Virus record (IMG/VR): IMGVR_UViG_3300017743_000002
Location: 38,381 to 102,380 of that record
Direction: 5' to 3' (one strand)
Origin: a virus
Length of the DNA: 64,000 bases
Below, one piece after another: positions 1 to 64,000 of this stretch. The notes under the pieces are model-generated. The model worked only from the letters and a program-made list of their open reading frames with translations, did no database searches and was not told the origin of the DNA. The first letter of the stretch is position 1. The number at the start of each line of letters is the position of its first letter. The position numbers were made by a program, and so were the translations under genes.

Positions 1-2602
1 ATTTATCTCTTAGGTAAACTAAGTTAGGAAACTGAGTATCAATAAAGTTTACAGTTTCTTCTTGAATTAAACTTCTATTTTCAACAATTAAATCGTATGT
101 TGATTGTATGATTGCTGATGCCGTTACGAATGTATCTTTAACAACTAATTTTTTAGATAAATCTCTTGCCCACTCTATACCATCTAATGTTGGTAATAGT
201 TGTGTTGTTGTAGCAGTTGATGGGTATAGGTAATAGAACTCACCAGCTATTCTACTTCGTTCATTACCACCATATCTTAAATCAGTTGAAACTGCATCTA
301 TAATATGTCCAACATCTCTTTTACATTTATCTTCATCATAATCAAAGTTTCTCCAAGAAGATGATACATAAGAAATTACCTGATTTTGTATAAATAATTT
401 ATTATTTGTTAATAAATCATATCCGTTTATAACATTTACAGATGGCTCTACATAGGTTACATCACCAATCACCCTTTCTGCTATTCCACCAGCATATCTA
501 ATAGCATCTAATGTTTGTTGTTTTTGTGATGATGTTGCTTCTGATGGATATAGGTAATAGAAATTTCCATTTAAAACGGATTCTTCATTACCACCATATA
601 ATAAGTCGTGAGCTGCACCACTTACAATATACCCTAAATCTCTTTTACAAGTTGTTTCATTATAATCAAATGTACTCCAAGATGAAGAAAGATATGCTAT
701 TGTTTCTTCTTGAATAAATGATAAATTACCTAATAATGCATTGTATCCATTTTGATAATCAATTGATGGATTTTCAAATGAAGAACTTTGAATAATACTA
801 GGTGCATAATCTGGACCTAATTCTAAAATTCTATAAACAGTTGCAAATGAAGAACTAATCTTATTTCTTACTTCTGCACTTGAAGAAATATCAGTAATAA
901 ATTGAGGTGTTTCAGTTATTTTTATATTACCAGCATTTGATGATGTAATTGGTGGTAATGGATTATCAGTATCATCCAGTCCAAACTCTACTATTCGTAA
1001 AACAGAATTATAATTTCTATTAATTATATCAACTTCAGTTTGAGTTGTTGCATCTGAAGTTATATAAGGAGTTTCATTTCCAACTTTTACTAAACCATCT
1101 ATATTATCTACTAAAGTATAACTAGCAGTTGCTCTAGCTCCAATTTCTAACGTTTCTTTTACTTTATCAAATCTATCTTCGATTATTGCTAATTCAGTAG
1201 AGGTTGCTGATGTTGAACCTGTTATTTGATTTCCAAATGATACATTCCAAACCGAACCAGTGTTATATCCTCTTGTTGCTGATTTAGCTAATAAAGATGG
1301 AATATTACTTATACCACTTGATACAATGTTTGAAACTAATCTATATTCTGATTTTGCCTGTTCTGCAACTTTATCAGATGAATTATTACTACTAAATTGT
1401 TGTAATTCATCAGTTACTTTGATACCATCATTTGTATTTGGTACAAATTCAGGTATTGCAGTTAACCCATCCTCAATTGTATCAATAATAATTGTATAAC
1501 CATCTCTTACTCTATTAAATGCTTCTAAGTTACCACCACTACCAGTAATAAACCTAGACCCACTAGCATACATACCAAAATCACCAAACGATGTGTTTGA
1601 GTTTAGAAGTACTGCTTGTCCACCATCTAATACCTTTACAGAATATGCTGAGAAGTTTGTAAAGAAGGATACCAACTGAATAAATCCTCTACCTACAACT
1701 TGACAACCCACACCATTAGGTGCGATTTGTGTATATGCATCCAATACCATTGAAGCAAGAGGTGAATCAGGATGGATTATATTTCCATCTACATTCAATC
1801 CACCACCACCAGCAGGAATATCCTCATATGCTTCTAAGAATGAGTTCTCCTGATTCGAAATCATCGAACAGTTCTGAACATAAGGAGATGTTGTAATAAA
1901 TGAGTTTGGTGCGAATGCAATTGCGAAACCACTTCGAGAGTTATCTACTGATGGAAATACTCTCAATCCAGCAAATGTCATCTCTGAAAGGTAACATCCA
2001 CTATTTACCCAAAATAAATCTTCGTTTTCGTTTTTAGCTACAATCTTAGTTACCCTTAAACCAGCTCCCCATACAGTTGTATTCTTTGGAAGTTCAATTG
2101 GGTTTTCTTCTAAGTAAGTTCCAGCAGATACTTCAATTGCAAAACCAGTAAATAAAGAACCAGTTGGTAACCCAAATCTACCATCATCTCCCGCAGTTGC
2201 TAATTCAGCAGCTCTTTTTACAGTTCTTAATGGAAATTGTGGTGTTCTACCATCATTTGTATCATCACCAGAAGTTGAAGATACATAAATAGTAGCATCC
2301 ATTGCTCCGAAATCTTCAGGTTTGATTCCACCAAATAATCTTGAATCTAACGATTCTAATGAAACGGATGATGTTAATTCTAATGCTTGGTCACCAACTA
2401 CATTAAGAGGTCCATCAATAGTAAGTGAACCACTTAATTCAACTGAACCAGTTATAGTAGATTTTTCAGAAGGGTCTGAACCTAAAGTAAAACTTTGAGA
2501 TACAAGTAAAGAGCCAGATATAGATACACCTTGCGCAAAGGAGGTATCCCTAATAAAATCCTGTATCTCTTCTACCTGTTTTCTGGATATTAATCTTGCC
2601 AT
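1..2602 (-). CDS. Large virion structural protein (pectin-lyase-like beta-helix followed by helical CKRD repeats), truncated at the left window edge
   Basis: Absent from the ORF track because it runs off the window. ATG at 2602 reads MARLISRKQVEEIQDF... It contains YVSSTSGDDTNDG..P.RTVKRA, AGTYLEENPI and SPYVQNCS (beta-helix entry motifs seen in marine T4-like phage structural proteins), then ~108-aa repeats with CKRD.G.I......DL.YGGNE.S. Confidence 0.75.
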   Translation of the reverse strand, partial: MARLISRKQVEEIQDFIRDTSFAQGVSISGSLLVSQSFTLGSDPSEKSTITGSVELSGSLTIDGPLNVVGDQALELTSSVSLESLDSRLFGGIKPEDFGAMDATIYVSSTSGDDTNDGRTPQFPLRTVKRAAELATAGDDGRFGLPTGSLFTGFAIEVSAGTYLEENPIELPKNTTVWGAGLRVTKIVAKNENEDLFWVNSGCYLSEMTFAGLRVFPSVDNSRSGFAIAFAPNSFITTSPYVQNCSMISNQENSFLEAYEDIPAGGGGLNVDGNIIHPDSPLASMVLDAYTQIAPNGVGCQVVGRGFIQLVSFFTNFSAYSVKVLDGGQAVLLNSNTSFGDFGMYASGSRFITGSGGNLEAFNRVRDGYTIIIDTIEDGLTAIPEFVPNTNDGIKVTDELQQFSSNNSSDKVAEQAKSEYRLVSNIVSSGISNIPSLLAKSATRGYNTGSVWNVSFGNQITGSTSATSTELAIIEDRFDKVKETLEIGARATASYTLVDNIDGLVKVGNETPYITSDATTQTEVDIINRNYNSVLRIVEFGLDDTDNPLPPITSSNAGNIKITETPQFITDISSSAEVRNKISSSFATVYRILELGPDYAPSIIQSSSFENPSIDYQNGYNALLGNLSFIQEETIAYLSSSWSTFDYNETTCKRDLGYIVSGAAHDLLYGGNEESVLNGNFYYLYPSEATSSQKQQTLDAIRYAGGIAERVIGDVTYVEPSVNVINGYDLLTNNKLFIQNQVISYVSSSWRNFDYDEDKCKRDVGHIIDAVSTDLRYGGNERSRIAGEFYYLYPSTATTTQLLPTLDGIEWARDLSKKLVVKDTFVTASAIIQSTYDLIVENRSLIQEETVNFIDTQFPNLVYLRDK

Positions 2603-2606
2603 TCCT

Positions 2607-3092
2607 TTATTCTATTTCTACTATTTTACCCTTAATTGTAAATGCGTTTGTTGGTACTTCCAACGGTACTCTTGTGATATCTTCATTAAATATCATTCTA
2701 ATTTCTTTTGAACCACTAGCGTATTGACCTGATAATAATTCAGTTCCCTCACCATCATATAACTTTACATTATATTTAGTTCTATCTTGCTTTACTCCAT
2801 AAAGAAATACATCTAAATAATCAAATGCGTTATCTACTTGTAAATCTTCATATACAAATCTATATCCTTCTATATCTACTCTATCCAATAAATCACCATC
2901 ATTGTTACCATCTTTAGAACCTAAAAATAAAGTAAATAATTTTTGAGTAGCAGAATCCAAAGATGATGAGGTTGGAGTAAACTCATTGATAAACGTATCT
3001 TCTATTACTTCCAATACAAAATTTTTGAAAGATTGTCTATCTCTCTTTTTTACTGTATTACCTGTGTATATGTTTGGAACCTTTCTACTCAT
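2607..3092 (-). CDS. Hypothetical virion protein, paralogous to the C-terminal domain of the gp15-like protein
   Basis: 161 aa. DVFLYGV...Y...IRMIF...FTIKGKI resembles the C-terminus of 3493..4623. Translationally coupled to its neighbours. Confidence 0.6.
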   Translation of the reverse strand: MSRKVPNIYTGNTVKKRDRQSFKNFVLEVIEDTFINEFTPTSSSLDSATQKLFTLFLGSKDGNNDGDLLDRVDIEGYRFVYEDLQVDNAFDYLDVFLYGVKQDRTKYNVKLYDGEGTELLSGQYASGSKEIRMIFNEDITRVPLEVPTNAFTIKGKIVEIE

Positions 3093-3496
3093 TAGTTAAC
3101 TCTTTCAATATCACCTTTTATAAATATCCTATCATCAGTAGAGAAAGACCAAGGGTCTCCATTTCTATCTTCTAATGGAAAGTTTTCTTTTTTCATTTTT
3201 ACATAGAAATCATTTCCAACTTGTTCGTAAACATAATCTTGACTTCTAACGAATAATTCACCTTGAGAGTCATCTGTTAATAAATACATAAAAACATCAA
3301 ATCTTGCATGCGGTTTTCTTTTATCTTTTAATCTTGAATCTAAAGTTTTTATTCTCATATTTTCAACTTTAAAAATCCAATAAAGTGGATGATAAAATTC
3401 ATATCTATCTCCACCATTTTTATCAGAAGGAACACCTGAAAATGTATTAGGTGCGTTTACCTCTTTTAGAATATTTTTTAAAGTAAATATGTTCAT
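3092..3496 (-). CDS. Hypothetical virion protein, paralogous to the C-terminal domain of the gp15-like protein
   Basis: 134 aa. FDVFM...DYVY...FYVKM...DDRIFIKGDI. Overlaps both neighbours. Confidence 0.6.
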   Translation of the reverse strand: MNIFTLKNILKEVNAPNTFSGVPSDKNGGDRYEFYHPLYWIFKVENMRIKTLDSRLKDKRKPHARFDVFMYLLTDDSQGELFVRSQDYVYEQVGNDFYVKMKKENFPLEDRNGDPWSFSTDDRIFIKGDIERVN

Positions 3497-4623
3497 AATT
3501 CAATAAATTTACCAGTTACAGAAACTTCATCTTGAGAATCCAAAATGTATGTAATTTCACCACCACTTTCAAAAGCTTGAGTATTATCCAATTTAAATAA
3601 TATTCTGTTTATACTACCATCAAATGTATAAGTGTATGCATTTGGTGTTATAAACACTCCATTAATATAGATTCTAAACCAACCTTTAGTATCAAATGTA
3701 CCTCTTAGTTCTTGTGGTAAAATAGGTAATTCAGAATTTTCTAAATAGAAATAAGAAAACTTATTTGTTACACCATCTGCTGTTTCATCAGGATATAAAC
3801 TCTTATTAATATTTGCATCTTTAGAACCCCTAATTGCTACAAAATCTATAACGTTCTGATACTCATTATAAATATTAGGATTTGAGAATCTCATACCTGT
3901 TAAGTCAGTTTCTATACCCCATACAACTTTTTTAGGAGTGAATGATTTTTTAACAGTTGGTTTCTCATCATATGTTTCTGGAAGTAGGTATGCATTAACT
4001 ACCATTGTAAAGGAAGTTCTAATGATTCTTTCTGAACCTTCTCCTACTTCTTGTTGGTTATCAAATGAATCAATACGAGTTCTAAATTTGAATCCCTTTT
4101 CACTTCCCCAATACCTATCAGTTGCATATTGAAATGCTTCGACTATGGTATTCATATGTTCGGTAAATGATGTCCAAATCATTACCTCATAAGTTACAGT
4201 TACATAATCAGGTACTGAAACTTCATATTGTTCAAATGCTTTTTGAGCATCTGGTTGTAATGAAAATCTTTCGTATCTATTCTTTTTAGAATATTTTCTA
4301 TAAGCTGGTAATGTATTTACATCTTTAAATTGTGCTAAGTTTGTATCTCTTTCGATAGAGTTTCTTTTGAACATTACTAATGGAATCTGAATCTTACCTC
4401 TTTGGTCTCTCAGATATCCTTTTGCTCTAGCATTATTCCATCGTTCAGCATTACCATATAATAAAGGAACTTTAACTTGATTACCATGTTCTTCAACATC
4501 AGGTATCACAGTATCCACCATATATTCAGCAATAGTAGTATCTACATCTAAAAGTTTAACACCTTTAGTGTACTCCTTATCTATACCTCTTTGTAATGCT
4601 CTATTTGTTTCTTTCTTATTCAT
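3493..4623 (-). CDS. gp15: Tail terminator / tail completion protein (T4 gp15-like) with an extra C-terminal domain
   Basis: KVPLLYGNAERW, IQIPLVMFKR and VPDYVTVTYEVMIWT...MNTIVE match the gp15 pattern. Lies in gp13-gp14-gp15 order. Confidence 0.75.
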   Translation of the reverse strand: MNKKETNRALQRGIDKEYTKGVKLLDVDTTIAEYMVDTVIPDVEEHGNQVKVPLLYGNAERWNNARAKGYLRDQRGKIQIPLVMFKRNSIERDTNLAQFKDVNTLPAYRKYSKKNRYERFSLQPDAQKAFEQYEVSVPDYVTVTYEVMIWTSFTEHMNTIVEAFQYATDRYWGSEKGFKFRTRIDSFDNQQEVGEGSERIIRTSFTMVVNAYLLPETYDEKPTVKKSFTPKKVVWGIETDLTGMRFSNPNIYNEYQNVIDFVAIRGSKDANINKSLYPDETADGVTNKFSYFYLENSELPILPQELRGTFDTKGWFRIYINGVFITPNAYTYTFDGSINRILFKLDNTQAFESGGEITYILDSQDEVSVTGKFIEL

Positions 4624-5078
4624 TATATAACTCTCATTTCAGTTTGAATAGAACTTCTTCTTGTCATAAATGTTGATGCAATGATTGAGAATTTCTCTCC
4701 ACTTTGTCCACCAATTAATTGGTCCTCTCTCACATTATCGATTTCAAAATATGCATCATTGTGTTTAATAATATCACCAATCTCTGGATAGAATCCTTTT
4801 CCTTTTAGAGTAACTCTATTAAATCTAAATTCTACGTTTTGTCCACTATCAGCACCAAATCCTTCATATGAAACCGAAGAATCATCTCTTTCAATTACAG
4901 CAGTACATTCAGTACCTTGATAATAAGATTTGTTTAGGGATTCACCATAAAGGTTTGTTGATATATCTTCAATAGAGAGCTTGAATAGAACTACTGTTGT
5001 TTCAATCACAGCATCTACTAATTCCTTTGAAATAGATTCAAAGAATCTTATATCTCTATCTAATGCGAATCTTGGCAT
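4623..5078 (-). CDS. gp14: Neck / head-closure protein (T4 gp14-like)
   Basis: NLYGES, YPEIGDII and YFEIDNV motifs. Sits between the gp13-like and gp15-like genes. Confidence 0.7.
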   Translation of the reverse strand: MPRFALDRDIRFFESISKELVDAVIETTVVLFKLSIEDISTNLYGESLNKSYYQGTECTAVIERDDSSVSYEGFGADSGQNVEFRFNRVTLKGKGFYPEIGDIIKHNDAYFEIDNVREDQLIGGQSGEKFSIIASTFMTRRSSIQTEMRVI

Positions 5079-5079
5079 T

Positions 5080-6228
5080 TTATCCGGTGTATATCGTTAG
5101 TGGAACTTTTCGTAACATTTCTTGCTGATAATTAGATTCGTTATTTCTAATTTCAAACTGATTTTTTCTACTTAACTCTTCTAAGTTTTCTCTGAGTTGT
5201 TCAATCAAAGCATCTTTTTCAGTTTGAGCCTCAGCTCTTAATGCTGCTCCATCCAACGATATTTCGGAACCAGGAATAGGTACTGAACTATATTTTTCTC
5301 TGATTGCTCCTAATAGTTCTTTAGCTAGAGCAAGTGAATATTTTCTAATCCATTGTTTACCAACATCATTTATTTTACTATATGGAATAAAATCATAGCC
5401 AACATTTGAGTAGTCAGAAACCACATCCGAAGTTACGTTTGTTGAGTTTTGAATAAATTCATTTCTAACAAAGTATTCAAACCATAATCTACCAGTAGTT
5501 GTTGGGATTGGGAAAATTTGTAATTTATTATTTACGATATTAAATGAGTGTGCTGATTTTCTGAACTGGTCATTAAATTCAATAGCTTGAATTCTTAATA
5601 AATCTTCATAAAGTGGCATCAATACAAATTGTGCTGCTGGTGAGAACGAACCAAATCCAAATTCATCAACTAAGTTAAGAGTTCCTTGTCCACTTACCGA
5701 GTAAGGGTCAAAGAATCTATTAATTGCTGGAGTTGCTTCGTGAAATACTTTTACTACATCAATTCTATTAGAACTCTCACTTACGTTTGCCCATAAAGTA
5801 TCTAAATCATAGTTTTGTTGTCCAGCTACTAAATCAATTGAACCTTTTTGAATATCGGTATTACCACCAACACCAGAAAGTGTACCATATGCATCTGAAA
5901 TGGCTACTAAATCAGGTAAATTTGAACCTTGAACTAATTGTCCACTGTAATTTGAACCCGTTGGGTTTCCTTTTAATGTATCTAAGTTATTTCTAATGTT
6001 AAACTGATTTACTTGCGAAGCATACTCTGAAGTAGCTTCTTCAAAACAAGCAAATAAACTTTCATCAACCAATTCTACATTTTGGACGGGGTATCCTAAT
6101 CGTTTTGCACACCAATTAGCTACTTTTGGGGCATCTACTGCGAATATTGCATCCGAATCAAAAGTTCCAAATGGAGTATCCCCTACTGAGAATGATGATG
6201 AACCAGGGTATATGTATTCTACTGCCAT
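5080..6228 (-). CDS. gp13: Neck / head-tail adaptor protein (T4 gp13-like)
   Basis: RLGYPVQNVEL near the N-terminus, and WIRKYSLALAKELLGAIREKYSSVPIPGSEISLDGAALRAEA near the C-terminus. Confidence 0.85.
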   Translation of the reverse strand: MAVEYIYPGSSSFSVGDTPFGTFDSDAIFAVDAPKVANWCAKRLGYPVQNVELVDESLFACFEEATSEYASQVNQFNIRNNLDTLKGNPTGSNYSGQLVQGSNLPDLVAISDAYGTLSGVGGNTDIQKGSIDLVAGQQNYDLDTLWANVSESSNRIDVVKVFHEATPAINRFFDPYSVSGQGTLNLVDEFGFGSFSPAAQFVLMPLYEDLLRIQAIEFNDQFRKSAHSFNIVNNKLQIFPIPTTTGRLWFEYFVRNEFIQNSTNVTSDVVSDYSNVGYDFIPYSKINDVGKQWIRKYSLALAKELLGAIREKYSSVPIPGSEISLDGAALRAEAQTEKDALIEQLRENLEELSRKNQFEIRNNESNYQQEMLRKVPLTIYTG

Positions 6229-6256
6229 AAATTATTCCTCTCTTTAGTATCGTATC

Positions 6257-6264
6257 TATAAATA
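6257..6264 (-). promoter_or_regulatory. Putative late promoter TATTTATA
   Basis: Recurring 8-mer about 30 nt upstream of the gp13-like start, just downstream of the capsid-gene terminator. Confidence 0.65.
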
Positions 6265-6301
6265 TAAAGAAATATAAGAATAGTATTTTTAGTGAGGACA
6301 T

Positions 6302-6333
6302 AAAAAAAGAGGGGAACTTTCGAACCCCTCTTT
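6302..6333 (-). terminator. Rho-independent terminator after the major capsid gene
   Basis: Minus strand reads AAAGAGGGG-ttcgaaagtt-CCCCTCTTT followed by a U-tract. Confidence 0.85.
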
Positions 6334-6362
6334 ATTCATTTTATATAAAGTTAAACTCTATC

Positions 6363-7964
6363 TTAGATAGATTGTAAATCTTTAACAAAAATCTTACCAT
6401 AGTACTCAGGTCTAACCATCTTCTTAGCGTATCTCGTCATTACTCCTCTTCTTGGAGTGAAGTTTTGAGGGTCATACACTAATGGAGTCATGATTAACGG
6501 TACATACGGAGCATATACAGCACCAGTTTCTAGGAAGTTGCTTCCTCTAAATCCTAACAAGATTTCATTTGAAGTCATGTAAGGGTTTTTGTAAACTGTG
6601 TATCTGTTAGCAATCGCACCTACTGAAGTTACACCAGCAGCGAAAGACATTGCATCTTTATCAGCTGATACACTAAATCCAGGGATTGATTCTAAGATAG
6701 TACATACATCAGGAGAAGCAACTACGAAGTTAGCTCCACCTCTTAAAGTCAATTGGTGAATCTTATTAGATACTTTGTTTAATTTAGTACCTAAAGTTTG
6801 GAACCAAGTGTTCTTTTGGTAAGCAACAGCAGAACTACCAGCTGACCAAGATGAACCATTGTACTCTTCACCTATTGTAGCTGACCAGTATTCAACAGTT
6901 AAAGCGTTAGATTTTAACATATCTAAGATTTCTAAATCAATCTCTAATGAGATGTAATCAGATAACATAGAAGTTAATTCAGCTTCAGCATCGATTGAGT
7001 GGTAAGCGTTAAGGTCTTGCGCCAACTCAGGAGTCCACACAGCCTTTAGTTTTCTAGTCTTAGCAACAATTGCTTCAGACTTCAACTCTAGGTCTACTTC
7101 AGGAATCTGAAGGTCATCACCAGTTGCTGGACCAGGAGATGTAAATGAAGATTGCTCAAAGTCACCTCTGTTATAATCAGCAGGGATATGAGAAAACTTA
7201 ACAGTTACAGCGTTTGCATCTACAGCAGCAGATGTTCCAACGAAGAATATAAGGTTATCACCATCAACTTTGTTGAATTGAGAGTAGTTTGCACCATTAA
7301 TATCAGTACCACTTACAGCGAAAGATGCAATTGCATCTACATCAGCAGTAGCTGAGATATCAGATTTAGCAATAGTTAATTTTTGGATATCACCAACTTC
7401 AACAGAAGCAGATAATGCACCATCAAATCCTATATCAGCATGTGAAGCAGAAGCCCAAGTTTGAGCACCAGTTGCTACACTTACAGAATCTTCATTGATA
7501 GAATATCCAAATGCACCATTACCATATAAACCACCAGCAGCTTCACCAGTTCTACCTGAACCTAATGAACCTGAGTTACCAAATAAAGATTCGTGCTTTA
7601 GTTTTCCACCATTTTCCGAACCATATTTGAAATCTAGATAGAATACAAGTCCTGAAGGTAAGTTCATTGGTTGTACACTAACGAATTCTTTAGAAGCAAT
7701 CTCACCAAAGATTCTTCTAACAAGAGGAAGGGCTACACCACTCCACTCTTCACTATTTGCGGCTGTCCCAGTCTGAGATGCCTCATCAAGCAATTGTTTT
7801 GCTTGGTTTTCTAAAAGAACAGACATTGCGCCTTGCTCTTTTTCATTTAAACCTTCTAGAAGTCCAGTTTGTTCCCATTTACCTTTTAGTTGTCTTGTTT
7901 CATTCAACATTACAGCTTGTGGGTTCTTTCCTTCCATTAGTTTAGATAAATCAAAATTTGCCAT
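6363..7964 (-). CDS. gp23: Major capsid protein (T4 gp23-like)
   Basis: LLENQ, LPLVRR, VSVQPMNLPSGLVFYL, AKTRKLKAVWTPELAQDLNAYHSIDAEAEL, YAPYVPL and FTPRRGVMTRY. Confidence 0.97.
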   Translation of the reverse strand: MANFDLSKLMEGKNPQAVMLNETRQLKGKWEQTGLLEGLNEKEQGAMSVLLENQAKQLLDEASQTGTAANSEEWSGVALPLVRRIFGEIASKEFVSVQPMNLPSGLVFYLDFKYGSENGGKLKHESLFGNSGSLGSGRTGEAAGGLYGNGAFGYSINEDSVSVATGAQTWASASHADIGFDGALSASVEVGDIQKLTIAKSDISATADVDAIASFAVSGTDINGANYSQFNKVDGDNLIFFVGTSAAVDANAVTVKFSHIPADYNRGDFEQSSFTSPGPATGDDLQIPEVDLELKSEAIVAKTRKLKAVWTPELAQDLNAYHSIDAEAELTSMLSDYISLEIDLEILDMLKSNALTVEYWSATIGEEYNGSSWSAGSSAVAYQKNTWFQTLGTKLNKVSNKIHQLTLRGGANFVVASPDVCTILESIPGFSVSADKDAMSFAAGVTSVGAIANRYTVYKNPYMTSNEILLGFRGSNFLETGAVYAPYVPLIMTPLVYDPQNFTPRRGVMTRYAKKMVRPEYYGKIFVKDLQSI

Positions 7965-7992
7965 TTTATTTTTCCTTTTTAATGTTAGTTAA

Positions 7993-9183
7993 TTATTTAA
8001 TATTAGCCAATTGTTTAAATCTTTCGGCTAACGTATTTGTGTTTTCAGAAATAATTTCTTTTGCAGGTGCAGTTGAAGCAACTGGTTTAGAAGCAGCTTC
8101 AGCTACAACTTTCTTAGTTCTCTTCTCAGTTCCTGTAAAATTCATTGATTCTGCCAACGTAGCGTAAACTAATTTTACTTCTCTAACAGATGATGTTCTG
8201 TCTAAGTTTTCAACAACTTTAGATTTTTGCTCATTGTTTAAGTTATAAGCTCTGAACAATCTATTAGCGTATAATAATTTTGCGTTAAGAAGGTTTACTT
8301 CGTTGATAGTAGATTTTAAAGATTTCACAGTATTGTAAGCTTCTTCTAACTCAGTTTGTAGTTTAACTACCTCTTCGTTAGCTTCTTCTTCAGCTACTAC
8401 TTCTTCTTCCATTTCTTCTTCTTCTCCGTATCCCATTTCTCTAAGGATTTCATCCAAGTCGATATCTTCTTCTTCATCCATTTCTTCTTCCTCTTCTGAG
8501 ATAGTTTCTTCAACTTCCTCTTCTTCGGATTCTTCCATTTCTGCTTCTTCAGATTCTTCTTCGTGAACTTCATCCTCTTCTTCTTCAGATACTTCTTCTT
8601 CAGAATCCATTTCCAATTCGGAAACTTCTTCTTCATCTTCCATATCCATTTCTAATTCTTTGATGATAGCTTCTAAATCTAACTCATCTTCTTCTTCCAT
8701 CTCTTCTTCTTCTTTGTAGTTTTCTTCTACTTCTTCTTCTTCGTCCATAGAATCTTCTTCACCTTCGTGAGAACCTTCTTCTACTTCTTCTTCTTCAGAA
8801 ACAGTTTCTTCTACCTCTTCTTCTTCAGAGACTTTAGCTTCTTCGATTTCGTCATCATCATGCCCTTCACCTTCTTCCAACTCATCACCTACTTCTGCAG
8901 TTTCTTCTTCAGATTCAGGTCCAAGTTCTGTGTGTGCGTCAGATGCAACATCTGATGGTTCAACTGGAGTTTCTTCATCACCACTACCAATATCACTTGA
9001 ATCTAATTCCTCTTCGATTTCTTCATCATCACCTTCCATTTCAGCTTGTAGCTTCTTTGATAGGATAGATTGTAATCTTGGAGTAAATGCTTCCTCAAGT
9101 GCAATCTTAGCGTTAGCGATAGCAGTTTCTCTTACAGCTTTAGCATCAGCAATTGCTTCTTTTAACAATTTTGAATTTGCCAT
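7993..9183 (-). CDS. Prohead core scaffolding protein (gp22-like)
   Basis: Extremely Glu-rich coiled-coil protein immediately upstream of the capsid gene, with many (I/V/L)-x-E sites. Confidence 0.8.
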   Translation of the reverse strand: MANSKLLKEAIADAKAVRETAIANAKIALEEAFTPRLQSILSKKLQAEMEGDDEEIEEELDSSDIGSGDEETPVEPSDVASDAHTELGPESEEETAEVGDELEEGEGHDDDEIEEAKVSEEEEVEETVSEEEEVEEGSHEGEEDSMDEEEEVEENYKEEEEMEEEDELDLEAIIKELEMDMEDEEEVSELEMDSEEEVSEEEEDEVHEEESEEAEMEESEEEEVEETISEEEEEMDEEEDIDLDEILREMGYGEEEEMEEEVVAEEEANEEVVKLQTELEEAYNTVKSLKSTINEVNLLNAKLLYANRLFRAYNLNNEQKSKVVENLDRTSSVREVKLVYATLAESMNFTGTEKRTKKVVAEAASKPVASTAPAKEIISENTNTLAERFKQLANIK

Positions 9184-9325
9184 TTTACTTGTTACTTTTA
9201 AAATTTGCTGAAGTTATTTGAGGAACCTCAATATAGAATAGTGTAAATTGGTTGTTCGGTAACTAAACATTAAAAGTTAGTATTCATTAACCAACGGAAC
9301 CCACATAGACGTGGGTTATTGTAAG

Positions 9326-9333
9326 AATAAATA
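9326..9333 (-). promoter_or_regulatory. Putative late promoter TATTTATT for the scaffold-capsid operon, followed by a ~140-nt structured leader
   Basis: Variant of the recurring box. Hairpins at 9298-9317 and 9218-9231 lie between it and the scaffold ATG. Confidence 0.55.
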
Positions 9334-9402
9334 TATAAAAATTTATAAAACAATAAAAAACTAAAGAAAATAATAAGTTTTTTATAGATTTGGTGTATAG
9401 GG

Positions 9403-10038
9403 TTATTTTTTAATCTTACCCCTTTTAATATCTCTTTGTAGTTCTGCACCTGCCCCCAATACATCATTAATTGATTGGTCTATTGGCACATTACGATATT
9501 TAGCAATCTTTCTAACTGCCATCATTACGATTCGTTTCTCTTCAGTAGAGTATCCTTCGTTTATTACTGATTCACCAAACATACCTACTATATCACCTTG
9601 ATATTTATTACCCGGCTTTCCAGCAATAGCAGTTACAAATGCCAGTCTATCTTTAAGTTTACCTTTTTTTACAAAGTTAAAAAGTTTTTTTGAATCTAAA
9701 TTATAATCATCAATGAATTTTTGTACGGCGATACCACGAGTACCAGTAAATCCAGCGATTCCCATTGCTTCTTTACTAGCAGCTTCGTTTACGGATTCTT
9801 CATTCATTTCAGAGATAGCTTTTTCTCTTAGTATCTCTCTTACGATTTTTCTAAGTTGTTCTTTCATCTTTGGTAATCCTTTATGTTTTGTTGCTGCAAA
9901 ATCTTCAATCTCTTTTTCACTCATTCTATCAGCGATATCTTTTATTTCATCCGAAACCTCTGAAGCAGGTACTTCACCTCTTTTGAATGCTAATGCCAAT
10001 CCAAATAACTTTTGTTGTTGTTGTGATTGTGCAGGCAT
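9403..10038 (-). CDS. DUF3008-like N-terminal domain protein, probable internal head protein
   Basis: MPAQSQQQQKLFGLALAFKRG...MSEKEIEDFAATKHKGLP resembles DUF3008. Small modules are separated by SVNE and VINE sites. Confidence 0.6.
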   Translation of the reverse strand: MPAQSQQQQKLFGLALAFKRGEVPASEVSDEIKDIADRMSEKEIEDFAATKHKGLPKMKEQLRKIVREILREKAISEMNEESVNEAASKEAMGIAGFTGTRGIAVQKFIDDYNLDSKKLFNFVKKGKLKDRLAFVTAIAGKPGNKYQGDIVGMFGESVINEGYSTEEKRIVMMAVRKIAKYRNVPIDQSINDVLGAGAELQRDIKRGKIKK

Positions 10039-10042
10039 CTTA

Positions 10043-10792
10043 TTACATTAATTTTTTTAAACTATGATTCTTAAATCCATTAGAAACGTTACCTTCAAAT
10101 ATTGATTGTATTTTAGCAGCTAGTTTCTTACTACCATTCATTTTCAAATCATATGCAATAGCATCTACTGATGTTTCACCTTCCCATCCAGATTGATTAG
10201 TTGCTAAATGTGCAATTTCATCAGTATCATCATCACCATCATAAAATTTAGAAGAGAATACTGTATTCTTTCTCCACTCATCATATTCCTTAGAGAATAC
10301 ATCTTTTGGTTTGTCTGGGTCATTCATTGGATTAGAATCCCATTCAGGTTTATCTTCTAATATTGAAATTAGTTTTCTTGCCTCAGAATGAAAGTTTGAA
10401 TCAGTTAGTGCTTCTACTGCAGCTATACTCATTTTTCTTTCGTATTCTTCTTTACCTAATTTTTGTGGAGTGATTCCTAAATCTTTTGCTTTCTCACGAA
10501 CATCTTTGTTTATTTTAGGATTACCAGCTCTACCACCAGACGAATCTTTTGGTTCTGATTTAGGTTCATCTTTAGGAGTATCAGGTGCATCGTACCCAGT
10601 ATCTTTAGAGAACATATTAGGTTTATCTTTCTTAGGGTTATCATCACCCTTATCATCTATCTTAGAATGAGTACCAGCCTTTACAGCAGCATCTCTACTA
10701 TCTTTTGATTTAAATACAGAAGTTTCACCACTCTTTTTAGATGTTGCAGTAAATGTTTCTTCTTCGTTTAGTAAGTCAGTTAGTTTAATCAT
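10043..10792 (-). CDS. Probable internal head protein
   Basis: Short MIKLTDLLNE leader, K/D/P-rich linker, head-gene context. Confidence 0.5.
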   Translation of the reverse strand: MIKLTDLLNEEETFTATSKKSGETSVFKSKDSRDAAVKAGTHSKIDDKGDDNPKKDKPNMFSKDTGYDAPDTPKDEPKSEPKDSSGGRAGNPKINKDVREKAKDLGITPQKLGKEEYERKMSIAAVEALTDSNFHSEARKLISILEDKPEWDSNPMNDPDKPKDVFSKEYDEWRKNTVFSSKFYDGDDDTDEIAHLATNQSGWEGETSVDAIAYDLKMNGSKKLAAKIQSIFEGNVSNGFKNHSLKKLM

Positions 10793-10796
10793 AGTA

Positions 10797-11342
10797 TTAT
10801 TTTTTACCTAATCTTTCTTTTGCCATATTTACATCAATATCAGCAATCTCATAGTATCTACCTAAAATATTACCCATATCTTCGTATAATGCATGTAACC
10901 TTTCATCTAAACTTCTTGCTTCAGTTGCAACTTTATCAAATGCTTTATCCATTTTTTCCAACTCACTCATATTTCTTTTGATGGTTACTTTATCGAACCA
11001 ATCATCGTTTTCTGAAAGAGTTAGTGTTTTAGCTGCTTCAACAATACCACCTAAAGTTTCTGCTACCTCAACGATATCAGATTGTCTTTTCATTTGTTCT
11101 TGAAATGCTTTATAAGTTGAGATAATTTCTAAGAAGTGTTTCTTAACTTCAGTTGATAATTTTTTCTCACCTTCTAATGATTCAGATAATGAAAACTTAC
11201 CATCTACGATTTTTACTTCGTTTATGTTAGTTTTTCTGATATCATTATATCCTTTAGATACTTTAGTACCTTTTTGTTCAACTTTCAAACTAAATTTGTT
11301 GTTGTGAACGTAATCGTATATGTCAAAATTCTTTTTACTCAT
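10797..11342 (-). CDS. Hypothetical coiled-coil head-associated protein
   Basis: 181 aa, helical, with INE and LSE sites. Coupled to the protease gene. Confidence 0.5.
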   Translation of the reverse strand: MSKKNFDIYDYVHNNKFSLKVEQKGTKVSKGYNDIRKTNINEVKIVDGKFSLSESLEGEKKLSTEVKKHFLEIISTYKAFQEQMKRQSDIVEVAETLGGIVEAAKTLTLSENDDWFDKVTIKRNMSELEKMDKAFDKVATEARSLDERLHALYEDMGNILGRYYEIADIDVNMAKERLGKK

Positions 11343-11929
11343 TATCCTAATTCCGTTATAATTTCTCTCATTAAGTCTTGTGCCTTACAAAAGTTCCCAC
11401 AAACATCAGTACCAATTTGTTTGGCTACTGATTCGTTCATTGGAGTCATAAATGCACCATGTGTAGATGGGTTGGAAACAAAATCCCAACCTATTAGTTC
11501 AAAATCTTCACCAACTAAAAGTTTGTTATCTTTCATTGGTTGAGTAGAACCCATACCTCTTGATGAGATACCTAAAAGGATTCCAGCTCTTAATAATTCT
11601 TTTAATATATTTCCAGAAGGAGTAGGTAAGATTTCAACTGTACCCATAACATCATTACCTTCCCAATGTACCTCTTTAATATTATGTGATACATTCTTTA
11701 GGTTAATAACTGAAGAATCTGGATGGTCTAATTCACCCAATGCTCTTCTTTCTTTAATTAAAGTTTGATATTTACTTATCTCTCTTTCTAATATTTCTTT
11801 TGGGTACACTCTACCATTTTGGTTTTCTGCACCTGAACGTTGAAGGACTCCTTTAACCAAAGTTCTACCTGATGAATCTTCGTTCACTCTTCCTTCAAAT
11901 AAGTTTGTTTCTATTAATAGATTCTTCAT
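11342..11929 (-). CDS. gp21: Prohead core protease (T4 gp21-like)
   Basis: NQNGRVYP, ALGELDHP, NVSH, GISSRGMGS and DFVSNPSTHGAF. Confidence 0.95.
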   Translation of the reverse strand: MKNLLIETNLFEGRVNEDSSGRTLVKGVLQRSGAENQNGRVYPKEILEREISKYQTLIKERRALGELDHPDSSVINLKNVSHNIKEVHWEGNDVMGTVEILPTPSGNILKELLRAGILLGISSRGMGSTQPMKDNKLLVGEDFELIGWDFVSNPSTHGAFMTPMNESVAKQIGTDVCGNFCKAQDLMREIITELG

Positions 11930-11940
11930 AATGGTTATCC

Positions 11941-12894
11941 TTATTTATGTTTTTTTAGTAACTCAGTAAATTCTCTTTTTACACCAAATGATAATCTTTT
12001 GTGAATTCCTTCTTTTACTAATACATTAATTATATCTTTTACATTTGAATTTTCAAGTGTAATTTTATTTTTTGATAATATTGGTCTTTCTAAAAATGTA
12101 TTTATTTCAAACCTTAATTCTTCAGAAAGTTTAATTCCTTCATAAATTGATTTAAGATATTTGATAAAATCTTTATCGTTTTTCATATCCTTAAAGCTCT
12201 TATCTGAAAAAATATTCTTTACAAAATCTTTAGCATCTTTTGAATCTTGCTTTATTTGGTCAATTAAACCAAACATACCTTCATTTACTGATTCCATTAA
12301 ACCAATTGCAGTAGTTCCAACAATTCTTTCAGCTCCATCAGCGTATTTCTTATTTAAGATTGCTACTTTAGCACCACCTATATTAATTACATACATTGGT
12401 AACATACTTGTACTAAAGTGATAATCTTTGATTTTTGCTTTCTTTAATTCTTTACCTATATCCATAAAAGATTTAGCACCTTTTACGAGGTCAGCAAGTT
12501 TATCTAAAGTCTTATCATGTTTTCCTTCTGAGATATTAGTTGAACAACCACCTTCGGTTACTCCACCACATCCACATCCACAATCATGTGATTCTTCTAC
12601 TTTTTCACCAGCTCTTAGAGCTGCTAAATCAGATGCTTCAATTTCACCATCACCATCAATATCTAACTGCTTTTGTTTATCAGTTAACTCTTCATTCTTT
12701 TCACCCTTACCATCCCAAGCAGAATCAATCTTATTAAAGAATGCTTTCTTTTCTTCATCACTCATTGATGGAATAGATTTTCCTGCCTTTTCTAAAGCTT
12801 TTTTGAAAAACGCTTGATAGTCACTCTCTTCAGCCATAATAGCTTTAAGGGTTTCTTTGATAGTGTCTCTGGTAATATTCATATTAATTGCCAA
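11941..12894 (-). CDS. Probable prohead core / internal protein with an EF-hand-like loop
   Basis: KQLDIDGDGEIEASDLAALR (DxDxDG loop), an HDCGCGCGG motif, and several ISE/VNE/LSE sites. Confidence 0.55.
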   Translation of the reverse strand: MAINMNITRDTIKETLKAIMAEESDYQAFFKKALEKAGKSIPSMSDEEKKAFFNKIDSAWDGKGEKNEELTDKQKQLDIDGDGEIEASDLAALRAGEKVEESHDCGCGCGGVTEGGCSTNISEGKHDKTLDKLADLVKGAKSFMDIGKELKKAKIKDYHFSTSMLPMYVINIGGAKVAILNKKYADGAERIVGTTAIGLMESVNEGMFGLIDQIKQDSKDAKDFVKNIFSDKSFKDMKNDKDFIKYLKSIYEGIKLSEELRFEINTFLERPILSKNKITLENSNVKDIINVLVKEGIHKRLSFGVKREFTELLKKHK

Positions 12895-13341
12895 TTATAA
12901 TTTACTAATCTGTGTTACAATAGTGTTCAATCTTTCTCTAATTTTGAACAAATTCTTTTGGGTTCTTTTCCAATATTGGTTTGAATTTAAATCACCTTCT
13001 TTTTTAATTCTACCATACCATCTTAGGAATGTTTCTATTTCAGAAAGTTGTTTATTAACTTGAGAAATTCCCCTACCAATTTTTTGCTTTGGAGAAGATT
13101 CATCTTTTTTTAATTCTAACCATCTATTTTCACTAACCCGTTTGTAACCATTTCCTTTATTTATGGCATCAACAAATTCATCATCATTTTCTTCTTCATC
13201 ATCAGTACCATCCGTATCTTTAAAAGCAATTGGAGTTTGGTATCCAGCCACATTAGATGTGGTGGTTGCTTCATCAACATCCAACTCTTCATTTTGGATT
13301 TCTTCAATTAAATCCTCAATAAGTTCTTTTAATTTAATCAT
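12895..13341 (-). CDS. Probable internal head protein
   Basis: MIKLKELIE leader, DEATTTSNVAGYQTP, a VSE site and a helical C-terminus. Confidence 0.5.
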   Translation of the reverse strand: MIKLKELIEDLIEEIQNEELDVDEATTTSNVAGYQTPIAFKDTDGTDDEEENDDEFVDAINKGNGYKRVSENRWLELKKDESSPKQKIGRGISQVNKQLSEIETFLRWYGRIKKEGDLNSNQYWKRTQKNLFKIRERLNTIVTQISKL

Positions 13342-14211
13342 TTATTTTTTGCTCTTCAATTCTTTAATTAATTCATAAGACATCATTAATGATGAAACAT
13401 GATTATCAGAAACAACTTTACCAATTTTAGTTTTAGCTAAAACAGAAACAGTTTCTGCTAATTTAATTTTGGTTACTTTATCTTTTATACCTTTGGATAA
13501 TGATTTTAACTCAGAAACAATAGAGGGTATTTGTTTTGAAATGTACGATTTAAAACCAGTAGTATTAGATAAGTTATTGATGTATTCTCTTAATAAGTTT
13601 TTTTGATTTTCATCTAAGTTAGAATACTTTTTGTTAAAAGTTTCTACTAATATCTTATAAGTAAGTAATCTTAAATCTTTATCTTGCTTTTTATAAGATT
13701 CTACAATCTGAGTATTAGTATCTTTTTTAGATGATAATGTAGATTGTTTAGATGTAATAGATTCAATAAGGGTAATTTTTGAATTGAATACATCCTTAAT
13801 ATCATAATTATCCATCTTCTTAGATTCAAAAATCTTATAGATAGATGCCAATACTCTATAATTAGATATTGGTGACGAAAGAAAATCATCCATATTGAAT
13901 GATTCATTAATCTTTTTAATTAGATTATACTTCTCTTTATGTAATTGTTTTTGGTCAATACGATTATGAGCTTCGTTAACAGTATCTATGAACTTCTCAG
14001 CTCTTGATTCTGAATTATACTTTTCCTTCATAAGAAGTTCGTATAATCGTAGCTCTTTATTTAACTCGGTTTTTGGACTAAAAAATTCACTAACGATTTT
14101 TTTAGCCTTCTCAGTAGCATCCCCATTGAGAACTTCTAACGTAATTTGTCTTACGAGAAGCTCAAATAGAATACCAGTATTCTTAAATTTTGAATGTTTT
14201 ACCCTCTTCAT
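13342..14211 (-). CDS. Hypothetical head-assembly protein
   Basis: 289-aa helical protein between portal and protease, preceded by a late box at 14262-14269. Confidence 0.55.
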   Translation of the reverse strand: MKRVKHSKFKNTGILFELLVRQITLEVLNGDATEKAKKIVSEFFSPKTELNKELRLYELLMKEKYNSESRAEKFIDTVNEAHNRIDQKQLHKEKYNLIKKINESFNMDDFLSSPISNYRVLASIYKIFESKKMDNYDIKDVFNSKITLIESITSKQSTLSSKKDTNTQIVESYKKQDKDLRLLTYKILVETFNKKYSNLDENQKNLLREYINNLSNTTGFKSYISKQIPSIVSELKSLSKGIKDKVTKIKLAETVSVLAKTKIGKVVSDNHVSSLMMSYELIKELKSKK

Positions 14212-14295
14212 TGTGTTTTTATCCTATAATAATATATCAATATACGATATAATACATCGTATATAAATATAAGTTAATTTTGATTTCCTAAAATT

Positions 14296-16053
14296 TTATT
14301 CATTAATCAAATTATCGTCATCTAAAAAGTCTCCGTTTTCACTCATTAACTTCCTTTTTGCCGAAACTCCGTTAACATATTCTTTAGCAACTTTTTGCGT
14401 AGTTTTACTAACTCTACCTTCAGTTTTCTTTAACGCTTTTTGATTTTCTTTTTTACCTAATGGGTCTCTCCCATAAGGATGTTTATCTTTACCATAGGTG
14501 TTTCCCTCTCTAGGTCTACCACCTTTGTTCTTTAATTCAGTTTTTAATTCTTCTAGTTCATCTTCAACATCAGTAGGTTCTTGCTCCATTGCTGGGTCAC
14601 TTCCTTCATCTTCAATTGAACGATATCTGAATCTATCTTTAAGGTCATTAACAAGTTGAACCTTTTGAAAGTCAACCTCATCATCACTAAAATTAAATAT
14701 ATTTTTATATGCCCAATCTTTAGATACCATATTTAATCCTTGAATATCAGAAACCAATCTAACTTTTTCACTCCATAAATTTACCTTTTCTTGCTCATAT
14801 ATAGTAGATGGATTAACTAAGTTTAGTTCAAAATCTACCATTTCTTTACCCTCAATACCTTGTGCAGCTAAATGAGTTACTGCTAACTTAGTTAATTCAG
14901 ATATTAAAGTTCTTTGGATTCTTTCGATTGTTCTTGCAAATCTTACATCTTCTGCAGCAAGAGTTGCTTTACCATTTACATTCTCATCATATCCCAAATA
15001 TGCTTTTGGAATCTTTAGAGCTGCAAACATTTTATTCTTTAAGTAATCAATATCATCAATTGCAGTATATTCTAAACCACCTAATGAATCTATTTGAGTA
15101 CCACTATCACCACCCCTAACAGGTAAGAAGAAATCTTCAGTTAGGTTTTGGATGTTATACTTTAAGTTATAATCACCAGTATTTTTATCTACAAATGGAG
15201 TTTTTTTCATTTTGTTGATAATTCTCTGCATATAGTTATCAACTTCTTGTGGTGGAATATTACCAATATCAATTTTGAAAACTCTCTTATCAGGTGCTCT
15301 CATAATTCTATGAATTAACATTGCATCTTCCATAAGAGAAACTTGTTTCCAAATTCTTCTACCATTCTCAATCATTGCTTTACCATAAGGTAAGAAGTTT
15401 GTATCTGATAATAATCTGAAATGTACTATTTCGTAGTTCTCATATTCACCTTTACCATTTGGGTCATGATTTACTTTGAACTTAATGTAGTTTGCATTGT
15501 TTGGGTCAGTATTTTCTAATCTTTCAGTTTCATAAACTGGAAGTGGTCTTACATTTATAATACCAACACCTGGCTGAATTTCTTGTAATAAAAAGAAATC
15601 ACCATACTTAACCATATTTCGTGTCCAAGACCATAGGTTAAATTCTATATTAAGAATATCATAGAAAAGATTCTCTAATATTTCTTTTATTTTTTCGTTT
15701 TTCGATTTAATTTGTACAACATCTCCAAATTCATTTTTTAATGTTGATTCATCTGCGTAGATATCTAATGCTGATGAAATAATCGGGTCATTATCCATTG
15801 CATCATAATCTCTGAAAAGTTCTCTTCTGACTTGATGGTATGCCATCGATTGAGCTGCCATCTGGTCTCCATAAAAAGACCTTTGTAGTTTGGTGTACCT
15901 ATCTCTTAAATTCATTAAGTTAGTACCACCCCTCTGTCTATCATCAGTATCAACTACCTTTCTCTTTCCATCTTTATCAACCTTTACGATTGCTTGAGTA
16001 GAAAAAAGTTTAGTTAACCTTTCAAAAAATGAACTATTATTTTGTTCTGCCAT
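14296..16053 (-). CDS. gp20: Portal protein (T4 gp20-like)
   Basis: LMEDAMLIHRIMRAPDKRVFKIDIGNIP, EDFFLPVRGG...TQIDSLGG, DIDYLKNKMFAALKIPK and EDVRFARTIERIQ. Confidence 0.96.
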   Translation of the reverse strand: MAEQNNSSFFERLTKLFSTQAIVKVDKDGKRKVVDTDDRQRGGTNLMNLRDRYTKLQRSFYGDQMAAQSMAYHQVRRELFRDYDAMDNDPIISSALDIYADESTLKNEFGDVVQIKSKNEKIKEILENLFYDILNIEFNLWSWTRNMVKYGDFFLLQEIQPGVGIINVRPLPVYETERLENTDPNNANYIKFKVNHDPNGKGEYENYEIVHFRLLSDTNFLPYGKAMIENGRRIWKQVSLMEDAMLIHRIMRAPDKRVFKIDIGNIPPQEVDNYMQRIINKMKKTPFVDKNTGDYNLKYNIQNLTEDFFLPVRGGDSGTQIDSLGGLEYTAIDDIDYLKNKMFAALKIPKAYLGYDENVNGKATLAAEDVRFARTIERIQRTLISELTKLAVTHLAAQGIEGKEMVDFELNLVNPSTIYEQEKVNLWSEKVRLVSDIQGLNMVSKDWAYKNIFNFSDDEVDFQKVQLVNDLKDRFRYRSIEDEGSDPAMEQEPTDVEDELEELKTELKNKGGRPREGNTYGKDKHPYGRDPLGKKENQKALKKTEGRVSKTTQKVAKEYVNGVSAKRKLMSENGDFLDDDNLINE

Positions 16054-16079
16054 TTTATTTACTTTATGTTATAATCTAA

Positions 16080-16110
16080 CTAAGATACAAAAAAATTTTG
16101 ATATATCCTA
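16080..16110 (-). promoter_or_regulatory. Putative host-type (Bacteroidota-like) promoter upstream of portal
   Basis: TAGGATATATCAAAATTTTTTTGTATCTTAG aligns without gaps to three other copies (27931, 44109, 44370). Confidence 0.5.
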
Positions 16111-16116
16111 ATTTTA

Positions 16117-16524
16117 TTACCATGCTTTACAACTCCAATACCTAGCTTTGTGTCTTGGTCCCGGCGTATCACAATTGTGTCTAGCTCTAAAAGCTTTTCT
16201 TCTTGATGGAATATCTTTCTGAATCTGCATTGTCTTTTCACCTGCTTTTTTAGCCGATGTTCCACCATGTCCGAAGTTTACCTTTACAACATTTCCTTTT
16301 GGATTTTTAACATATACTTTAAACTTTTTAACATCTCCCCTCATAGGTTTGTTTAGTTTAACGTTTCTACCCTGATATTCAGCTTCGTTGATATCTTCTT
16401 TTACATCTTTTAGAAAGCTAACAAACTCCTTTAAATCATAATAATTTTCTACATCGTATTCTTCGATGTTTTCATCTAAAACTGATTTAAATTCTTTGTA
16501 AAGTTCTTCCGAATAATTTTCCAT
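16117..16524 (-). CDS. Small basic phage protein with an acidic pro-region
   Basis: Acidic N-terminus ends in DINE, followed by a basic domain AEYQGR...KVNFG...RRKAFRARHNC...ARYWSC. Late box at 16553-16560. Confidence 0.6.
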   Translation of the reverse strand: MENYSEELYKEFKSVLDENIEEYDVENYYDLKEFVSFLKDVKEDINEAEYQGRNVKLNKPMRGDVKKFKVYVKNPKGNVVKVNFGHGGTSAKKAGEKTMQIQKDIPSRRKAFRARHNCDTPGPRHKARYWSCKAW

Positions 16525-16573
16525 GCTTAATTCCTATAATTAACCTATACTATATAAATATAAAATTTTTATT

Positions 16574-18157
16574 TTATAACCATTTAGTTAAATCTTCAAC
16601 ATCATCACCAACATTCATTTGCCAAGGATTTTCCTCATTATCATTACCACCATATATCCCACTATAAGTATGAGATGAGATACCATCAATCGCTCTTTTA
16701 GTTAAATCGATACCTTCCTGTCTTAATCGCAAAGCAGTATCTCTAACCCACAACGAAATTGCTAAACTCATTGTTAAATCATCATTATAACCCCTCATAG
16801 CTTCAGCTCTACCATGCATCCATATAAATGTGAATAATTCATCAATAGTTCTAACTGAACGTATTATAATTGATTTCTCTCTAACATACTCTTCTAACTT
16901 AGAAATAATCAAAGGTCTAGTTCTTGAAGTAGTTGAAAATCCAGCTACCATACTTTTATCTTGAGAACGATATCTATTTGAGTGTTGATGTTCTATATCT
17001 ACATATTTTAAATCCTTACTCATGTAATATAAGTTAGGATAATTTCTATCAATAACTTGTTGAATAGTTGCCCAACCGATATTTGCGTTTTCAATAACCA
17101 ACAATGCGTTGTTATATTCAGTTGATAGAGATACTAAGAAATTACCAAAATCTTTGGTATCTAACTTACCTCTATATTCAGCTACTTGTTCCGATGCTTC
17201 AACATCAATAACGTGAGCAGCAGAGTAATCCGAAGAATCACCTCTAGCAACATCCGCTACAACTATATAAGTTTTTGTATAATCAGGAAATTGCCATTTC
17301 CATAAGTTTCCGTCAAAACCACCCCTTTCAACTGGTTCTTGTACATAAGTTTCTTTGTAAAATTGAAGTATTTGTGGGTCAATAACCGAATCACCAGAAG
17401 ATACAAAATCACAATCACATTCTTGTGCTGCTCCTTTTGGTCCTAATAGAGTTTCTTGCTCATCTCTCCAACTTTGGTCTCTTTCGGGATGAACACTCCA
17501 ATGTAATCTAATATTATTAAATCCATTTGTACCATCTTCAGAACCTACCCAAGTTTTGTGAAAGAAGTTACCTACACCATTTGGAGTAGATAAAATAATT
17601 GCATTACCACCCGTTGATAATGTAGATTGAGCCGATACCCAAATCTCTTCAATCTTATCAATGAATGCCGCTTCATCAAATACCAAAAGGGATAATGCTT
17701 CAGAACGTCCAGCATCTCCAGCAGCTGAAGTTGCTTTTATTTGGGAACCATTTGAATATCTTAAAGATAGTTTGTTATCTTCAACTGTTGTTAGTTTTAA
17801 CCAAGATGGTAGATAGTGATTCATTACCCTAACCTTAGTTACTAAGTTCTTTGCTACTTCTTGCTTTGTTGCAATTACCAAACAATTAAAATCATCATTG
17901 AATAACATTTTCCACAAAGAAAATCCTGCAGTTAATGTTGATATACCAGTTTGTCTGGATTTAAGAATAACATTATATCTATGATTTTTAAAATCAACTA
18001 ATGTTTCTTCTTGAAAAGGATATAAGTGAAAAGGAATCTTACCCCTAACAGGATGTTGAATCATACAATACTTTCGCATGAAGTAAATAGGGTCAGATGC
18101 ACACTTTTTGTACTCTACCGCTATAATTTCTTTTAATGATGCCTTTTTTTTAGCCAA
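16574..18157 (-). CDS. terL: Terminase large subunit (T4 gp17-like)
   Basis: Walker A KSRQTGIST, Walker B LLVFDEAAF, coupling motif STPNG, nuclease motifs ADVARG..SDYSA and NDDLTMS. TTG start. No intein seen. Confidence 0.96.
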   Translation of the reverse strand: MAKKKASLKEIIAVEYKKCASDPIYFMRKYCMIQHPVRGKIPFHLYPFQEETLVDFKNHRYNVILKSRQTGISTLTAGFSLWKMLFNDDFNCLVIATKQEVAKNLVTKVRVMNHYLPSWLKLTTVEDNKLSLRYSNGSQIKATSAAGDAGRSEALSLLVFDEAAFIDKIEEIWVSAQSTLSTGGNAIILSTPNGVGNFFHKTWVGSEDGTNGFNNIRLHWSVHPERDQSWRDEQETLLGPKGAAQECDCDFVSSGDSVIDPQILQFYKETYVQEPVERGGFDGNLWKWQFPDYTKTYIVVADVARGDSSDYSAAHVIDVEASEQVAEYRGKLDTKDFGNFLVSLSTEYNNALLVIENANIGWATIQQVIDRNYPNLYYMSKDLKYVDIEHQHSNRYRSQDKSMVAGFSTTSRTRPLIISKLEEYVREKSIIIRSVRTIDELFTFIWMHGRAEAMRGYNDDLTMSLAISLWVRDTALRLRQEGIDLTKRAIDGISSHTYSGIYGGNDNEENPWQMNVGDDVEDLTKWL

Positions 18158-18164
18158 ACTAAAT

Positions 18165-18848
18165 TTATTTTTTTCCTATCTTCCAATACATACCACCAGT
18201 AATAAATGGTGCTAATTGTGAGGTATTAGAGTTATTCTGAATACCTAAACCTAATTGAAATAAATTATTCTTTTTATTTTTTAGGATTAACCCAGCTCCA
18301 ACATTACTGATTATATCTTCTTTGTTGAAACCACCATTTAATCCCCAATAAAATTCATTCTTTGGTAATTCTTTCACAATCGTTGTATTATAAACAGTTG
18401 GTATCTTAAAAAACCAATCTATTTCTCTAGATTCAATTGAGTTTTGTGAAATGACATCAGTTAGAATACCAAAGCCTAAATCTCCATTTGGTTTGTTACC
18501 TAATGAATCAGTAACTACATCTGGGAAATCATATGTTAAATTTAATGTATCTTTAACTGTTACTTTTGAAAAGTAATCTTTGATAATTGCAAGTGAATCT
18601 ACATCTACTGGTATCTCCACTTCTTTAATTACTTCTTTTGTAATATACTTTGGTACATACTTTGTTACCTTAACTTCTTTTTCTACATATATGGTATCTG
18701 TTTTTTGTTCTAACAGTTCGTAATCTTTACCATCTACGTTTATTATTTCTTTTTCTTCTTCTTCACCACCACAACTTCTTAATAACAATACCACACATAG
18801 TATCATTATCATTATTGTTTTTAAATCAAATTTCTTTAACAAGTTCAT
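18165..18848 (-). CDS. Predicted lipoprotein, spanin-like candidate
   Basis: Hydrophobic signal with a lipobox-like LLRSC, a DTIYV/KEVIKEV stalk, and C-terminal amphipathic beta strands ending GGMYWKIGKK. Confidence 0.5.
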   Translation of the reverse strand: MNLLKKFDLKTIMIMILCVVLLLRSCGGEEEEKEIINVDGKDYELLEQKTDTIYVEKEVKVTKYVPKYITKEVIKEVEIPVDVDSLAIIKDYFSKVTVKDTLNLTYDFPDVVTDSLGNKPNGDLGFGILTDVISQNSIESREIDWFFKIPTVYNTTIVKELPKNEFYWGLNGGFNKEDIISNVGAGLILKNKKNNLFQLGLGIQNNSNTSQLAPFITGGMYWKIGKK

Positions 18849-19497
18849 AATTCATAGGTTTTAACTTTTCGTAGGCAGCATTTCTTTTTTCTATAACATC
18901 GATAAGTTCTTTTCTACCATTATCAATATCAGCTTCTATTTGTTTTTTTAGATTTTGAACATCTTCGTTTGATGACCACTTTTCAATAGAACCATCATCA
19001 TTTACATATTTATGAATATTAGTAACTTCATTTAATGCTTGGTTCCATTTTTCTAAAACATCGGTTCCATATGCTGCCATATTAGAGTATATCTTATAAT
19101 CCTCATACTCTTTCCATAATCCATCGACTTTTATTTGCGTTTCTCTTTCAGCTAAACAAGTTGCACAAAATCCAGTTTTATTTATTAATTTTTTATCTGC
19201 GGCTGAATACTTTTTGTTTTTGCTATCATCTCCCTTACACTTAGTTTGTTCTGCTAAGTATTTTCTTACTTTACTAAGTTCATTAGATAATTTAGATTGT
19301 TTTACCTTACCATATGATTTTTGCTCATAAACAACACCATTTTCTTCCCAAATATCACCAACTTCTCGTTTTGTTGTTTCTTTGATATCCGATAAAGATA
19401 TTTGACTATCTTTTTGGTATTCACCGGTTTGAATCATATTTACCAACTTTCTACGAGTTGGGTGCATATATTTTTTATTGAATTTTTTCTCAGCCAT
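18826..19497 (-). CDS. Hypothetical protein
   Basis: 223 aa with REVGDIWEE, a CATC partial Zn site and a coiled-coil C-terminus. Late box TACTTATA at 19523-19530. Confidence 0.55.
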   Translation of the reverse strand: MAEKKFNKKYMHPTRRKLVNMIQTGEYQKDSQISLSDIKETTKREVGDIWEENGVVYEQKSYGKVKQSKLSNELSKVRKYLAEQTKCKGDDSKNKKYSAADKKLINKTGFCATCLAERETQIKVDGLWKEYEDYKIYSNMAAYGTDVLEKWNQALNEVTNIHKYVNDDGSIEKWSSNEDVQNLKKQIEADIDNGRKELIDVIEKRNAAYEKLKPMNYELVKEI

Positions 19498-19542
19498 ATT
19501 TTGTAACTTATATATTCATATATATAAGTATTGGGTTTTTTA

Positions 19543-22500
19543 CTATTCGTAAAATAAACCGAGTATTTGATTAAGGGGTGCAAATGTTCCTGTTAGTTTG
19601 AAAGTCTTTCCACCATATACAAATACGATTCCTTCGTTTGGAACTATTTTATTCTTTCCTCCGATAGAAGTTAATCTTTCCAATTCTAATTTTAGTTTTT
19701 TTACTTTCTTAACATCACCTAATTTTTGAACATCTTTTATTGTCTTGTCCAATCTTTTTTTCATATCCCTAACTGCCTTATCAGGATTTACAGTTAGTGC
19801 TGAACTCATAAATGAAAGTACTTCAGCCCCTAAACCTAAGAAGATATTTTCAAATGGTCTTATATTATCCTTAGCCATCTTAGCGTGGTCATTCTTATCA
19901 ATTCCCTTTGCCCATTCTAATGTTTTTTCATCAGATAAATTTTTCTTATCCAATCTAAATGATTTATCGTAGAATGCCCATCTCTTAACTAACCCCATTA
20001 GAGTTTTGTTATCTAATTTAGATGGTGATTTCTTATTTACAAAATCCATCCAAAAAGCTTGATGGTAATCAGCGATTCCATCATTATCTTTTAATTTAAA
20101 TTTCTTTTGTAATTTTGATATTTGTGAATTATACTTTCCTTTAGTTGATGAAAGATTTTTTGATTTTGGTAATTGAACAACTGGTGGTCCTTGAATCGTA
20201 TATGCTGATTGGACTTGTTGATTAACTTGTTTAATCATACCAGCTAATATTCTTGCGGCGTCTTGGTTTTCACCAATAGCAACACCATCTTCATTATACT
20301 CCATTGTTCCGTGGAATACTAATAGTGCTTGTCCGTAAGGTATTACATTAACAGAAGTTGGATAGATTACCTCCAAATTCATAAAACATGCTCCTCCTTT
20401 GAAAATCTTATCTCTCTGCTTTTCACTCAACTTAGATATTGCCTTCGTTAAATCTTTCATTGCGAAGTTATACGCCTTTTCCAATTCTCCTCTTCCAGCA
20501 AACTTCACAGCCACCCCATTAATATCTAATGCACCTTCTCCTTTGTTTTTCAAATGTCCTTTATTTCTCGCTGCAACCAATCTCCCATCTCTCCAACTAA
20601 CTGCCAATGCTTGTCCATCTGTTTTTTCTCTAGTGAGTTCTAAATTACCCTCTAAAGCTTTTTGTACTATATCTTTTAATTGTCCAAAAGTTAAATTGAT
20701 TTCTGTATCGAATGGGTGATTCATATGTCCATAAGCACCTCCTTCCAAAATCAATGATTCAGTAATACCACCACCTAATGCGTATGGTTCATTATACTGA
20801 AGTTTTTCTTTATCAAATTTCTTTCTTAGTTTTTTGATTTCTTTTTCATGTTTATCCATCCACTTTTGGTCTGGATATCCATGCCCTAATCCTTCTTTAA
20901 CTCTTTTATCCTTTATTAACATCTTTAATAATTCACCACCCTTACCTTTGATATCTTTATGTACCATTCTTGAAGTTGGGCCTTGAAATAATTTGATGTA
21001 AAGTTTTTCTAAGTATTCACCCTTTTGTTTATCTGATAGATTCTTAAATACTTTACTTATTTCTCCTCTTCTTTTGTAAACATATGATTTTAAATCATCA
21101 TAGTAAAAGGAGTTGATTTTTTCAGTTACAGGTTCATAACCTTTTTTCTTAGTATTTTTATCGTTTGCTTGATGACCGGGGCTTTTACCATCATCATCAA
21201 AATCAATTGTATCTGGCTCAGCCATTGAACCTCTCTTTGCATATGATGAATATGTATGGTGGTCATTGAAATCCTTTTCAGCTTCTGAAGAAGGTTTACC
21301 ACTTTTTACAGCTTTAAACTTATCAGTAACTTTAGTTGGTAATGATTCAAATTTATATTCTGGGTCTGATGTTTTAAAATCATCCTTTCTCATTATGGTT
21401 TTAGCGATTACTTTATTCGCTTGTTTCATAAATGGAATATTGATTTTACTTCTACTATCTTTTGCTACAATCTGTCCATATAAATCTAAGAAGTTTACAA
21501 AATCTTTTTTCTTCTTTCCTAATCTTTTAAAGAATCCAATTAATTCAGCTTGTGATATTTCTTTTTTATTTCTTGGGTCAGTTAACCTATCGAAGAAATG
21601 TTTATCAGTTAGAACTATATCTACTGGATTAAGTTGTTTATCAGCATACTTATCAATCTTCACCAAATCAGCCATTGGGATTTCATTAACAGTACCTTCT
21701 TTAACAATTCTAAAGTTTACTACCTTTCTACCATTTATAGTTGGCATCCCATGCTCATCTTTACCAATTGTTTTGATGATTGTTTTTTTGTTTTTAAATC
21801 TACCAGTTAGAATTGTATCTCCTATTTTTACTGGAAGTTTTATATCTTCACTTACCACATTACCTTGTGGTTTCTTTTCGTTAGATAAATCTTTAGTTGA
21901 TTGTTTTTTATCATCCTTTAATTCATCAAAATTTATTATAGAATACCCTACCAATCCAGCAATTCTAGTTACATGTCTAAACCATTTATTATAAGCATCA
22001 GTACCATAAAAATCCTTTTGGTTAGTTGCGGTTGTTTTACCAGCAACACCTGCGGGATATGGAGTTACTGCTTTTACAGGTCCTTCAGGATAAATTGGAT
22101 GTGGGTCTATATCAGTAAGTTCATCACTCATAATTTGTGATAAAACAGTATATCCTACCGCCTCTGCTCTTTTCTTAGAAACTCTATCGAATGTATTATA
22201 ATTTGGAAAAATATAATTAGGTCCATCATCAACTGCAGTTTTACCCATAGTGGCTGATGCCTCCTTAATTAAATCATTTCCATAACTAATTAACCAATTT
22301 TCTAATACTTCTTTTGAAATAGTAAAATCTTCGTTTAATGTATTTGTTATAAAATCAAATATCTTTTTATCAAACTTTGGATATGCTCTTTTTGTAAAAA
22401 AGTTTTTCTTATCTTCTTCTGAACCTGATGATAATCCCTTACGAACTTCAGTTCCACTTACACCACCAGCACCTTCAGGTGCTACATAAACGTATCCCTT

Positions 22501-22932
22501 ATCTTCATATCCTTCGAAATCTAAGTTATCTTTGTAAGGGGTAAAGAACTTACCTCTACTACCTAATCTACCAGCATCTTTCTTACCCACAACAGTAATG
22601 AATGCAGTTGTATCTTTATCAAACTTCGTTAGTACCTCAGTTGGTACATACGGATTTTTTACTTGAACAATTTTGTTTTTTGGAATCCCAAACATTTTGG
22701 TAATAATCATTACCTTTTCTTTGAAGTTGAATGGGGATTTATTATTATCGGTTTTATTGGATGTACCGATATACACATTATTCTTTCCGAACTTTTTTAC
22801 TAAGTGGGAATAGGTTGCGTAATGACCTTTATGAAAAGGTTGAAAGCGGCCAGCATAGACTACAACTTTGTTGTCTACACCCTCCGCTTCTCCTAAAATA
22901 CTTTCTATTAAGAATTGAGATAATTCGTTCAT
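19543..22932 (-). CDS. Multidomain protein: N-terminal HxGH nucleotidyltransferase (cytidylyltransferase/NMNAT-like), small middle domains, C-terminal ATP-dependent RNA-ligase-like domain
   Basis: YAGRFQPFHKGH (aa 26-37) and VSGTEVR. Ligase-superfamily motif I EKTDG (K770), a motif III-like NLEVI, motif IV EGIVF (E1100) and motif V KTFKLTG. Confidence 0.7.
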   Translation of the reverse strand: MNELSQFLIESILGEAEGVDNKVVVYAGRFQPFHKGHYATYSHLVKKFGKNNVYIGTSNKTDNNKSPFNFKEKVMIITKMFGIPKNKIVQVKNPYVPTEVLTKFDKDTTAFITVVGKKDAGRLGSRGKFFTPYKDNLDFEGYEDKGYVYVAPEGAGGVSGTEVRKGLSSGSEEDKKNFFTKRAYPKFDKKIFDFITNTLNEDFTISKEVLENWLISYGNDLIKEASATMGKTAVDDGPNYIFPNYNTFDRVSKKRAEAVGYTVLSQIMSDELTDIDPHPIYPEGPVKAVTPYPAGVAGKTTATNQKDFYGTDAYNKWFRHVTRIAGLVGYSIINFDELKDDKKQSTKDLSNEKKPQGNVVSEDIKLPVKIGDTILTGRFKNKKTIIKTIGKDEHGMPTINGRKVVNFRIVKEGTVNEIPMADLVKIDKYADKQLNPVDIVLTDKHFFDRLTDPRNKKEISQAELIGFFKRLGKKKKDFVNFLDLYGQIVAKDSRSKINIPFMKQANKVIAKTIMRKDDFKTSDPEYKFESLPTKVTDKFKAVKSGKPSSEAEKDFNDHHTYSSYAKRGSMAEPDTIDFDDDGKSPGHQANDKNTKKKGYEPVTEKINSFYYDDLKSYVYKRRGEISKVFKNLSDKQKGEYLEKLYIKLFQGPTSRMVHKDIKGKGGELLKMLIKDKRVKEGLGHGYPDQKWMDKHEKEIKKLRKKFDKEKLQYNEPYALGGGITESLILEGGAYGHMNHPFDTEINLTFGQLKDIVQKALEGNLELTREKTDGQALAVSWRDGRLVAARNKGHLKNKGEGALDINGVAVKFAGRGELEKAYNFAMKDLTKAISKLSEKQRDKIFKGGACFMNLEVIYPTSVNVIPYGQALLVFHGTMEYNEDGVAIGENQDAARILAGMIKQVNQQVQSAYTIQGPPVVQLPKSKNLSSTKGKYNSQISKLQKKFKLKDNDGIADYHQAFWMDFVNKKSPSKLDNKTLMGLVKRWAFYDKSFRLDKKNLSDEKTLEWAKGIDKNDHAKMAKDNIRPFENIFLGLGAEVLSFMSSALTVNPDKAVRDMKKRLDKTIKDVQKLGDVKKVKKLKLELERLTSIGGKNKIVPNEGIVFVYGGKTFKLTGTFAPLNQILGLFYE

Positions 22933-22990
22933 CTGATATAGTACTATTTCCTTTGTACTATATAAATATAGAATTTATTACTTTTACCAA

Positions 22991-23395
22991 TTATACTTTA
23001 ACAAATGGAGAATCTACAACTTCGCCACCGTCAACGCCGTTGTTTCCACCTCGTCCACCTTGTTGTGCCTGTTGTTCCATTTGTTCTTTAATAGCTGGGT
23101 TATAAGTAACTGTACCCTTTTCTAAATCTAATTGACCTCTTGGGTAATCTCTTTCTAACTTATTCAACTCTTTTCTAAGCTCAGCGTTAACTTCTTTGAA
23201 GTTAGTTTCAGCTTGAGTGAATGCCTCATCAATTCTTTCTAAATCAGAATGTAATTGATTTTTTCTAATATGCAACTCACCAATTTGACCCATTAGTTGT
23301 TGTAACTGTCCATTATATCCTTTGATTTCTTTGACCTTATCTTCTGATAATTCAGCCGTTCTTAAATCAATCGATGTTTTTTGTTCTTTTGCCAT
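22991..23395 (-). CDS. Coiled-coil protein, paralog of 27964..28242
   Basis: Helical hairpin ending YPRGQLDLEKGTVT. Late box at 23432-23439. Confidence 0.6.
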   Translation of the reverse strand: MAKEQKTSIDLRTAELSEDKVKEIKGYNGQLQQLMGQIGELHIRKNQLHSDLERIDEAFTQAETNFKEVNAELRKELNKLERDYPRGQLDLEKGTVTYNPAIKEQMEQQAQQGGRGGNNGVDGGEVVDSPFVKV

Positions 23396-23445
23396 ATGAC
23401 TATAAATTAATTAATTTGTTTTGAATTCGTATATAAATATATAAA

Positions 23446-24201
23446 TTATAAGTTTTCGTAATCTATTGTTGTAACACCTCTCTTTTGTACTACTTGTGCT
23501 GAACAACGATTTCCGAACTGTATTGATTTTGGAATATCATCAGTATCTAATAACATTTTAACAAACCCTGCTACAAATGTATCACCAGCTCCTGAGATAT
23601 CCATTATCTCTACTTTTTCGGTTGGATATGATATACCTTTGTACATACATCCATCCTTATCTAATGTAATTATTAGCTTTTCTAAAATCCAATCGTTTTT
23701 TTCAATAAATTCTTTATTATTTTCAAACTCTGAACGATTTAGTTTTATGAATCGTAAATCCTTACACCAATTACCCAATTGCTTCTTTGTATCACAAATT
23801 ACATTTGGATGTTTGAATCCGATATATGCTATATCTTCTTCGGTTAGGAATCCCTTATTGTAATCAGAAACTACAATCATTTGGTATTCCCAATAATCTA
23901 TATCGGTAAGTAGTTTGTTACCTATCCTATCGATATTTTTTTCTTCATCAATTCTTAATAATAAAGTGTTTGATGATTCGTGAATATGTCTTGTCTTTGT
24001 AATGGGAGATTTTTGATGATGAAAATCCACATCAATACTCAATGATGTTAAGTTAGCTAATACATTCATTCCCATTCCACCATTGAAAACTTCTCTTTTT
24101 GGAATAAATACAGGAGCAGGTCCTTCGGGTGAAAGACGGGGTGTATCTCCATAAATGAAGATATCATCACATTGTTCTCCTATTAATAAAACTTTACTCA
24201 T
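23446..24201 (-). CDS. hldA: D-glycero-beta-D-manno-heptose-7-phosphate kinase (RfaE/HldE domain I, PfkB family)
   Basis: RLSPEGPAPV, GGMGMNV, TKTR, LLRIDEE, VSDYNKGFL and the PfkB anion hole DISGAGDTF. Confidence 0.9.
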   Translation of the reverse strand: MSKVLLIGEQCDDIFIYGDTPRLSPEGPAPVFIPKREVFNGGMGMNVLANLTSLSIDVDFHHQKSPITKTRHIHESSNTLLLRIDEEKNIDRIGNKLLTDIDYWEYQMIVVSDYNKGFLTEEDIAYIGFKHPNVICDTKKQLGNWCKDLRFIKLNRSEFENNKEFIEKNDWILEKLIITLDKDGCMYKGISYPTEKVEIMDISGAGDTFVAGFVKMLLDTDDIPKSIQFGNRCSAQVVQKRGVTTIDYENL

Positions 24202-24577
24202 CTAATAATCCAGTTGTTGAGAATCCTTCTACTTTAGGGAAGTATTCTATTTTCTTAGCATGTTTTCTACCAATAATACCTTTCGTTTTGTATTCTTCTC
24301 CAATTACAAAAATATCTGGTTGGTATTCTTTTATAGCATCAGATAATTCTTTATCGGTATCAAATACCACAATACCATTAACTCCATTAATTTGAAGTAG
24401 ATTATATATTCTTTGTTTTTCATTATGAAAAGGTCTATTATCTCCCTTTGATTCTTTTACTCTTCTATCAGAATCAATTCCTATCATTAATTTTTCTCCC
24501 AATGATTTTGCATGTGCAATTAATTGAAAGTGTCCGTGATGAAGAACATCGAAACAACCATTAATCCAAATCTTCAT
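24194..24577 (-). CDS. hldC: Heptose-1-phosphate adenylyltransferase (RfaE/HldE domain II)
   Basis: NGCFDVLHHGH, GIDSD..V...KGDNRPF and C-terminal GFSTT. Overlaps the kinase gene. Confidence 0.88.
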   Translation of the reverse strand: MKIWINGCFDVLHHGHFQLIAHAKSLGEKLMIGIDSDRRVKESKGDNRPFHNEKQRIYNLLQINGVNGIVVFDTDKELSDAIKEYQPDIFVIGEEYKTKGIIGRKHAKKIEYFPKVEGFSTTGLLDE

Positions 24578-25717
24578 TTATAAAAACTTTTTTAATTCAC
24601 TTATTACCATATCTGAAGTAATCTCCTTAGTACACTCAAATTGTCTGTTAGTACCCTTATGGTCAGGACACCAATCCCAATCACCAGCATCTAATCCTAA
24701 TCGGTTAAAACATCCACTACACTTTCCTTTAGGTGAACCGATTCTTACACAATCTTTCATTTCTGCCCAAAGCTCTGAGAATCCACTAATCAAAACTGTC
24801 TTTGTTCCTAACGCCCAACTTAACCAACTCAATCCACTACCAATACCAATGAATGCTTTTGATTTAGCCATTTCATCCATAACTGATTCTAATGGTCCTT
24901 CTGGGTGTTTTATTATTCCCTTTGGGTGTGTGTTACCCATATAGTTATCACCCTCTTTTGAAAGTAATTTAACTTTATAGCCTTTATCATTTAACCAATC
25001 TACTACATCCTGCCAACCAGTTGGGTTGTTCCAATATTTTGGTTGAGCAGTTCCATGTATTGCTATTGTGATTAGTTTATCATCTTTCTCAACATTTCTA
25101 TCTTTTAACTTTGGTTTTATTTCTTTATATTCCAATCCTAATATGTCAGTTGCCATTTTTTGCATAGTAACTTCTTTTGGGTCTGTTGGATTTTTAAAGT
25201 AATCAATACTACCATCATTATAAAATAATCCCAAATTGTACATAGCATATAAATTAGGAACAACATCACCTGGCTTCACAAACTCAATATTAGGATATTG
25301 TTTTTTTAACATATCATTATGAAATGTAGATGTAACTATTTTACAATTATGTTGTTTACCAAACTCCTCAACATATGGAAACCATGCCAATGTATCTCCC
25401 AATGCTTTTGAATCTAGTGCAATATAAACTCGCTTATTAGTTGCATTATAATTTTTTTCAACTACAAGTTTATCGTTTTGCCAAACTCTAATTGTCCAAT
25501 CTACGAAATATCTAATATTAGATTTAGCCCAATGATTTGTTTTTAGTTCAGTTTCATAATGTATAAAATTTGTTTTTTTATCTATAAATTCAACTCTATA
25601 TGTTAAATTCTCTGAACCTAATATTTCAACACATGCACCATTTACATAATCTACTTTTACATAATCTTTTATTTCAACTATGTTATTATTATTTCTTTTT
25701 ATATTATCGTAAATCAT
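24578..25717 (-). CDS. Protein O-heptosyltransferase, Aah/TibC (autotransporter strand-loop-strand) family
   Basis: N-terminal beta domain ending RYFVDWTIRVW, catalytic ALGDTLAWFPY, FIGIGSGLSWLSW, and a four-Cys iron finger CSGC...WCPDH...FECTK. Likely ATG at 25717 overlaps the upstream TGA (ATGA); the ORF track starts at 25723. Confidence 0.88.
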   Translation of the reverse strand: MIYDNIKRNNNNIVEIKDYVKVDYVNGACVEILGSENLTYRVEFIDKKTNFIHYETELKTNHWAKSNIRYFVDWTIRVWQNDKLVVEKNYNATNKRVYIALDSKALGDTLAWFPYVEEFGKQHNCKIVTSTFHNDMLKKQYPNIEFVKPGDVVPNLYAMYNLGLFYNDGSIDYFKNPTDPKEVTMQKMATDILGLEYKEIKPKLKDRNVEKDDKLITIAIHGTAQPKYWNNPTGWQDVVDWLNDKGYKVKLLSKEGDNYMGNTHPKGIIKHPEGPLESVMDEMAKSKAFIGIGSGLSWLSWALGTKTVLISGFSELWAEMKDCVRIGSPKGKCSGCFNRLGLDAGDWDWCPDHKGTNRQFECTKEITSDMVISELKKFL

Positions 25718-27897
25718 TTCCAACTTTTATTTGTATTATCTAATAATGATAATCCTTCAGCTTGTTTTGAAAAAGGATAGTTTGTTGTGTATCTTAATCT
25801 TTTGTGATGATAGAATACATGATTGTACCATAAATCAGCTACATCCCATTCACAATCTTCAATCCTATCCATATACCATTGTTTATCTCTATTTGGTATT
25901 AAATAAGCATGAGCCCAATCTTGATTGTAATCAGTTTTTCTAAATGTTTCATCAACTTCCCATCTAGTCCAAGATGGATTATCTCCAAAACTAATAAATG
26001 GAACATCATCTTTTTCTGAGATAAAACATGCTTTGTTAACTACATCTACAAAATCTATTAGATTAGAATAAATAAACGCATCTGCCTCAAATATCAAAGT
26101 ATAATCGTAATTATCGGTATCTATTTCTTTTAATGCATTTATATGAGCTAAATAACAACCATAATGTCTGCCTGTAATGTTTCCTATACCTTGCTCACCT
26201 TTATAGATTGGAGTATCGGATATATCATCAGGTCTCCTACAAAACTCTGAAGGTGGTGTTCCATTATACACTTCATTAACCATAGGTTTGTAATCAAATC
26301 CCCAACGTTGAAGTTGTTTTAGTGATTTCTCACTAATTCTCTCTCTAATATCATTTGGGTTTGTCATCATATGGATAATTTGAATACGAGGTCTTTTTCT
26401 ATACCAAACCCAACCCTCTTTTGTTTCTACTTGTCCATAAAAATATTCATCAACTGCTTTAGTTAATCCCTCAAACAAATTAGTTCCAAAATCATCTCCA
26501 CCAATTATACCACCTGGTTTAACTTTATAAAACCAATTGTTTATATCATTTTTAACATCATCATATTCATGTCCAGCATCAACCATTATGAAATCTTGTG
26601 AATTGTTTAGGAAAAGATTTTTAGCATTATCTGATGTATCCTTTATTATTTGTATATCATCGAAGTTATTTGATATAATTGAATTATTAGAAAACTCAGT
26701 ATATAAATCATTATCAAATGGTTTTAACATTGTTCTATGTAATAAGTTATCATATCCAACCGAACCCTTAAATGTATCAATAGCAGTAAATCTTACATTC
26801 TTATTTGTTTCTTTTAGTTTAGTTGCAAAATAGTTAGTTGATTTTCCCATCCAAGAACCAAGCTCTATTACGTTTGAATTATTTGGTAATTTTTCAATTA
26901 CTTCATCATATAATTTTTGATAAGAGAACCAACCAGGAATTTCATTGAACTCTGGTTGTAAGGTTTCTAATAATAAATTTTTTGTTTTATGAATATCATC
27001 ATCGATATAAGTTACCAAATCAGTATTATCATATGTATCTAAAAATGTATGTAATCTTCTAAATATAGATGGTAAGCCGTATGAAAGGGCTTCTTTGATT
27101 GAAAGTGGATTAAGTTCTAATGTTGAACTAAAGTAAAATAAATCAGATGCTTTATAGAATTTATCAGTATCATTTCGTTCACCCCATACAACACAATTTT
27201 TAGGTTTGAAATCCATAAGTGGTTTCCAATAATCTTCAAAATTAATTGCTTGATTTCCTACAAAGTGAAATTTAATTTTATACTTCTCTAATAATCTAGC
27301 TACATCAAATATTTCACTTTGGTTTTTACCAACTGAAAATAAACCAACCATAAGAACATGTTTCCAATCTTTTTCAAAACCTAGTTCTTCTTTGGCTTTA
27401 TCTTTATCATATTTAAAATCTTCAATAGGATATTGCCAAACTTTAGTATCTATTCCCAAATGTTCGAATCTTTGTCTACTCCACTCTGATACTAAAATGT
27501 ATCTATCTGGATGATATTTAATTTTATCCGGATTTGTAAAAGAACCATGTGTTGAACAAACTATATCAAACTTTCTCTTTTTGTTTCCAAAAATTTTATC
27601 TAATGTTGAATGGTCTATGAAATGTTCTGGTATTTCAGTAAAATGAATAATATCGGGCTTTATATCATCTATAAGCTTTATAAATGAATTTCCTTTATCT
27701 TCATATAAAGTATGAAGAGTTACTAAATCACCGATTTGATTTTTTTGAACTACAAATACACCACCACTATGGTCATTGTATTCTACAACTTGAATATCAA
27801 ACTCATTATTAAAAGTTTGTATTTGTTTAAGAAGATATTGTGGCATTCCACCCGTTGAAAGATGAGATGCTACATAAAGTAGTTTTTTCTTTACCAT
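25714..27897 (-). CDS. Three-domain fusion: GT4-like glycosyltransferase + class I SAM methyltransferase + GT25-like glycosyltransferase
   Basis: HLSTGGMPQY...KNQ...ELNPLSIKEA (GT-B). ELGSWMGKS...VDAGHEY...KPGGIIGGDD (Methyltransf_24-like). YGCYLAH...LIFEADA...AHAYLI...DLWY (GT25-like). Confidence 0.8.
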   Translation of the reverse strand: MVKKKLLYVASHLSTGGMPQYLLKQIQTFNNEFDIQVVEYNDHSGGVFVVQKNQIGDLVTLHTLYEDKGNSFIKLIDDIKPDIIHFTEIPEHFIDHSTLDKIFGNKKRKFDIVCSTHGSFTNPDKIKYHPDRYILVSEWSRQRFEHLGIDTKVWQYPIEDFKYDKDKAKEELGFEKDWKHVLMVGLFSVGKNQSEIFDVARLLEKYKIKFHFVGNQAINFEDYWKPLMDFKPKNCVVWGERNDTDKFYKASDLFYFSSTLELNPLSIKEALSYGLPSIFRRLHTFLDTYDNTDLVTYIDDDIHKTKNLLLETLQPEFNEIPGWFSYQKLYDEVIEKLPNNSNVIELGSWMGKSTNYFATKLKETNKNVRFTAIDTFKGSVGYDNLLHRTMLKPFDNDLYTEFSNNSIISNNFDDIQIIKDTSDNAKNLFLNNSQDFIMVDAGHEYDDVKNDINNWFYKVKPGGIIGGDDFGTNLFEGLTKAVDEYFYGQVETKEGWVWYRKRPRIQIIHMMTNPNDIRERISEKSLKQLQRWGFDYKPMVNEVYNGTPPSEFCRRPDDISDTPIYKGEQGIGNITGRHYGCYLAHINALKEIDTDNYDYTLIFEADAFIYSNLIDFVDVVNKACFISEKDDVPFISFGDNPSWTRWEVDETFRKTDYNQDWAHAYLIPNRDKQWYMDRIEDCEWDVADLWYNHVFYHHKRLRYTTNYPFSKQAEGLSLLDNTNKSWK

Positions 27898-27930
27898 AAC
27901 CTATTTAGATGCTTAGATGCACTTTACAAT

Positions 27931-27962
27931 GTAAAGATACGAAAATAATTTTAATTATCCAA
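27931..27962 (-). promoter_or_regulatory. Putative host-type (Bacteroidota-like) promoter of the glycosylation operon
   Basis: TTGGATAATTAAAATTATTTTCGTATCTTTAC, near-identical to 44109-44140 and 44370-44400. Confidence 0.65.
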
Positions 27963-27963
27963 A

Positions 27964-28242
27964 TTATTCTTCAACAGTTATCGTACCTTTATCTAGGTCA
28001 ATCTGTCCATTCTTGTACTTTTTATCTAATTCTCCCAATTTTTCTTCTAATTCGTATATGTACTTATCATTCATTGCTCCGTACTTTTCCTCATTATCAG
28101 AAATCTCATTTAGTTTTTTATTGAGAGCTCTTTTCTGAACAGCCATTTGTCCTAAAAAGATTACAATCTTATCAGTTTCATCTCTAAGGAATTTTAATCT
28201 TTCTAAAATTTCCTTATCTAAGTTTTCTGTTTTTTGTGCCAT
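27964..28242 (-). CDS. Coiled-coil protein, paralog of 22991..23395
   Basis: Ends YKNGQIDLDKGTIT. Late box TACTTATA at 28261-28268. Confidence 0.6.
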   Translation of the reverse strand: MAQKTENLDKEILERLKFLRDETDKIVIFLGQMAVQKRALNKKLNEISDNEEKYGAMNDKYIYELEEKLGELDKKYKNGQIDLDKGTITVEE

Positions 28243-28296
28243 TGTATTTCTTTGTTTATATATAAGTATATATAAGTTTTGTTTTACGAAAAATTA

Positions 28297-28563
28297 TTAC
28301 CAATTTGGTGGTGTATCTAAAGATGATGTAGGCCAGTATGCTTTTAACTCATCAAGTGTTGAAAATGAATCTAAAGTAATGGTAGATGGAAAATTTCTTA
28401 AAGTATTTTTTTGTAAAGTTATAGAATGTTGAGTATCCGTATCATACGTTTCTAATGCACGCATAAATTCTATATCCAATTGTTTGAATTTTCGTTCTCT
28501 ATGTTCACGAAAAACTTTTAAAAAGTTTTCCAATGCTTTTGTTTTATCTAATGACCAACTCAT
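28297..28563 (-). CDS. Tail fibre assembly chaperone
   Basis: R..R...F..LDIEFMRALE...K..LRNFP...ELKAYWP pattern, downstream of the giant fibre gene. Confidence 0.7.
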   Translation of the reverse strand: MSWSLDKTKALENFLKVFREHRERKFKQLDIEFMRALETYDTDTQHSITLQKNTLRNFPSTITLDSFSTLDELKAYWPTSSLDTPPNW

Positions 28564-28853
28564 AATGATGTATTTTCTGTTAAAAACTCATCCCAACTTT
28601 GAGTAAATGAATTTTGTAAACCAATACCATCATTGTTGGTGTAATCCCAAGCATAATTATCAAAATCAGGTGGGAATTGGGATTCTGATATTATTTGGTA
28701 TCTACAATTTTCAGAAACTGATTTTTTAGCACACCAATTAATTCTATTTCTATAAACATCATTTGATTCACTTACTTTTTGTTCGGTAATTGAACCAATT
28801 CCCGTATCAGAAAGTGATTGTGAAGTTTCAAATATAAAATACAACTTATCCAT
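28560..28853 (-). CDS. Small tail-fibre-associated protein
   Basis: YQIISESQFPPDFDNYAWDY motif. Located between the fibre and the chaperone. Confidence 0.5.
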   Translation of the reverse strand: MDKLYFIFETSQSLSDTGIGSITEQKVSESNDVYRNRINWCAKKSVSENCRYQIISESQFPPDFDNYAWDYTNNDGIGLQNSFTQSWDEFLTENTSL

Positions 28854-28870
28854 AATTTTTCTTTTAATTA

Positions 28871-31800
28871 TTAATCTGAGAATAAAACAAAATATACAAT
28901 ATTTGGGTCTCTATCCTGGTCTCCGTTATTATCTTTAACATTTATTTCAACATTAGAAGTTTTTACCTTTACACCAGTATTAAAAGAGAACTCATTATCT
29001 CCCAAATTTGTTCCAGGTCCATTATCAGTACTACCATTTCTACCATATCCATTTGCAAATCCCAATCCACTTGATAAACTAAAACCAGTTGTACTAGTAA
29101 GTGTTACCGTAAATTCTCCCTTTGATGCCCTAGTTACACTCGAAACATTATGGTCATTGTAAGGTCCTTCAATATTTCCAGATGTACTTACACCAAAATA
29201 ACATGCTGCAACTAATTGCATTGTACCAATTGGAGTTCCATTTAATTCTCGCATCCACCCCTCTCTAAAATAGTTAGAGCTGGCACCTAAGTTCCATCCA
29301 GATGTATCTCCATATGCAGCGTGAGGTGTAGGTTTAATATTACCAGCTATTGAAAGAGCCATTTTATCATTAGTGCTTGTACCACCTGATATTTGATTTC
29401 TTGATTCTATTTTTATAGCACCATCAACTACTTCTACTAATTCAACTTCAGTTGCATCTTGGTCTCTTCTATGTAGTCTAGTGAATCTACCTGTACCAGA
29501 TACTACTTGTATTCCCGCAGGAAGTATTTCAATAAAATTATTATTTTTTTGAATACTAATAGTATCTTGGTATGGAACAACAGTACTTTTGCTTCCATTG
29601 TTTAAATAACCCTTTGCACTGGTGTTATCTGAATCAAAGACAAAATTGGATACACCATAAGTTGTAGTTGTAGTTGCACTAGAATTAGCAGATACTGTTA
29701 CACTTGTTGATGCTCTTGACCTAAGATTAATTCTAAATCTAACTTTATAATTACCAGTATTAGGTATTTCTACATCGAAATTGCTAGTACCTCCAGCTAC
29801 AGTACGAAGTCCTTGATTTGACTGACCATAACTGAAATTTTGCTGATTCCATGATAAAGAACCAAATACGTTGTGAGAAATAATATTATTTGAAATATAG
29901 TTTACATAGTTTGGTACAGTAAAAGTTATTACCTCTTCTTCTTTTTCAATTTTTCTAATATTAGTTATAGCAACTTTCTTTTTAGAATCACCATCCTTAA
30001 CCCACAATTTTAAATGATCTTGTGTCATTGGATTGCCAGCTAATTTATATTTATATAATTCTGATACTATTATTTGACCTGAATTTTTTTGATTACCAAA
30101 CAACCAAAATTTATGAGAATCTGATACTTCAATTTCGTTACCATCAATAGTTACTTTATAAATTTCACTTACATTTGATTTTTTAATCTTAGATATTCTT
30201 GCCGATACCCACTTATCAGTATCACTATCCCATGCTAAAATTTTATCATCTAAAGTAATATCTTTTGCTAACTTTGTATTACCATCTTCTAAAGTAATTT
30301 CAGTAGTACCAACTACGGAATTAATTCCCCCACCACCACTACTTGAGGCTTGCCAAAAATAGAATGCTTCGTTAGCTCCATATACATTTAAAGCGCTTAA
30401 ATATTTGGTAGCTACTAATGTACTTGTATCATCATTCCATAATTCCAAATACTGATATATTGCTCTAGACCCATATGAATTTCCACCGAAAATTTGATTT
30501 CCACCATGAACTTGGCCTTCAACTGATGGTGAATAATTTGGTGATGGTGAATTAAATTCTCCTTCAACAATACCAGTAGCATCTAAATGCAATGATGGAT
30601 AATCAATATCAGTAAGTAAAACTGGTCCTGCATCTAATGCCACATTGGCTGAGAAAATTGAATTTTGGTCCTCACTAGCATTTTCTAAAAAACCATATTG
30701 ACTAGTAGTACTAATTCCAATCACATTTTTATAAAAATGCTGTGAGGTCGATTGTGCAAATGTAAATGTACCGCCACCAGCATCAGTCTCTGTAAATGCA
30801 TCTTGGCTTCCAATTGTTACTCTTTCAGTATATTCAGGAACACCATCATATGCAAAACCATCATTATAGATATAGGTTCTATTACCCATACCAACGTGGT
30901 TTTCACAATAGTACCAAAATTCCATTGAGGATGGGTCTCCAACTAATCCGTTACCACCAGCCCACGGAGATTCCATACTAGCAGATGGAATAATTTGAAT
31001 ATATGCACCAGCATTACCAGGATCAGCACTACTTGTTATAATTAAGAAAGGTTGCTGATATTCAGATGTAGTCAATGTTGTTGATTTATTGTATCTTCCA
31101 CCATATGTACCTATTCCATTTTCCCTCATTGAAAAACTAAATTCATGAGTATCCAATGATGAATCTGATAAATCAAAGTAGTATCCTCTATTTTGAACTG
31201 TACCACCAGTACCAGTATCTCCATATGCACTTCTTTCCAAATAAATTACTGGTGCCTCTTCTGCACCATCACCATAATCTATATAAAATTTACTATTTTG
31301 AACTGTAACTGAGGATGTTGCTGGATAATCTAAACTTTGAGTAACAAGAGATGCACTATAAATTTGGATTTCCCCTACGTTAGGGTCAAATCGTATTTCA
31401 CCATCATCATCTTGCAAGATACCACCAGTTCCATCAATTGGGTTACCATTAGAATCTAACTCACGTGGTGTAATTACCCACTGTCCTATGTTACCATCAT
31501 TAGCATCTATTGTTCCTTTTATAAATGCATCAACTGCATTTACAATACCATCTTTAGTAACGGTGAAATTATATGAACGATTATCAACTTCAGTATATTG
31601 TGTAGTTAAATCATATCCTATTTGAAGACCGGGTCCTCTTATTATTGAATTTGAACCTGTACCTAACAGTGCTGCATTTGATAATGCAATTACACCATCA
31701 TTATATATCATAAAATCTGAACCACTTACCAGTGATAATACAGGCGCAGCTGAGCCACTTGGGTATCCTATGAAGATACCATCTTCTTCAAATGATTGAG

Positions 31801-34800
31801 TTGCCTGTCCAATTGAAATAAATGGAGAAGCACTACCATTTTCAGTATCAGCGTTAAGTGATATAACAGGTTTATTATTTTCACCCGTACCAACATTTAT
31901 TGTTCTATTAGCATAAACATCTTCAGCAAAAAGGATATCAGTTGCAACTGAAGTAAATTGTGCTCCAAATATTGCGAATGCATCATCACCATCTAATTGT
32001 AATCCACCACCACCATTCATAGGTACTAAGTTTGATGCAGCACCTAAAGAAGTCCAAAGAGAGCTTGCTTGTGGGTTTGTTGTTCTTGATTGTCCAGTTA
32101 TTGAACTATTAGCCACATAATATGTATTATCAGAACCATTTGTACCTACTGGGTTAAATATGATATCATTTATAGCATAATCTTGTGTGTTTGCAACCCA
32201 ATCTCCTCTATGATAGTGTTCTATTTCCGTAGTATAAAACCTATCCCCGCTTCCATCATTATATTTAACTACATATTTTAAATCACCAGAAAGATATTCG
32301 GTTGGATTATTATAAGTGTTATTTGTACCAACTTTCCAAGCCCCAGCATATACAATACCAGATGCATCCCCATCAGCACCATCTGTACCATCTTTTACTT
32401 TGGTTAAAGTTTGTGTTGTTGTTGCTGTAAACGCATCTCCTAAAAGTCTTATACCTGAAATATTATAAGTTATGGTAACTGTATCTTCATTGTTATCCAT
32501 AGAAGTAAAATCAGCAACCGTTGCAGTAGTTGTACCACCACCACCAAAAGATGGTGTATTCATAGTAGATGCTGGACTTTGAGTAGCCGTAATTGTATAT
32601 ACACCTGTACCAGCTCCAATTGAGGATACTTTTGTTAGTGCAGTTACACCTTCAAATACTCGTATCTCCGTACCACTATTAGTATATGATGAAACCACAC
32701 CAGCAGATGAAGCTGGTAATGAGTGTGCTTGGTTTGTATTAATTACAGTAATTCCATCAACACCATCTGCTCCATCAGATATAATATAGAATGTTTCGTT
32801 TATTGTGGTTGTTTGAGAAGTAGCAGGGTCAGTAAATACTGCAGTTACTACAACATCTTTAGTATCGGTATAATTTGTATCTCCAAGAGTCATTGAAGTA
32901 CCATCCCCATCATCGGCTGTAATTGTAATTTGAGATGCACCCGTTGCAGTACCTATTTTCATTTGGTCTACTGTACCACTCCAATTTGGTGTTATTGTTA
33001 CGTTCTTTGTATATTCAGTTCCAGACGTATCATAGAAAGATGCCTGAACAGTTAATGTAGTTGGGGTATAGATATTAGTTATCGAGTCTCTTGATGTTTT
33101 TAAGTTTGATGCGATAAATGAACCACCACCTAATCCATCGGTTACATCCAATAATGTTATTGAATCTAATACCTGTGGAGTTGGGGTACTGCCATCTTTT
33201 AGTAAAAGTGTTTTAGTTCCATTAATGAAGTCTTTGTCAATGGTTGGATTATAAACTACACCATTACCAGCATCAGTAACACCAGTTTGTACAGCAAGTA
33301 ATGTATTACCATCATAAATTCGTGCATCAGTACCAGATGTTATATTAGCTACTCCATTTAAATCTGCTTTTTGAACTTGTAGTGTAATATTACCACTACT
33401 ATTTTTTATTTGAGTACCACCAGCAGTTGGAGTAATAAAGAAATTTGGCTCAGTATCCGAACCTGGTTTAACACCAAATATGTTAATTACATCACTAATT
33501 AGTTCGGTTTGGTCTTGTCCACTTAATCCACCATCAGCTACACCAACTCTAAATTGAAGAGGCATATCTGATATTGTTGTTCCACTTAAATCAATACTAC
33601 TTACAATATCATTGTTAGTATCAGAACCATCAGTAAATGTAGTTTCATCAGTAAAGTTAGTACCACCACCAGTAAATTTAAAATAAGGGTCTATGAAGTT
33701 AGATGATGATGCAAATACGTTAATTGAAGATGGTGATGGATTGTTACCATTTTGGTCATATGCAATTACAAAAGTATTAGCTGATAATGAAACAGTCTTA
33801 CCAGTTCCAGATGCAGCAGTCCAAGGACCTACTGCTGGAGGTCCATCGGTAGCATCACCACTTACATCAGATGTATGTGCTGAATTTGCTGTCCAACTTT
33901 GTCCGTTATAGATAACCAAATCATCAGCGGCATAAACTGTAGCAGTAGCCCATATACCTCTTAATGTTGGTTCTGTAGCACCAGCAGATGTTTGTCTTAT
34001 GGAACCTCTAATTGTTAAAGTTTCACCATCCCATTTTAATTGGTTATAACTTCCACCATTATTTGTACCCGTTAGTGAAAGTATCCCAGATGTACTATTG
34101 GTTCCAGCACCTGCTCCACCCATATCATTGGTTACTCCTAAGAATGCACCCGGCTGTCCGAATCCTTGAGTACCAGTTTGTCCAACCGCTATGTAAGGTT
34201 CATCCGTTCCACCAACAATTGCTATATTTGCGTTAACGTTTCCAGGAGGTGGTTCACCAACATTGATTGTATTTTTTACAAATGATTCTTCGAAGATTGC
34301 TAACTTAGCAGCAACGAAGAAATCTTGTTGACCTAAATATTGCCATCCCCCAGCATCAATATCACCTTCTTGAGTTGCAGGTGGTCCAGCAGAGTAAACA
34401 GGTTGAGCAGTATAAATACCATCATCATTACCCAATCCATCAGATTCTTCAGTATATTCTGATTTGTTTATTAATTCTTCAGTAGTTGCCCAATAGTGAA
34501 CCTCATCACTAATTTCTCTAAATACAGCATCTCTTCTTTTTTGAGTTAAATCGAATATATATGCTATTTCCTCATCCCATTCACCCCTCACAACAATACC
34601 AGGTCCAGTTGCTCCTTCAAAAACAGTTGAGAATGATTGTTGTACAAATTGTTCACCCCTACCATTTTCAAAATCAATTTTAAATACAATAAATCCTTGT
34701 GTATTTTGTTGAGGTGAATTCCAATTAGTTACAGCAGATGAACTAGCATATAATTCACCAGAAGAAGATACTATTTCTTTTGAATCTCTTAAAGTACCTT

Positions 34801-37800
34801 GTGTTAAAAATGATGATATCTCATGTATAGATGCTGAAAATTGTCCGAATGTACCTATTGGTAAAAATGTTACTGGGTCAACTGCTTGTTCATTATATTG
34901 TTCAACATATTGTAATTCCGTTCCACCTTTGTATGCTCTGAGTAAAGTTCCAGCATTATCAAAATAAGTTGTACCATCAACTTCAACAGTTACTGAAGAT
35001 GCTGGATTTGATAATACTACTGAGTATGCAGCTGAACCTTCTGCTATACCAGATAGAGTTACACTATCAGTATCCACTATTGTTCCAGCAGAGTTACCAT
35101 CTCTTAATTCAACTGTAAATGTTTTTGTTGAACCAGTAGCTGGTAAATCACCAACAGTTGCTGTATTATTTGTAGATGATGCCTGTACCGTAGAACCATC
35201 AACATTTAAGAATTTAAAGAAAGCAGAACCAGTTACATTTATTGCGGTTGCTGATAATACAATATCACCCGAAGGTGCTACTTTAACACCATCACCATCA
35301 TAAATAACAGTATCACTACTAGCTACTAAACTAACCTTTCTTGCAGCAGTTCCATCATTTACTTTTGAAAATGTTTGTGTTTTTGAAACTATTCTCGGAA
35401 CACCAGCTACACCAGCAGTCAATGAATAAGGATAAACCTTAAAGTTATATGTAATACTAGCAGATGGTTGGTTGTTTGCCAATCCACCAAATCCTTTAAA
35501 GTGTAATACTTCTCCACCAGATGAAGATATACTACCAGATACACTTAAATCTCTAAATGAAGATGATAGTTCACTAAATTCTATGTTTGATGCTGATATG
35601 GATGCAGTTACGAATGTACCTGGTCTACCACCATCGTATTCATCATAGAAGAAGAACTCATCGTCTTGTTTTATAAATACTTCAGTTGTTGCGCTTGAAT
35701 AATCAGAAACAAATCCTATTTCATCTGCATTTAATGCGTTAGCAATTGGGTCTAATGTTACTTCAATTGGACCACCACCATCTACTATCTTTGTAAACTT
35801 TTGTATTTTACTTGCAGTTACTAATGATGCAGTAAAGTATGGAAATATATTAAAATCAAATTGTACACTTGCACTTAGTGCTGACATTGTTTCGAATCCA
35901 GACAAACTCATTGTTGTTGTTGAATCACCAACTAAGGTTTCGAAAACTATATTAGTAGGTACAACCGATGTTGTTGTAAATGTACCAGGATTACCACTAC
36001 CAGTATTTATTAAAAATAAATCACCTTGTGTTATTTGTACATCGGTATCAGCTAATCCATAGTTGTAAACATCACCTTTATGATTTGAACCCAATGCTAT
36101 TGGATTTGGGTCTATATCAATAACAATAGAATCTTGACCAGGTAAACCATCAGGCGTAATAAAGAATGTTTTATTTGCAGTTACAGATGCTGAAGTAATT
36201 GGTTCAGTATATGTAAATTCAAAGTTTAATTGTTTTGTTTGAGTAGCAGTATAATATGGAACACTATCTCCAGGTACACCACTATCTATTGAATCACCAA
36301 CAACATTAGTAACAGCTACTGTTATTGTATCATCAAATGCACCAGTATCATAAAATACAAATAACTCAGGTAGTTCAGTTAAAGGTTGAATCGATGCCGA
36401 TGGTTTTACAACCAAACTAGCAGTTAACGGATTCAACGTACTACCTCTTTGTTGGAATGATGATGTTACAATTATCTGAGTCGGGTCAAATGAGAATGCT
36501 TCTCTTGGTTTATACTTTATATTAAATTGGTCTGCGGTTGAGGTTACCAAACCAGGATTCAAACCATCTTTTAAATCAGTTAGAATTTCAGATGTTAAAA
36601 TAGATTCGGTTGTTGGTCCATCCATAAGATAAACTGTCAACTCATTATCAATTGCATCTCTATCAAAGATAGCATTATAATCAATTTCACCACTACCAGT
36701 TTCACCAGCGGTTACACCTTCTAAGAAATCAGGATTTGTGATTGCTTGTGAAAGTGATACATATGTATTTACTTCAGTTAATCCATCTAATGAAGATGAA
36801 AGTACATGAAGTTTAGCTTCAGAAAAATCTTTTTCTAATCCACTTCTTAAATTTATACGATTTATACCATCAACCCTTACTGCTTGAATCTCTAATGTTT
36901 TTGATTCTTTGTTTTTAATTTGTAATCCTCTAAATGGTACTATCTCAAAACTAACTCCACCTTTACCATCTTCAACTCTACTAATTATGAAGGTATCAGA
37001 AACACCTTCTATGGCACCAGTATATCTAATAAATTGTACTGAGATATCATCTCTTGAACCTGTGAAATCTTCTACTCTCAAAAATGGTTCTCTACCACCA
37101 TCTACATCCCAATTAGTTAAGTAACCAGGATAAATACCACCAACATATTGTGATGATGATAATAAGTTACCAAATGAATCAAACGCACCAGATGTATAAG
37201 TTATAGAACCAGTTACCAATGTAGTCTCAACATCAATTGCTATTGTTAGAGGTGGTACTGCGTTAGCTGGATTTGATGCTGAATCAAATGAGAAATATAA
37301 ATTATCAGGTGTAATTTCTATATCCTTTTCAAATAAGTTTGTGTTACCACCACTAAATGTTTTTGTATCTTCAACTCTAACAGGAATAAAATTATTATTG
37401 ATATCATAAAATTCAAATCGATAATCAAATGTTTCGGTTACTAAGAATTTTGGTACTTGTTGAACGAATGTAATTTCATCAGGCGAAAATGAAGTTTCTT
37501 GAGATGCTTTTAAACTAACATTGTTTACATACCAATCACTACCACTTACTTCAAAGTATAATCGTGCAGAATCAAAAGTATCTGCTATAATATTTTCATT
37601 GATATTTGTTTTTTGTAAAATACCATTTGATGAATTAATTGTTGTTATTGTTTGTGATGTTGGTGTACTACCATTAGAACCACTTAAAAATACTTTTAAA
37701 TAATCACCAGAAGTATTTTCTCCTTTTCTTACATTAAAATCTAAAGTATATTCTACACCATTCTGAATTGAAAAACTTTCAGTAGTAAAGAAAAAGTTAT

Positions 37801-38944
37801 CAGGTGATGAATTTAATTTTGCTGAGTTATATAATACATCTTGATTAAATGTTACATTAAAATCATTTGATGATGTTACCCAATATTCATCTATTACTGG
37901 TTGTGTGAAGAATCCATAAGGTTCTTCTTTTTTAGCGAAGGTTGTTATATCTCTTAATACCTCATTTGATTCTAATTGTATTTCTTGCACAAATTCGAAA
38001 TCAGTTAAGTTTGATTGAGACCTTCTAAATACTTTTACTCTTGCAGCATCACCTACAAAAGTTTTCATATCAGTAATACTAATCTTAGCAAATGAACCAG
38101 TTAGTGCAGTTGCTAAATCAGCTACATTTTCTATATATGGAAATTCTAATGAATAACTTTCATTTGTAAATGATGTTACAATATTGTTTTCCGCATATGG
38201 AGGAGATACAATTATTTCATTTTCATTTACAATTTCTTTAATTTTTGGAGCATAATTAATATTATCAAATGTAATGATTTCCTCATCAATTGAACCTGTC
38301 CATTTATTTCCACTCTTAATTTTTAATCTATAATTTGTAGGTAATGTAAAATTACTTAAATCAGTTCCTGCGTTTGGAACCAATGGAATACCATCTACTA
38401 CTCCAGTTTGTGTTACTACTGGTGGATTATCACTAAAGATTGGTTTTACTATTTCATCTATGGTAACCTCAGGTCTACGATAGAATCTAACTTTATCTTC
38501 GTTAGCTAATAGTTTATTGATTTGAAAGGTTCTTTCCCACTTAACATTATAGGCACCTTTCCATTGATTTGGAACTTCTCGTTTTACACCATTATCATCA
38601 TACTCCTTTAGTTCACCTAAAACAGTAATCTTACCCAATCCAATTGGAGTATCATTATAAATGTAAACAGCTATTAGTTTAGATATACCCTCATAGTATT
38701 CTGGAATACCATTACCTGGTTCAAAATAGATTGGGTTTCCAGCAACATCTAAAAGTTCAATCTTTATTTCAGTTGATTCTTTTAGGTATTCTGAACCCTC
38801 TATTAAAAATCCATTCTTACCACCAGTAAATGTATCCTTAAATTCGGTTATTCTAAAGTAATCCGAATTTGGAGTTTCATCTTCTATGAATGTCTGAAAT
38901 GATGATAAGTTTTGTTCGGGTGAATATTTTTTTATTCTTGCCAT
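28871..38944 (-). CDS. Giant tail fibre / adhesin-like virion protein (3357 aa) with repeated beta-sandwich modules, CBM5/12-like, cupredoxin-like and Hint domains
   Basis: S/T/G/D-rich with repeated ..DG..G linkers. WATATVYAADDLVIYNGQSWTA (CBM5/12-like), YYCENHVGMG, and a Hint domain at aa 2876-3025. Followed by chaperone genes. Late box at 38970-38977. Confidence 0.8.
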   Translation of the reverse strand: MARIKKYSPEQNLSSFQTFIEDETPNSDYFRITEFKDTFTGGKNGFLIEGSEYLKESTEIKIELLDVAGNPIYFEPGNGIPEYYEGISKLIAVYIYNDTPIGLGKITVLGELKEYDDNGVKREVPNQWKGAYNVKWERTFQINKLLANEDKVRFYRRPEVTIDEIVKPIFSDNPPVVTQTGVVDGIPLVPNAGTDLSNFTLPTNYRLKIKSGNKWTGSIDEEIITFDNINYAPKIKEIVNENEIIVSPPYAENNIVTSFTNESYSLEFPYIENVADLATALTGSFAKISITDMKTFVGDAARVKVFRRSQSNLTDFEFVQEIQLESNEVLRDITTFAKKEEPYGFFTQPVIDEYWVTSSNDFNVTFNQDVLYNSAKLNSSPDNFFFTTESFSIQNGVEYTLDFNVRKGENTSGDYLKVFLSGSNGSTPTSQTITTINSSNGILQKTNINENIIADTFDSARLYFEVSGSDWYVNNVSLKASQETSFSPDEITFVQQVPKFLVTETFDYRFEFYDINNNFIPVRVEDTKTFSGGNTNLFEKDIEITPDNLYFSFDSASNPANAVPPLTIAIDVETTLVTGSITYTSGAFDSFGNLLSSSQYVGGIYPGYLTNWDVDGGREPFLRVEDFTGSRDDISVQFIRYTGAIEGVSDTFIISRVEDGKGGVSFEIVPFRGLQIKNKESKTLEIQAVRVDGINRINLRSGLEKDFSEAKLHVLSSSLDGLTEVNTYVSLSQAITNPDFLEGVTAGETGSGEIDYNAIFDRDAIDNELTVYLMDGPTTESILTSEILTDLKDGLNPGLVTSTADQFNIKYKPREAFSFDPTQIIVTSSFQQRGSTLNPLTASLVVKPSASIQPLTELPELFVFYDTGAFDDTITVAVTNVVGDSIDSGVPGDSVPYYTATQTKQLNFEFTYTEPITSASVTANKTFFITPDGLPGQDSIVIDIDPNPIALGSNHKGDVYNYGLADTDVQITQGDLFLINTGSGNPGTFTTTSVVPTNIVFETLVGDSTTTMSLSGFETMSALSASVQFDFNIFPYFTASLVTASKIQKFTKIVDGGGPIEVTLDPIANALNADEIGFVSDYSSATTEVFIKQDDEFFFYDEYDGGRPGTFVTASISASNIEFSELSSSFRDLSVSGSISSSGGEVLHFKGFGGLANNQPSASITYNFKVYPYSLTAGVAGVPRIVSKTQTFSKVNDGTAARKVSLVASSDTVIYDGDGVKVAPSGDIVLSATAINVTGSAFFKFLNVDGSTVQASSTNNTATVGDLPATGSTKTFTVELRDGNSAGTIVDTDSVTLSGIAEGSAAYSVVLSNPASSVTVEVDGTTYFDNAGTLLRAYKGGTELQYVEQYNEQAVDPVTFLPIGTFGQFSASIHEISSFLTQGTLRDSKEIVSSSGELYASSSAVTNWNSPQQNTQGFIVFKIDFENGRGEQFVQQSFSTVFEGATGPGIVVRGEWDEEIAYIFDLTQKRRDAVFREISDEVHYWATTEELINKSEYTEESDGLGNDDGIYTAQPVYSAGPPATQEGDIDAGGWQYLGQQDFFVAAKLAIFEESFVKNTINVGEPPPGNVNANIAIVGGTDEPYIAVGQTGTQGFGQPGAFLGVTNDMGGAGAGTNSTSGILSLTGTNNGGSYNQLKWDGETLTIRGSIRQTSAGATEPTLRGIWATATVYAADDLVIYNGQSWTANSAHTSDVSGDATDGPPAVGPWTAASGTGKTVSLSANTFVIAYDQNGNNPSPSSINVFASSSNFIDPYFKFTGGGTNFTDETTFTDGSDTNNDIVSSIDLSGTTISDMPLQFRVGVADGGLSGQDQTELISDVINIFGVKPGSDTEPNFFITPTAGGTQIKNSSGNITLQVQKADLNGVANITSGTDARIYDGNTLLAVQTGVTDAGNGVVYNPTIDKDFINGTKTLLLKDGSTPTPQVLDSITLLDVTDGLGGGSFIASNLKTSRDSITNIYTPTTLTVQASFYDTSGTEYTKNVTITPNWSGTVDQMKIGTATGASQITITADDGDGTSMTLGDTNYTDTKDVVVTAVFTDPATSQTTTINETFYIISDGADGVDGITVINTNQAHSLPASSAGVVSSYTNSGTEIRVFEGVTALTKVSSIGAGTGVYTITATQSPASTMNTPSFGGGGTTTATVADFTSMDNNEDTVTITYNISGIRLLGDAFTATTTQTLTKVKDGTDGADGDASGIVYAGAWKVGTNNTYNNPTEYLSGDLKYVVKYNDGSGDRFYTTEIEHYHRGDWVANTQDYAINDIIFNPVGTNGSDNTYYVANSSITGQSRTTNPQASSLWTSLGAASNLVPMNGGGGLQLDGDDAFAIFGAQFTSVATDILFAEDVYANRTINVGTGENNKPVISLNADTENGSASPFISIGQATQSFEEDGIFIGYPSGSAAPVLSLVSGSDFMIYNDGVIALSNAALLGTGSNSIIRGPGLQIGYDLTTQYTEVDNRSYNFTVTKDGIVNAVDAFIKGTIDANDGNIGQWVITPRELDSNGNPIDGTGGILQDDDGEIRFDPNVGEIQIYSASLVTQSLDYPATSSVTVQNSKFYIDYGDGAEEAPVIYLERSAYGDTGTGGTVQNRGYYFDLSDSSLDTHEFSFSMRENGIGTYGGRYNKSTTLTTSEYQQPFLIITSSADPGNAGAYIQIIPSASMESPWAGGNGLVGDPSSMEFWYYCENHVGMGNRTYIYNDGFAYDGVPEYTERVTIGSQDAFTETDAGGGTFTFAQSTSQHFYKNVIGISTTSQYGFLENASEDQNSIFSANVALDAGPVLLTDIDYPSLHLDATGIVEGEFNSPSPNYSPSVEGQVHGGNQIFGGNSYGSRAIYQYLELWNDDTSTLVATKYLSALNVYGANEAFYFWQASSSGGGGINSVVGTTEITLEDGNTKLAKDITLDDKILAWDSDTDKWVSARISKIKKSNVSEIYKVTIDGNEIEVSDSHKFWLFGNQKNSGQIIVSELYKYKLAGNPMTQDHLKLWVKDGDSKKKVAITNIRKIEKEEEVITFTVPNYVNYISNNIISHNVFGSLSWNQQNFSYGQSNQGLRTVAGGTSNFDVEIPNTGNYKVRFRINLRSRASTSVTVSANSSATTTTTYGVSNFVFDSDNTSAKGYLNNGSKSTVVPYQDTISIQKNNNFIEILPAGIQVVSGTGRFTRLHRRDQDATEVELVEVVDGAIKIESRNQISGGTSTNDKMALSIAGNIKPTPHAAYGDTSGWNLGASSNYFREGWMRELNGTPIGTMQLVAACYFGVSTSGNIEGPYNDHNVSSVTRASKGEFTVTLTSTTGFSLSSGLGFANGYGRNGSTDNGPGTNLGDNEFSFNTGVKVKTSNVEINVKDNNGDQDRDPNIVYFVLFSD
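29870..30319 (-). other. Hint (intein-like) autoprocessing domain inside the giant fibre
   Basis: 150 aa. Block A SVVGTTEITLEDG, block B IEVSDSHKFW, block F/G VITFTVPNYVNYISNNIISHN. The next residue is Val. Confidence 0.85.
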
Positions 38945-38998
38945 TAAGAAATAGTTCCGTTAATTCCATTATAAATATTTGAAAAAATTAATTTAGAA

Positions 38999-39033
38999 TA
39001 TTTATTCTAAAGAAAACTAAAGAGTTCTAAAGA
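38999..39033 (+). promoter_or_regulatory. Plus-strand late box TATTTATT followed by three CTAAAGA direct repeats at 10-bp spacing (putative RHH operator)
   Basis: CTAAAGA at 39007, 39017 and 39027, ending 1 nt before the ATG at 39035. Confidence 0.65.
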
Positions 39034-39034
39034 A

Positions 39035-39202
39035 ATGAATAAAAAATATGCAATGTTACAAATTGATGCTGAAGTTCATCAATTATTAAAGTCCTTTTGT
39101 AGAGATAAAGGATACAAAATGAATGGGTTAGTAGAATCTCTTATAAAAGAAAAAGTATCACCAAAACAAACTCAACCACAAAACATTTTAAGGTCTAGCT
39201 AA
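39035..39202 (+). CDS. Small ribbon-helix-helix DNA-binding protein (55 aa)
   Basis: Below the ORF-track cutoff. Sequence MNKKYAMLQIDAEVHQLLKSFCRDKGYKMNGLVESLIKEKVSPKQTQPQNILRSS has the strand-helix-G-helix RHH pattern and its own promoter box. Confidence 0.75.
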   Translation: MNKKYAMLQIDAEVHQLLKSFCRDKGYKMNGLVESLIKEKVSPKQTQPQNILRSS

Positions 39203-40025
39203 CCGCTCTACCTTTCATTTGTTCCCAATCTCTATTATTTCTAACCTTATCATTTGTTTGTTTGACTGCTTCTAAAACATTTGTAGTTGTTTTAAATCTA
39301 TTTGCTAAATGAATTAGTGCAGATAAATCTTTTGGGAAACAATGCCCACCATAACCAAAATCACCATCGTGACCAGGAACCATCCAATGTGATTTTCCTA
39401 ATCTTTCATCATAAGTTGCATATTCTACAACCTTATCATAATCTATATTTACCTTTTCACATAATTGATAAATTTCATTAGCAAATGATACTTTAGTTGA
39501 GAGGAATGTATTAGTTAAATATTTTACCATCTCAGCGTGGGTTGAATCGGTTTTAATTATATCTGCTTTAGGAAATACTTTTGAAAAGATTCGTTTTAAA
39601 GTTGTTGTTGCTGGTCTTGGTCCACCCAATATAATTCTTTTTTGATTATTATAATCTTCAACTGCATTTCTTTCAGTTAAAAACTCTGGATTAAATACGA
39701 CTTGTATATGTTTAGGTGTTATCTTATTAAAAGATGCAACTGTTAATGGTGGTACTGTTGATTTGATTACAACCACCTTTCGTTGGTTTAAGTTAATTAT
39801 TTTTCCTAAGATACTTGCTACAATTGAAATATCACATTCACCTGTTCCCATATGCATAGGTGTTGGTAAACAAAGGAATAGTACATTACAACTTAATACT
39901 TCTTCTTCGGTTGCTGTTGCTTTTGTTTCATCTAAATCATATGTTAATATTTGATAATATTTTTTAAACTTCTGATAAACTGCATTACCAACAAACCCTT
40001 GTCCTATTATTCCTATTTTATTCAT
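39195..40025 (-). CDS. ugd: UDP-glucose/GDP-mannose 6-dehydrogenase family protein, short form
   Basis: GQGFVG, CLPTP, IKSTVPP, FNPEFL, AEMVKYLTN and catalytic GYGGHCFPKD. Lacks the C-terminal UDP-binding domain. Confidence 0.88.
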   Translation of the reverse strand: MNKIGIIGQGFVGNAVYQKFKKYYQILTYDLDETKATATEEEVLSCNVLFLCLPTPMHMGTGECDISIVASILGKIINLNQRKVVVIKSTVPPLTVASFNKITPKHIQVVFNPEFLTERNAVEDYNNQKRIILGGPRPATTTLKRIFSKVFPKADIIKTDSTHAEMVKYLTNTFLSTKVSFANEIYQLCEKVNIDYDKVVEYATYDERLGKSHWMVPGHDGDFGYGGHCFPKDLSALIHLANRFKTTTNVLEAVKQTNDKVRNNRDWEQMKGRAVS

Positions 40026-40027
40026 TA

Positions 40028-43000
40028 CTAAAATTTAATGTTACTGAATCCATTTACTTTTTTAATTTCCATAAGGGAATCTACTACATCTCTCATTGAA
40101 TCAATATGTGATATAATCATCACAAAATCAAATTGTGTTTTCAAATATGCAAACAACATATACAATGATGTTAGATTCTCATTATCTAATGTTCCAAACC
40201 CTTCATCAATTACTAAGAAGTTAGGGCGAGGAAGATTACATACATTGATTAGAGCGATTCTAATGGCTAATCCACTAATGAACCTCTCCATACCACTACA
40301 CATCTCTAAACTCCATTTCTGGTCATCATAAACGATGTTAGCGTTAACGTTCTTACCATCCATCTCTAATTGTAATCCAAACTCTACGATTTGACCTAAG
40401 ATATTGTTTACTTCACCTTCAATCATTGGTAATGCTTTGGAAATCAGTTCATACGATACACCATCTTTTCCTAAAGCGTTCAGATAATATTCGTACAATC
40501 CAAATTGTTCTTCTAACTTAGATACTTCATCTATTCTATCTTCGATAGTTTTCTTTTGATTCTTTAAAGAAGATACTGAACCATTTAGTACTAATATATC
40601 TGCTTCACTATTTGATAAGATTTGTTTTGATTTGCCTAACTTATGTCTTACATCAACAATCTCATCTCTAAGTTCTTTATTCTTATTAATTTGTTTTTCA
40701 TTATCCAAATAATCCTCAATAAGTTGTGTAACTTGAAGAAGTTCGTTATTTAGTTTGATTTCTTGAGTTTCGAATGTTGATAACTTGTTGATAAGTATGT
40801 TAATATCTCTACTTACTTTGTTTTCATCTTCTTTAAGTTTATTCAACTTTTTATATTCTAACTCAAATGGAGCTAACTCTTTTCGTTTAGATACCAACTC
40901 AGATTGTTTGTTTTCTAAATCACTTAGTTCTGATTTGATGGTTTCCAATTCACTCTCTACCTTTTCTTTTTGCTCTAAGATAGTTTGTGAGTTCTCCATA
41001 CAAATATCACAATCTTCATTGTATTTGTGGGAATCCAAATGTTGTTTTCTCTCATTAAAGGATTCACTCTTTATAAGGTGTTTTTCAATATTGTTTTCAA
41101 CGAGTGTAAGTTCATATCCCACCTCATTATATTCCGCTAGACCCTCATCAATTTTATCCTCATCAAATGAATCTATTTTTTCTTCTAATTGGATTTGGGT
41201 TTCCTCAAACTCTCCAATCTTAGATTGTATCTTATCTCTTTGAGATAACAATTCGGTTAACGAAGTTTCCGAAGTCGATTTTTTGTTTTGTAATTCTTCT
41301 AAAGAATAGTTATCGGATTTAACTTTTACAATCTTTTCGTTGAGAGAGATTAATTTCTGATTGTGCTTTTCTACTACTTCTTTAGCAGTAGTTAAACTAA
41401 CTTCTTCTAATTTGTATTCAGCTTCTGCTCTCTTTAAATCAATTTGTATATCAGCTAATTGTTGAGTAAAATCATCTCTCTTAAACTTTCGTATTAAGGA
41501 AGCGTTATCTCTATTCTCATTATAAGCATGTGAGTAAAGTTTATCAAAGATATCCACACCCATAAATTGAGCAAGGATTTCTTTTCTCTCACTTTGTGAT
41601 TTATCAATGAATAGGGAATTGTTACCTTGAAGTGAAAGTGTAGTTAGTACAAAATCTTCATACGTTCCTAAGTATTGTTGAATGATGGAGTTGGTATCCC
41701 TCCGTTGCTCTCCATTCAAGGAGTGGATACCACCCTCATCCTCTCTCCAAAAGGATACATCTACTTTTAGATTTTTCCCTTTGTTGATTAACTTTGCTCT
41801 TCTCTCAATAAAGTAATCTACATCTTCTATTTGAAAGTGTAATTTACAATAGAAGTTACCCTTTCTATTATTAAGAATGTTCTTTGCTATATAGGTTCTA
41901 CTTGTTTTGTCGAATATAAAAAAGGATAGTGCATCGAATAAAGATGATTTACCTGAAGCATTAGGAGCGAATATACCTACTATACCATTAGTGTTTTCAA
42001 ATCTTATCTTATTGTTCTCACCATAGGAAAACATATTAGAAAATTCAAATTGCTTAGGAACCCATTGTATATTAGGTGTTACATCATCATCAACTAACTT
42101 TGTGTTGATTTGTCTGTTGATTTGTTTTATCTTATCAATAGTATCATCATCTGCCAAATATTGTCTTTCCAAATAATCTTTAATCAGTTCATTTTGGAAT
42201 TCAACATCTCTCACATTTCCAATTGCTAACTTATCATCAAAGTTACCAGTCTTTTGTTTAGATAAAGTATCCATTCGAGTAACAGTGAACTCTTGTACTT
42301 TATATTGTTTTTTAATTTTTGTTAATGCCTTTTTAATCTGAGAAGGGTCAGTATTTGAAACTCTAACTCTTAATCTAGGTTTCTTTGGCATATTAGTAAC
42401 TGTTGGAACTACACCATTGTTTACATCTAATGTATAGAAACCATAATCGTTTGGTAAATCAACCTCTTCGAATGTTCTACTTTCAACATCCCATAATAGA
42501 TAACCATGCTTCTCTAATGATTCGCCGTGGTTTTGTTGAATCATAGAACCAGCATATGCAATGGTTGATGAACCTAATGTTTGTCTTTTATGGATATCAC
42601 CTAACATCACCATATCGAATCCTTCAAACATATCAGTTGTGAAAGAGTTAGATGATACAGTATATCCTATATCAGTTTGTGCTAAATTAACGGGTCCGTG
42701 GAATAAACAAATAGTATTCTCACCTTCTACCACTTCTGCCTTTGGCCAATTCTCTTTGTTATCGAGTATCGAATAAACCACAAAAGTAATGTTATGGAAG
42801 GGATACACACCAGTATCTTTGAGGTAGTGGATTCTATCATTTTCTAAGTTTTCTACAATTGGAGTGAGTACATCCAATCTATAATTGTTGTTTAAGTTAC
42901 AATCGTGATTACCAGTGATTAAGAATGTATGTTTTCTATTTGCACACTCAGTTAAGAACCAACTGATTTCTCTGATTAACTCAGGACTCATTTCAGTTTT

Positions 43001-43159
43001 TGCATGTGCAATATCACCAGCTAAATAGATAACTGAATTCTCAATGTTATCTTTATCTACGTTGTTTAAGAATTTTTGGAATACTTCTCTATATTCCTTA
43101 TGTCTTTTTAGATTACGAATATGTAAATCCGCTAAATGGTAGATTTTTTCTACTATCAT
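40028..43159 (-). CDS. Fused Mre11/SbcD nuclease - Rad50/SbcC ATPase (T4 gp47+gp46-like)
   Basis: ADLH, AGD, GNHD, FHG and GDIH phosphoesterase motifs. Then Walker A APNASGKS, Zn-hook CDIC, signature CSGME and Walker B LVIDEGFG. Confidence 0.92.
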   Translation of the reverse strand: MIVEKIYHLADLHIRNLKRHKEYREVFQKFLNNVDKDNIENSVIYLAGDIAHAKTEMSPELIREISWFLTECANRKHTFLITGNHDCNLNNNYRLDVLTPIVENLENDRIHYLKDTGVYPFHNITFVVYSILDNKENWPKAEVVEGENTICLFHGPVNLAQTDIGYTVSSNSFTTDMFEGFDMVMLGDIHKRQTLGSSTIAYAGSMIQQNHGESLEKHGYLLWDVESRTFEEVDLPNDYGFYTLDVNNGVVPTVTNMPKKPRLRVRVSNTDPSQIKKALTKIKKQYKVQEFTVTRMDTLSKQKTGNFDDKLAIGNVRDVEFQNELIKDYLERQYLADDDTIDKIKQINRQINTKLVDDDVTPNIQWVPKQFEFSNMFSYGENNKIRFENTNGIVGIFAPNASGKSSLFDALSFFIFDKTSRTYIAKNILNNRKGNFYCKLHFQIEDVDYFIERRAKLINKGKNLKVDVSFWREDEGGIHSLNGEQRRDTNSIIQQYLGTYEDFVLTTLSLQGNNSLFIDKSQSERKEILAQFMGVDIFDKLYSHAYNENRDNASLIRKFKRDDFTQQLADIQIDLKRAEAEYKLEEVSLTTAKEVVEKHNQKLISLNEKIVKVKSDNYSLEELQNKKSTSETSLTELLSQRDKIQSKIGEFEETQIQLEEKIDSFDEDKIDEGLAEYNEVGYELTLVENNIEKHLIKSESFNERKQHLDSHKYNEDCDICMENSQTILEQKEKVESELETIKSELSDLENKQSELVSKRKELAPFELEYKKLNKLKEDENKVSRDINILINKLSTFETQEIKLNNELLQVTQLIEDYLDNEKQINKNKELRDEIVDVRHKLGKSKQILSNSEADILVLNGSVSSLKNQKKTIEDRIDEVSKLEEQFGLYEYYLNALGKDGVSYELISKALPMIEGEVNNILGQIVEFGLQLEMDGKNVNANIVYDDQKWSLEMCSGMERFISGLAIRIALINVCNLPRPNFLVIDEGFGTLDNENLTSLYMLFAYLKTQFDFVMIISHIDSMRDVVDSLMEIKKVNGFSNIKF

Positions 43160-44094
43160 ATATTATTTAGTTTTGAAAGGATTAAATCATCCCAACCGGT
43201 TTCTTCGGTTTCTTTTAACAAATTATTGATTTTATCAAATCCCAAATCTCCAGCATCACCACCTTCAGGTATAACATTCTTTACCTTTATACCATTTTTG
43301 ATAAAATAGTTTGCATGTTTGGTAGAATCATCTACTGCATCGGAATCTAACAATATGTTGATTTCCTTTACACCCTTCTCTTTAATTTTGTTTTGTAAAC
43401 TTCGAGGTATAAACTTTCCTAAAATAGGAATCACATTTCGTTTAACTGAGAATGAATCAAAAACACCTTCTACTAATGTAATAGGTTCTTTCCAATCGAT
43501 TTGATTATCAAATACAATTACATTCCTACTAACAGGTGGATTCTTATATTTCATCTTCTCATCTTCATAAAAAGAACGAGCAATAAAATAGTTTAATTCA
43601 CCATCTTCATTATAAGATGGAATAATTATTCTACCACTATACAATCCTTCCTCACAATAACCAATGTTATATTTCAAAACCTCATCCATAGAAATACTTC
43701 TTTGTTTGAGATAATGAATTGCTTGATTATAAATCGGATTAATTGATTTAGGTTTTTTAGAAAGTGTTTTGAATTCTTTTGGAAGTCTGAGAACTATCTT
43801 CTCTACTTCTAATTCGTTTCGTTTTGGTTTATACTCACCATATATAGAATGAATTCTTGCTAATTCACTCTTATCAACATTTAGTTTATAAAGTAAGGAT
43901 TGAATACTCCTACCCTTAGAATCACATACCCAACAATGCCAATATTGAGATTCTAAATTTATTTGGAGTTTCTTCTTATGGTGATGACAAAAAGGACAAT
44001 GATGTGCTTGTTCATTTCCTTTCATTGATGTACCAACACCTAATGTAGAATCCAATACGTTTATAACAACTAACTTATTTCTTGCGGAGAGCAT
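43156..44094 (-). CDS. DNA primase (Zn finger + TOPRIM)
   Basis: CPFC...HCWVC, GRIIIP, YFIAR, KYKNP, LVEGVFD and LLDSD. Confidence 0.9.
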   Translation of the reverse strand: MLSARNKLVVINVLDSTLGVGTSMKGNEQAHHCPFCHHHKKKLQINLESQYWHCWVCDSKGRSIQSLLYKLNVDKSELARIHSIYGEYKPKRNELEVEKIVLRLPKEFKTLSKKPKSINPIYNQAIHYLKQRSISMDEVLKYNIGYCEEGLYSGRIIIPSYNEDGELNYFIARSFYEDEKMKYKNPPVSRNVIVFDNQIDWKEPITLVEGVFDSFSVKRNVIPILGKFIPRSLQNKIKEKGVKEINILLDSDAVDDSTKHANYFIKNGIKVKNVIPEGGDAGDLGFDKINNLLKETEETGWDDLILSKLNNI

Positions 44095-44108
44095 AAATTA
44101 AATTTTAA

Positions 44109-44140
44109 GTAAATATACGAAAAATTTTTTAATTATCCAA
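44109..44140 (-). promoter_or_regulatory. Putative host-type promoter upstream of primase
   Basis: TTGGATAATTAAAAAATTTTTCGTATATTTAC. Confidence 0.65.
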
Positions 44141-44336
44141 TTTTTGAATTAGAAACTTCGTTTAAAAAATTTCCTAACTTCTTTGTTGCTTCAATAAAAT
44201 CAGTGTCAACTTTTCTATCTTCCATACCCTTTACTAGTTGTTGGATAGATTTTACAGCTACTTTTATTGCATCATCTTTTGCGTTTAACGAATTTTTGTT
44301 TATGCCATATCTTTTGGCTATTTGGTCTAAAGTCAT
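44133..44336 (-). CDS. Small protein with a possible HTH N-terminus
   Basis: MTLDQIAKRYGINKNSL resembles a helix-turn-helix. Confidence 0.45.
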   Translation of the reverse strand: MTLDQIAKRYGINKNSLNAKDDAIKVAVKSIQQLVKGMEDRKVDTDFIEATKKLGNFLNEVSNSKIG

Positions 44337-44369
44337 AATATTATTTTTTATGTATATACAATTTGAGTA

Positions 44370-44400
44370 CTAATATACAAATAATTTTTTAATTATCCAA
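44370..44400 (-). promoter_or_regulatory. Putative host-type promoter
   Basis: TTGGATAATTAAAAAATTATTTGTATATTAG. Confidence 0.6.
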
Positions 44401-44853
44401 ATCTTTTTTATAAAATTTTCCTAAAATATTACCATTTAAACAATTTTCATCGGAAAGTACATCATATTTGAACTGATATTGTACTTCATAATAAGATAAG
44501 GATTTTTTTGAATAGCAGAATTGTAATACACTTCTTTTAAACTCATCTTCTTTACCTTCTGAGATTTGTTCTTTAATCCAATCGTTTGATGAGTAGTATT
44601 TCTGCCAGTCAGAAGATTTTCTAACTTTTTTCTTTTTGGGTAGTGAACCTCGTATACCAGCTAACTTTCGTTCTTCTTTAATACGTTGTAATTCCCTTTT
44701 TCCAATTTTTACATTACGAACACTTTGTAAGGATTTCTTACCAATGTAGTATTTGCCAGTTGGAATATGTTCTATTAGATAAACAAATCCTACGGCATTT
44801 TCGGGTATAACATCTTCGGTAACATCGTTACCATTCCATAACCAATTTAGCAT
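44389..44853 (-). CDS. GIY-YIG family nuclease
   Basis: GFVYLIEHIPTGKYYIGKK, WQKYYSS, FKRSVL, YYE and LNGNI. Confidence 0.85.
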   Translation of the reverse strand: MLNWLWNGNDVTEDVIPENAVGFVYLIEHIPTGKYYIGKKSLQSVRNVKIGKRELQRIKEERKLAGIRGSLPKKKKVRKSSDWQKYYSSNDWIKEQISEGKEDEFKRSVLQFCYSKKSLSYYEVQYQFKYDVLSDENCLNGNILGKFYKKDLDN

Positions 44854-44859
44854 TAAATC

Positions 44860-45066
44860 TTATTTAAATGTATCAGAGTAAGGTTTTCCTGGTTTGAATC
44901 CTGCACTACCTTGTCCTAACTTTCCACCACCAGCTTTTTCGATAGCCTTCTGGTCTTTAGATAAATCCAATCCACCATCTGCTTCTAATTTAGTTTTATC
45001 TCCACCTTTAAGGTTTGCCTTTGATTGAGCAGGTGCGTTATTTTTTAATCTTTCTTCTAAAGTCAT
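44860..45066 (-). CDS. Small hypothetical late protein
   Basis: 68 aa, G/K-rich. Late box at 45087-45094 and an AAAGGA ribosome-binding site. Confidence 0.55.
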   Translation of the reverse strand: MTLEERLKNNAPAQSKANLKGGDKTKLEADGGLDLSKDQKAIEKAGGGKLGQGSAGFKPGKPYSDTFK

Positions 45067-45099
45067 AATTGTGTTCCTTTATATATTATAAATATAACC

Positions 45100-46038
45100 C
45101 TATGTATCAAAACGAACTATGAAGTTCACTGGATAATCGGGTAATGATTTAATTGGTTGAGGTAACTTTGCTACACCCACCATATTGTTATCATTATCAT
45201 ATAAACCTATTGTTGTAATAAATGGTGCTAAATAAGAACCTGTTTGGTCAGTTGAACCACTTACTTCATAATCATCAAAACTTCCTACACTTACACCATC
45301 TATTGATGATACGATAGGATGTGATTTTCCTTTTACATATTTAGAACCTGGTTGATAAAATGATTGAGAAACATATTCTTGGTCTATCAATCTACTACCT
45401 GGCTTTGTAATACTAATAGTATTTTTTACACCACCAACTTCATGCACTGCCGTTGGGTTTTGTGATACGTTAAATTCGTTTTCATTTACTGATAGGAATA
45501 TTTCATTTTCGTAAATAGTCATTGTAGACCTATATGAAATATCAAAAGTTGTTAAAGATGTATTATCAACAATACCATCAGTTAAAACTATTAACCCCCT
45601 ATCGTAAAAAATATTTCCTTTTATATTAGATGCAGAATCTATTAGATTAGAATTACCATCATCTGTTAAATCAATTGTACCATATTCAACTTGTAATGAA
45701 CCTATCTTAACCCCCTCACCAAAATATTGTTGTGGAATTGAAAGTACTCCTATTGTATCACCAATAACTCTTTCATTAGTTGATGCATATGATTCTCTTT
45801 TCCCAACCTCCGTTAAAATAGATGATGTAGCTGGGTTTAGGTAGAATTGTGCTTTTACCGAATCATATAAAGTTCTTTTAGAGATTCCATTTGAATTTTT
45901 TACATCAGTATTCACATCATACAAGTCCGTTTGATTCGTACCATATAATGGTGTAATATCATCCTCATCCAAAGTCCATTCTTTATAAACTTTGAAAGGT
46001 CTTACTACAATATCCGATTTTGGAATTTCTTTTAGCAT
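45100..46038 (-). CDS. Virion baseplate / fibre-attachment protein
   Basis: C-terminal FITTIGLYDNDNNMVGVAKLPQPIK (tail-collar/DUF3751-like) and GNIFYDRGLIVL. Paralogous to 46119..47315. Confidence 0.6.
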   Translation of the reverse strand: MLKEIPKSDIVVRPFKVYKEWTLDEDDITPLYGTNQTDLYDVNTDVKNSNGISKRTLYDSVKAQFYLNPATSSILTEVGKRESYASTNERVIGDTIGVLSIPQQYFGEGVKIGSLQVEYGTIDLTDDGNSNLIDSASNIKGNIFYDRGLIVLTDGIVDNTSLTTFDISYRSTMTIYENEIFLSVNENEFNVSQNPTAVHEVGGVKNTISITKPGSRLIDQEYVSQSFYQPGSKYVKGKSHPIVSSIDGVSVGSFDDYEVSGSTDQTGSYLAPFITTIGLYDNDNNMVGVAKLPQPIKSLPDYPVNFIVRFDT

Positions 46039-46070
46039 ACAGAAATACTTTTATATAAATATTAAGAAAC

Positions 46071-46095
46071 AAAAAACCCCACATTTAGTGGGGTT
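46071..46095 (-). terminator. Rho-independent terminator
   Basis: Minus strand reads AACCCCAC-taaat-GTGGGGTT followed by a U-tract, downstream of 46119..47315. Confidence 0.8.
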
Positions 46096-46118
46096 CTTAT
46101 AAATATAAGTCTATTTGA

Positions 46119-47315
46119 TTAGAATGAAAGTTTAACTTTAATTAGAACTTCCTTATCAAATGATTTTTCAATAGGTTGTGAAGTTTTTGCTACTGCAATC
46201 AATTCATTTGCATCGTTCAATAAACCAACCGTTGTAATATAAACTTTCGGGTCAGTTTCAAATGATGTTTCTGCAAACGTTCCGTTAGCATTTACATACG
46301 TTGGATTGTTTGAGTAGTTAAATTCTCTATTCGTTGCTCTTACGAAGAAGTGTCTTGTAGATACATTTTCAGTTCTTCTTGCTTGGAAATCAGCACCTAA
46401 ATCAATTGAGTTATATAATAACTTATGATTTTCTTCCTCAACCGTTACTAATAGTGAACCTGATACATTACCTTGTCCATCAATATCTCCAACAGTTTCT
46501 CCAATTGCATCTGGGTTAAGAACTATAATTCCTTTATCAGGGTAAAATAATCCAAATCCTTTATCATCCGATGAAGTTGTACTATTAATAATTGCTGCGC
46601 TTTCAGTACCTAAGTTAAGTGAACCACTTACTACTTTAAATACTCTACCAGCTTTTCCTAAAGTATCTCCAAACTTCTTACCACTATCATCAATGAATTG
46701 ATACAATCCTTTAGAACCTGATAGATTTAATGACCAGTTTCCTGGATCCATTTTTTCTCTATATCTAGCTCTATTGATGTTAACAGCGTAAATAGCATTT
46801 GAATCAGCTGCTATACCAGCTCCATTCTCAAAAGAGAACTTAGAATCAGTTGGGTCTAAAAGAACTGATTTGTACTGAGCGTAAGTTGCTTTTGAAGCAA
46901 GTAGTGCATCATCTGAGTTTTGTAATGATACCGAACCACTTCCGTTTACGTGTCCGTATGCTACACCAAACTGAACTTCTGCTGAAGTATCAGATGCTGG
47001 GTTAGCGTTATATACATTGTAGTAATAATCACCACTGGTAGCTGCTACCTGAGTTGATGAGGTGAATGCTGCAGTTAAAGAACCAGTATCACCAGTCCAT
47101 AAACCAGTTGTTACTACTTCTACTTTTGCATTTACTTTATCAAATTCACCAAATCTTTTATAGATACCAGATGATACTCCGGTTGTTGATGAAATTTGTT
47201 GTCCTGCAGGAAGTGCTGAATTTAAAAGGGCTACAACATCACTACTGTCGATTGTTCCGCCACTAGCTAAATCTTGTAGTTGAGCGGTTATGTCTGCGTT
47301 ATTTATAATTGCCAT
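46119..47315 (-). CDS. Virion baseplate / fibre-attachment protein
   Basis: GLFYPDKGIIVL, EFNYSNNPT and YITTVGLLNDANELIAVAKTSQPIEK. Followed by its own terminator. Confidence 0.6.
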   Translation of the reverse strand: MAIINNADITAQLQDLASGGTIDSSDVVALLNSALPAGQQISSTTGVSSGIYKRFGEFDKVNAKVEVVTTGLWTGDTGSLTAAFTSSTQVAATSGDYYYNVYNANPASDTSAEVQFGVAYGHVNGSGSVSLQNSDDALLASKATYAQYKSVLLDPTDSKFSFENGAGIAADSNAIYAVNINRARYREKMDPGNWSLNLSGSKGLYQFIDDSGKKFGDTLGKAGRVFKVVSGSLNLGTESAAIINSTTSSDDKGFGLFYPDKGIIVLNPDAIGETVGDIDGQGNVSGSLLVTVEEENHKLLYNSIDLGADFQARRTENVSTRHFFVRATNREFNYSNNPTYVNANGTFAETSFETDPKVYITTVGLLNDANELIAVAKTSQPIEKSFDKEVLIKVKLSF

Positions 47316-47330
47316 ATCTAATATCCTTTA

Positions 47331-47963
47331 TTAATTGTTGCTTCTATAAGTTACAGTTACAGGAATAGTTTGTGAACCACCTGTTTCATTTCCATATACC
47401 GTTATTGTAGAAGAAACATTAGATGTTAACGCTGGATTAGGAGTAAATGTAAATGCTAAACCACTAACAACTTGTGCCGTAGTTGTGATTTCCTCTCCCA
47501 AGAAAACAGGAACCGAACCGGCTGCTGTTGCTCCTTGCGTTACTGCTAATGTACCAGCTCTCTGGTCTGCTAATACAACAGTGTATCCAGCATTTGTATT
47601 TCCTTGCGGTGAAGTTGTTGGTGAGAGAGCAACTTGCCCCTCATCTTGAAAAACTCCTACACCTCCAGTAATACCCAATGCTACCACTGGAATCTGAGTT
47701 GTACCTTTTGGTAATGTAACTATCTTGTATCTTAATACTTGAGTTTCGTCTGGACTAGCTTCCAGAATTGGTATCGCCTTAATTGCCGAATCATAATACG
47801 CTGAACCCTTTGGGTGCGCTGGTTCGTACAATGTATAATCAATCTCATCATCTCCTAATGCGAATTTGGAAATGCCGAGAGCTTGACCAGATGCCAACTT
47901 CTGTCTACCTTTTTTGGTTAGGATGGCATCGACTGTAATTGATGTATTGTCTAAATATCCCAT
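47331..47963 (-). CDS. Baseplate wedge / tail-collar-like protein
   Basis: AILTKKGRQKLA...ISKFALGDDEIDY resembles the DUF3751 N-terminal half. C-terminal Ig-like strands. Late box at 48001-48008. Confidence 0.6.
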   Translation of the reverse strand: MGYLDNTSITVDAILTKKGRQKLASGQALGISKFALGDDEIDYTLYEPAHPKGSAYYDSAIKAIPILEASPDETQVLRYKIVTLPKGTTQIPVVALGITGGVGVFQDEGQVALSPTTSPQGNTNAGYTVVLADQRAGTLAVTQGATAAGSVPVFLGEEITTTAQVVSGLAFTFTPNPALTSNVSSTITVYGNETGGSQTIPVTVTYRSNN

Positions 47964-48027
47964 AATTTGTTTTAATTTGCCCTTTTGTTTATTATGTACT
48001 AATAAATATAACTATTTTAAAATTTAA

Positions 48028-51000
48028 TTAATCTACCTCTAAGATTGGTTCTCCACTTCCTCTACCAGTATCCGCAACTCTTAAAATGTTTGGATTAGTA
48101 GTAAATATTTCAACAGGTGATAACCCATCTGGGGTTGTATCAGCTGATTGTTTTGAACCTTCAAAGAATGAATTCTTCAATCCTTGTGATAAATTATTTT
48201 TGAATCTATAATGGGTTGGGAAATATCCATTTAATGGAATAACTTCAGTTATTTCATTCCCAACCGATGGTGGTGTTGAACCAATCGGAAGTATAGTAAC
48301 TTTACTTCTTGTTCTAATTACATCTTGCAATTCATATTCAACTTGTTCGTTATTTGAAGTTGCAGGGTATCCTTTGGTTTGAACACTAATTTTTTCTATG
48401 TACTCTTCTTTAGTTTTAAATATTAACTTTCTGGATGAAGTTACATTTCCTCTATAATCAATTGTATTTAATGAACCAGTTCCAGCTATTGGTGCGTATA
48501 ATCCAAATCCAGCATTTGATAATGAATTCGGGTCCATACCAACCTGTTGGAATGAATCACCCTCTACTAATGCTTCTAGTTTAGAACCATCAGGTACAAT
48601 TATTTCACTAAGATACGTTGGATAGTTTCCAACTAAGTTTGTATCCTCATCTACATCTATTGATGAATCATATTGTGGGTTGGTAGATGTTAATACTATT
48701 TCTTCCTCTTCATTAATAATTGCATCGTAGTTATCATATTGATGTGAAAGGTTTGCATCCTTTTCTACATCCAATGTTACACTAAATTGATTATTATCTC
48801 CAACTAAGTTTGTAGTTTCATCTACATCTATTGTAATATCTATACCTCGATTTACTGATTTTGGTTGTTTCCACTTAGTTTTACTTCTTTCTAAATAATG
48901 TGGTTCAATTAATAAACCTTTAGAAACCTTTGCTCTAGCAGGAACTAAATCTTCTAATACATCGAATAAAGATTTATCAATGTATCTGATTAATCTGATA
49001 TATTCGTAGATATCTCTATTTAATCTTTGGAAGTAATAATCTCTTACATCTTTTAATTCAGTATATTCATCTTTGTATTCATCAGCAGGTGCTCCAATAT
49101 AATTATCTATATTAAAGTTACCAAGTGATTTGATAATATCCATATTCAACTCTTTAATTGGTGAGAAGAATAATCCTAATCTAGATGAATCAATTGGTGC
49201 TCTATCTAATGATTTTTTAGTTGCCCTTACTTTGTATGATAAATCACTAACTAATGTTTGAGATTCAAATCTAATTTTATCAGCTTGATTAAATCCTAAT
49301 GAAGGAACCTGAGCCGTTACACTTCTTTCATATACCTCATAATTATAAGGATATGTGGATTGATTACTGAATCCAAATAGGGATGCCGATGGTAAATCAT
49401 ATTCACTACTAATAGCAACATTTAATATAGAAGAATCTACAAATCTATTCTTTGGATATTCAAAGTCAAATCTAACTAACATATCTTCAGATGAAGCAGT
49501 ATAGTTATTTCCTACGATTGAATCAGGCTGTTTTGTATGAGTTGTAATAATATTATCATCCAATGAATCTTTCCAAATTCTAAACTCATCTAAACTAATA
49601 TAAGATGAACTACCAACTAATAAAGTATCAAACGAATCCCATTGTAGTGATTCACTAATTATTGATGATGTATAATCATTTATTATTAATCTATTGTTTA
49701 AAGATTCTTTTACATACAAACCTAAAGATGCTGATGAGTTTGTATCCAATTCATTAGTTAATGCTATTGTTTTATAATTTTCATCAAATAATTTTATTTC
49801 GGATGATTCGATTTCATAGGTATTTGAACTTGATGATACAAATACTTTAATTTTACCAAATGAACCTGTTGTTTGTGTTGCTTCTAATTCAAAGAACGTA
49901 GTTACACCATCCCAACCTTTAACTAAATGTTGATTTCCAGTTGAATTGAATTTAACATTCATTTCAATAGTTTCTAAAGAATCAGATATTTCAGTTTCTT
50001 TCCATGGAAGTGTAATGTATTGGCCTCCTTCAAATTTTAAAGCAGATGTTCTATCTTCAAAGGTAAATGGTTGTGTACCCCCATCAGTTGGGTCAGTTGG
50101 TCCTCCAAACTCCATAATTGTAAGGAGTGATTGTGGAACACCATAACAAGCCATTACTGCCTTTAGTGAACGAGAAGTACCTTTATGTTTTAGTAAATAA
50201 GGTAAGTTATTAAGTATCCTTCTCCAAATTTCTTCGTTTGCAGATTTAAGTGATTGTTGATATTTTTGAGTACCATCTTTATGTTGTCCTAATGCGTATT
50301 CCCAAAGGAACTGAGAATCATAAGCTTTTTTACCATCCCATCCTAAAGATTCTAACATCGTAGAAACTAATTCATTTGAAAAACCTTTATTTGATTTATG
50401 TTTTGGATTTCTTAATTCATTCAATGTATTTATGTATGCCCAAATAACATCGAAATGATGTCCTAACATATCCATAAACAACATAAAGTCCTCATTCTGA
50501 TAATCTTCCGTAATAAATTCTGGTAGATTATTATTCATATAATCAACATTGTTTCTATCAAATATTGCTCCAGCATTTACAGCTCCATTATACCAAGAAA
50601 TAGCAGTTGAATCAGTTGTTGCTACGATTGAATTACCAACTTTTGGATATGCTAAATCATCGGTTGATGTATATAAGAAGTTTTCAAATCCATCAAATGA
50701 GCCAATTAAATTGTTAATGTTGTTTAATTGTTTGTTAGCTTGAATAGTGGTTATAGCAGTTACAACAGTTCCATCTAATTGTATATTATCATCATCTTCA
50801 GATATGATAACATAACCATCTTGCCCAGCACCTTCTGCTAAAACATATCCTAATTCAATATCAGTAGTTGTAAGTTCGGTATATTTAGATTGATACGATT
50901 CTAATAGTTCTATCTTATACCAAAAGTTTTTAATTCTTTCTTCAGCTGAACCAAAGTGTATATAGTTTTGGAAAGTGTAATCAGAACCTGTTACATACTC

Positions 51001-52176
51001 TATGTTTAATTTTTCAGTATTGATACCATTTTGATTTGCATACTTTCTAATTAAATCAGTATTGGTAGCTGAACCACTAGCTAATAAATCTTCATACATT
51101 TGGTAACCAATACCAGTATCAACCTCTAAAGAGAAGTTAGGTCCTTGTAATGGTGGGCAATATTTTTCATCACCACCAAATATGTTTATCGTATCAATAA
51201 TTGGTTTAGATTGAATTTTCGTAATCCAAACCTTTTGATTTGTTGTTACACTGGTAGGTAATGGTTCATATAGTTTTAAAATTAAACTATCTTCACTACC
51301 TAACCAAGTTGTAATTACTTTGTTATCACCATCACCTAAATGTAATAAGTGAGTTAAAAAATTTGATTCATCAAATTCACAATTTGAAAACTGAGATATA
51401 AACCCTTCTGCAAATCTATTGATTGCTACTTGTCTTGGTATATTTAAATCACCTTTATCAAATAAGATAGGTATATTTTCAGTTAATCCCTCAACAACTT
51501 TTTGGCCTTCTGTGTTTACTGGAATTAATTTTAGTGGTATTTTTACTTTATCACCTTCATCAAATACTTCAACATTATATCTCTCAATTAAATCTTTTAC
51601 ATTGAATGATTGTGTTCCTCTTACTGATAATTGTACAAAATCAGTAGAATTACCTACAAATAGTTTTACATAATTTGCATGTATTGAATCCCAACCAATA
51701 TTGAAATCAACATCATATCCTATAAAATCAGCACCTCTAACTACTTTAGGATATTCTATACTTCTAATATCAGGTGTTGTTACTGATACCTCATCAACAA
51801 CATTAATTACTAAATCAATAGCTCTATCTAATACATTTACAGTTTCCGAATCTTGTGCTCCTTCATTTAATTTTGTTACAATATCTTTTTGTTCCTCATT
51901 AACTTTAGCTTTATCAGATACGGATTCTTTTGGTAAATTAGATTTTAAACCTAATTCATTTACTGATACCTTTGGTTTGGTTTCATTGTTAATTGGTTTA
52001 GTAATATCAAACTTTGGCTGAACTCTACCTTTTTCTTTTTTTAGATTTTTTAATCCACGTCTAGCAAACGCATTTAAAGGACTTGCGTTTCTATTACGAT
52101 TACGATTATCCGCACGTCTTTTTAGGTTAGCTCTTAACCTAGCAAATATACCTCTTCTTTTTCTTCTTTCAGCCAT
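48028..52176 (-). CDS. Large baseplate wedge protein (gp7 / tail protein I-like core with a LamG-like domain)
   Basis: LPEFI...FMLFMDMLGHHFD and NLPYLLKHKGTSRSLKAVMACYGVP. LDEFRIW LamG-like segment. Confidence 0.65.
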   Translation of the reverse strand: MAERRKRRGIFARLRANLKRRADNRNRNRNASPLNAFARRGLKNLKKEKGRVQPKFDITKPINNETKPKVSVNELGLKSNLPKESVSDKAKVNEEQKDIVTKLNEGAQDSETVNVLDRAIDLVINVVDEVSVTTPDIRSIEYPKVVRGADFIGYDVDFNIGWDSIHANYVKLFVGNSTDFVQLSVRGTQSFNVKDLIERYNVEVFDEGDKVKIPLKLIPVNTEGQKVVEGLTENIPILFDKGDLNIPRQVAINRFAEGFISQFSNCEFDESNFLTHLLHLGDGDNKVITTWLGSEDSLILKLYEPLPTSVTTNQKVWITKIQSKPIIDTINIFGGDEKYCPPLQGPNFSLEVDTGIGYQMYEDLLASGSATNTDLIRKYANQNGINTEKLNIEYVTGSDYTFQNYIHFGSAEERIKNFWYKIELLESYQSKYTELTTTDIELGYVLAEGAGQDGYVIISEDDDNIQLDGTVVTAITTIQANKQLNNINNLIGSFDGFENFLYTSTDDLAYPKVGNSIVATTDSTAISWYNGAVNAGAIFDRNNVDYMNNNLPEFITEDYQNEDFMLFMDMLGHHFDVIWAYINTLNELRNPKHKSNKGFSNELVSTMLESLGWDGKKAYDSQFLWEYALGQHKDGTQKYQQSLKSANEEIWRRILNNLPYLLKHKGTSRSLKAVMACYGVPQSLLTIMEFGGPTDPTDGGTQPFTFEDRTSALKFEGGQYITLPWKETEISDSLETIEMNVKFNSTGNQHLVKGWDGVTTFFELEATQTTGSFGKIKVFVSSSSNTYEIESSEIKLFDENYKTIALTNELDTNSSASLGLYVKESLNNRLIINDYTSSIISESLQWDSFDTLLVGSSSYISLDEFRIWKDSLDDNIITTHTKQPDSIVGNNYTASSEDMLVRFDFEYPKNRFVDSSILNVAISSEYDLPSASLFGFSNQSTYPYNYEVYERSVTAQVPSLGFNQADKIRFESQTLVSDLSYKVRATKKSLDRAPIDSSRLGLFFSPIKELNMDIIKSLGNFNIDNYIGAPADEYKDEYTELKDVRDYYFQRLNRDIYEYIRLIRYIDKSLFDVLEDLVPARAKVSKGLLIEPHYLERSKTKWKQPKSVNRGIDITIDVDETTNLVGDNNQFSVTLDVEKDANLSHQYDNYDAIINEEEEIVLTSTNPQYDSSIDVDEDTNLVGNYPTYLSEIIVPDGSKLEALVEGDSFQQVGMDPNSLSNAGFGLYAPIAGTGSLNTIDYRGNVTSSRKLIFKTKEEYIEKISVQTKGYPATSNNEQVEYELQDVIRTRSKVTILPIGSTPPSVGNEITEVIPLNGYFPTHYRFKNNLSQGLKNSFFEGSKQSADTTPDGLSPVEIFTTNPNILRVADTGRGSGEPILEVD

Positions 52177-52179
52177 TTA

Positions 52180-53553
52180 TTAAAGGTAATTTAAGTTTCT
52201 ATTAGGTCTGCCTGGTTCTTCACCAGCGTTTGGTCCACCAAATCTATCGATGTAATCAAATGAATCATCAGAAATAATTTCTTCTCGGCCTCCACCGCCT
52301 CCTCCTCCACCACGTGGTGGGTTATATGGATTCTTTACAGGTTTTGGTTTATCAACTGGTTTTTCTGTTTCGATACCCTCAAATTTTGGTTTAACTTCTT
52401 TTGGTTTTATTGTAATAGGTTCTTCCGCTTCTCTAACTTGATTTTCATAATCATTAAATGAGAATGGGAATAATTTTATATTATATTGTCCTATCTTACT
52501 AAATACTTTGTGTGGTATTGTTATACCAATGATATCCGAATCATCTAATTCATCAAACTCTAAGATATCATCACCAACGATGATTGTTATAGCTTGTACA
52601 TCTTTATTCTTTTGTATAAGTAATGGAACACCAGATTTTTCATTTATGTTATATTTTCTTGGGTCAGTTTTTACTAAAGATATTTGTGGGTCTAAGTCAG
52701 CATCAGGTACAGGAATTTGTTGTATTGTAATTGATACTTCATAATCAGTATTTAAAGTTATAGTTGTTTCTAATGTTTCATTAGCATCTGCTTCTAACAC
52801 CGTTGGAGTATTACCATCCTTACTTATTGTCATACCACTAATTCTATATAGAGTGGTATCTGATGACCTTATTAGATATTTTGTATTATCTAAATCTTCA
52901 TATACAGATTGTCCTGTTTTTGGAAAAAATTCTGCTGAAGTTTTTGAATTCTTAACAACACTAACAGGCGCCCCTTCTACTTCCCCTATATTGAATTTAA
53001 TTGTAAATAAAGAAGTTCCTACTGAAACTTCACCCTTTGTTAAGTTAAATGTTAAAGTTTTTGATGTTATATTTCTAATAGATACTGGAAGTTGTTCTTC
53101 ACCATTTACGAATTTTTTAAGTACAATATCTTTAGTAGATATTCCTAATGGTGTATCACTAACATTTTTATTTTTTATAAGTGGTAAATCATCATCAACC
53201 ATTGTAACTACATAATACTCATCACACTTATATCCTTTCTTAGCTATTTTTATAAGTTTATCTTCGGTTGCTAATGATTCTCTTGATATCCTAACACTTT
53301 GATTTGTAGGAACAGGAACATTATTTACCGAAGTTGTAAATCCAGTTTCGTTTGATGTTATTGTAAAAACAAAAGTATTAGTTGTTGTTGGAGTTACTAC
53401 ACTTCCACCAGAGGATGAACCACCTCCAGTTCCACCAGCATCGATAAAAACATCACCACTTTCTGGTCCACCAGGTCCACCACCTAAATTCTCATTTTGG
53501 TTTTGGTTATTGTACCCCCCTTGCTCATCAAATCCTTTTATTTTTACTGGCAT
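52180..53553 (-). CDS. Hypothetical baseplate-region structural protein (beta-sandwich/PEGA-like domains)
   Basis: FTITSNETG...IKIAKKGY PEGA-like segment and Gly/Pro-rich termini. Baseplate operon. Confidence 0.45.
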   Translation of the reverse strand: MPVKIKGFDEQGGYNNQNQNENLGGGPGGPESGDVFIDAGGTGGGSSSGGSVVTPTTTNTFVFTITSNETGFTTSVNNVPVPTNQSVRISRESLATEDKLIKIAKKGYKCDEYYVVTMVDDDLPLIKNKNVSDTPLGISTKDIVLKKFVNGEEQLPVSIRNITSKTLTFNLTKGEVSVGTSLFTIKFNIGEVEGAPVSVVKNSKTSAEFFPKTGQSVYEDLDNTKYLIRSSDTTLYRISGMTISKDGNTPTVLEADANETLETTITLNTDYEVSITIQQIPVPDADLDPQISLVKTDPRKYNINEKSGVPLLIQKNKDVQAITIIVGDDILEFDELDDSDIIGITIPHKVFSKIGQYNIKLFPFSFNDYENQVREAEEPITIKPKEVKPKFEGIETEKPVDKPKPVKNPYNPPRGGGGGGGGREEIISDDSFDYIDRFGGPNAGEEPGRPNRNLNYL

Positions 53554-53555
53554 TG

Positions 53556-54752
53556 TTATAGTGTTTTTGGTTTTTGATTAAAATAATCATCTAATCCATC
53601 TAATGGTAATCTTGAAATATCTTTATTTCTAAACATATCTATAAATCTATCTTTATTAAAACTCTTAATTGGATTTGGTAATTTAAAATCAGGAATAGGA
53701 AGTTCTATTGGAACTTCTTTTTTAATTGCTATATCTAATTTCTTTTTCTCTTCTTCAACTTTTAGTTTTTCCTTTTTTACAGTTACTTCAGGAACTTTAG
53801 CTCTAATTATAACATCCGATTCTCTACTTTGAATTACTGTATTTACTTTATCTACACTAGCATCAAACTCTTTATCAACTTCAGTTTCAGTTTGAATAGT
53901 TCTTTTAGGAAGATAAATTTCAACCAACTCTATAATGATTTTCTGAGATACTTTATAAACATCTTCTTTTGAAAATGCTAAAGATGGTTTAGTCTTTTTT
54001 GGTTTACCATAGTTTACACTTGTTACAGATGATTCCCTATTTGCAAATTCATTGTAAACTGCTTTTGTAAATTCGTTATATATTTTGGTTACTAATGTTT
54101 CAAATCCACCTATACCAAATTCCGATACAAAATTATTGTACCACTTTTCACTATATGTTTTTTTAATAAAAAAACTAACCTCTTCGGGTTTTACTGTTTC
54201 TACAAAATTAGCAACATATGGAACAACATCATCTCTAAAATTTGAACCCCTTTTAAATAAATCATATCTTTGTAATAAATCAGTTTTTTTCGATACTTCA
54301 TTTCTAATTGGTAATAATCTTATTTCAGTTCTTGATGGTGATATTTCTTGAATCCATAATTTTTCATTTGGATTATCATACCCAACTCTTTTATTAAGAA
54401 GAGTAATTTCAGTTTTAAAAATACCATTGTTATACCCAGCTTCTCTAATCAATCTTTCCGCATCTATAAAATACTCATTTGGAAATTGAAACGCTTGAAG
54501 TTTAGTACCATCTGCTATTAAAAAATAATCTTTTATATTTTGTGAATTTAATGGTACATATCTAACTAACTTACCATCATCACCTTGAGGTAGTTGATTT
54601 TCATTAGCATCATAAACAATAAATTCAATCATATCAGAATCAGAGAATCCGAAAAATGATTGCAGGTTTCCTTCTTCGAAAATCTCTCTATCTTTAGTAG
54701 AGATTCGATACCCTTTGTTATCTATTATTTCTTTAAATGTTTTAATTGCCAT
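53556..54752 (-). CDS. Hypothetical baseplate-region structural protein
   Basis: DMIEFIVYD and LWIQEISPSRTEIRL. Baseplate operon. Confidence 0.5.
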   Translation of the reverse strand: MAIKTFKEIIDNKGYRISTKDREIFEEGNLQSFFGFSDSDMIEFIVYDANENQLPQGDDGKLVRYVPLNSQNIKDYFLIADGTKLQAFQFPNEYFIDAERLIREAGYNNGIFKTEITLLNKRVGYDNPNEKLWIQEISPSRTEIRLLPIRNEVSKKTDLLQRYDLFKRGSNFRDDVVPYVANFVETVKPEEVSFFIKKTYSEKWYNNFVSEFGIGGFETLVTKIYNEFTKAVYNEFANRESSVTSVNYGKPKKTKPSLAFSKEDVYKVSQKIIIELVEIYLPKRTIQTETEVDKEFDASVDKVNTVIQSRESDVIIRAKVPEVTVKKEKLKVEEEKKKLDIAIKKEVPIELPIPDFKLPNPIKSFNKDRFIDMFRNKDISRLPLDGLDDYFNQKPKTL

Positions 54753-54754
54753 TA

Positions 54755-55828
54755 TTAACCTTTTCTATTTTTTCTTAAATCGGTAGTAAGTTTTACTTCA
54801 TCAGTTGAACCATCAGCAAACGTAACTTTAACTTTTAGTGCCAAGTCAGTATAGTTTCTAGCTTTTCCTTTCCAACCAATTCTTCTTCGTCTTGGTTGAA
54901 TACCACCACGTTTTCCTGCTTCTGTTCCACTTCCTCCAATTTTCCTTTGGTTATATTCACATTGATATGTTTCAGAAGTTTCAGGTTCAATTGAAGTTGC
55001 TCCTGATTTAACTGTGAACCATGCTGGTTTACCTTCAAATACAAATGCAATATCAGTTATTTTATTATCAGTAGTAACATTACTTACTTCTATTGTATTT
55101 GTCATTTTTCTATTACCACCTTGATTATGACTTGTTTTAGCCCATAAGTTTGCAGATTGTTGTCCAGCATCCCCATCTCCATTATTTACTTTAACAGTAA
55201 ATCCATTATCACCTCCACTAATAGCACCTTCACCAGTTTTAGCAGATAATCCAAATAATTGTTCTCTTAATGATTCATTCTCTTGCAACAATGCTTCAAC
55301 TCTAGCAGTTAATGATACTCTTTGAATTGCTTCATTAATTGAGTTCTGAATTGCGTTTTGTAAATCAATTGTTGTTTCACCGATTTGTACATTTGCTATA
55401 TCAGCTTGTTCTCTAGCTATATCAGCTTTTAACTTTTCATTATCAACTTCAATTTTTAGTACGTCTACTACACTTTCTAATTCAGCTATAATACTATTTA
55501 AATCACCTATTGTAAGATTAGCTTGTTCTAATTGTTTTGTTAAATCATCAATTCTAGCTAATGCCTCATTATACGTTGAACGAAGAACTGTATCAGGTAA
55601 ATCAGGTGCTAAATTTGGTAGAAGTTCAAATATATCAGTATCAATTGATTTCTTTAACTCTTTTGTATTGTATTTAGGTCTTATTAATTTACCACTAATA
55701 ATACCATCAGTTAAATCGGATTCTTGAAAAAGACGTATCCCACTTTGGTTAGGTGCTTGTATAGCATCTGAACCACTTACAAAGATTTTTGCAACTTGTG
55801 CTTCGTTTTTTAATCCGCTGTTTTTCAT
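54755..55828 (-). CDS. Coiled-coil structural protein with a C-terminal Ig-like domain
   Basis: Long heptad region followed by beta strands. Confidence 0.5.
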   Translation of the reverse strand: MKNSGLKNEAQVAKIFVSGSDAIQAPNQSGIRLFQESDLTDGIISGKLIRPKYNTKELKKSIDTDIFELLPNLAPDLPDTVLRSTYNEALARIDDLTKQLEQANLTIGDLNSIIAELESVVDVLKIEVDNEKLKADIAREQADIANVQIGETTIDLQNAIQNSINEAIQRVSLTARVEALLQENESLREQLFGLSAKTGEGAISGGDNGFTVKVNNGDGDAGQQSANLWAKTSHNQGGNRKMTNTIEVSNVTTDNKITDIAFVFEGKPAWFTVKSGATSIEPETSETYQCEYNQRKIGGSGTEAGKRGGIQPRRRRIGWKGKARNYTDLALKVKVTFADGSTDEVKLTTDLRKNRKG

Positions 55829-55831
55829 TAT

Positions 55832-56914
55832 TTATGAAATTAAACTAAATGTGTAATCGTTATCAAAGAAATAATCAACTCCACCAATAGTAATCTTAAA
55901 TTCTATATTGTACACCCTATCAACTTCCCAATTAGATAAATTCAAATTGAAATAGTTACCATCGGTATCACAACTTAATTTTGTGTAATTACTAAATGGA
56001 ATAATTGTTTCACCTGAATGATAATCACATATTTGGTAGTATGATGTTGTTGGTAAAAATTTACTAATACCATATTGTGCCGTAGATGAGAATGTTTTTG
56101 TAGGATATAAATCTCTACCAACTACTCTCAACTTAGGTGTTGTATTTACTTTGTAATGCTTTTTAAAGTTTCTAATTCCAACTTTTATTTCTTCCGATGT
56201 TAGTTCAGTTAACGAACCAGTTGAAAATGATACATCATTCCATGCAATTCTAACTTTTGGTTGGTGAATAGTATTGGTTTCTTTACTAAAGAATTTTAAC
56301 ATACCATAATCATTTGAATCTTCCTCAGATGAATTTTCGTGCTTTACTATCAATCCTTCATTTTCAATTGAACCACTTAACCAACTTTGGAAAATTGTAG
56401 TTATATCTGCGTTTATATCTTCTGTTTTGTATGAGAATACTTGTGAACCACTTAAATTAGAATGCCAAACTCCTCCTCTACCAGCAAACGAGCCAGTTGA
56501 GTTAGTAGCAAATACAATATTACCACCTACTACGTTGTTTACCCATCTAAGTGATGAATCACCTTCTCTATAATTCCAAGTTACACCAGCGGTTTCTATT
56601 TCATCAAATCGAGTACCTTTACCCATTTCCCAACTTTGAGATACTGGATAAATTTCAATATTGAACTCTAAGGGTATTTCTTCAGATTCAGTTTCTCTCA
56701 TTATAAGTTTGGCCTCTTCAAACCCTACACTACCAGCTGATAGTGATGATGAGAAGTTCATTACGTCAAATTTAAGGAGTGCTCTGGATACATCTTTGAT
56801 ATTACCATAGTAAACCTTACTAACCTCTAATACCTCATCTAAACCAGCGTTTTGGTCAGGTTGTTGTAAGTACACCGATGCATCTTTTGATGCTGTTAAA
56901 AAATAGTATGCCAT
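55832..56914 (-). CDS. DNRLRE/CBM96-like domain virion protein
   Basis: ASKDASVY...NAG.DEVLEV...SRALLKFD...W.MG.G...VTW...FFSKET...PKV pattern. Confidence 0.65.
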   Translation of the reverse strand: MAYYFLTASKDASVYLQQPDQNAGLDEVLEVSKVYYGNIKDVSRALLKFDVMNFSSSLSAGSVGFEEAKLIMRETESEEIPLEFNIEIYPVSQSWEMGKGTRFDEIETAGVTWNYREGDSSLRWVNNVVGGNIVFATNSTGSFAGRGGVWHSNLSGSQVFSYKTEDINADITTIFQSWLSGSIENEGLIVKHENSSEEDSNDYGMLKFFSKETNTIHQPKVRIAWNDVSFSTGSLTELTSEEIKVGIRNFKKHYKVNTTPKLRVVGRDLYPTKTFSSTAQYGISKFLPTTSYYQICDYHSGETIIPFSNYTKLSCDTDGNYFNLNLSNWEVDRVYNIEFKITIGGVDYFFDNDYTFSLIS

Positions 56915-58947
56915 TATCTTGCCCTTCCTTTTATATCCGAATCTGGAAATTTAATTTCGAAAACCGATGGGTCTAAAGATGGATATAAAATCTTATCTTT
57001 AATCGCCGCTTCTATATTGTATGAATTGTTTGCATATTGCCCACCACACTTATTTATAATTTTTAATTTTGGTACTGAACTAACTCCATCAACATTTGCT
57101 ATAATTAATTCTAATTCAGAAATGTTAACTGTGTTATTAAATGTAAAATTATCTATATCAAAATATTCTTTTAGTTCAGATATACAATCAGATAATACTT
57201 CACTCTTATTGTAATTTTTTAATGTAATGATTTCAAACTCAAGTCCTATGTTAATAATAAAACCATCATTTATGTTTATACCATCAGTTAAAATTTTGTA
57301 TTCTGAAAGATATGTTTTTAAATTTTCTTTTATTGCTCTATTTAGATTTGATAATTTTTTATTTGAATCATATCCTAATAAATAAAGATTAATAGCAAAT
57401 GGATTATTCTTTTCATTATTATTAGAAGTTTTACCTAATAAGAATTTTTGAAGTTCATCTTTTATTGCTTTTCTATTTGGTTCTTCCTCTTCAGGTTTGT
57501 TAACAAATGATTCTACTAAATCAGTAAACTCATTAAGAACGTTAGGTGAAGCTAATATAGAAGCTGGTGAGTTATTATCCAACTTACCATCTGCCGTAGC
57601 GTATGCTTTTGCAATCGAACCAAATTTGGTTGGCATTGATAGAGCTCTTACTTGATAATCTTTAGCAGTTACTGCTCTATTTTGTGAACCAAAGTTAGCC
57701 AAAGCATTTTGTCTAATCTCTTCCATTGTATCACCACCCTTACCACCAGTTGCAGGAACCTCATTATCTACTGCGATAGAGTTTTTAGCTGCATTGTATA
57801 ATCCTAATTGGGTATCTGAGAATTTTGTTGTATCTTCTTCATACTCTACCCCATTGATTTGAGTAATACTACCTTTCTTTACATTTGATTCTACACCACC
57901 ACCAACTAAATACTTTACAGTTATAGTTGTATTAGATGGAGAGGTTCCATATGTTTTAGTTTTTAAGAAGTTCGTAGGGTCGAAAGATTCTTCTAATTTA
58001 GAAATAGAATTAGGTAATCCTAATCCAACATTTTTAAATGAAGGAATAATTGTTTCTTCACTAACTGTTGGGTCACCACTACCAAACTGAATAGTTGTTG
58101 TACTATCTGGATTTACTTGCTTAACAAATCTACGAGATGTTTTAAGTGTATTTAAAATATATGGAGTTGTTTCTTTAAATTGAAATAAATCAGGATCATT
58201 ATTTTCAGTATTTGGATAATCAACAAACACCAACTCTTGTGCTAAATAAGGTACTTCATAAAATTTGTTTCCATCCGAATCTCTTACATCGTAAATATCA
58301 ATAATATTAGTATCACCTAATTCAATACTTTGAAATTCTTTATATGACCCAAAAGTTTCTTCTTCAATTTTTACATCAGCTGAAATAGCTTGTACAAATT
58401 TCTTTACTAAATAAAAAGTTGCTTCTCCACTAATAGAATCAGTTTGATATATTGTTACTTCTCTATCAGACTCATCTGAAAAATCAACAACATCTTGTGT
58501 AACAAATTGTACACCATTTGTTGATTCAGCTCTCATACCTTCTTTGATTCTTAAAAAATAAGTTTCATCAAACGTATTATCAGCGCCAGTTCCAATTGAT
58601 GGAACTAATTGATAAACCGAAAGTGTTGTTACTGATGGAGATGTTACTTTTGGTTTGTATCCTAAATATTGTGAAAGTGCTATTACATTTTCAATATCAT
58701 CGGCATGAACCATTAATGATTCTTTTAAAGTATCATCAACATAATATGAAAGTGAATCACCAATATAAGATGCCATTTCAATGAACATCATACCTGGTGA
58801 TGATTCATTAAAGTCTGAATATGTTTGTGGGAAATAAGTTTTAGCAAACTCAATAAGATTACCTCTGAATTGTGTAAAATCCTTATTAAGGTACTTTATA
58901 TCTTTACCCTTATTTTTAAAGTTCTTTGATGTTTTTGTTATTGCCAT
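56914..58947 (-). CDS. gp6: Baseplate wedge protein (T4 gp6 / baseplate J-like)
   Basis: DFNESSPGMMFIEMASYIGDSLSYY, LGYKP, IQFGSG and ATGGKGGDTMEEIRQNA...QNRAVTAKDY. Confidence 0.9.
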   Translation of the reverse strand: MAITKTSKNFKNKGKDIKYLNKDFTQFRGNLIEFAKTYFPQTYSDFNESSPGMMFIEMASYIGDSLSYYVDDTLKESLMVHADDIENVIALSQYLGYKPKVTSPSVTTLSVYQLVPSIGTGADNTFDETYFLRIKEGMRAESTNGVQFVTQDVVDFSDESDREVTIYQTDSISGEATFYLVKKFVQAISADVKIEEETFGSYKEFQSIELGDTNIIDIYDVRDSDGNKFYEVPYLAQELVFVDYPNTENNDPDLFQFKETTPYILNTLKTSRRFVKQVNPDSTTTIQFGSGDPTVSEETIIPSFKNVGLGLPNSISKLEESFDPTNFLKTKTYGTSPSNTTITVKYLVGGGVESNVKKGSITQINGVEYEEDTTKFSDTQLGLYNAAKNSIAVDNEVPATGGKGGDTMEEIRQNALANFGSQNRAVTAKDYQVRALSMPTKFGSIAKAYATADGKLDNNSPASILASPNVLNEFTDLVESFVNKPEEEEPNRKAIKDELQKFLLGKTSNNNEKNNPFAINLYLLGYDSNKKLSNLNRAIKENLKTYLSEYKILTDGININDGFIINIGLEFEIITLKNYNKSEVLSDCISELKEYFDIDNFTFNNTVNISELELIIANVDGVSSVPKLKIINKCGGQYANNSYNIEAAIKDKILYPSLDPSVFEIKFPDSDIKGRAR

Positions 58948-58953
58948 ATCTTA

Positions 58954-59382
58954 TTATCCCTGTACTGTAAATGTTAGAGTTTCTAAATTAATATCTTCTC
59001 CTATTCTGAATTTAATTGAAACATTTAATTTATTGTTATCTCTTAATTCATCAGTTGATTCAATATCAATCTCCTCTGCTGTAACATAAGGTAGCCATTG
59101 TTCTAAACTTTCGTTTATAGTATCTTCTATTCTACCTTCTAAATCATCTACGTTTTGTTCAAACAATAATGATTGTAAACCACTACCAAATTGAGGTTGT
59201 AAAATACGTTCCCCCTTTTTAGTAAGTAGAAGATTTTTAATATTTGATTTAACTTGGTCTTTGGTTTGGAAAGATTGCTCGAATGTATTCTCACCAAATG
59301 TTAATGGTAAGGTAATACCAATTGCATAACTTGCAAACTCTTTGGTATCTTTTACAATTCTTCTTCCTAACTCAATTGCCAT
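58954..59382 (-). CDS. gp25: Baseplate wedge / sheath initiator (T4 gp25-like)
   Basis: QVKSNIKNLLLTKKGERILQPQFGSGLQSLLFEQ. Confidence 0.92.
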   Translation of the reverse strand: MAIELGRRIVKDTKEFASYAIGITLPLTFGENTFEQSFQTKDQVKSNIKNLLLTKKGERILQPQFGSGLQSLLFEQNVDDLEGRIEDTINESLEQWLPYVTAEEIDIESTDELRDNNKLNVSIKFRIGEDINLETLTFTVQG

Positions 59383-59388
59383 CTTTTA

Positions 59389-59874
59389 TTACATTCCTGG
59401 TCTCCAAGGACCTTTCTTTTTATCTACCGCTTTCATTAATTGTCTATAATCTTTACTTAACAATTTATTCATTCCAGCGTTTCCAGTTTGAACTGGTTGT
59501 GTGTAACCCATATTTTGTTGGATACTTTGTGCACCCAATGTATGTGTATCATTAGTGTTAAAGTTCATAGTTCTATAATCTTCGCCACTTGTTGCTTGTC
59601 TTTGTTGTGAGTTAAAAGGTTGTGTTTGTGCCAATACCTCATTTAGTGCTGCATTCTTGCTAAATGTTTTTTGTGGTTGAACTGGTTCTTCCACAACATT
59701 TGAATCCATAAATGTTGGTTCTTTTGGTGTAATAGCTTCTTTAAGTTTTTTGTTTTCTTTCAATAACTTAGCCATTTCTTTCTTAACACCCTCTTTAACG
59801 AGTTTGGGAAGAATCACTTTGATTTCCTCCTTAACTATTATTTGTATTGCTTTTACTAATTTATCAGTGTCCAT
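59389..59874 (-). CDS. Hypothetical late protein
   Basis: 161 aa. Late box at 59898-59905. Confidence 0.55.
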   Translation of the reverse strand: MDTDKLVKAIQIIVKEEIKVILPKLVKEGVKKEMAKLLKENKKLKEAITPKEPTFMDSNVVEEPVQPQKTFSKNAALNEVLAQTQPFNSQQRQATSGEDYRTMNFNTNDTHTLGAQSIQQNMGYTQPVQTGNAGMNKLLSKDYRQLMKAVDKKKGPWRPGM

Positions 59875-59928
59875 TGTATAAAATGTTTTCCTTTCTATAT
59901 AAATATTTGTTTTAGGTTTTTTCGTTTT

Positions 59929-60777
59929 TTACTTACACTTTGTTCCACCCATTTCTAATTGTGATATAAAATCAGGTAGAATATTTTCTAAATCATCATC
60001 TAATACATCCGATGGTATGGTTGTATCAATAACATTTTGAAGTGATGTATCTCCTTGAATTAGAGATGTTCCATCAGAATCCCCACTTTCATCATTTTCA
60101 TATTCTTGAATAGGTCCTAACTGAGATATAGGTTCATCATCTTCTTCTAATAACATTGCTGGTTCACTTCCATCTTCAGATGGGAAGTTTATATTTGGTA
60201 TAGGAATAGCTGGTGGGATTAGATATGCTGTCCAAGCTATTACTGCTGGAGCTGGTACTGGTGATGGTGCTGATGGATATAATGATGTTGTTTGTATAAA
60301 CCCACCTACTGAAAATAAATGTACAATAGCCGCAAGTATAAACATATTAACCATTATCTCTTGCTTAGATGCAGGTTTTATAGGTGGATACATAGGCCAA
60401 GTACCAACATTACTAGCTATATTTGAATTAACTGCTATGTTTTGAATTGTACCTGGTGCTGGTATAAGTGGGATTGGGAATGGGTTCATTTGAGCACCAG
60501 CCCAATATGCCTTTACACCATTTCCAAATTCATTTACCAAAGAAAAGTTTTGACCCGGTGGAGTTGCTAATCCTTTTAATAATGCTACTTTAAAAAGAGT
60601 TTCCATTATTGGTTTATTACCTCTATTGATTGATTCTTGATTTAGTAAATCCCTACCCCTCTTAACACACGCATCATATTCATCGGCCCAAATCTTTGCA
60701 ACTTTATTTACATCTAAAGTGTTATAGTTTGGATTTGTTTTCCTTAGTATGTTTCTTTTGAATAATCCCCAAGACAT
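59929..60777 (-). CDS. Hypothetical baseplate-hub-associated protein (282 aa; start revised from the ORF track)
   Basis: Likely start MSWGLFKRN at 60777, one base after the stop of 60779..61144. Pro-rich segments and an acidic tail. Confidence 0.55.
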   Translation of the reverse strand: MSWGLFKRNILRKTNPNYNTLDVNKVAKIWADEYDACVKRGRDLLNQESINRGNKPIMETLFKVALLKGLATPPGQNFSLVNEFGNGVKAYWAGAQMNPFPIPLIPAPGTIQNIAVNSNIASNVGTWPMYPPIKPASKQEIMVNMFILAAIVHLFSVGGFIQTTSLYPSAPSPVPAPAVIAWTAYLIPPAIPIPNINFPSEDGSEPAMLLEEDDEPISQLGPIQEYENDESGDSDGTSLIQGDTSLQNVIDTTIPSDVLDDDLENILPDFISQLEMGGTKCK

Positions 60778-60778
60778 T

Positions 60779-61144
60779 TTATGTAAGTGTTGAAATTGGT
60801 GAAGGTGGAATTTTTGGTAATCCTTTTTTTCTTTTTGGATTTTCTTCCAGCTTCTTTTTTCTAAATTTTGGAAGAGATGGTAATTTAGGTAATTTGATTT
60901 TAGGTAGCTTTGGTGGTTCTTTTGGCAATTCAAGTGTTTTAATAGGTATTCTTTGTGAATACCCACCAAGATCTTGAGAATTAACAACATCACCAACGTT
61001 TCCAGTAACATTAGATAGATTACTAACAACATTACCAGCTGCACTGGCTACCCCACTTACAGCACCAGTGGCTGAAGCTGCAGTAGTACCAGCAGTATCT
61101 TTTACTGAACCCAATCTTCCTTTTAAATCATTGTTTATTGCCAT
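60779..61144 (-). CDS. Hypothetical low-complexity protein (A/G/S-rich, then K/P-rich)
   Basis: 121 aa. Tightly coupled between the gp5-like gene and the 60777 start. Confidence 0.5.
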   Translation of the reverse strand: MAINNDLKGRLGSVKDTAGTTAASATGAVSGVASAAGNVVSNLSNVTGNVGDVVNSQDLGGYSQRIPIKTLELPKEPPKLPKIKLPKLPSLPKFRKKKLEENPKRKKGLPKIPPSPISTLT

Positions 61145-61145
61145 A

Positions 61146-62360
61146 CTATTTTAATTGAACATTATTACTTAACATTGTATTTAGTTTACTTTTTAATGTT
61201 GTAAATTGTGCTACATTAGTTGGACCAGGTGAAGATGGACCAGCTGGTGTTAAGTATATTTGTTGTGCTATTAAATCTATCATCTCACTCAACAATTCAA
61301 CCAATGTTTCACCTTTAGGAGCTGCTTCCAATGTACCATCCGTTCCTAATGCTATTGTACCATTACCAATATCAATATTAAAATCTCTATTTTTAGTATC
61401 AACAAATATGTGGTCATTGACTGTTAAATTCATTCCTCTATTACTATCTAATGAAAATTGACCATCGGTTATCATACCAATATCACCCTTACTAGCTAAA
61501 ATCATTTGAGATGTTTTTGCTGAAAGGATAATTCTATCAGAATTTAATAATATTTGATTACCCCTTAATTCATTTGGATAATCGAAAAAAGATTCTTTTT
61601 TGTTTTCTACTGGTAGTGTGTATTCTAGTAAAGCGTTTCCTCCACCCAAGAATATAATATTACCATCACCATTAATATCTTCTTCTACCAATACACCATC
61701 TTCTTTCTGCCTATTTTCTGGTGATTCTCCATTTCTTAAAATTAAAGAAGGAGAAAATTCGTTATCAGTATTATTGTACGCACTAAGTCTAATTGATTGT
61801 CCAAATCTACCTTGAAATAAAGTATCTCCTTCATATAATTTAAGTTTGTGAATACCTTCTTCAATACCAAAGTAATCACCAAAACCATCAAAATCATTTA
61901 CACTATTTGTGTTTGAACGAGTAATCCCAGTACTACTTACTTTAGAATAATTTTTTGATTTATTTCCAGTATCAGTTTCTTGAGTAGCTGGAAATAAACT
62001 TGATATTAAGTTTTCAGCGTTAGATGTATTTGGTGATAATCCTTTTGAAATCTGAGTATAAATGTATTCACTACCTAACTTTTGAATAAAAACAGTTTGA
62101 TTTCTAAGTGGTAGTATGGTAACTGATGAATCTAATGGTCTAGCAAATATTAATTCATTATTCTGAATATCACTTACTAATCTACATTGAATAGAACCAA
62201 CATCTGCTATTGTTCTTCTACCCTCTTTTATTTCAGGATGGTTTTCATCTAAAATAACAGAATATACAACAGCTATATCGCTCTGCTTTTCAAATGCATC
62301 AGCAACAGAAGAAGCTGCTTTAGCTACATTCCATAATAAGTTACCACCAAAAAAACTCAT
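61146..62360 (-). CDS. Baseplate hub / central spike protein (gp5-like, no lysozyme domain seen)
   Basis: N-terminal OB-like region, EGDTLFQGRFGQSIRL, QILLNSDRIILSAK beta repeats, and C-terminal GETLVELLSEMID...TPAGPS. Confidence 0.65.
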   Translation of the reverse strand: MSFFGGNLLWNVAKAASSVADAFEKQSDIAVVYSVILDENHPEIKEGRRTIADVGSIQCRLVSDIQNNELIFARPLDSSVTILPLRNQTVFIQKLGSEYIYTQISKGLSPNTSNAENLISSLFPATQETDTGNKSKNYSKVSSTGITRSNTNSVNDFDGFGDYFGIEEGIHKLKLYEGDTLFQGRFGQSIRLSAYNNTDNEFSPSLILRNGESPENRQKEDGVLVEEDINGDGNIIFLGGGNALLEYTLPVENKKESFFDYPNELRGNQILLNSDRIILSAKTSQMILASKGDIGMITDGQFSLDSNRGMNLTVNDHIFVDTKNRDFNIDIGNGTIALGTDGTLEAAPKGETLVELLSEMIDLIAQQIYLTPAGPSSPGPTNVAQFTTLKSKLNTMLSNNVQLK

Positions 62361-62756
62361 TTAACTTTCTATTTTTTGTTTTACTTCTTCTATTTCATTT
62401 TGTAAATCATCTACCCTACTAACTTCATCTTGAACTTGTTCAATCTCTGAAAGTAATTGTTCTCTTTCTTTATCAGTAAGGAAACCAGTATCTCCTTCTG
62501 ATTTTTGACTTGATGCTATAATTCTTTGTGCGATAGTTGCTAACTTAACCAATTGGTCATCATTACGAACTGATGTATCAATTAAGTCTTTGATGACTGG
62601 ACCTAAGATTCCCATATCACCATTGTGTCTTATCATTTTTCTGATTTCAAAGATGACTTCAGAAATATGTTTCTTTTTATTTATTTGATTATTATAGATA
62701 TCCTCAAACAACCCACTAAGGTTTTTGCCTGGGAATAATTCGAAATCTGTTGACAT
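62361..62756 (-). CDS. Hypothetical helical protein
   Basis: 131 aa with VRNDDQLVKLATIAQR. Late box at 62781-62788. Confidence 0.55.
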   Translation of the reverse strand: MSTDFELFPGKNLSGLFEDIYNNQINKKKHISEVIFEIRKMIRHNGDMGILGPVIKDLIDTSVRNDDQLVKLATIAQRIIASSQKSEGDTGFLTDKEREQLLSEIEQVQDEVSRVDDLQNEIEEVKQKIES

Positions 62757-62811
62757 AGTTTATTGGTATTGCGTTCAATATATAAATATCAATAAACAAA
62801 AAAGTATAGGA

Positions 62812-62946
62812 TTACCTACCCTGTCCTCTATATGCCTTTTTGTAGTTTCTACTATTTTTAGATTTTGAGGTCTTACACTTAGAGTGAATTCCTGGTCTCT
62901 TTTTTTTAGAAGTTCCAAAACGATTTGATGTAATTACTTTTGCCAT
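62812..62946 (-). CDS. Small basic protein (44 aa) ending YRGQGR
   Basis: Below the ORF-track cutoff. MAKVITSNRFGTSKKKRPGIHSKCKTSKSKNSRNYKKAYRGQGR. Late box TACTTATT at 62966-62973. Confidence 0.7.
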   Translation of the reverse strand: MAKVITSNRFGTSKKKRPGIHSKCKTSKSKNSRNYKKAYRGQGR

Positions 62947-62999
62947 AATATATTTAGATTATACCAATAAGTATATTATACCAACCCAAACAAAAACAA

Positions 63000-63530
63000 T
63001 CACTTATTCTTATAAAAAAATTCTAATATATCTCTTTCTAAAGTAACATCCATTACGAAGTTGTTACCATACATAATGCTGGTAAAGGTTTCTTCCTCTT
63101 CTTCTGCTATTTCAATAACATAATCTATCTCATCAAATGTTACTTTATAACTTTCACTTTTTTTGATTCTTTGTATGTTCTTATGTTCTGTTGTTCTTTC
63201 TATAACTTCCTTACCACTTATATCAGGTACATTTAAGAGTTGAGTTACACATTTAGCATAGTTTGTTTTAAGGGTATCTATAAAGAAGATATCATCCATC
63301 TTACTCATTAGATACAATCGTTGTTTTTTATCCAAACCACCCGCTTTAAAATCACCAGTGTATTGTACGATTGGTAAAGATAGTATTGCTTTTTGGGAAT
63401 CTTCTTTTAATTTTTTAAAATTTACTTTAGATTTTATTTGATGTGGATGATTAATATCTTTATCACATGGTAGTGCTAAAATATCATAGAATGTATTTGT
63501 ACCAAAGTGTTCTTGTATTAGAGGACTCAT
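63000..63530 (-). CDS. Hypothetical protein
   Basis: 176-aa ORF coupled to the upstream gene. Confidence 0.55.
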   Translation of the reverse strand: MSPLIQEHFGTNTFYDILALPCDKDINHPHQIKSKVNFKKLKEDSQKAILSLPIVQYTGDFKAGGLDKKQRLYLMSKMDDIFFIDTLKTNYAKCVTQLLNVPDISGKEVIERTTEHKNIQRIKKSESYKVTFDEIDYVIEIAEEEEETFTSIMYGNNFVMDVTLERDILEFFYKNK

Positions 63531-63532
63531 CG

Positions 63533-64000
63533 TTATTCTTTTTCAGTAGCATATTTTACACCCATAATTGTACCAACGATTGAGAATGCGTTAGTAAGGA
63601 GAATACCAAACATATTACTCCAAGTAGAACCAATGATTTGAGTATCAGTACCAGACATAAGTGCTAATCCATACATAACAGTTGTAAGAACACCAACACC
63701 AACAATTACATAAAGTGCAACTTTTACAATTGTACTGATTAATTCGAATTGGGTTTTCTTTTGCATTACTTCCAAATCTTCCAATGCCTTATCCTTACCT
63801 TTTTCAGCTTCTTCTCTTAACTGATTGGATTCTTCCAATGCTATTTGGAGTTCTTCCATCAATTCATCATTTTCTTTTTGTTTATTAACAAGTTCTTTAT
63901 TTTGTTGTTGAACTTGTTTAGTTACCTTTAATCTTTTTCTTCTTGATTCGGAATCCTTTTCCTTACAAAGTTTTAGATACTCTTCGAACTCAGTATCACC
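63533..64000 (-). CDS. Membrane protein (coiled coil + two C-terminal transmembrane helices), truncated at the right window edge
   Basis: The frame is open from 64000 (GDTEFEEYLKLCKEKDSESRRKRLKVTKQVQ...). Two hydrophobic helices near the C-terminus. Confidence 0.65.
   Translation of the reverse strand, partial: GDTEFEEYLKLCKEKDSESRRKRLKVTKQVQQQNKELVNKQKENDELMEELQIALEESNQLREEAEKGKDKALEDLEVMQKKTQFELISTIVKVALYVIVGVGVLTTVMYGLALMSGTDTQIIGSTWSNMFGILLTNAFSIVGTIMGVKYATEKE

Follow-up and report, generated by a model that had tools for sequence, protein, structure and literature searches.

The 'hair' on the surface of the Bacillus exosporium is formed by BclA, whose Gly-Pro-Thr triplets carry rhamnose-based O-glycans that are added by enzymes other than the heptosyltransferases considered below. 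Mycobacteriophage virions are reportedly O-glycosylated by phage-encoded glycosyltransferases (Freeman et al. 2023, cited in PMC11256854), the acceptors being, it is said, C-terminal stretches of the capsid and tail-tube proteins. In T-even phages, tail-fibre proteins share short boxes (e.g. His boxes) that occupy fixed positions and have a role in metal binding or recombination. For the Aah/TibC-family protein O-heptosyltransferases (BAHTs, bacterial autotransporter heptosyltransferases), the acceptors are serines of short strand-connecting loops (TIGR04414 name; PMC4358343). TibC modifies Ser and not Thr, uses Asp-110 as its catalytic base and binds the sugar through Thr-226, Lys-230, Trp-305 and Arg-286 (PMC4358343), and the acceptor serines of TibA have been mapped in N-S-G-G and T-S-A-A contexts.

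Here we analyze a window of 64,000 nt from an uncultured aquatic phage (IMGVR_UViG_3300017743_000002:38381-102380; the window is the whole stretch of DNA that was studied). A sequence-only reading of this window had proposed that a short motif, [ST][GAS]S, recurs in unrelated structural proteins as the sequon of a phage heptosyltransferase, implying a virion-wide coat of heptose.

The [ST][GAS]S motif in the exterior tail proteins

In the exterior tail proteins the motif is genuinely over-represented, beyond what their composition explains. It occurs 90 times in seven fibre or baseplate-distal proteins of the window, compared with 32.5-35.9 expected when residues are shuffled inside 10-50-aa blocks (z 9.7-10.2), and the outer tail proteins exceed expectation 2.5 to 4 times, while the enzymes of the source phage are at or below it. 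The recurrence noticed in the sequence-only reading was confirmed, with an excess beyond composition at z ~10. All seven proteins are encoded on the minus strand. The ORF at 2..2602, which has PHROG tail-fibre matches, holds 18 motifs (5.1-5.8 expected); it had correctly been described as motif-rich, but what had been taken as the '2602 protein' is the N-terminal 867 aa of a giant tail-fibre protein of 5,931 aa, whose complete ORF (contig 23187-40982) extends upstream of the window and contains 116 motifs compared with 37.8 expected. It is adjoined by a 161-aa protein (2607..3092; 3 motifs, 0.2-0.6 expected). The second giant fibre, of 3,357 aa (28871..38944), carries CBM5/12 and Hint/intein-like domains (Pfam) and 40 motifs (18.5-19.9 expected), and its gene is syntenic with the BAHT cassette among close relatives. 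The remaining members are a 312-aa baseplate-distal protein (45100..46038; 4 motifs, 1.1-1.3 expected), which is also enriched in its orthologues from Flavobacterium phage immuto, Microcystis phage Mel-JY01 and genome G001; a 398-aa baseplate-module protein, P398 (46119..47315; 7 motifs, 2.2-2.8 expected); a 1,382-aa fibre or baseplate protein (48028..52176; 12 motifs, 3.5-3.7 expected), with orthologues at 18 versus 6.1 in Mel-JY01, 10 versus 4.8 in immuto and 38 versus 9.6 in G001; and a 360-aa protein downstream of the gp6-like wedge (55832..56914; 6 motifs, 1.6-2.0 expected).

The individual strings on which the proposal had been built were also recovered: ISGSL, ITGSV, LSGSL and LTSSV all lie within the first 80 aa of the 2..2602 ORF, the eight strings quoted for the giant fibre are all present in the 3,357-aa protein, and the capsid protein contains NSGSL and LSASV. 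SGS/TGS occurs five times in the 398-aa protein, four times in the 360-aa protein and once in the 1129-aa protein, with none in the terminase, portal, Mre11-Rad50, primase or 727-aa glycosyltransferase. Within the motif set, TAS and SAS taken by themselves show little excess in the window. A spread over the entire virion, and with it a heptose coat, is not indicated: the major capsid protein (phrog_138; 6363..7964, minus strand) has 3 motifs compared with 2.3 expected (p=0.41), the gp6-like baseplate wedge (phrog_219; 56914..58947, minus strand) has 0 compared with 1.7 expected, with 1 compared with 0.9-1.5 in its orthologues, and no enrichment was found in the gp25-like protein, portal or adaptor of the window. 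The pattern is thus not virion-wide.

Residue order matters in the seven proteins, where SGS occurs 19 times compared with 5 for GSS and 8 for SSG, and TGS 22 times compared with 4-11 for its permutations. Across the contig there are 120 SGS compared with 48 under a first-order Markov expectation, and TGS ranks top among the non-trivial tripeptides in an unbiased scan. The motif is flanked by hydrophobic residues, at position -1 in 63-76% and at +3 in 55-65% of instances, against a background of 38%. An excess of this kind might be the by-product of composition, of mutation or recombination, or of a signal in the DNA itself, for instance an oligonucleotide repeated in fibre genes, and the internal repetition of the giant proteins and the strong codon signature of the motif (GGT for Gly in 93-96%, AGT for the first Ser in 59-74%) are consistent with such an origin. 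However, the excess persists after 10-aa block shuffles and Markov-1 correction, and non-repetitive proteins are enriched as well (32 versus ~9 in five window ORFs). Furthermore, the hexamer A[GC]TGGT is found 360 times in frame compared with 3-22 times in the other frames and strands, and the codon biases are equal at control sites, being general Ser-Gly and Gly-Ser codon-pair effects, and are absent from immuto even though the motif is present. Reading frame and control-site codons together largely refute the by-product explanation, which, with the enzymes of the same genome at or below expectation, we regard as very improbable.

The heptosyltransferase cassette and its distribution

The 381-aa product of the ORF at 24578..25723 (minus strand) is predicted to be a genuine Aah/TibC-type protein O-heptosyltransferase, encoded together with split HldE genes. 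Residues 20-379 match positions 10-373 of the 374 in the TIGR04414 model (294.1 bits, cutoff 200), a full-length match above the curated equivalog cutoff, and the similarity to TibC (4RAP) is strong (phmmer E=2e-49), with D110, T226, K230 and W305 conserved and all four iron-finger cysteines of TibC (Cys-339, 342, 358 and 370) aligned, while Val stands in the place of Arg-286 and Gly in that of Pro-300. The enzyme is not an LPS heptosyltransferase, and heptose kinase- and adenylyltransferase-like genes lie alongside. These encode a 127-aa HldE domain II-like putative heptose-1-phosphate adenylyltransferase (24194..24577, minus strand; PF01467; TIGR02199 98.5 bits, below the cutoff of 181.5) and a 251-aa HldE domain I-like putative heptose-7-phosphate kinase (23446..24201, minus strand; PfkB; TIGR02198 111 bits, below the cutoff of 345). 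Both genes are missing from some relatives, and neither GmhA nor GmhB was recognised in the window. The start of the BAHT gene is overlapped by the gene for a 727-aa GT1/Methyltransf_24/GT25-like protein (25714..27897, minus strand; Pfam). Of 80 viral BAHT loci, 49 have a homologous glycosyltransferase/methyltransferase partner next to BAHT, and in Mel-JY01 the two are fused. No autotransporter partner gene was found on the contig, where the neighbours of BAHT are the glycosyltransferase/methyltransferase protein, the HldE-like genes and the giant fibre gene.

That the phage encodes a true BAHT along with genes for heptose activation agrees with the proposal that the motif is a heptosyltransferase sequon and that the outer virion is coated with heptose. 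In many lineages the BAHT gene adjoins motif-rich fibre or sheath genes, the BAHT-flanking ORFs of distant carriers are enriched 2.8x in [ST]GS, and in the one protein modelled the motifs lie mostly at strand ends or in strand-adjacent loops, the kind of site where BAHTs accept serines (PMC4358343). However, motif and enzyme showed a double dissociation among 12 genomes. The observed/expected ratio of [ST]GS was 3.67 in the source, 2.63 in Mel-JY01, 2.29 in immuto, 2.58 in Rhodothermus phage RM378 and 3.06 in G001, compared with 0.58 in T4, 0.87 in T5, 1.40 in S-PM2, 1.14 in LR756501 and 1.34 in G002. A TIGR04414 search found no match in immuto or RM378, which are nevertheless as enriched (2.3-2.6x) as the carriers Mel-JY01 (2.6x) and G001 (3.1x), an outcome named beforehand as contradicting the sequon. 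Conversely, LR756501 and G002, complete genomes from clades other than that of the motif-rich carriers, have a TIGR04414 match but no excess (1.1-1.3x). The sheath and fibre families that adjoin BAHT are likewise equally enriched in immuto, which is without it.

The acceptor preferences of the family also argue against the sequon. In AIDA-I, a true BAHT substrate, S[GA][GA] is in large excess (43 versus 9.4, z=12) and [ST][GAS]S is at expectation (11 versus 10.7, z=0.1), whereas in the phage the canonical S[GA][GA] signature stands at 0.85x with 0 ORFs flagged, and SGG is depleted (17 versus 32 expected). Moreover, approximately half of the [ST]GS sites begin with Thr, in contrast to the Ser-only activity of TibC. 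The motif does not serve the phage BAHT as its acceptor signal, and a heptose sequon is an improbable explanation. With the enzyme missing from some enriched genomes and present in some unenriched ones, the motif instead marks a single myovirus clade, as a trait of its exterior tail proteins; sheath homologues of this clade are also enriched (14 versus 5 and 13 versus 4, with 10 versus 4.6 in immuto).

BAHT co-occurs with proline-poor (Gly-Thr/Ser-Ser)n tracts. At a threshold of at least 8 uninterrupted G-X-Y triplets, tracts with T/S at X and S at Y amounted to 447-9165 aa in all six BAHT-positive genomes and to 0 aa in all six BAHT-negative genomes (Fisher p=0.002), the 12 genomes representing perhaps 5 carrier lineages, and a tract was found within 10 kb in 34 of 80 viral BAHT loci. 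The source contig has 1,272 aa in such runs, divided between two ORFs upstream of the window and ~41 kb from BAHT, most X positions being T/S and most Y positions S; only 1 of these 1,272 residues is proline, in contrast to the proline-rich X/Y positions of the collagen triple helix. The co-occurrence suggests that these tracts of the giant fibres are the likely substrate of BAHT and would be glycosylated by it.

Placement, turnover and a candidate reader of the motif

In the AF2 model of P398 (pLDDT 90.4), the one protein modelled, five of the seven motifs (126, 199, 230, 247 and 285) mark strand ends or hairpins, a sixth (77) is in a loop before a strand and the seventh, at 85, is at a helix N-cap. 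The 96 members of the P398 family have a mean of 7.0 motifs compared with 2.5 expected, and 94 of them are above expectation. Four columns, in which the motif is conserved in 57-81% of members, hold 39% of the instances, and the other 61% are spread over 110 variable columns, at which the rest of the family shows assorted small polar residues. Motif columns common to orthologues numbered 5 of 13, 3 of 15 (the 360-aa protein) and 4 of 36. The model and alignments point to a motif that favours loops and the ends of strands and whose positions change from one orthologue to another.

Such placement would also be expected of a structural idiom, i.e. a strand end or tight turn that this clade prefers in its beta-rich tail proteins, free of any modification, passed on as part of the tail module and arising anew in variable loops. 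The hydrophobic flanks, as expected of strands, and the four conserved columns are consistent with it, and the excess goes with the tail module, in that the module orthologues of LR756508 are still at ~2x (12 versus 5.8). In addition, no glycosyltransferase is separable from phylogeny. On the other hand, the same folds are unenriched elsewhere, as T4 has 0 enriched ORFs, its sheath included, and neither S-PM2 nor T5 shows enrichment in its giant fibres; within one phage, non-homologous exterior proteins have the motif in common while the interior proteins of the virion do not; and because homologues carry arbitrary small polar residues at the variable positions, it is not required by the fold. 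We consider the structural idiom rather unlikely.

A surface tag is most likely when set against such a requirement of the fold. Our preferred explanation, which we put forward tentatively, is that the motif may be the tag of one clade of T4-like aquatic myoviruses, which includes the source contig, Mel-JY01, immuto, RM378 and G001, and may be read by a clade-wide factor, the heptosyltransferase being separate. Hydrophobic-[ST]-[GAS]-S-hydrophobic would then be a selected trait of giant fibres and baseplate-distal proteins, and in relatives of the sheath too, with positions gained and lost among orthologues while the density stays. Both the modification of this tag and the identity of the modifying enzyme are inferences: the best candidate reader would be a conserved pair of GT1 glycosyltransferases, present in every complete motif-rich genome examined. 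Homologues of the pair (immuto 49172-50614 and 50617-51927) were found in Mel-JY01 and G001, and RM378 has a homologue of the first enzyme only (26% identity). The same comparison found neither enzyme in T4, T5, S-PM2, LR756501 or G002, and the pair is not on the source contig, which is ~51% complete. LR756508, which has a homologue of the first enzyme and orthologues of the tail module, shows only a weak excess (1.3x genome-wide), which speaks against the link. The cluster that contains the pair also encodes a methyltransferase and an aminotransferase of the DegT type, and could serve another glycan. Because the motif-rich genomes all belong to one clade, the association between pair and motif is confounded by phylogeny. 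BAHT, the split HldE proteins and the glycosyltransferase/methyltransferase partner would form a separate system acting on the collagen-like tracts.

Comparison with described systems

The closest working analogy for a tag that depends on the GT1 pair is provided by the mycobacteriophages, where phage-encoded glycosyltransferases reportedly act on the phage's own exposed structural proteins, whereas the candidate acceptors here would be tripeptides scattered over proteins of the tail, baseplate and fibres. The T-even boxes are similar in being short elements that recur in otherwise divergent tail-fibre proteins, but [ST][GAS]S changes position between orthologues, has its enrichment confined to the coding frame and shows no excess in T4. 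BclA offers an analogy for the action of BAHT, as the phage tracts are also long Gly-X-Y stretches with a hydroxyl residue in each triplet; they are, however, almost free of proline, and their putative glycosylation is suggested by the co-occurrence with BAHT.

As in the TibC-TibA and Aah-AIDA-I systems of E. coli (PDB 4RAP; PMC4358343), the phage enzyme retains, by alignment, the catalytic Asp, the four Cys of the iron finger and three of the four residues that bind the sugar, and it would likewise use ADP-heptose in the cytoplasm to modify serines of repetitive beta-rich or fibrous proteins. Unlike TibC and Aah, it is phage-encoded, is without an autotransporter partner and is paired or fused with a glycosyltransferase/methyltransferase, and Arg-286 and Pro-300 of TibC are replaced. 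Its candidate substrates differ from AIDA-I in having no S-G-G/S-A-G signature, and [ST][GAS]S does not track it as an acceptor signature would. The phage BAHT accompanies collagen-like Gly-Thr/Ser-Ser tracts in place of the 19-residue beta-helix repeats.

Tripeptide excess in exterior tail proteins

The window forms the right-hand 64 kb of a 102,380-bp viral contig for which CheckV gives a completeness of 51%, with three more giant genes lying upstream of it. Its long ORFs are all on the minus strand, its G+C content is 31%, and a megablast search of 20 kb of it against phage records returned no match. Profile searches revealed a T4-like myovirus morphogenesis region with genes for the major capsid protein, prohead protease, portal, large terminase, and gp6-like and gp25-like wedge proteins; further genes encode tail-fibre proteins, an Mre11-Rad50 fusion and a primase. 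The fusion unites Mre11 (SbcD-like) and Rad50 (SbcC-like) in one 1,043-aa protein (40028-43159, minus strand). At 39195-40025 on the same strand lies a 276-aa nucleotide-sugar dehydrogenase (TIGR03026, 201.6 bits), seemingly truncated at both ends since only positions 66-298 of the 413 in the model were matched. The 3,357-aa fibre protein (28871-38944, minus strand) contains a CBM5/12 carbohydrate-binding module at residues 1665-1708, as well as a Hint/intein-splicing-like domain at residues 2883-3025 (29 bits, below cutoff), possibly marking an autoproteolytic or intein-like element within the fibre.

A reading made from the sequence alone had proposed that the tripeptide [ST][GAS]S is the sequon of a phage heptosyltransferase and implies a virion-wide heptose coat. 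All of the strings that it quoted were found in the sequence and its per-protein counts were correct; what it called the "2602 protein" is the N-terminal part of a larger protein of 5,931 aa. Seven proteins are rich in the motif (ORFs ending at 2602, 3092, 38944, 46038, 47315, 52176 and 56914) and together contain 90 copies, compared to the 32.5-35.9 predicted by shuffling within blocks of 10-50 residues (z 9.7-10.2). The order of the residues matters in these proteins: SGS occurred 19 times versus 5 for GSS and 8 for SSG, and TGS 22 times versus 4-11 for its five permutations. Contig-wide, against a first-order Markov expectation, there were 120 SGS versus 48 and 71 TGS versus 33, NGS, GGS, AGS and SGG were depleted, and an unbiased tripeptide scan placed TGS as the most over-represented among non-trivial counts. 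The block shuffles, the permutation families and the Markov expectation thus rule out a composition artefact, and paralogy of the motif contexts is ruled out by the lack of extended similarity in their flanks. Hydrophobic residues precede the motif in 63-76% of cases and follow it in 55-65%, compared to a background of 38%, and such flanks were not seen around permuted control tripeptides. In the enzymes, portal, wedge and capsid proteins, the motif count did not exceed expectation, indicating that the pattern belongs to exterior tail proteins and not, as had been proposed, to the whole virion.

In the coding frame there are 360 copies of the hexamer A[GC]TGGT, compared to 3-22 in each other frame or strand. 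Because this enrichment is confined to the coding frame, the motif acts at the protein level, and a DNA-level signal can be ruled out. Motif-specific codon usage was also rejected, since the AGT and GGT biases apply to Ser-Gly and Gly-Ser codon pairs in general and appear equally at control sites. Across the whole contig, Gly before Ser is encoded by GGT in 81-96% of cases versus 56% otherwise, the corresponding values in the cultured Microcystis phage Mel-JY01 being 63-73% versus 33%; both show a strong codon-pair bias in which Ser before Gly is AGT in ~60% versus 23%. None of these biases is present in the Flavobacterium phage immuto, which is also cultured.

The heptosyltransferase and its relation to the motif

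The heptosyltransferase named in the sequence-only reading is a real enzyme. The ORF at 24578-25723 (minus strand, 381 aa) scored 294 bits, over a cutoff of 200, with TIGR04414, the equivalog model for 'autotransporter strand-loop-strand O-heptosyltransferase', and it aligned with TibC (PDB 4RAP) at E=2e-49. Of the TibC residues described previously (PMC4358343), the catalytic Asp-110, Thr-226, Lys-230, Trp-305 and the four iron-finger cysteines, counted along the TibC alignment, are conserved in this Aah/TibC-type protein O-heptosyltransferase (BAHT), and Arg-286 and Pro-300 are not. The best matches of the two genes downstream of BAHT are the two halves of HldE, below model cutoffs, and upstream of BAHT lies the gene for a GT1 / methyltransferase / GT25-like protein (GT/MT). 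Relatives of the enzyme were found on 162 IMG/VR viral contigs, and close relatives keep the arrangement giant fibre, small ORFs, GT/MT, BAHT, HldE halves and, further on, terminase and portal. The gene for a 1,129-aa protein (19543-22932, minus strand), with an N-terminal NMN-adenylyltransferase-like domain and ~1,000 further residues that have no family assignment, adjoins the cassette in close relatives too. One sub-lineage of these relatives retains BAHT and GT/MT but has neither of the HldE-like genes and must therefore rely on host ADP-heptose. In more distant lineages, BAHT is fused into multidomain proteins of 690-920 aa and is found beside collagen-like giant genes or just ahead of the genes for the tail sheath and tube; a position immediately upstream of sheath and tube was seen in at least nine distant viral lineages, and the fusion in others. 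We considered a role of the cassette in making heptosylated DNA unlikely, because that pathway uses a T4 beta-GT-like enzyme (bioRxiv 10.1101/2023.12.21.572611), whereas the enzyme here is a full BAHT with a substrate-binding iron finger.

The relation between enzyme and motif was analyzed across whole genomes, in which [ST]GS was scored blind over all ORFs against shuffles within blocks of 20 residues, after low-complexity tracts rich in Gly, Ser and Thr had been masked, and the presence of BAHT was called by the curated HMM in six frames. Among genomes with BAHT, the observed/expected ratio was 3.67 in the window contig, 2.63 in Mel-JY01, 3.06 in the viral genome G001 (complete, 183 kb), 1.14 in LR756501 (735 kb) and 1.34 in G002 (complete, 271 kb); among those without it, the ratio was 2.29 in immuto, 2.58 in the Rhodothermus phage RM378, 1.33 in LR756508, 0.58 in T4, 0.87 in T5 and 1.40 in S-PM2. 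The excess is therefore equally large in relatives that have no transferase (immuto and RM378), a result that tells against the proposed sequon on that reading's own terms, and it is missing from two complete BAHT carriers, LR756501 and G002, so that motif and enzyme come apart in both directions. T4, T5 and S-PM2 also rule out the motif as a generic property of phage fibres. As a positive control, we used the AIDA-I gene immediately downstream of BAHT on plasmid CP053577, in which S-[GA]-[GA] occurred 43 times versus 9.4 expected (z=12), in agreement with the mapped TibC sites N-S-G-G and T-S-A-A, and [ST][GAS]S occurred 11 times versus 10.7 expected. A canonical BAHT substrate hidden in the phage was ruled out, as 0 phage ORFs were enriched in S-[GA]-[GA]. 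The sequence-only reading had thus joined a real motif and a real enzyme that evolve independently.

A surface tag or a structural idiom

The motif belongs to one clade and its tail module. Orthologues of P398, a 398-aa baseplate-module protein (46119-47315, minus strand), and of the 360-, 312- and 1,382-aa proteins were all enriched in Mel-JY01, immuto and G001, and those of the same tail-module proteins in LR756508 were weakly enriched. The motif columns turn over, with 5 of 13, 3 of 15 and 4 of 36 common to orthologues. In an alignment of the P398 family (96 members, 31-68% identity), 94 members were above expectation, with a mean of 7.0 motifs versus 2.5; 39% of the instances fell in four conserved columns, and the remainder were spread over 110 columns in which other members have assorted small polar residues. 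In a confident AlphaFold model of P398 (pLDDT 90.4), five of its seven motifs (126, 199, 230, 247 and 285) fall at strand ends or hairpins, the one at 77 in a loop before a strand and the one at 85 at a helix N-cap; a Foldseek search of the PDB with this model found nothing at E<=0.001. The P398 family is very large in metagenomes, with 1,781 representatives at 50% clustering, and an identical P398 protein was present on 36 contigs of up to 258 kb.

The main rival reading, which we regard as unlikely although it deserves serious weight, is that the tripeptide is a purely structural idiom. The sheath fold is common to T4 and this clade, yet enriched sheaths are found only in this clade, and the excess is shared by non-homologous exterior proteins and not by interior ones. 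Together with the turnover and the variable columns, these contrasts narrowly favor a surface tag kept by selection over a requirement of the fold. The tripeptide is thus a clade-specific feature of exterior tail proteins, and its most likely, if tentative, reading is as a putative surface tag that serves some factor distinct from the heptosyltransferase. Literature searches yielded no acceptor motif already described for phage virion glycosylation that bears on it, and nothing of use on Mel-JY01, immuto or RM378.

Among enzymes that might read the tripeptide, the best candidate is an adjacent pair of GT1 genes of immuto (49172-51927), which belongs to a glycan cluster comprising two GT1, two GT2, a DegT aminotransferase and a Methyltransf_24 domain. 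Homologues of the pair were found in Mel-JY01 and, as predicted beforehand, in motif-rich G001 (G001:C1:31771-34525; 61% and 58% identity), and none in motif-poor G002. RM378 and LR756508 have the first gene of the pair only, and neither gene was found in T4, T5, S-PM2 or LR756501. Given this distribution, in which LR756508 is intermediate, the association of pair and motif is good but confounded by phylogeny. G003 has the pair and no genome-wide excess; as this contig is a 53%-complete fragment from which the baseplate and fibre module is missing, the combination is uninformative. Its homologue of the first GT1 (G003:C1:46871-48271) is interrupted within the match by two in-frame stops (TGA and TAA), which may reflect a pseudogene or a sequencing error. 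The pair was not found in the close relative G004, a 44% fragment, or in the window contig, itself incomplete (51%).

Collagen-like tracts as candidate heptosyltransferase substrates

We defined a collagen-like tract as a run of at least 8 Gly-X-Y triplets; X is mostly Thr or Ser, Y mostly Ser, and there is very little Pro. Such tracts totaled 1,272, 447, 9,165, 3,705, 3,711 and 597 aa in the six BAHT-positive genomes, and the total was 0 aa in each of the six BAHT-negative ones (Fisher p=0.002); the carriers include two clades unrelated to that of this phage. The tract gene lies ~1.7 kb from BAHT in Mel-JY01 (635-3052) and ~6 kb from it in G002 and G003, and at 34 of 80 viral BAHT loci a tract lies no more than 10 kb away. 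In the window phage, the tracts are ~41 kb from BAHT and outside the window, in the upstream genes at G000:C1:1-9369 and 11503-22260; the two proteins that bear them, one of 3,585 aa and one of at least 3,123 aa, both have long Gly-Thr/Ser-Ser triplet tracts. On these sequence comparisons, the BAHT cassette appears to be a separate, mobile module, the likeliest substrate of which is collagen-like Gly-Thr/Ser-Ser fibre sequence.

A more elaborate reading, to which we give somewhat less credence than to the structural idiom, is that phages of this clade have two independent systems for glycosylating their own virions, the GT1 pair acting on tripeptide loops and BAHT on collagen-like fibres. The clade-wide GT1 pair would glycosylate exposed loops of the form hydrophobic-[ST]-[GAS]-S-hydrophobic on the sheath, baseplate and fibre surfaces, and the tripeptide would be a true dispersed O-glycosylation sequon, turning over like the glycan-shield sites of enveloped viruses. 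In some members the mobile BAHT cassette would heptosylate, then extend and methylate, fibres of proline-free collagen-like (Gly-Thr/Ser-Ser)n sequence. Should the tripeptide be a modification tag, abundant aquatic myoviruses would have a genome-readable O-glycosylation sequon on their tail surfaces, and virion glycosylation could be predicted from sequence, which would matter for host recognition, aggregation, and grazing or immune evasion. The co-occurrence of BAHT and the tracts, for its part, offers a possible explanation for how proline-free collagen-like tracts are stabilised or shielded and, being strict, suggests a class of substrate that would be new to this enzyme family, which is known only from bacterial adhesins.

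Follow-up and report, generated by a model that had tools for sequence, protein, structure and literature searches.

A four-gene phage cassette predicted to O-heptosylate proteins and its association with collagen-like G-[S/T]-S tracts

A minus-strand cassette of four genes in the window (the whole 64,000-nt stretch of viral DNA analysed here) is read, with a probability of about 0.5, as a cytoplasmic phage O-glycosylation module acting on the phage's own collagen-like fibre proteins late in infection. The phage is a widespread marine phage of the T4 type, and DNA near-identical to it has been recovered in many seawater studies. One of the four products belongs to the Aah/TibC-family O-heptosyltransferases (BAHT), and sequence comparison across viral genomes suggests that the G-[S/T]-S tracts of giant fibre proteins are the most likely acceptors.

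The cassette occupies positions 23446-27897 and consists, as the initial annotation had described, of four tightly coupled genes: a GT4/SAM-methyltransferase/GT25-like fusion (25714-27897, 727 aa), the BAHT (24578-25723, 381 aa), a compact HldC-like nucleotidyltransferase (24194-24577, 127 aa) and a compact HldA-like PfkB kinase (23446-24201, 251 aa). Neighbouring genes overlap or abut (spacings of -10, 0 and -8 nt) and are thus translationally coupled, and intergenic gaps of 50-66 nt are found on either side of the block. The proposal that they share one promoter was not borne out: 38 sigma-70-like sites were found against 40 expected, which is not above chance, and no clear late-promoter consensus was detected. 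The block is located between the gene of a 3357-aa Ser/Thr-rich protein and T4-type genes for terminase, portal and prohead protease, which lie on the other side of the cassette from the giant ORF. It is bracketed by two coiled-coil proteins encoded on the same strand, one of 92 aa upstream (27964-28242) and one of 134 aa downstream (22991-23395). These paralogues fall into a single cluster of 62 members from 33 loci, with two copies per locus that always flank the cassette, and have the C-terminal motif GQ[IL]DL[DE]KGT[IV]T in common. Beyond this clustering, the 134-aa ORF gave just a weak spanin-like/coiled-coil match.

The 381-aa protein is, by family and catalytic residues, a phage-type Aah/TibC-family protein O-heptosyltransferase with a predicted activity. 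Its assignment to this family was confirmed by an HMM search, in which it scored 294.1 bits against TIGR04414 (hepto_Aah_TibC; curated equivalog cut-off 200) over model positions 10-373, and the TibC structures 4RAP/4RB4 were matched at E 2e-49; the TibC N-terminal domain PF21129 reached 24.5 bits, under its cut-off of 27. Residues L108-G109-D110 align with the LGD motif of TibC, the catalytic Asp of which is mutated to Ala in the 4RB4 chain, and Cys335, Cys338, Cys352 and Cys364 align with the TibC iron-finger cysteines. The retention of these residues, already noticed in the initial annotation, extends to the family, G109, D110 and all four cysteines being invariant in 46/46 non-redundant phage homologues and residue 108 being L in 37 and I in 9 of them. 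In marine and freshwater phages the family amounts to 3,863 clusters (90% identity), and the phage-type enzymes separate into their own clade when compared with 28 classical bacterial BAHTs. To our knowledge, the only BAHT substrates described so far are a few autotransporter adhesins from bacterial pathogens. They are cytoplasmic enzymes that use a nucleotide-sugar donor, and phage proteins fold in the cytoplasm; the acceptors of known BAHTs are autotransporter repeats with a beta-helical fold and not a triple-helical one. The AIDA-type repeat PF16168 had zero matches across the 102-kb contig from which the window is taken, and no cognate autotransporter acceptor with AIDA-type repeats was found in 80 viral loci.

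Heptose would be the most coherent sugar donor because the BAHT is translationally coupled to genes resembling HldA and HldC. The top family of the 127-aa protein is rfaE_dom_II (TIGR02199, 98.5 bits; equivalog cut-off 181.5), with a TagD-type family as runner-up at 60.5 bits; phrog_7878 was matched at 124 bits and an HHGH motif of the HxGH type is present at residue 13. Its PDB matches are generic cytidylyltransferases, among them 5X9Q, which is listed as a putative cytidylyltransferase and which we take to be HldC. The protein is presumed to be a D-glycero-beta-D-manno-heptose-1-phosphate adenylyltransferase, a substrate specificity deduced from its relatives. The top family of the 251-aa protein is rfaE_dom_I (TIGR02198, 111 bits; cut-off 345), followed by ribokinase at 46, and it scored 251 bits against phrog_8133. 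In the PDB it comes closest to HldA (4E84), with an alignment that covers the N- and C-termini; the kinase motifs GG (41) and DISGAGD (201) are kept, and the protein carries an internal deletion relative to HldA. This compact PfkB kinase is presumed to be a heptose-7-phosphate 1-kinase, with heptose as the predicted substrate. The HldC-like and HldA-like identities given in the initial annotation therefore hold as far as family rank and intact motifs are concerned, but at 98.5 and 111 bits both proteins stay under the equivalog cut-offs.

The pair is an optional add-on and not the core of the cassette, since HldA and HldC are both found in 26/81 BAHT loci and 55/81 are without them. The HldC-like gene is missing from 20/28 BAHT-positive records, and such genes recur across several unrelated BAHT-positive lineages. 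No gmhA, gmhB or hldD had been seen in the window, and the search of the whole 102-kb contig gave no match either; as the contig is about 51% complete, their absence from the phage is unproven. Of the two sources that had been envisaged for GmhA and GmhB, the rest of the genome and the host, the latter is favoured. A gmhA-like gene was detected in 1/28 BAHT-positive records and in 0/7 of those at least 90% complete, and gmhA is absent from five relatives with complete genomes or a completeness rating of 100%, several of which are also without HldC. Since even complete relatives encode neither GmhA nor GmhB, the host probably supplies the precursors.

In the fusion protein, a GT4 domain (GT-B fold, residues ~1-320) is followed by a SAM-dependent methyltransferase (~340-490) and a GT-A domain of the GT25 type (~500-727). 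This architecture, proposed earlier from the sequence, was upheld by Pfam for the N-terminus (Glycos_transf_1, 39.7 bits; cut-off 26.4) and the middle (Methyltransf_24, 62 bits), and at the C-terminus a GT25 match under the cut-off (PF01755, 20.6 bits; cut-off 24) is supported by the fold. An AF2 model of the whole fusion had a pLDDT of 79.6, and its N-terminal domain resembles BshA, WaaG and MshA (Foldseek E 1e-10 to 3e-12). The C-terminal domain folded alone reached a pLDDT of 87.5 and best matched COLGALT1 (E 2e-9; Z 13.7-14.6), then Mimivirus R655 (Z 13.8), with the generic GT-A enzyme GnT-I nearly equal (Z 13.5); the COLGALT1 match may just mirror which GT25 structures have been solved. 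A member of this glycosyltransferase (GT) partner family is situated immediately upstream of the BAHT in 73/81 loci, and the two are fused in the cultured Microcystis phage Mel-JY01 and in several IMG/VR lineages. The window's own genome contig contains no other GT genes.

In every lineage examined, the BAHT and its GT partner are located in the virion module, next to either terminase and portal genes or sheath, tube, baseplate and fibre genes; in lineages other than that of the window, the cassette lies between collagen-like fibre genes and the sheath, tube and baseplate genes. This position supports phage structural proteins as the target of the cassette. In the window's contig, two giant ORFs at contig positions 1-9375 and 11506-22260, 16-38 kb upstream of the window and more than 40 kb from the cassette, carry proline-free G-[S/T]-S tracts. 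They gave 30 matches to Pfam Collagen (PF01391) over the cut-off and contain 131 and 332 triplets, respectively, with S or T at X and S at Y, almost without proline and charge.

The S/T pattern was matched in 23/42 BAHT-positive records, with 0 matches for a reversed-pattern control, and tracts were found in 15/15 BAHT-positive records of at least 50 kb, including the window's genome and that of Mel-JY01. Conversely, the BAHT was present in 18/38 arbitrarily sampled tract-bearing viral records compared to 0/40 records with G-P-X collagen (Fisher p = 1.6e-7), statistics that take no account of shared ancestry. A large share of the positive records may come from related aquatic myoviruses, and the records used as G-P-X controls are probably other phage types. 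Tracts are present in 7/11 BAHT clusters (60% identity). Tract ORFs directly adjoin the BAHT in loci L042, L043, L053, L067/L074 and L351, a tract ORF lies about 1.3 kb downstream of it in L325, and, in a bacterial-type context of 54-58% GC, a phage-type BAHT has a (GSS)17 ORF 1 kb upstream of it. No tracts were detected in the BAHT-negative relatives immuto, P-SSM4 and LR756508, and the BAHT-positive LR756501 gave 1,133 tract matches; LR756504 has a BAHT at 33% identity, yet no tracts. Among cellular loci, tracts occur in 7/14 with at least 38% identity compared to 0/36 with at most 36% (p = 3e-5), and the classical bacterial BAHT clade is tract-free. The BAHT was not seen in about half of the tract-bearing records, which are mostly fragments but include two at least 93% complete.

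Phage virion proteins other than these tracts were also considered as acceptors, above all the adjacent Ser/Thr/Asn/Gly-rich giant protein (28871-38944, minus strand, 3357 aa), which is retained as a secondary candidate. The initial annotation had called it a tail fibre accompanied by chaperones. Its matches consist of CBM_5_12 at residues 1665-1708 and a sub-threshold Hint domain at 2883-3025; it has no other family match, no PHROG, no fibre-family match, no known BAHT acceptor motif and no G-X-Y tracts, and its atlas look-alikes are viral hypothetical proteins. The small ORFs nearby match no informative family, and neither label could be sustained. The protein contains almost no Cys and 20.2% S+T, and its gene lies 973 nt upstream of the cassette, in agreement with the distance of about 1 kb given earlier, and is syntenic with it in every locus of the window's clade whose flank reaches it. 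That a non-collagen virion protein, be it this one or a capsid or tail protein, is the acceptor would also fit the tract-free LR756504, the "structural protein" gene found between the collagen-like ORF and the GT-BAHT fusion of Mel-JY01, and the glycans of mycobacteriophages, located on capsid and tail-tube subunits according to PMC12619734 citing Freeman 2023. We nevertheless regard it as unlikely, as members of the giant ORF family occur in the window's clade alone, whereas the link between BAHT and tracts extends over at least 7 BAHT lineages and a bacterial context. The comparative signal suggests the G-[S/T]-S tracts, not the giant neighbour, as the target. The earlier idea that the phage glycosylates its own virion proteins is thus favoured by the position of the cassette in every lineage and is left unsupported as regards the adjacent protein.

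Two further readings concern the chemistry and the side of the infection on which the cassette would act. The BAHT might transfer a sugar other than heptose while the small pair makes a different activated compound or perturbs the host ADP-heptose pools; this appears improbable, since the RfaE domains I and II are clearly top-ranked (111 vs 46 and 98.5 vs 60.5 bits), the kinase has HldA 4E84 as its best structure, the pair is coupled to a heptosyltransferase-family enzyme and HldC-like genes accompany the BAHT in several unrelated lineages. What speaks for it are the sub-cut-off scores of both small enzymes, the generic cytidylyltransferases nearest in structure to the nucleotidyltransferase, the 55/81 loci without the pair and 20/28 records without the HldC-like gene, and a phage-encoded GmhA in just 1/28 records. 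We give least credit to a modification of host structures (LPS core, adhesins or other surface proteins) that would block superinfection or progeny re-adsorption to lysed cells. Phage GTs altering host surface antigens are well known (PMC12619734), ADP-heptose is the donor for LPS core, and GT9 and LPS heptosyltransferase models match the transferase weakly at 27-29 bits; the protein-heptosyltransferase model, however, scores tenfold higher (294 bits vs 27), no autotransporter-type acceptor is encoded, and the cassette, which in all lineages belongs to the late structural genes of T4-like phages, is associated with one particular kind of phage fibre protein.

Under the preferred reading, glycosylation of collagen-like fibre proteins, the HldA-like kinase and HldC-like adenylyltransferase would boost ADP-heptose formation from the heptose-7-phosphate of the host, the remaining steps being provided by the host isomerase GmhA and phosphatase GmhB. 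The TibC/Aah-type enzyme would put heptose on Ser/Thr hydroxyls, and the GT4/methyltransferase/GT25-like fusion, in roles suggested by its folds, would extend and methylate the glycan. Comparative genomics points to the proline-free, charge-poor tracts of the two giant ORFs (contig 1-9375 and 11506-22260) as acceptors. These tracts are devoid of Pro/Hyp and of Lys-Glu/Asp salt bridges, by which triple helices are usually stabilised. By analogy with Gly-Pro-Thr peptides and the cuticle collagen of vent worms, dense O-glycosylation could plausibly stabilise the predicted helix; shielding of the fibre is also possible. [quoted passage not shown] A bolder version, which we put forward as a tentative and rather doubtful proposal, is that long G-X-Y helices composed almost entirely of Gly, Ser and Thr become foldable and stable only after dense cytoplasmic O-heptosylation and extension/methylation by a dedicated set of phage enzymes, with sugar taking over the stabilising role of proline, hydroxyproline or salt bridges. 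This would be a widespread and so far unrecognised type of fibre construction; BAHT and tracts are also paired in some bacteria.

The BAHT family is abundant in marine and freshwater phages, where its partners are new and its acceptors probably are as well, and we found no description in the literature of a BAHT pairing with collagen-like phage fibres. Should the collagen-tract link hold, it would account for the existence of very long proline-free uncharged G-S/T-S helices, which are common in viral metagenomes, extend phage virion glycosylation beyond mycobacteriophages and offer a way of glycosylating designed collagen-like materials in the cytoplasm. As the cultured Mel-JY01 carries the same pairing of BAHT and tracts, the hypothesis is directly testable.

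The closest known systems are Aah/AIDA-I and TibC/TibA of E. coli, whose transferases belong to the same family (TIGR04414) and share the catalytic Asp and the four Cys with the phage BAHT. In contrast to these, the gene of the phage enzyme lies in the virion module of lytic-type marine myoviruses, without an autotransporter or AIDA repeat; the enzyme forms a clade apart from the 28 bacterial enzymes, is paired with or fused to GT4/methyltransferase/GT25 partners (upstream in 73/81 loci) and is associated with collagen-like proteins of the G-[S/T]-S type instead of beta-helical adhesins. The small enzymes share the GG, DxSGAGD and HxGH motifs with HldA and HldC, the two domains of HldE/RfaE, and are encoded by adjacent, coupled genes; they differ in being shorter (251 and 127 aa), below equivalog cut-offs and optional, and in that GmhA, GmhB and HldD are not encoded in the contig. 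GTs of mycobacteriophages modify their own virion at the C-termini of capsid and tail-tube proteins (Freeman et al. 2023, PMC10527164, as cited in PMC12619734). There, likewise, phage-encoded GTs act on phage structural proteins, as is proposed here; the enzyme families, the host group, the sugar (heptose proposed) and the acceptor (collagen-like tracts proposed) are different. Dense O-glycans on G-X-Y triple helices can replace hydroxyproline as a stabiliser (PMC11923368). Examples are the Thr-O-glycans on the GPT repeats of BclA of B. anthracis and the Thr-O-galactose of Riftia cuticle collagen, and animal and Mimivirus collagens undergo hydroxylysine glycosylation (COLGALT1, GT25), the enzymes best matched by the C-terminal GT of the cassette being COLGALT1 and Mimivirus R655. 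Compared to BclA, Riftia and animal collagens, the phage tracts are almost without proline and charge, the first sugar is proposed to be heptose added by a BAHT, and the system is encoded by the phage.

The four-gene cassette described in the initial annotation at window positions 23446-27897 was borne out: neighbouring ORFs, all on the minus strand, overlap or touch (spacing -10, 0 and -8 nt), and the block is bordered by intergenic gaps of 50-66 nt on either side. The genes encode a 727-aa fusion enzyme, an Aah/TibC-family O-heptosyltransferase (BAHT), an HldC-like protein and an HldA-like protein. The 381-aa BAHT matches the model TIGR04414, 'autotransporter strand-loop-strand O-heptosyltransferase', with 294 bits against a cut-off of 200, and TibC structures with an E-value of 2e-49. 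It belongs to this family with its catalytic residues intact, as had been claimed: both the catalytic motif LGD and the iron site (CxxC...C...C) can be aligned with TibC, and a set of 46 non-redundant homologues from phages shows no variation at G109, D110 or any of the four cysteines. The HldC-like and HldA-like labels of the two putative donor enzymes also stood. RfaE domain II is the top-ranked family for the 127-aa HldC-like protein, in which HxGH is kept, and RfaE domain I is top-ranked for the 251-aa HldA-like protein, in which the GG and DxSGAGD motifs are kept. The latter aligns with HldA 4E84 at its N- and C-terminus alike, which makes it a compact, internally deleted kinase, not a truncated one. 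Both proteins score below the equivalog cut-offs, so that heptose specificity was deduced from family rank and linkage. Scans for sigma-70 promoters and terminators across window positions 22800-29000 gave nothing beyond chance, and the enrichment of T4-type late-promoter motifs (TATAAATA and variants) ahead of gene starts was not convincing. Contigs from four seawater metatranscriptome libraries span all four cassette genes at 90-99% identity; they were not counted as proof of expression because such libraries may hold DNA and the contigs carry neither strand nor level.

The 727-aa fusion enzyme matches Glycos_transf_1 (GT4, 39.7 bits) and the SAM-methyltransferase family Methyltransf_24 (62 bits), with a weak match to GT25, and sequence comparison with PDB chains returned no match. 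Its AF2 model (pLDDT 79.6) comprises three domains, the N-terminal one being a predicted GT-B fold that resembles BshA and WaaG in a fold search. Because the GT4 domain dominated the search with the whole fusion, the C-terminal domain was folded alone (pLDDT 87.5) and adopted a predicted GT-A fold. The best matches of this domain were to the human collagen hydroxylysine galactosyltransferase COLGALT1 (GT25; Foldseek E 2e-9, VIA Z 13.7-14.6) and to Mimivirus R655 (Z 13.8); on the predicted structure, these matches support the GT25 call made earlier for this terminus. The modelled GT25-type fold would fit a collagen-type substrate; as generic GT-A enzymes score nearly equally (GnT-I, Z 13.5), the COLGALT1 match says little about acceptor specificity. 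Neither a further GT4 or GT2 gene nor an AIDA-type repeat was found on the contig.

The window corresponds to the 3'-terminal 64 kb of an IMG/VR viral contig (102,380 bp) with a GC content of ~30%, ~51% complete according to CheckV and with all genes on one strand. Transcriptionally downstream, the cassette is followed by a 134-aa coiled-coil ORF (22991-23395, minus), a 1129-aa protein (19543-22932, minus), two small ORFs and, on the same side, the genes for large terminase (T4-type), portal (gp20-type) and prohead protease (gp21-type). On the upstream side, three small ORFs and a 3357-aa protein (28871-38944) are followed by a truncated nucleotide-sugar dehydrogenase, an SbcD-SbcC fusion and a primase. 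By terminase, the nearest cultured relatives (~55% identity) are the Microcystis phage Mel-JY01 (host Microcystis elabens) and the Flavobacterium 'immuto' phages. Many studies (2014-2025) of seawater, marine and viral metagenomes contain near-identical DNA. The 1129-aa protein was considered as an extra sugar-nucleotide enzyme and rejected, its N-terminus being weakly NMN-adenylyltransferase-like (NMNAT). Its C-terminal part is long and variable in length (874-1383 aa in relatives), and the protein is kept between cassette and terminase, including in Mel-JY01, whose annotation calls it 'cytidylyltransferase like protein'. The dehydrogenase (39195-40025, minus; 276 aa) scores 201.6 against a cut-off of 189.8 for TIGR03026 and covers model positions 66-298 of 413, lacking the first Rossmann segment and the C-terminal domain; judged from its sequence, it may be either a remnant or a minimal enzyme supplying the glycan pathway. 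The neighbouring 1043-aa ORF (40028-43159, minus) joins an SbcD-like phosphoesterase (Metallophos, residues 5-191) to an SbcC-like ATPase, usually two distinct subunits. Small coiled-coil paralogues (22991-23395 and 27964-28242, minus) share the C-terminal motif GQ[IL]DL[DE]KGT[IV]T, and such pairs flank the cassette in 33 related loci; they could mark it as an inserted module.

The 3357-aa protein and its neighbours had been read as a giant tail fibre with its chaperones, and no test run supports this reading. Ser and Thr make up 20% of the protein, family matches are limited to CBM_5_12 and a sub-threshold Hint domain, with no PHROG, and its look-alikes in the Atlas are viral hypothetical proteins only. 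The Hint/intein-like domain lies close to the C-terminus (residues 2883-3025; score 29 bits, cut-off 35.8). A Hint_2-domain protein (129 bits) is encoded by the gene (locus L335, 11171-12715) that directly follows the classical bacterial BAHT of Acidisphaera sp. S103, and a link between BAHTs and Hint domains is possible.

The genes gmhA, gmhB and hldD had been noted as missing from the window, and a search of the whole contig, itself ~51% complete, also found none. Among 28 BAHT-positive records, a gmhA-like gene is present in one and HldC-like genes in eight, from several lineages; both are absent from four IMG/VR records (G019, G022, G025 and G069) and from Mel-JY01, which are complete or rated 100% complete. 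The rarity of gmhA-like genes and their absence from complete relatives indicate that these phages depend on host precursors. From sequence comparison, the best reading of HldA and HldC is that they are an optional addition that boosts the two steps in which ATP is consumed.

To place the cassette among its relatives, 80 loci were retrieved from the at least 162 IMG/VR contigs that encode a BAHT relative, and their ORFs were clustered de novo. In 73 of 81 loci, the gene immediately upstream of the BAHT gene encodes a GT partner, a relative of the fusion enzyme from the GT4/methyltransferase family. Only 26 of the 81 loci contain HldC and HldA, which are missing even from some members of the window clade (L018, L020-L025). 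GT4 and BAHT are fused in a single 1226-aa ORF in Mel-JY01. BAHTs of other lineages have a GT4 or methyltransferase domain at the N-terminus, and their genes are surrounded by those for tail sheath, tail tube, baseplate hub and wedge, and collagen-like tail-fibre proteins. The constant location of BAHT and GT partner within the virion module supports a virion-directed role. In one phage lineage (L058, L060, L075, L076, L078, L080 and L081), tandem copies of the BAHT gene (~316 aa and ~400 aa) immediately precede the one for the tail sheath.

Many BAHT loci outside the window clade contain a neighbouring giant ORF, in some cases directly adjoining the BAHT gene, made of G-X-Y triplets in which X is S or T and Y is S (or N/T); these ORFs have up to 26-45% S+T and little proline. 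On the contig, two ORFs upstream of the window carry such tracts (contig positions 1-9375 with 131 triplets and 11506-22260 with 332 triplets), together giving 30 Pfam Collagen matches above cut-off. A six-triplet S/T DNA pattern, in its strict form with WCN at position X, was searched on the full records behind the BAHT loci. It occurs in 23 of 42 BAHT-positive records (reversed-pattern control, 0) and in 14 of the 15 of at least 50 kb, the exception being Mel-JY01. This phage was rejected as a counter-example: a looser pattern and translation revealed an unannotated collagen-like ORF, a plus-strand frame at nt 2-3049 (at least 1016 aa, 606 aa in G-X-Y tracts, 40% S+T) located 1.7 kb upstream of the GT-BAHT gene and missed by the strict pattern because AGY codons are used. 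The deposited annotation (PP395634.1) places minus-strand 'hypothetical' CDSs (1-651 and 739-2298) opposite this frame, which is open at the record start and is probably a mis-annotated fibre gene wrapping an arbitrary genome start. Conversely, BAHTs are encoded in 18 of 38 tract-bearing IMG/VR records, an arbitrary sample (17 above the curated cut-off), and, for ordinary G-P-X collagen tracts, in 0 of 40 records (Fisher p = 1.6e-7, kinship being ignored and the control sets differing in phage type); in a phage collection, only 4 of 50,697 records encode one. When BAHTs are clustered at 60% identity, 7 of the 11 clusters include tracts, and the remaining four are represented by short fragments only. 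No tracts were found in the BAHT-negative relatives immuto, P-SSM4 and LR756508, and the BAHT-positive LR756501 has 1,133 pattern matches, one of them ~6 kb from the BAHT gene.

Cellular homologues were analyzed at 50 loci, split by BAHT identity. At the 14 loci with at least 38% identity, the phage GT partner is present in 11 and tracts in 7; these are MAG contigs of inconsistent taxonomy, one with a terminase and a baseplate gene. At the 36 loci with at most 36% identity (Acetobacteraceae and others), tracts are absent (0/36; p = 3e-5, kinship ignored) and the GT partner occurs once (L357). At two loci (L320, 1242-1940; L322, 8318-9016), a phage-type BAHT is preceded, ~1 kb upstream and on the same strand, by a small ORF in which a coiled coil follows a pure (GSS)17 tract; the contigs have 54-58% GC and the housekeeping neighbours mnmA, purB and secD. 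Near-identical sequence is binned under Oxalobacteraceae, Burkholderiales and Bradyrhizobium MAGs. Low-GC contigs with phage-type BAHT cassettes (L321, L323 on CAILRJ/CAIWBA-type MAG contigs, L324-L331 and L351) are binned to unrelated taxa, including Rickettsiaceae, Staphylococcaceae and Pacearchaeota, and L323 lies on a 254-kb contig with a terminase and a baseplate wedge gene; these contigs likely represent phage contamination of MAG bins. In a quick maximum-likelihood tree (IQ-TREE) of BAHTs other than E. coli Aah and TibC, 28 classical bacterial enzymes form one clade (SH-aLRT 99), and all viral and all 21 tract-linked BAHTs lie on the opposite side. No autotransporter was found within 6 kb of the classical BAHTs of Acetobacter tropicalis and Acidisphaera, though expected, so that the label 'classical' rests on the tree and on the missing phage partners.

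Combined, these results argue, with a probability of about 0.7, that the cassette glycosylates phage structural proteins. BAHTs work in the cytoplasm with a nucleotide-sugar donor, and phage proteins fold in the same compartment. ADP-heptose would be the donor, Ser/Thr residues of the collagen-like tracts the acceptors, and the fusion enzyme would extend and methylate the glycan. We put the tracts as the main acceptor at even odds. Exceptions to their statistical link with BAHTs run both ways; LR756504, whose BAHT is 33% identical, is a true exception in which no tracts were found. In the window clade, the cassette adjoins a tract-free giant ORF, with the tract ORFs more than 40 kb away. Such arrangements could point to other virion proteins as acceptors instead of the tracts, which we consider unlikely given the co-occurrence of BAHTs and tracts across clusters.

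BAHTs are known from bacterial adhesins, and their known acceptors are beta-helices. Phage virion glycosylation is known in mycobacteriophages (Freeman 2023, cited in PMC12619734). A literature search, which also covered Mel-JY01 and had subscription journals outside its scope, found no prior description of phage-encoded BAHTs, phage heptosylation or glycosylated phage collagen-like fibres. As the automatic JGI annotation already reads 'autotransporter strand-loop-strand O-heptosyltransferase', naming the gene adds nothing new; the novelty lies in a phage BAHT subfamily with fixed GT partners, an optional donor module and a link with proline-free collagen-like proteins. The glycans may stabilise the collagen-like helix, an idea based on published work as summarised in PMC11923368: Ac-(Gly-Pro-Thr)10 stays a random coil as long as its threonines carry no galactose, and Thr-O-glycans occur on BclA and on vent-worm collagen. 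According to the same summary, collagen-like helices are usually stabilised by Pro/Hyp or by Lys-Glu/Asp salt bridges, whereas the phage tracts have almost no proline or charge.
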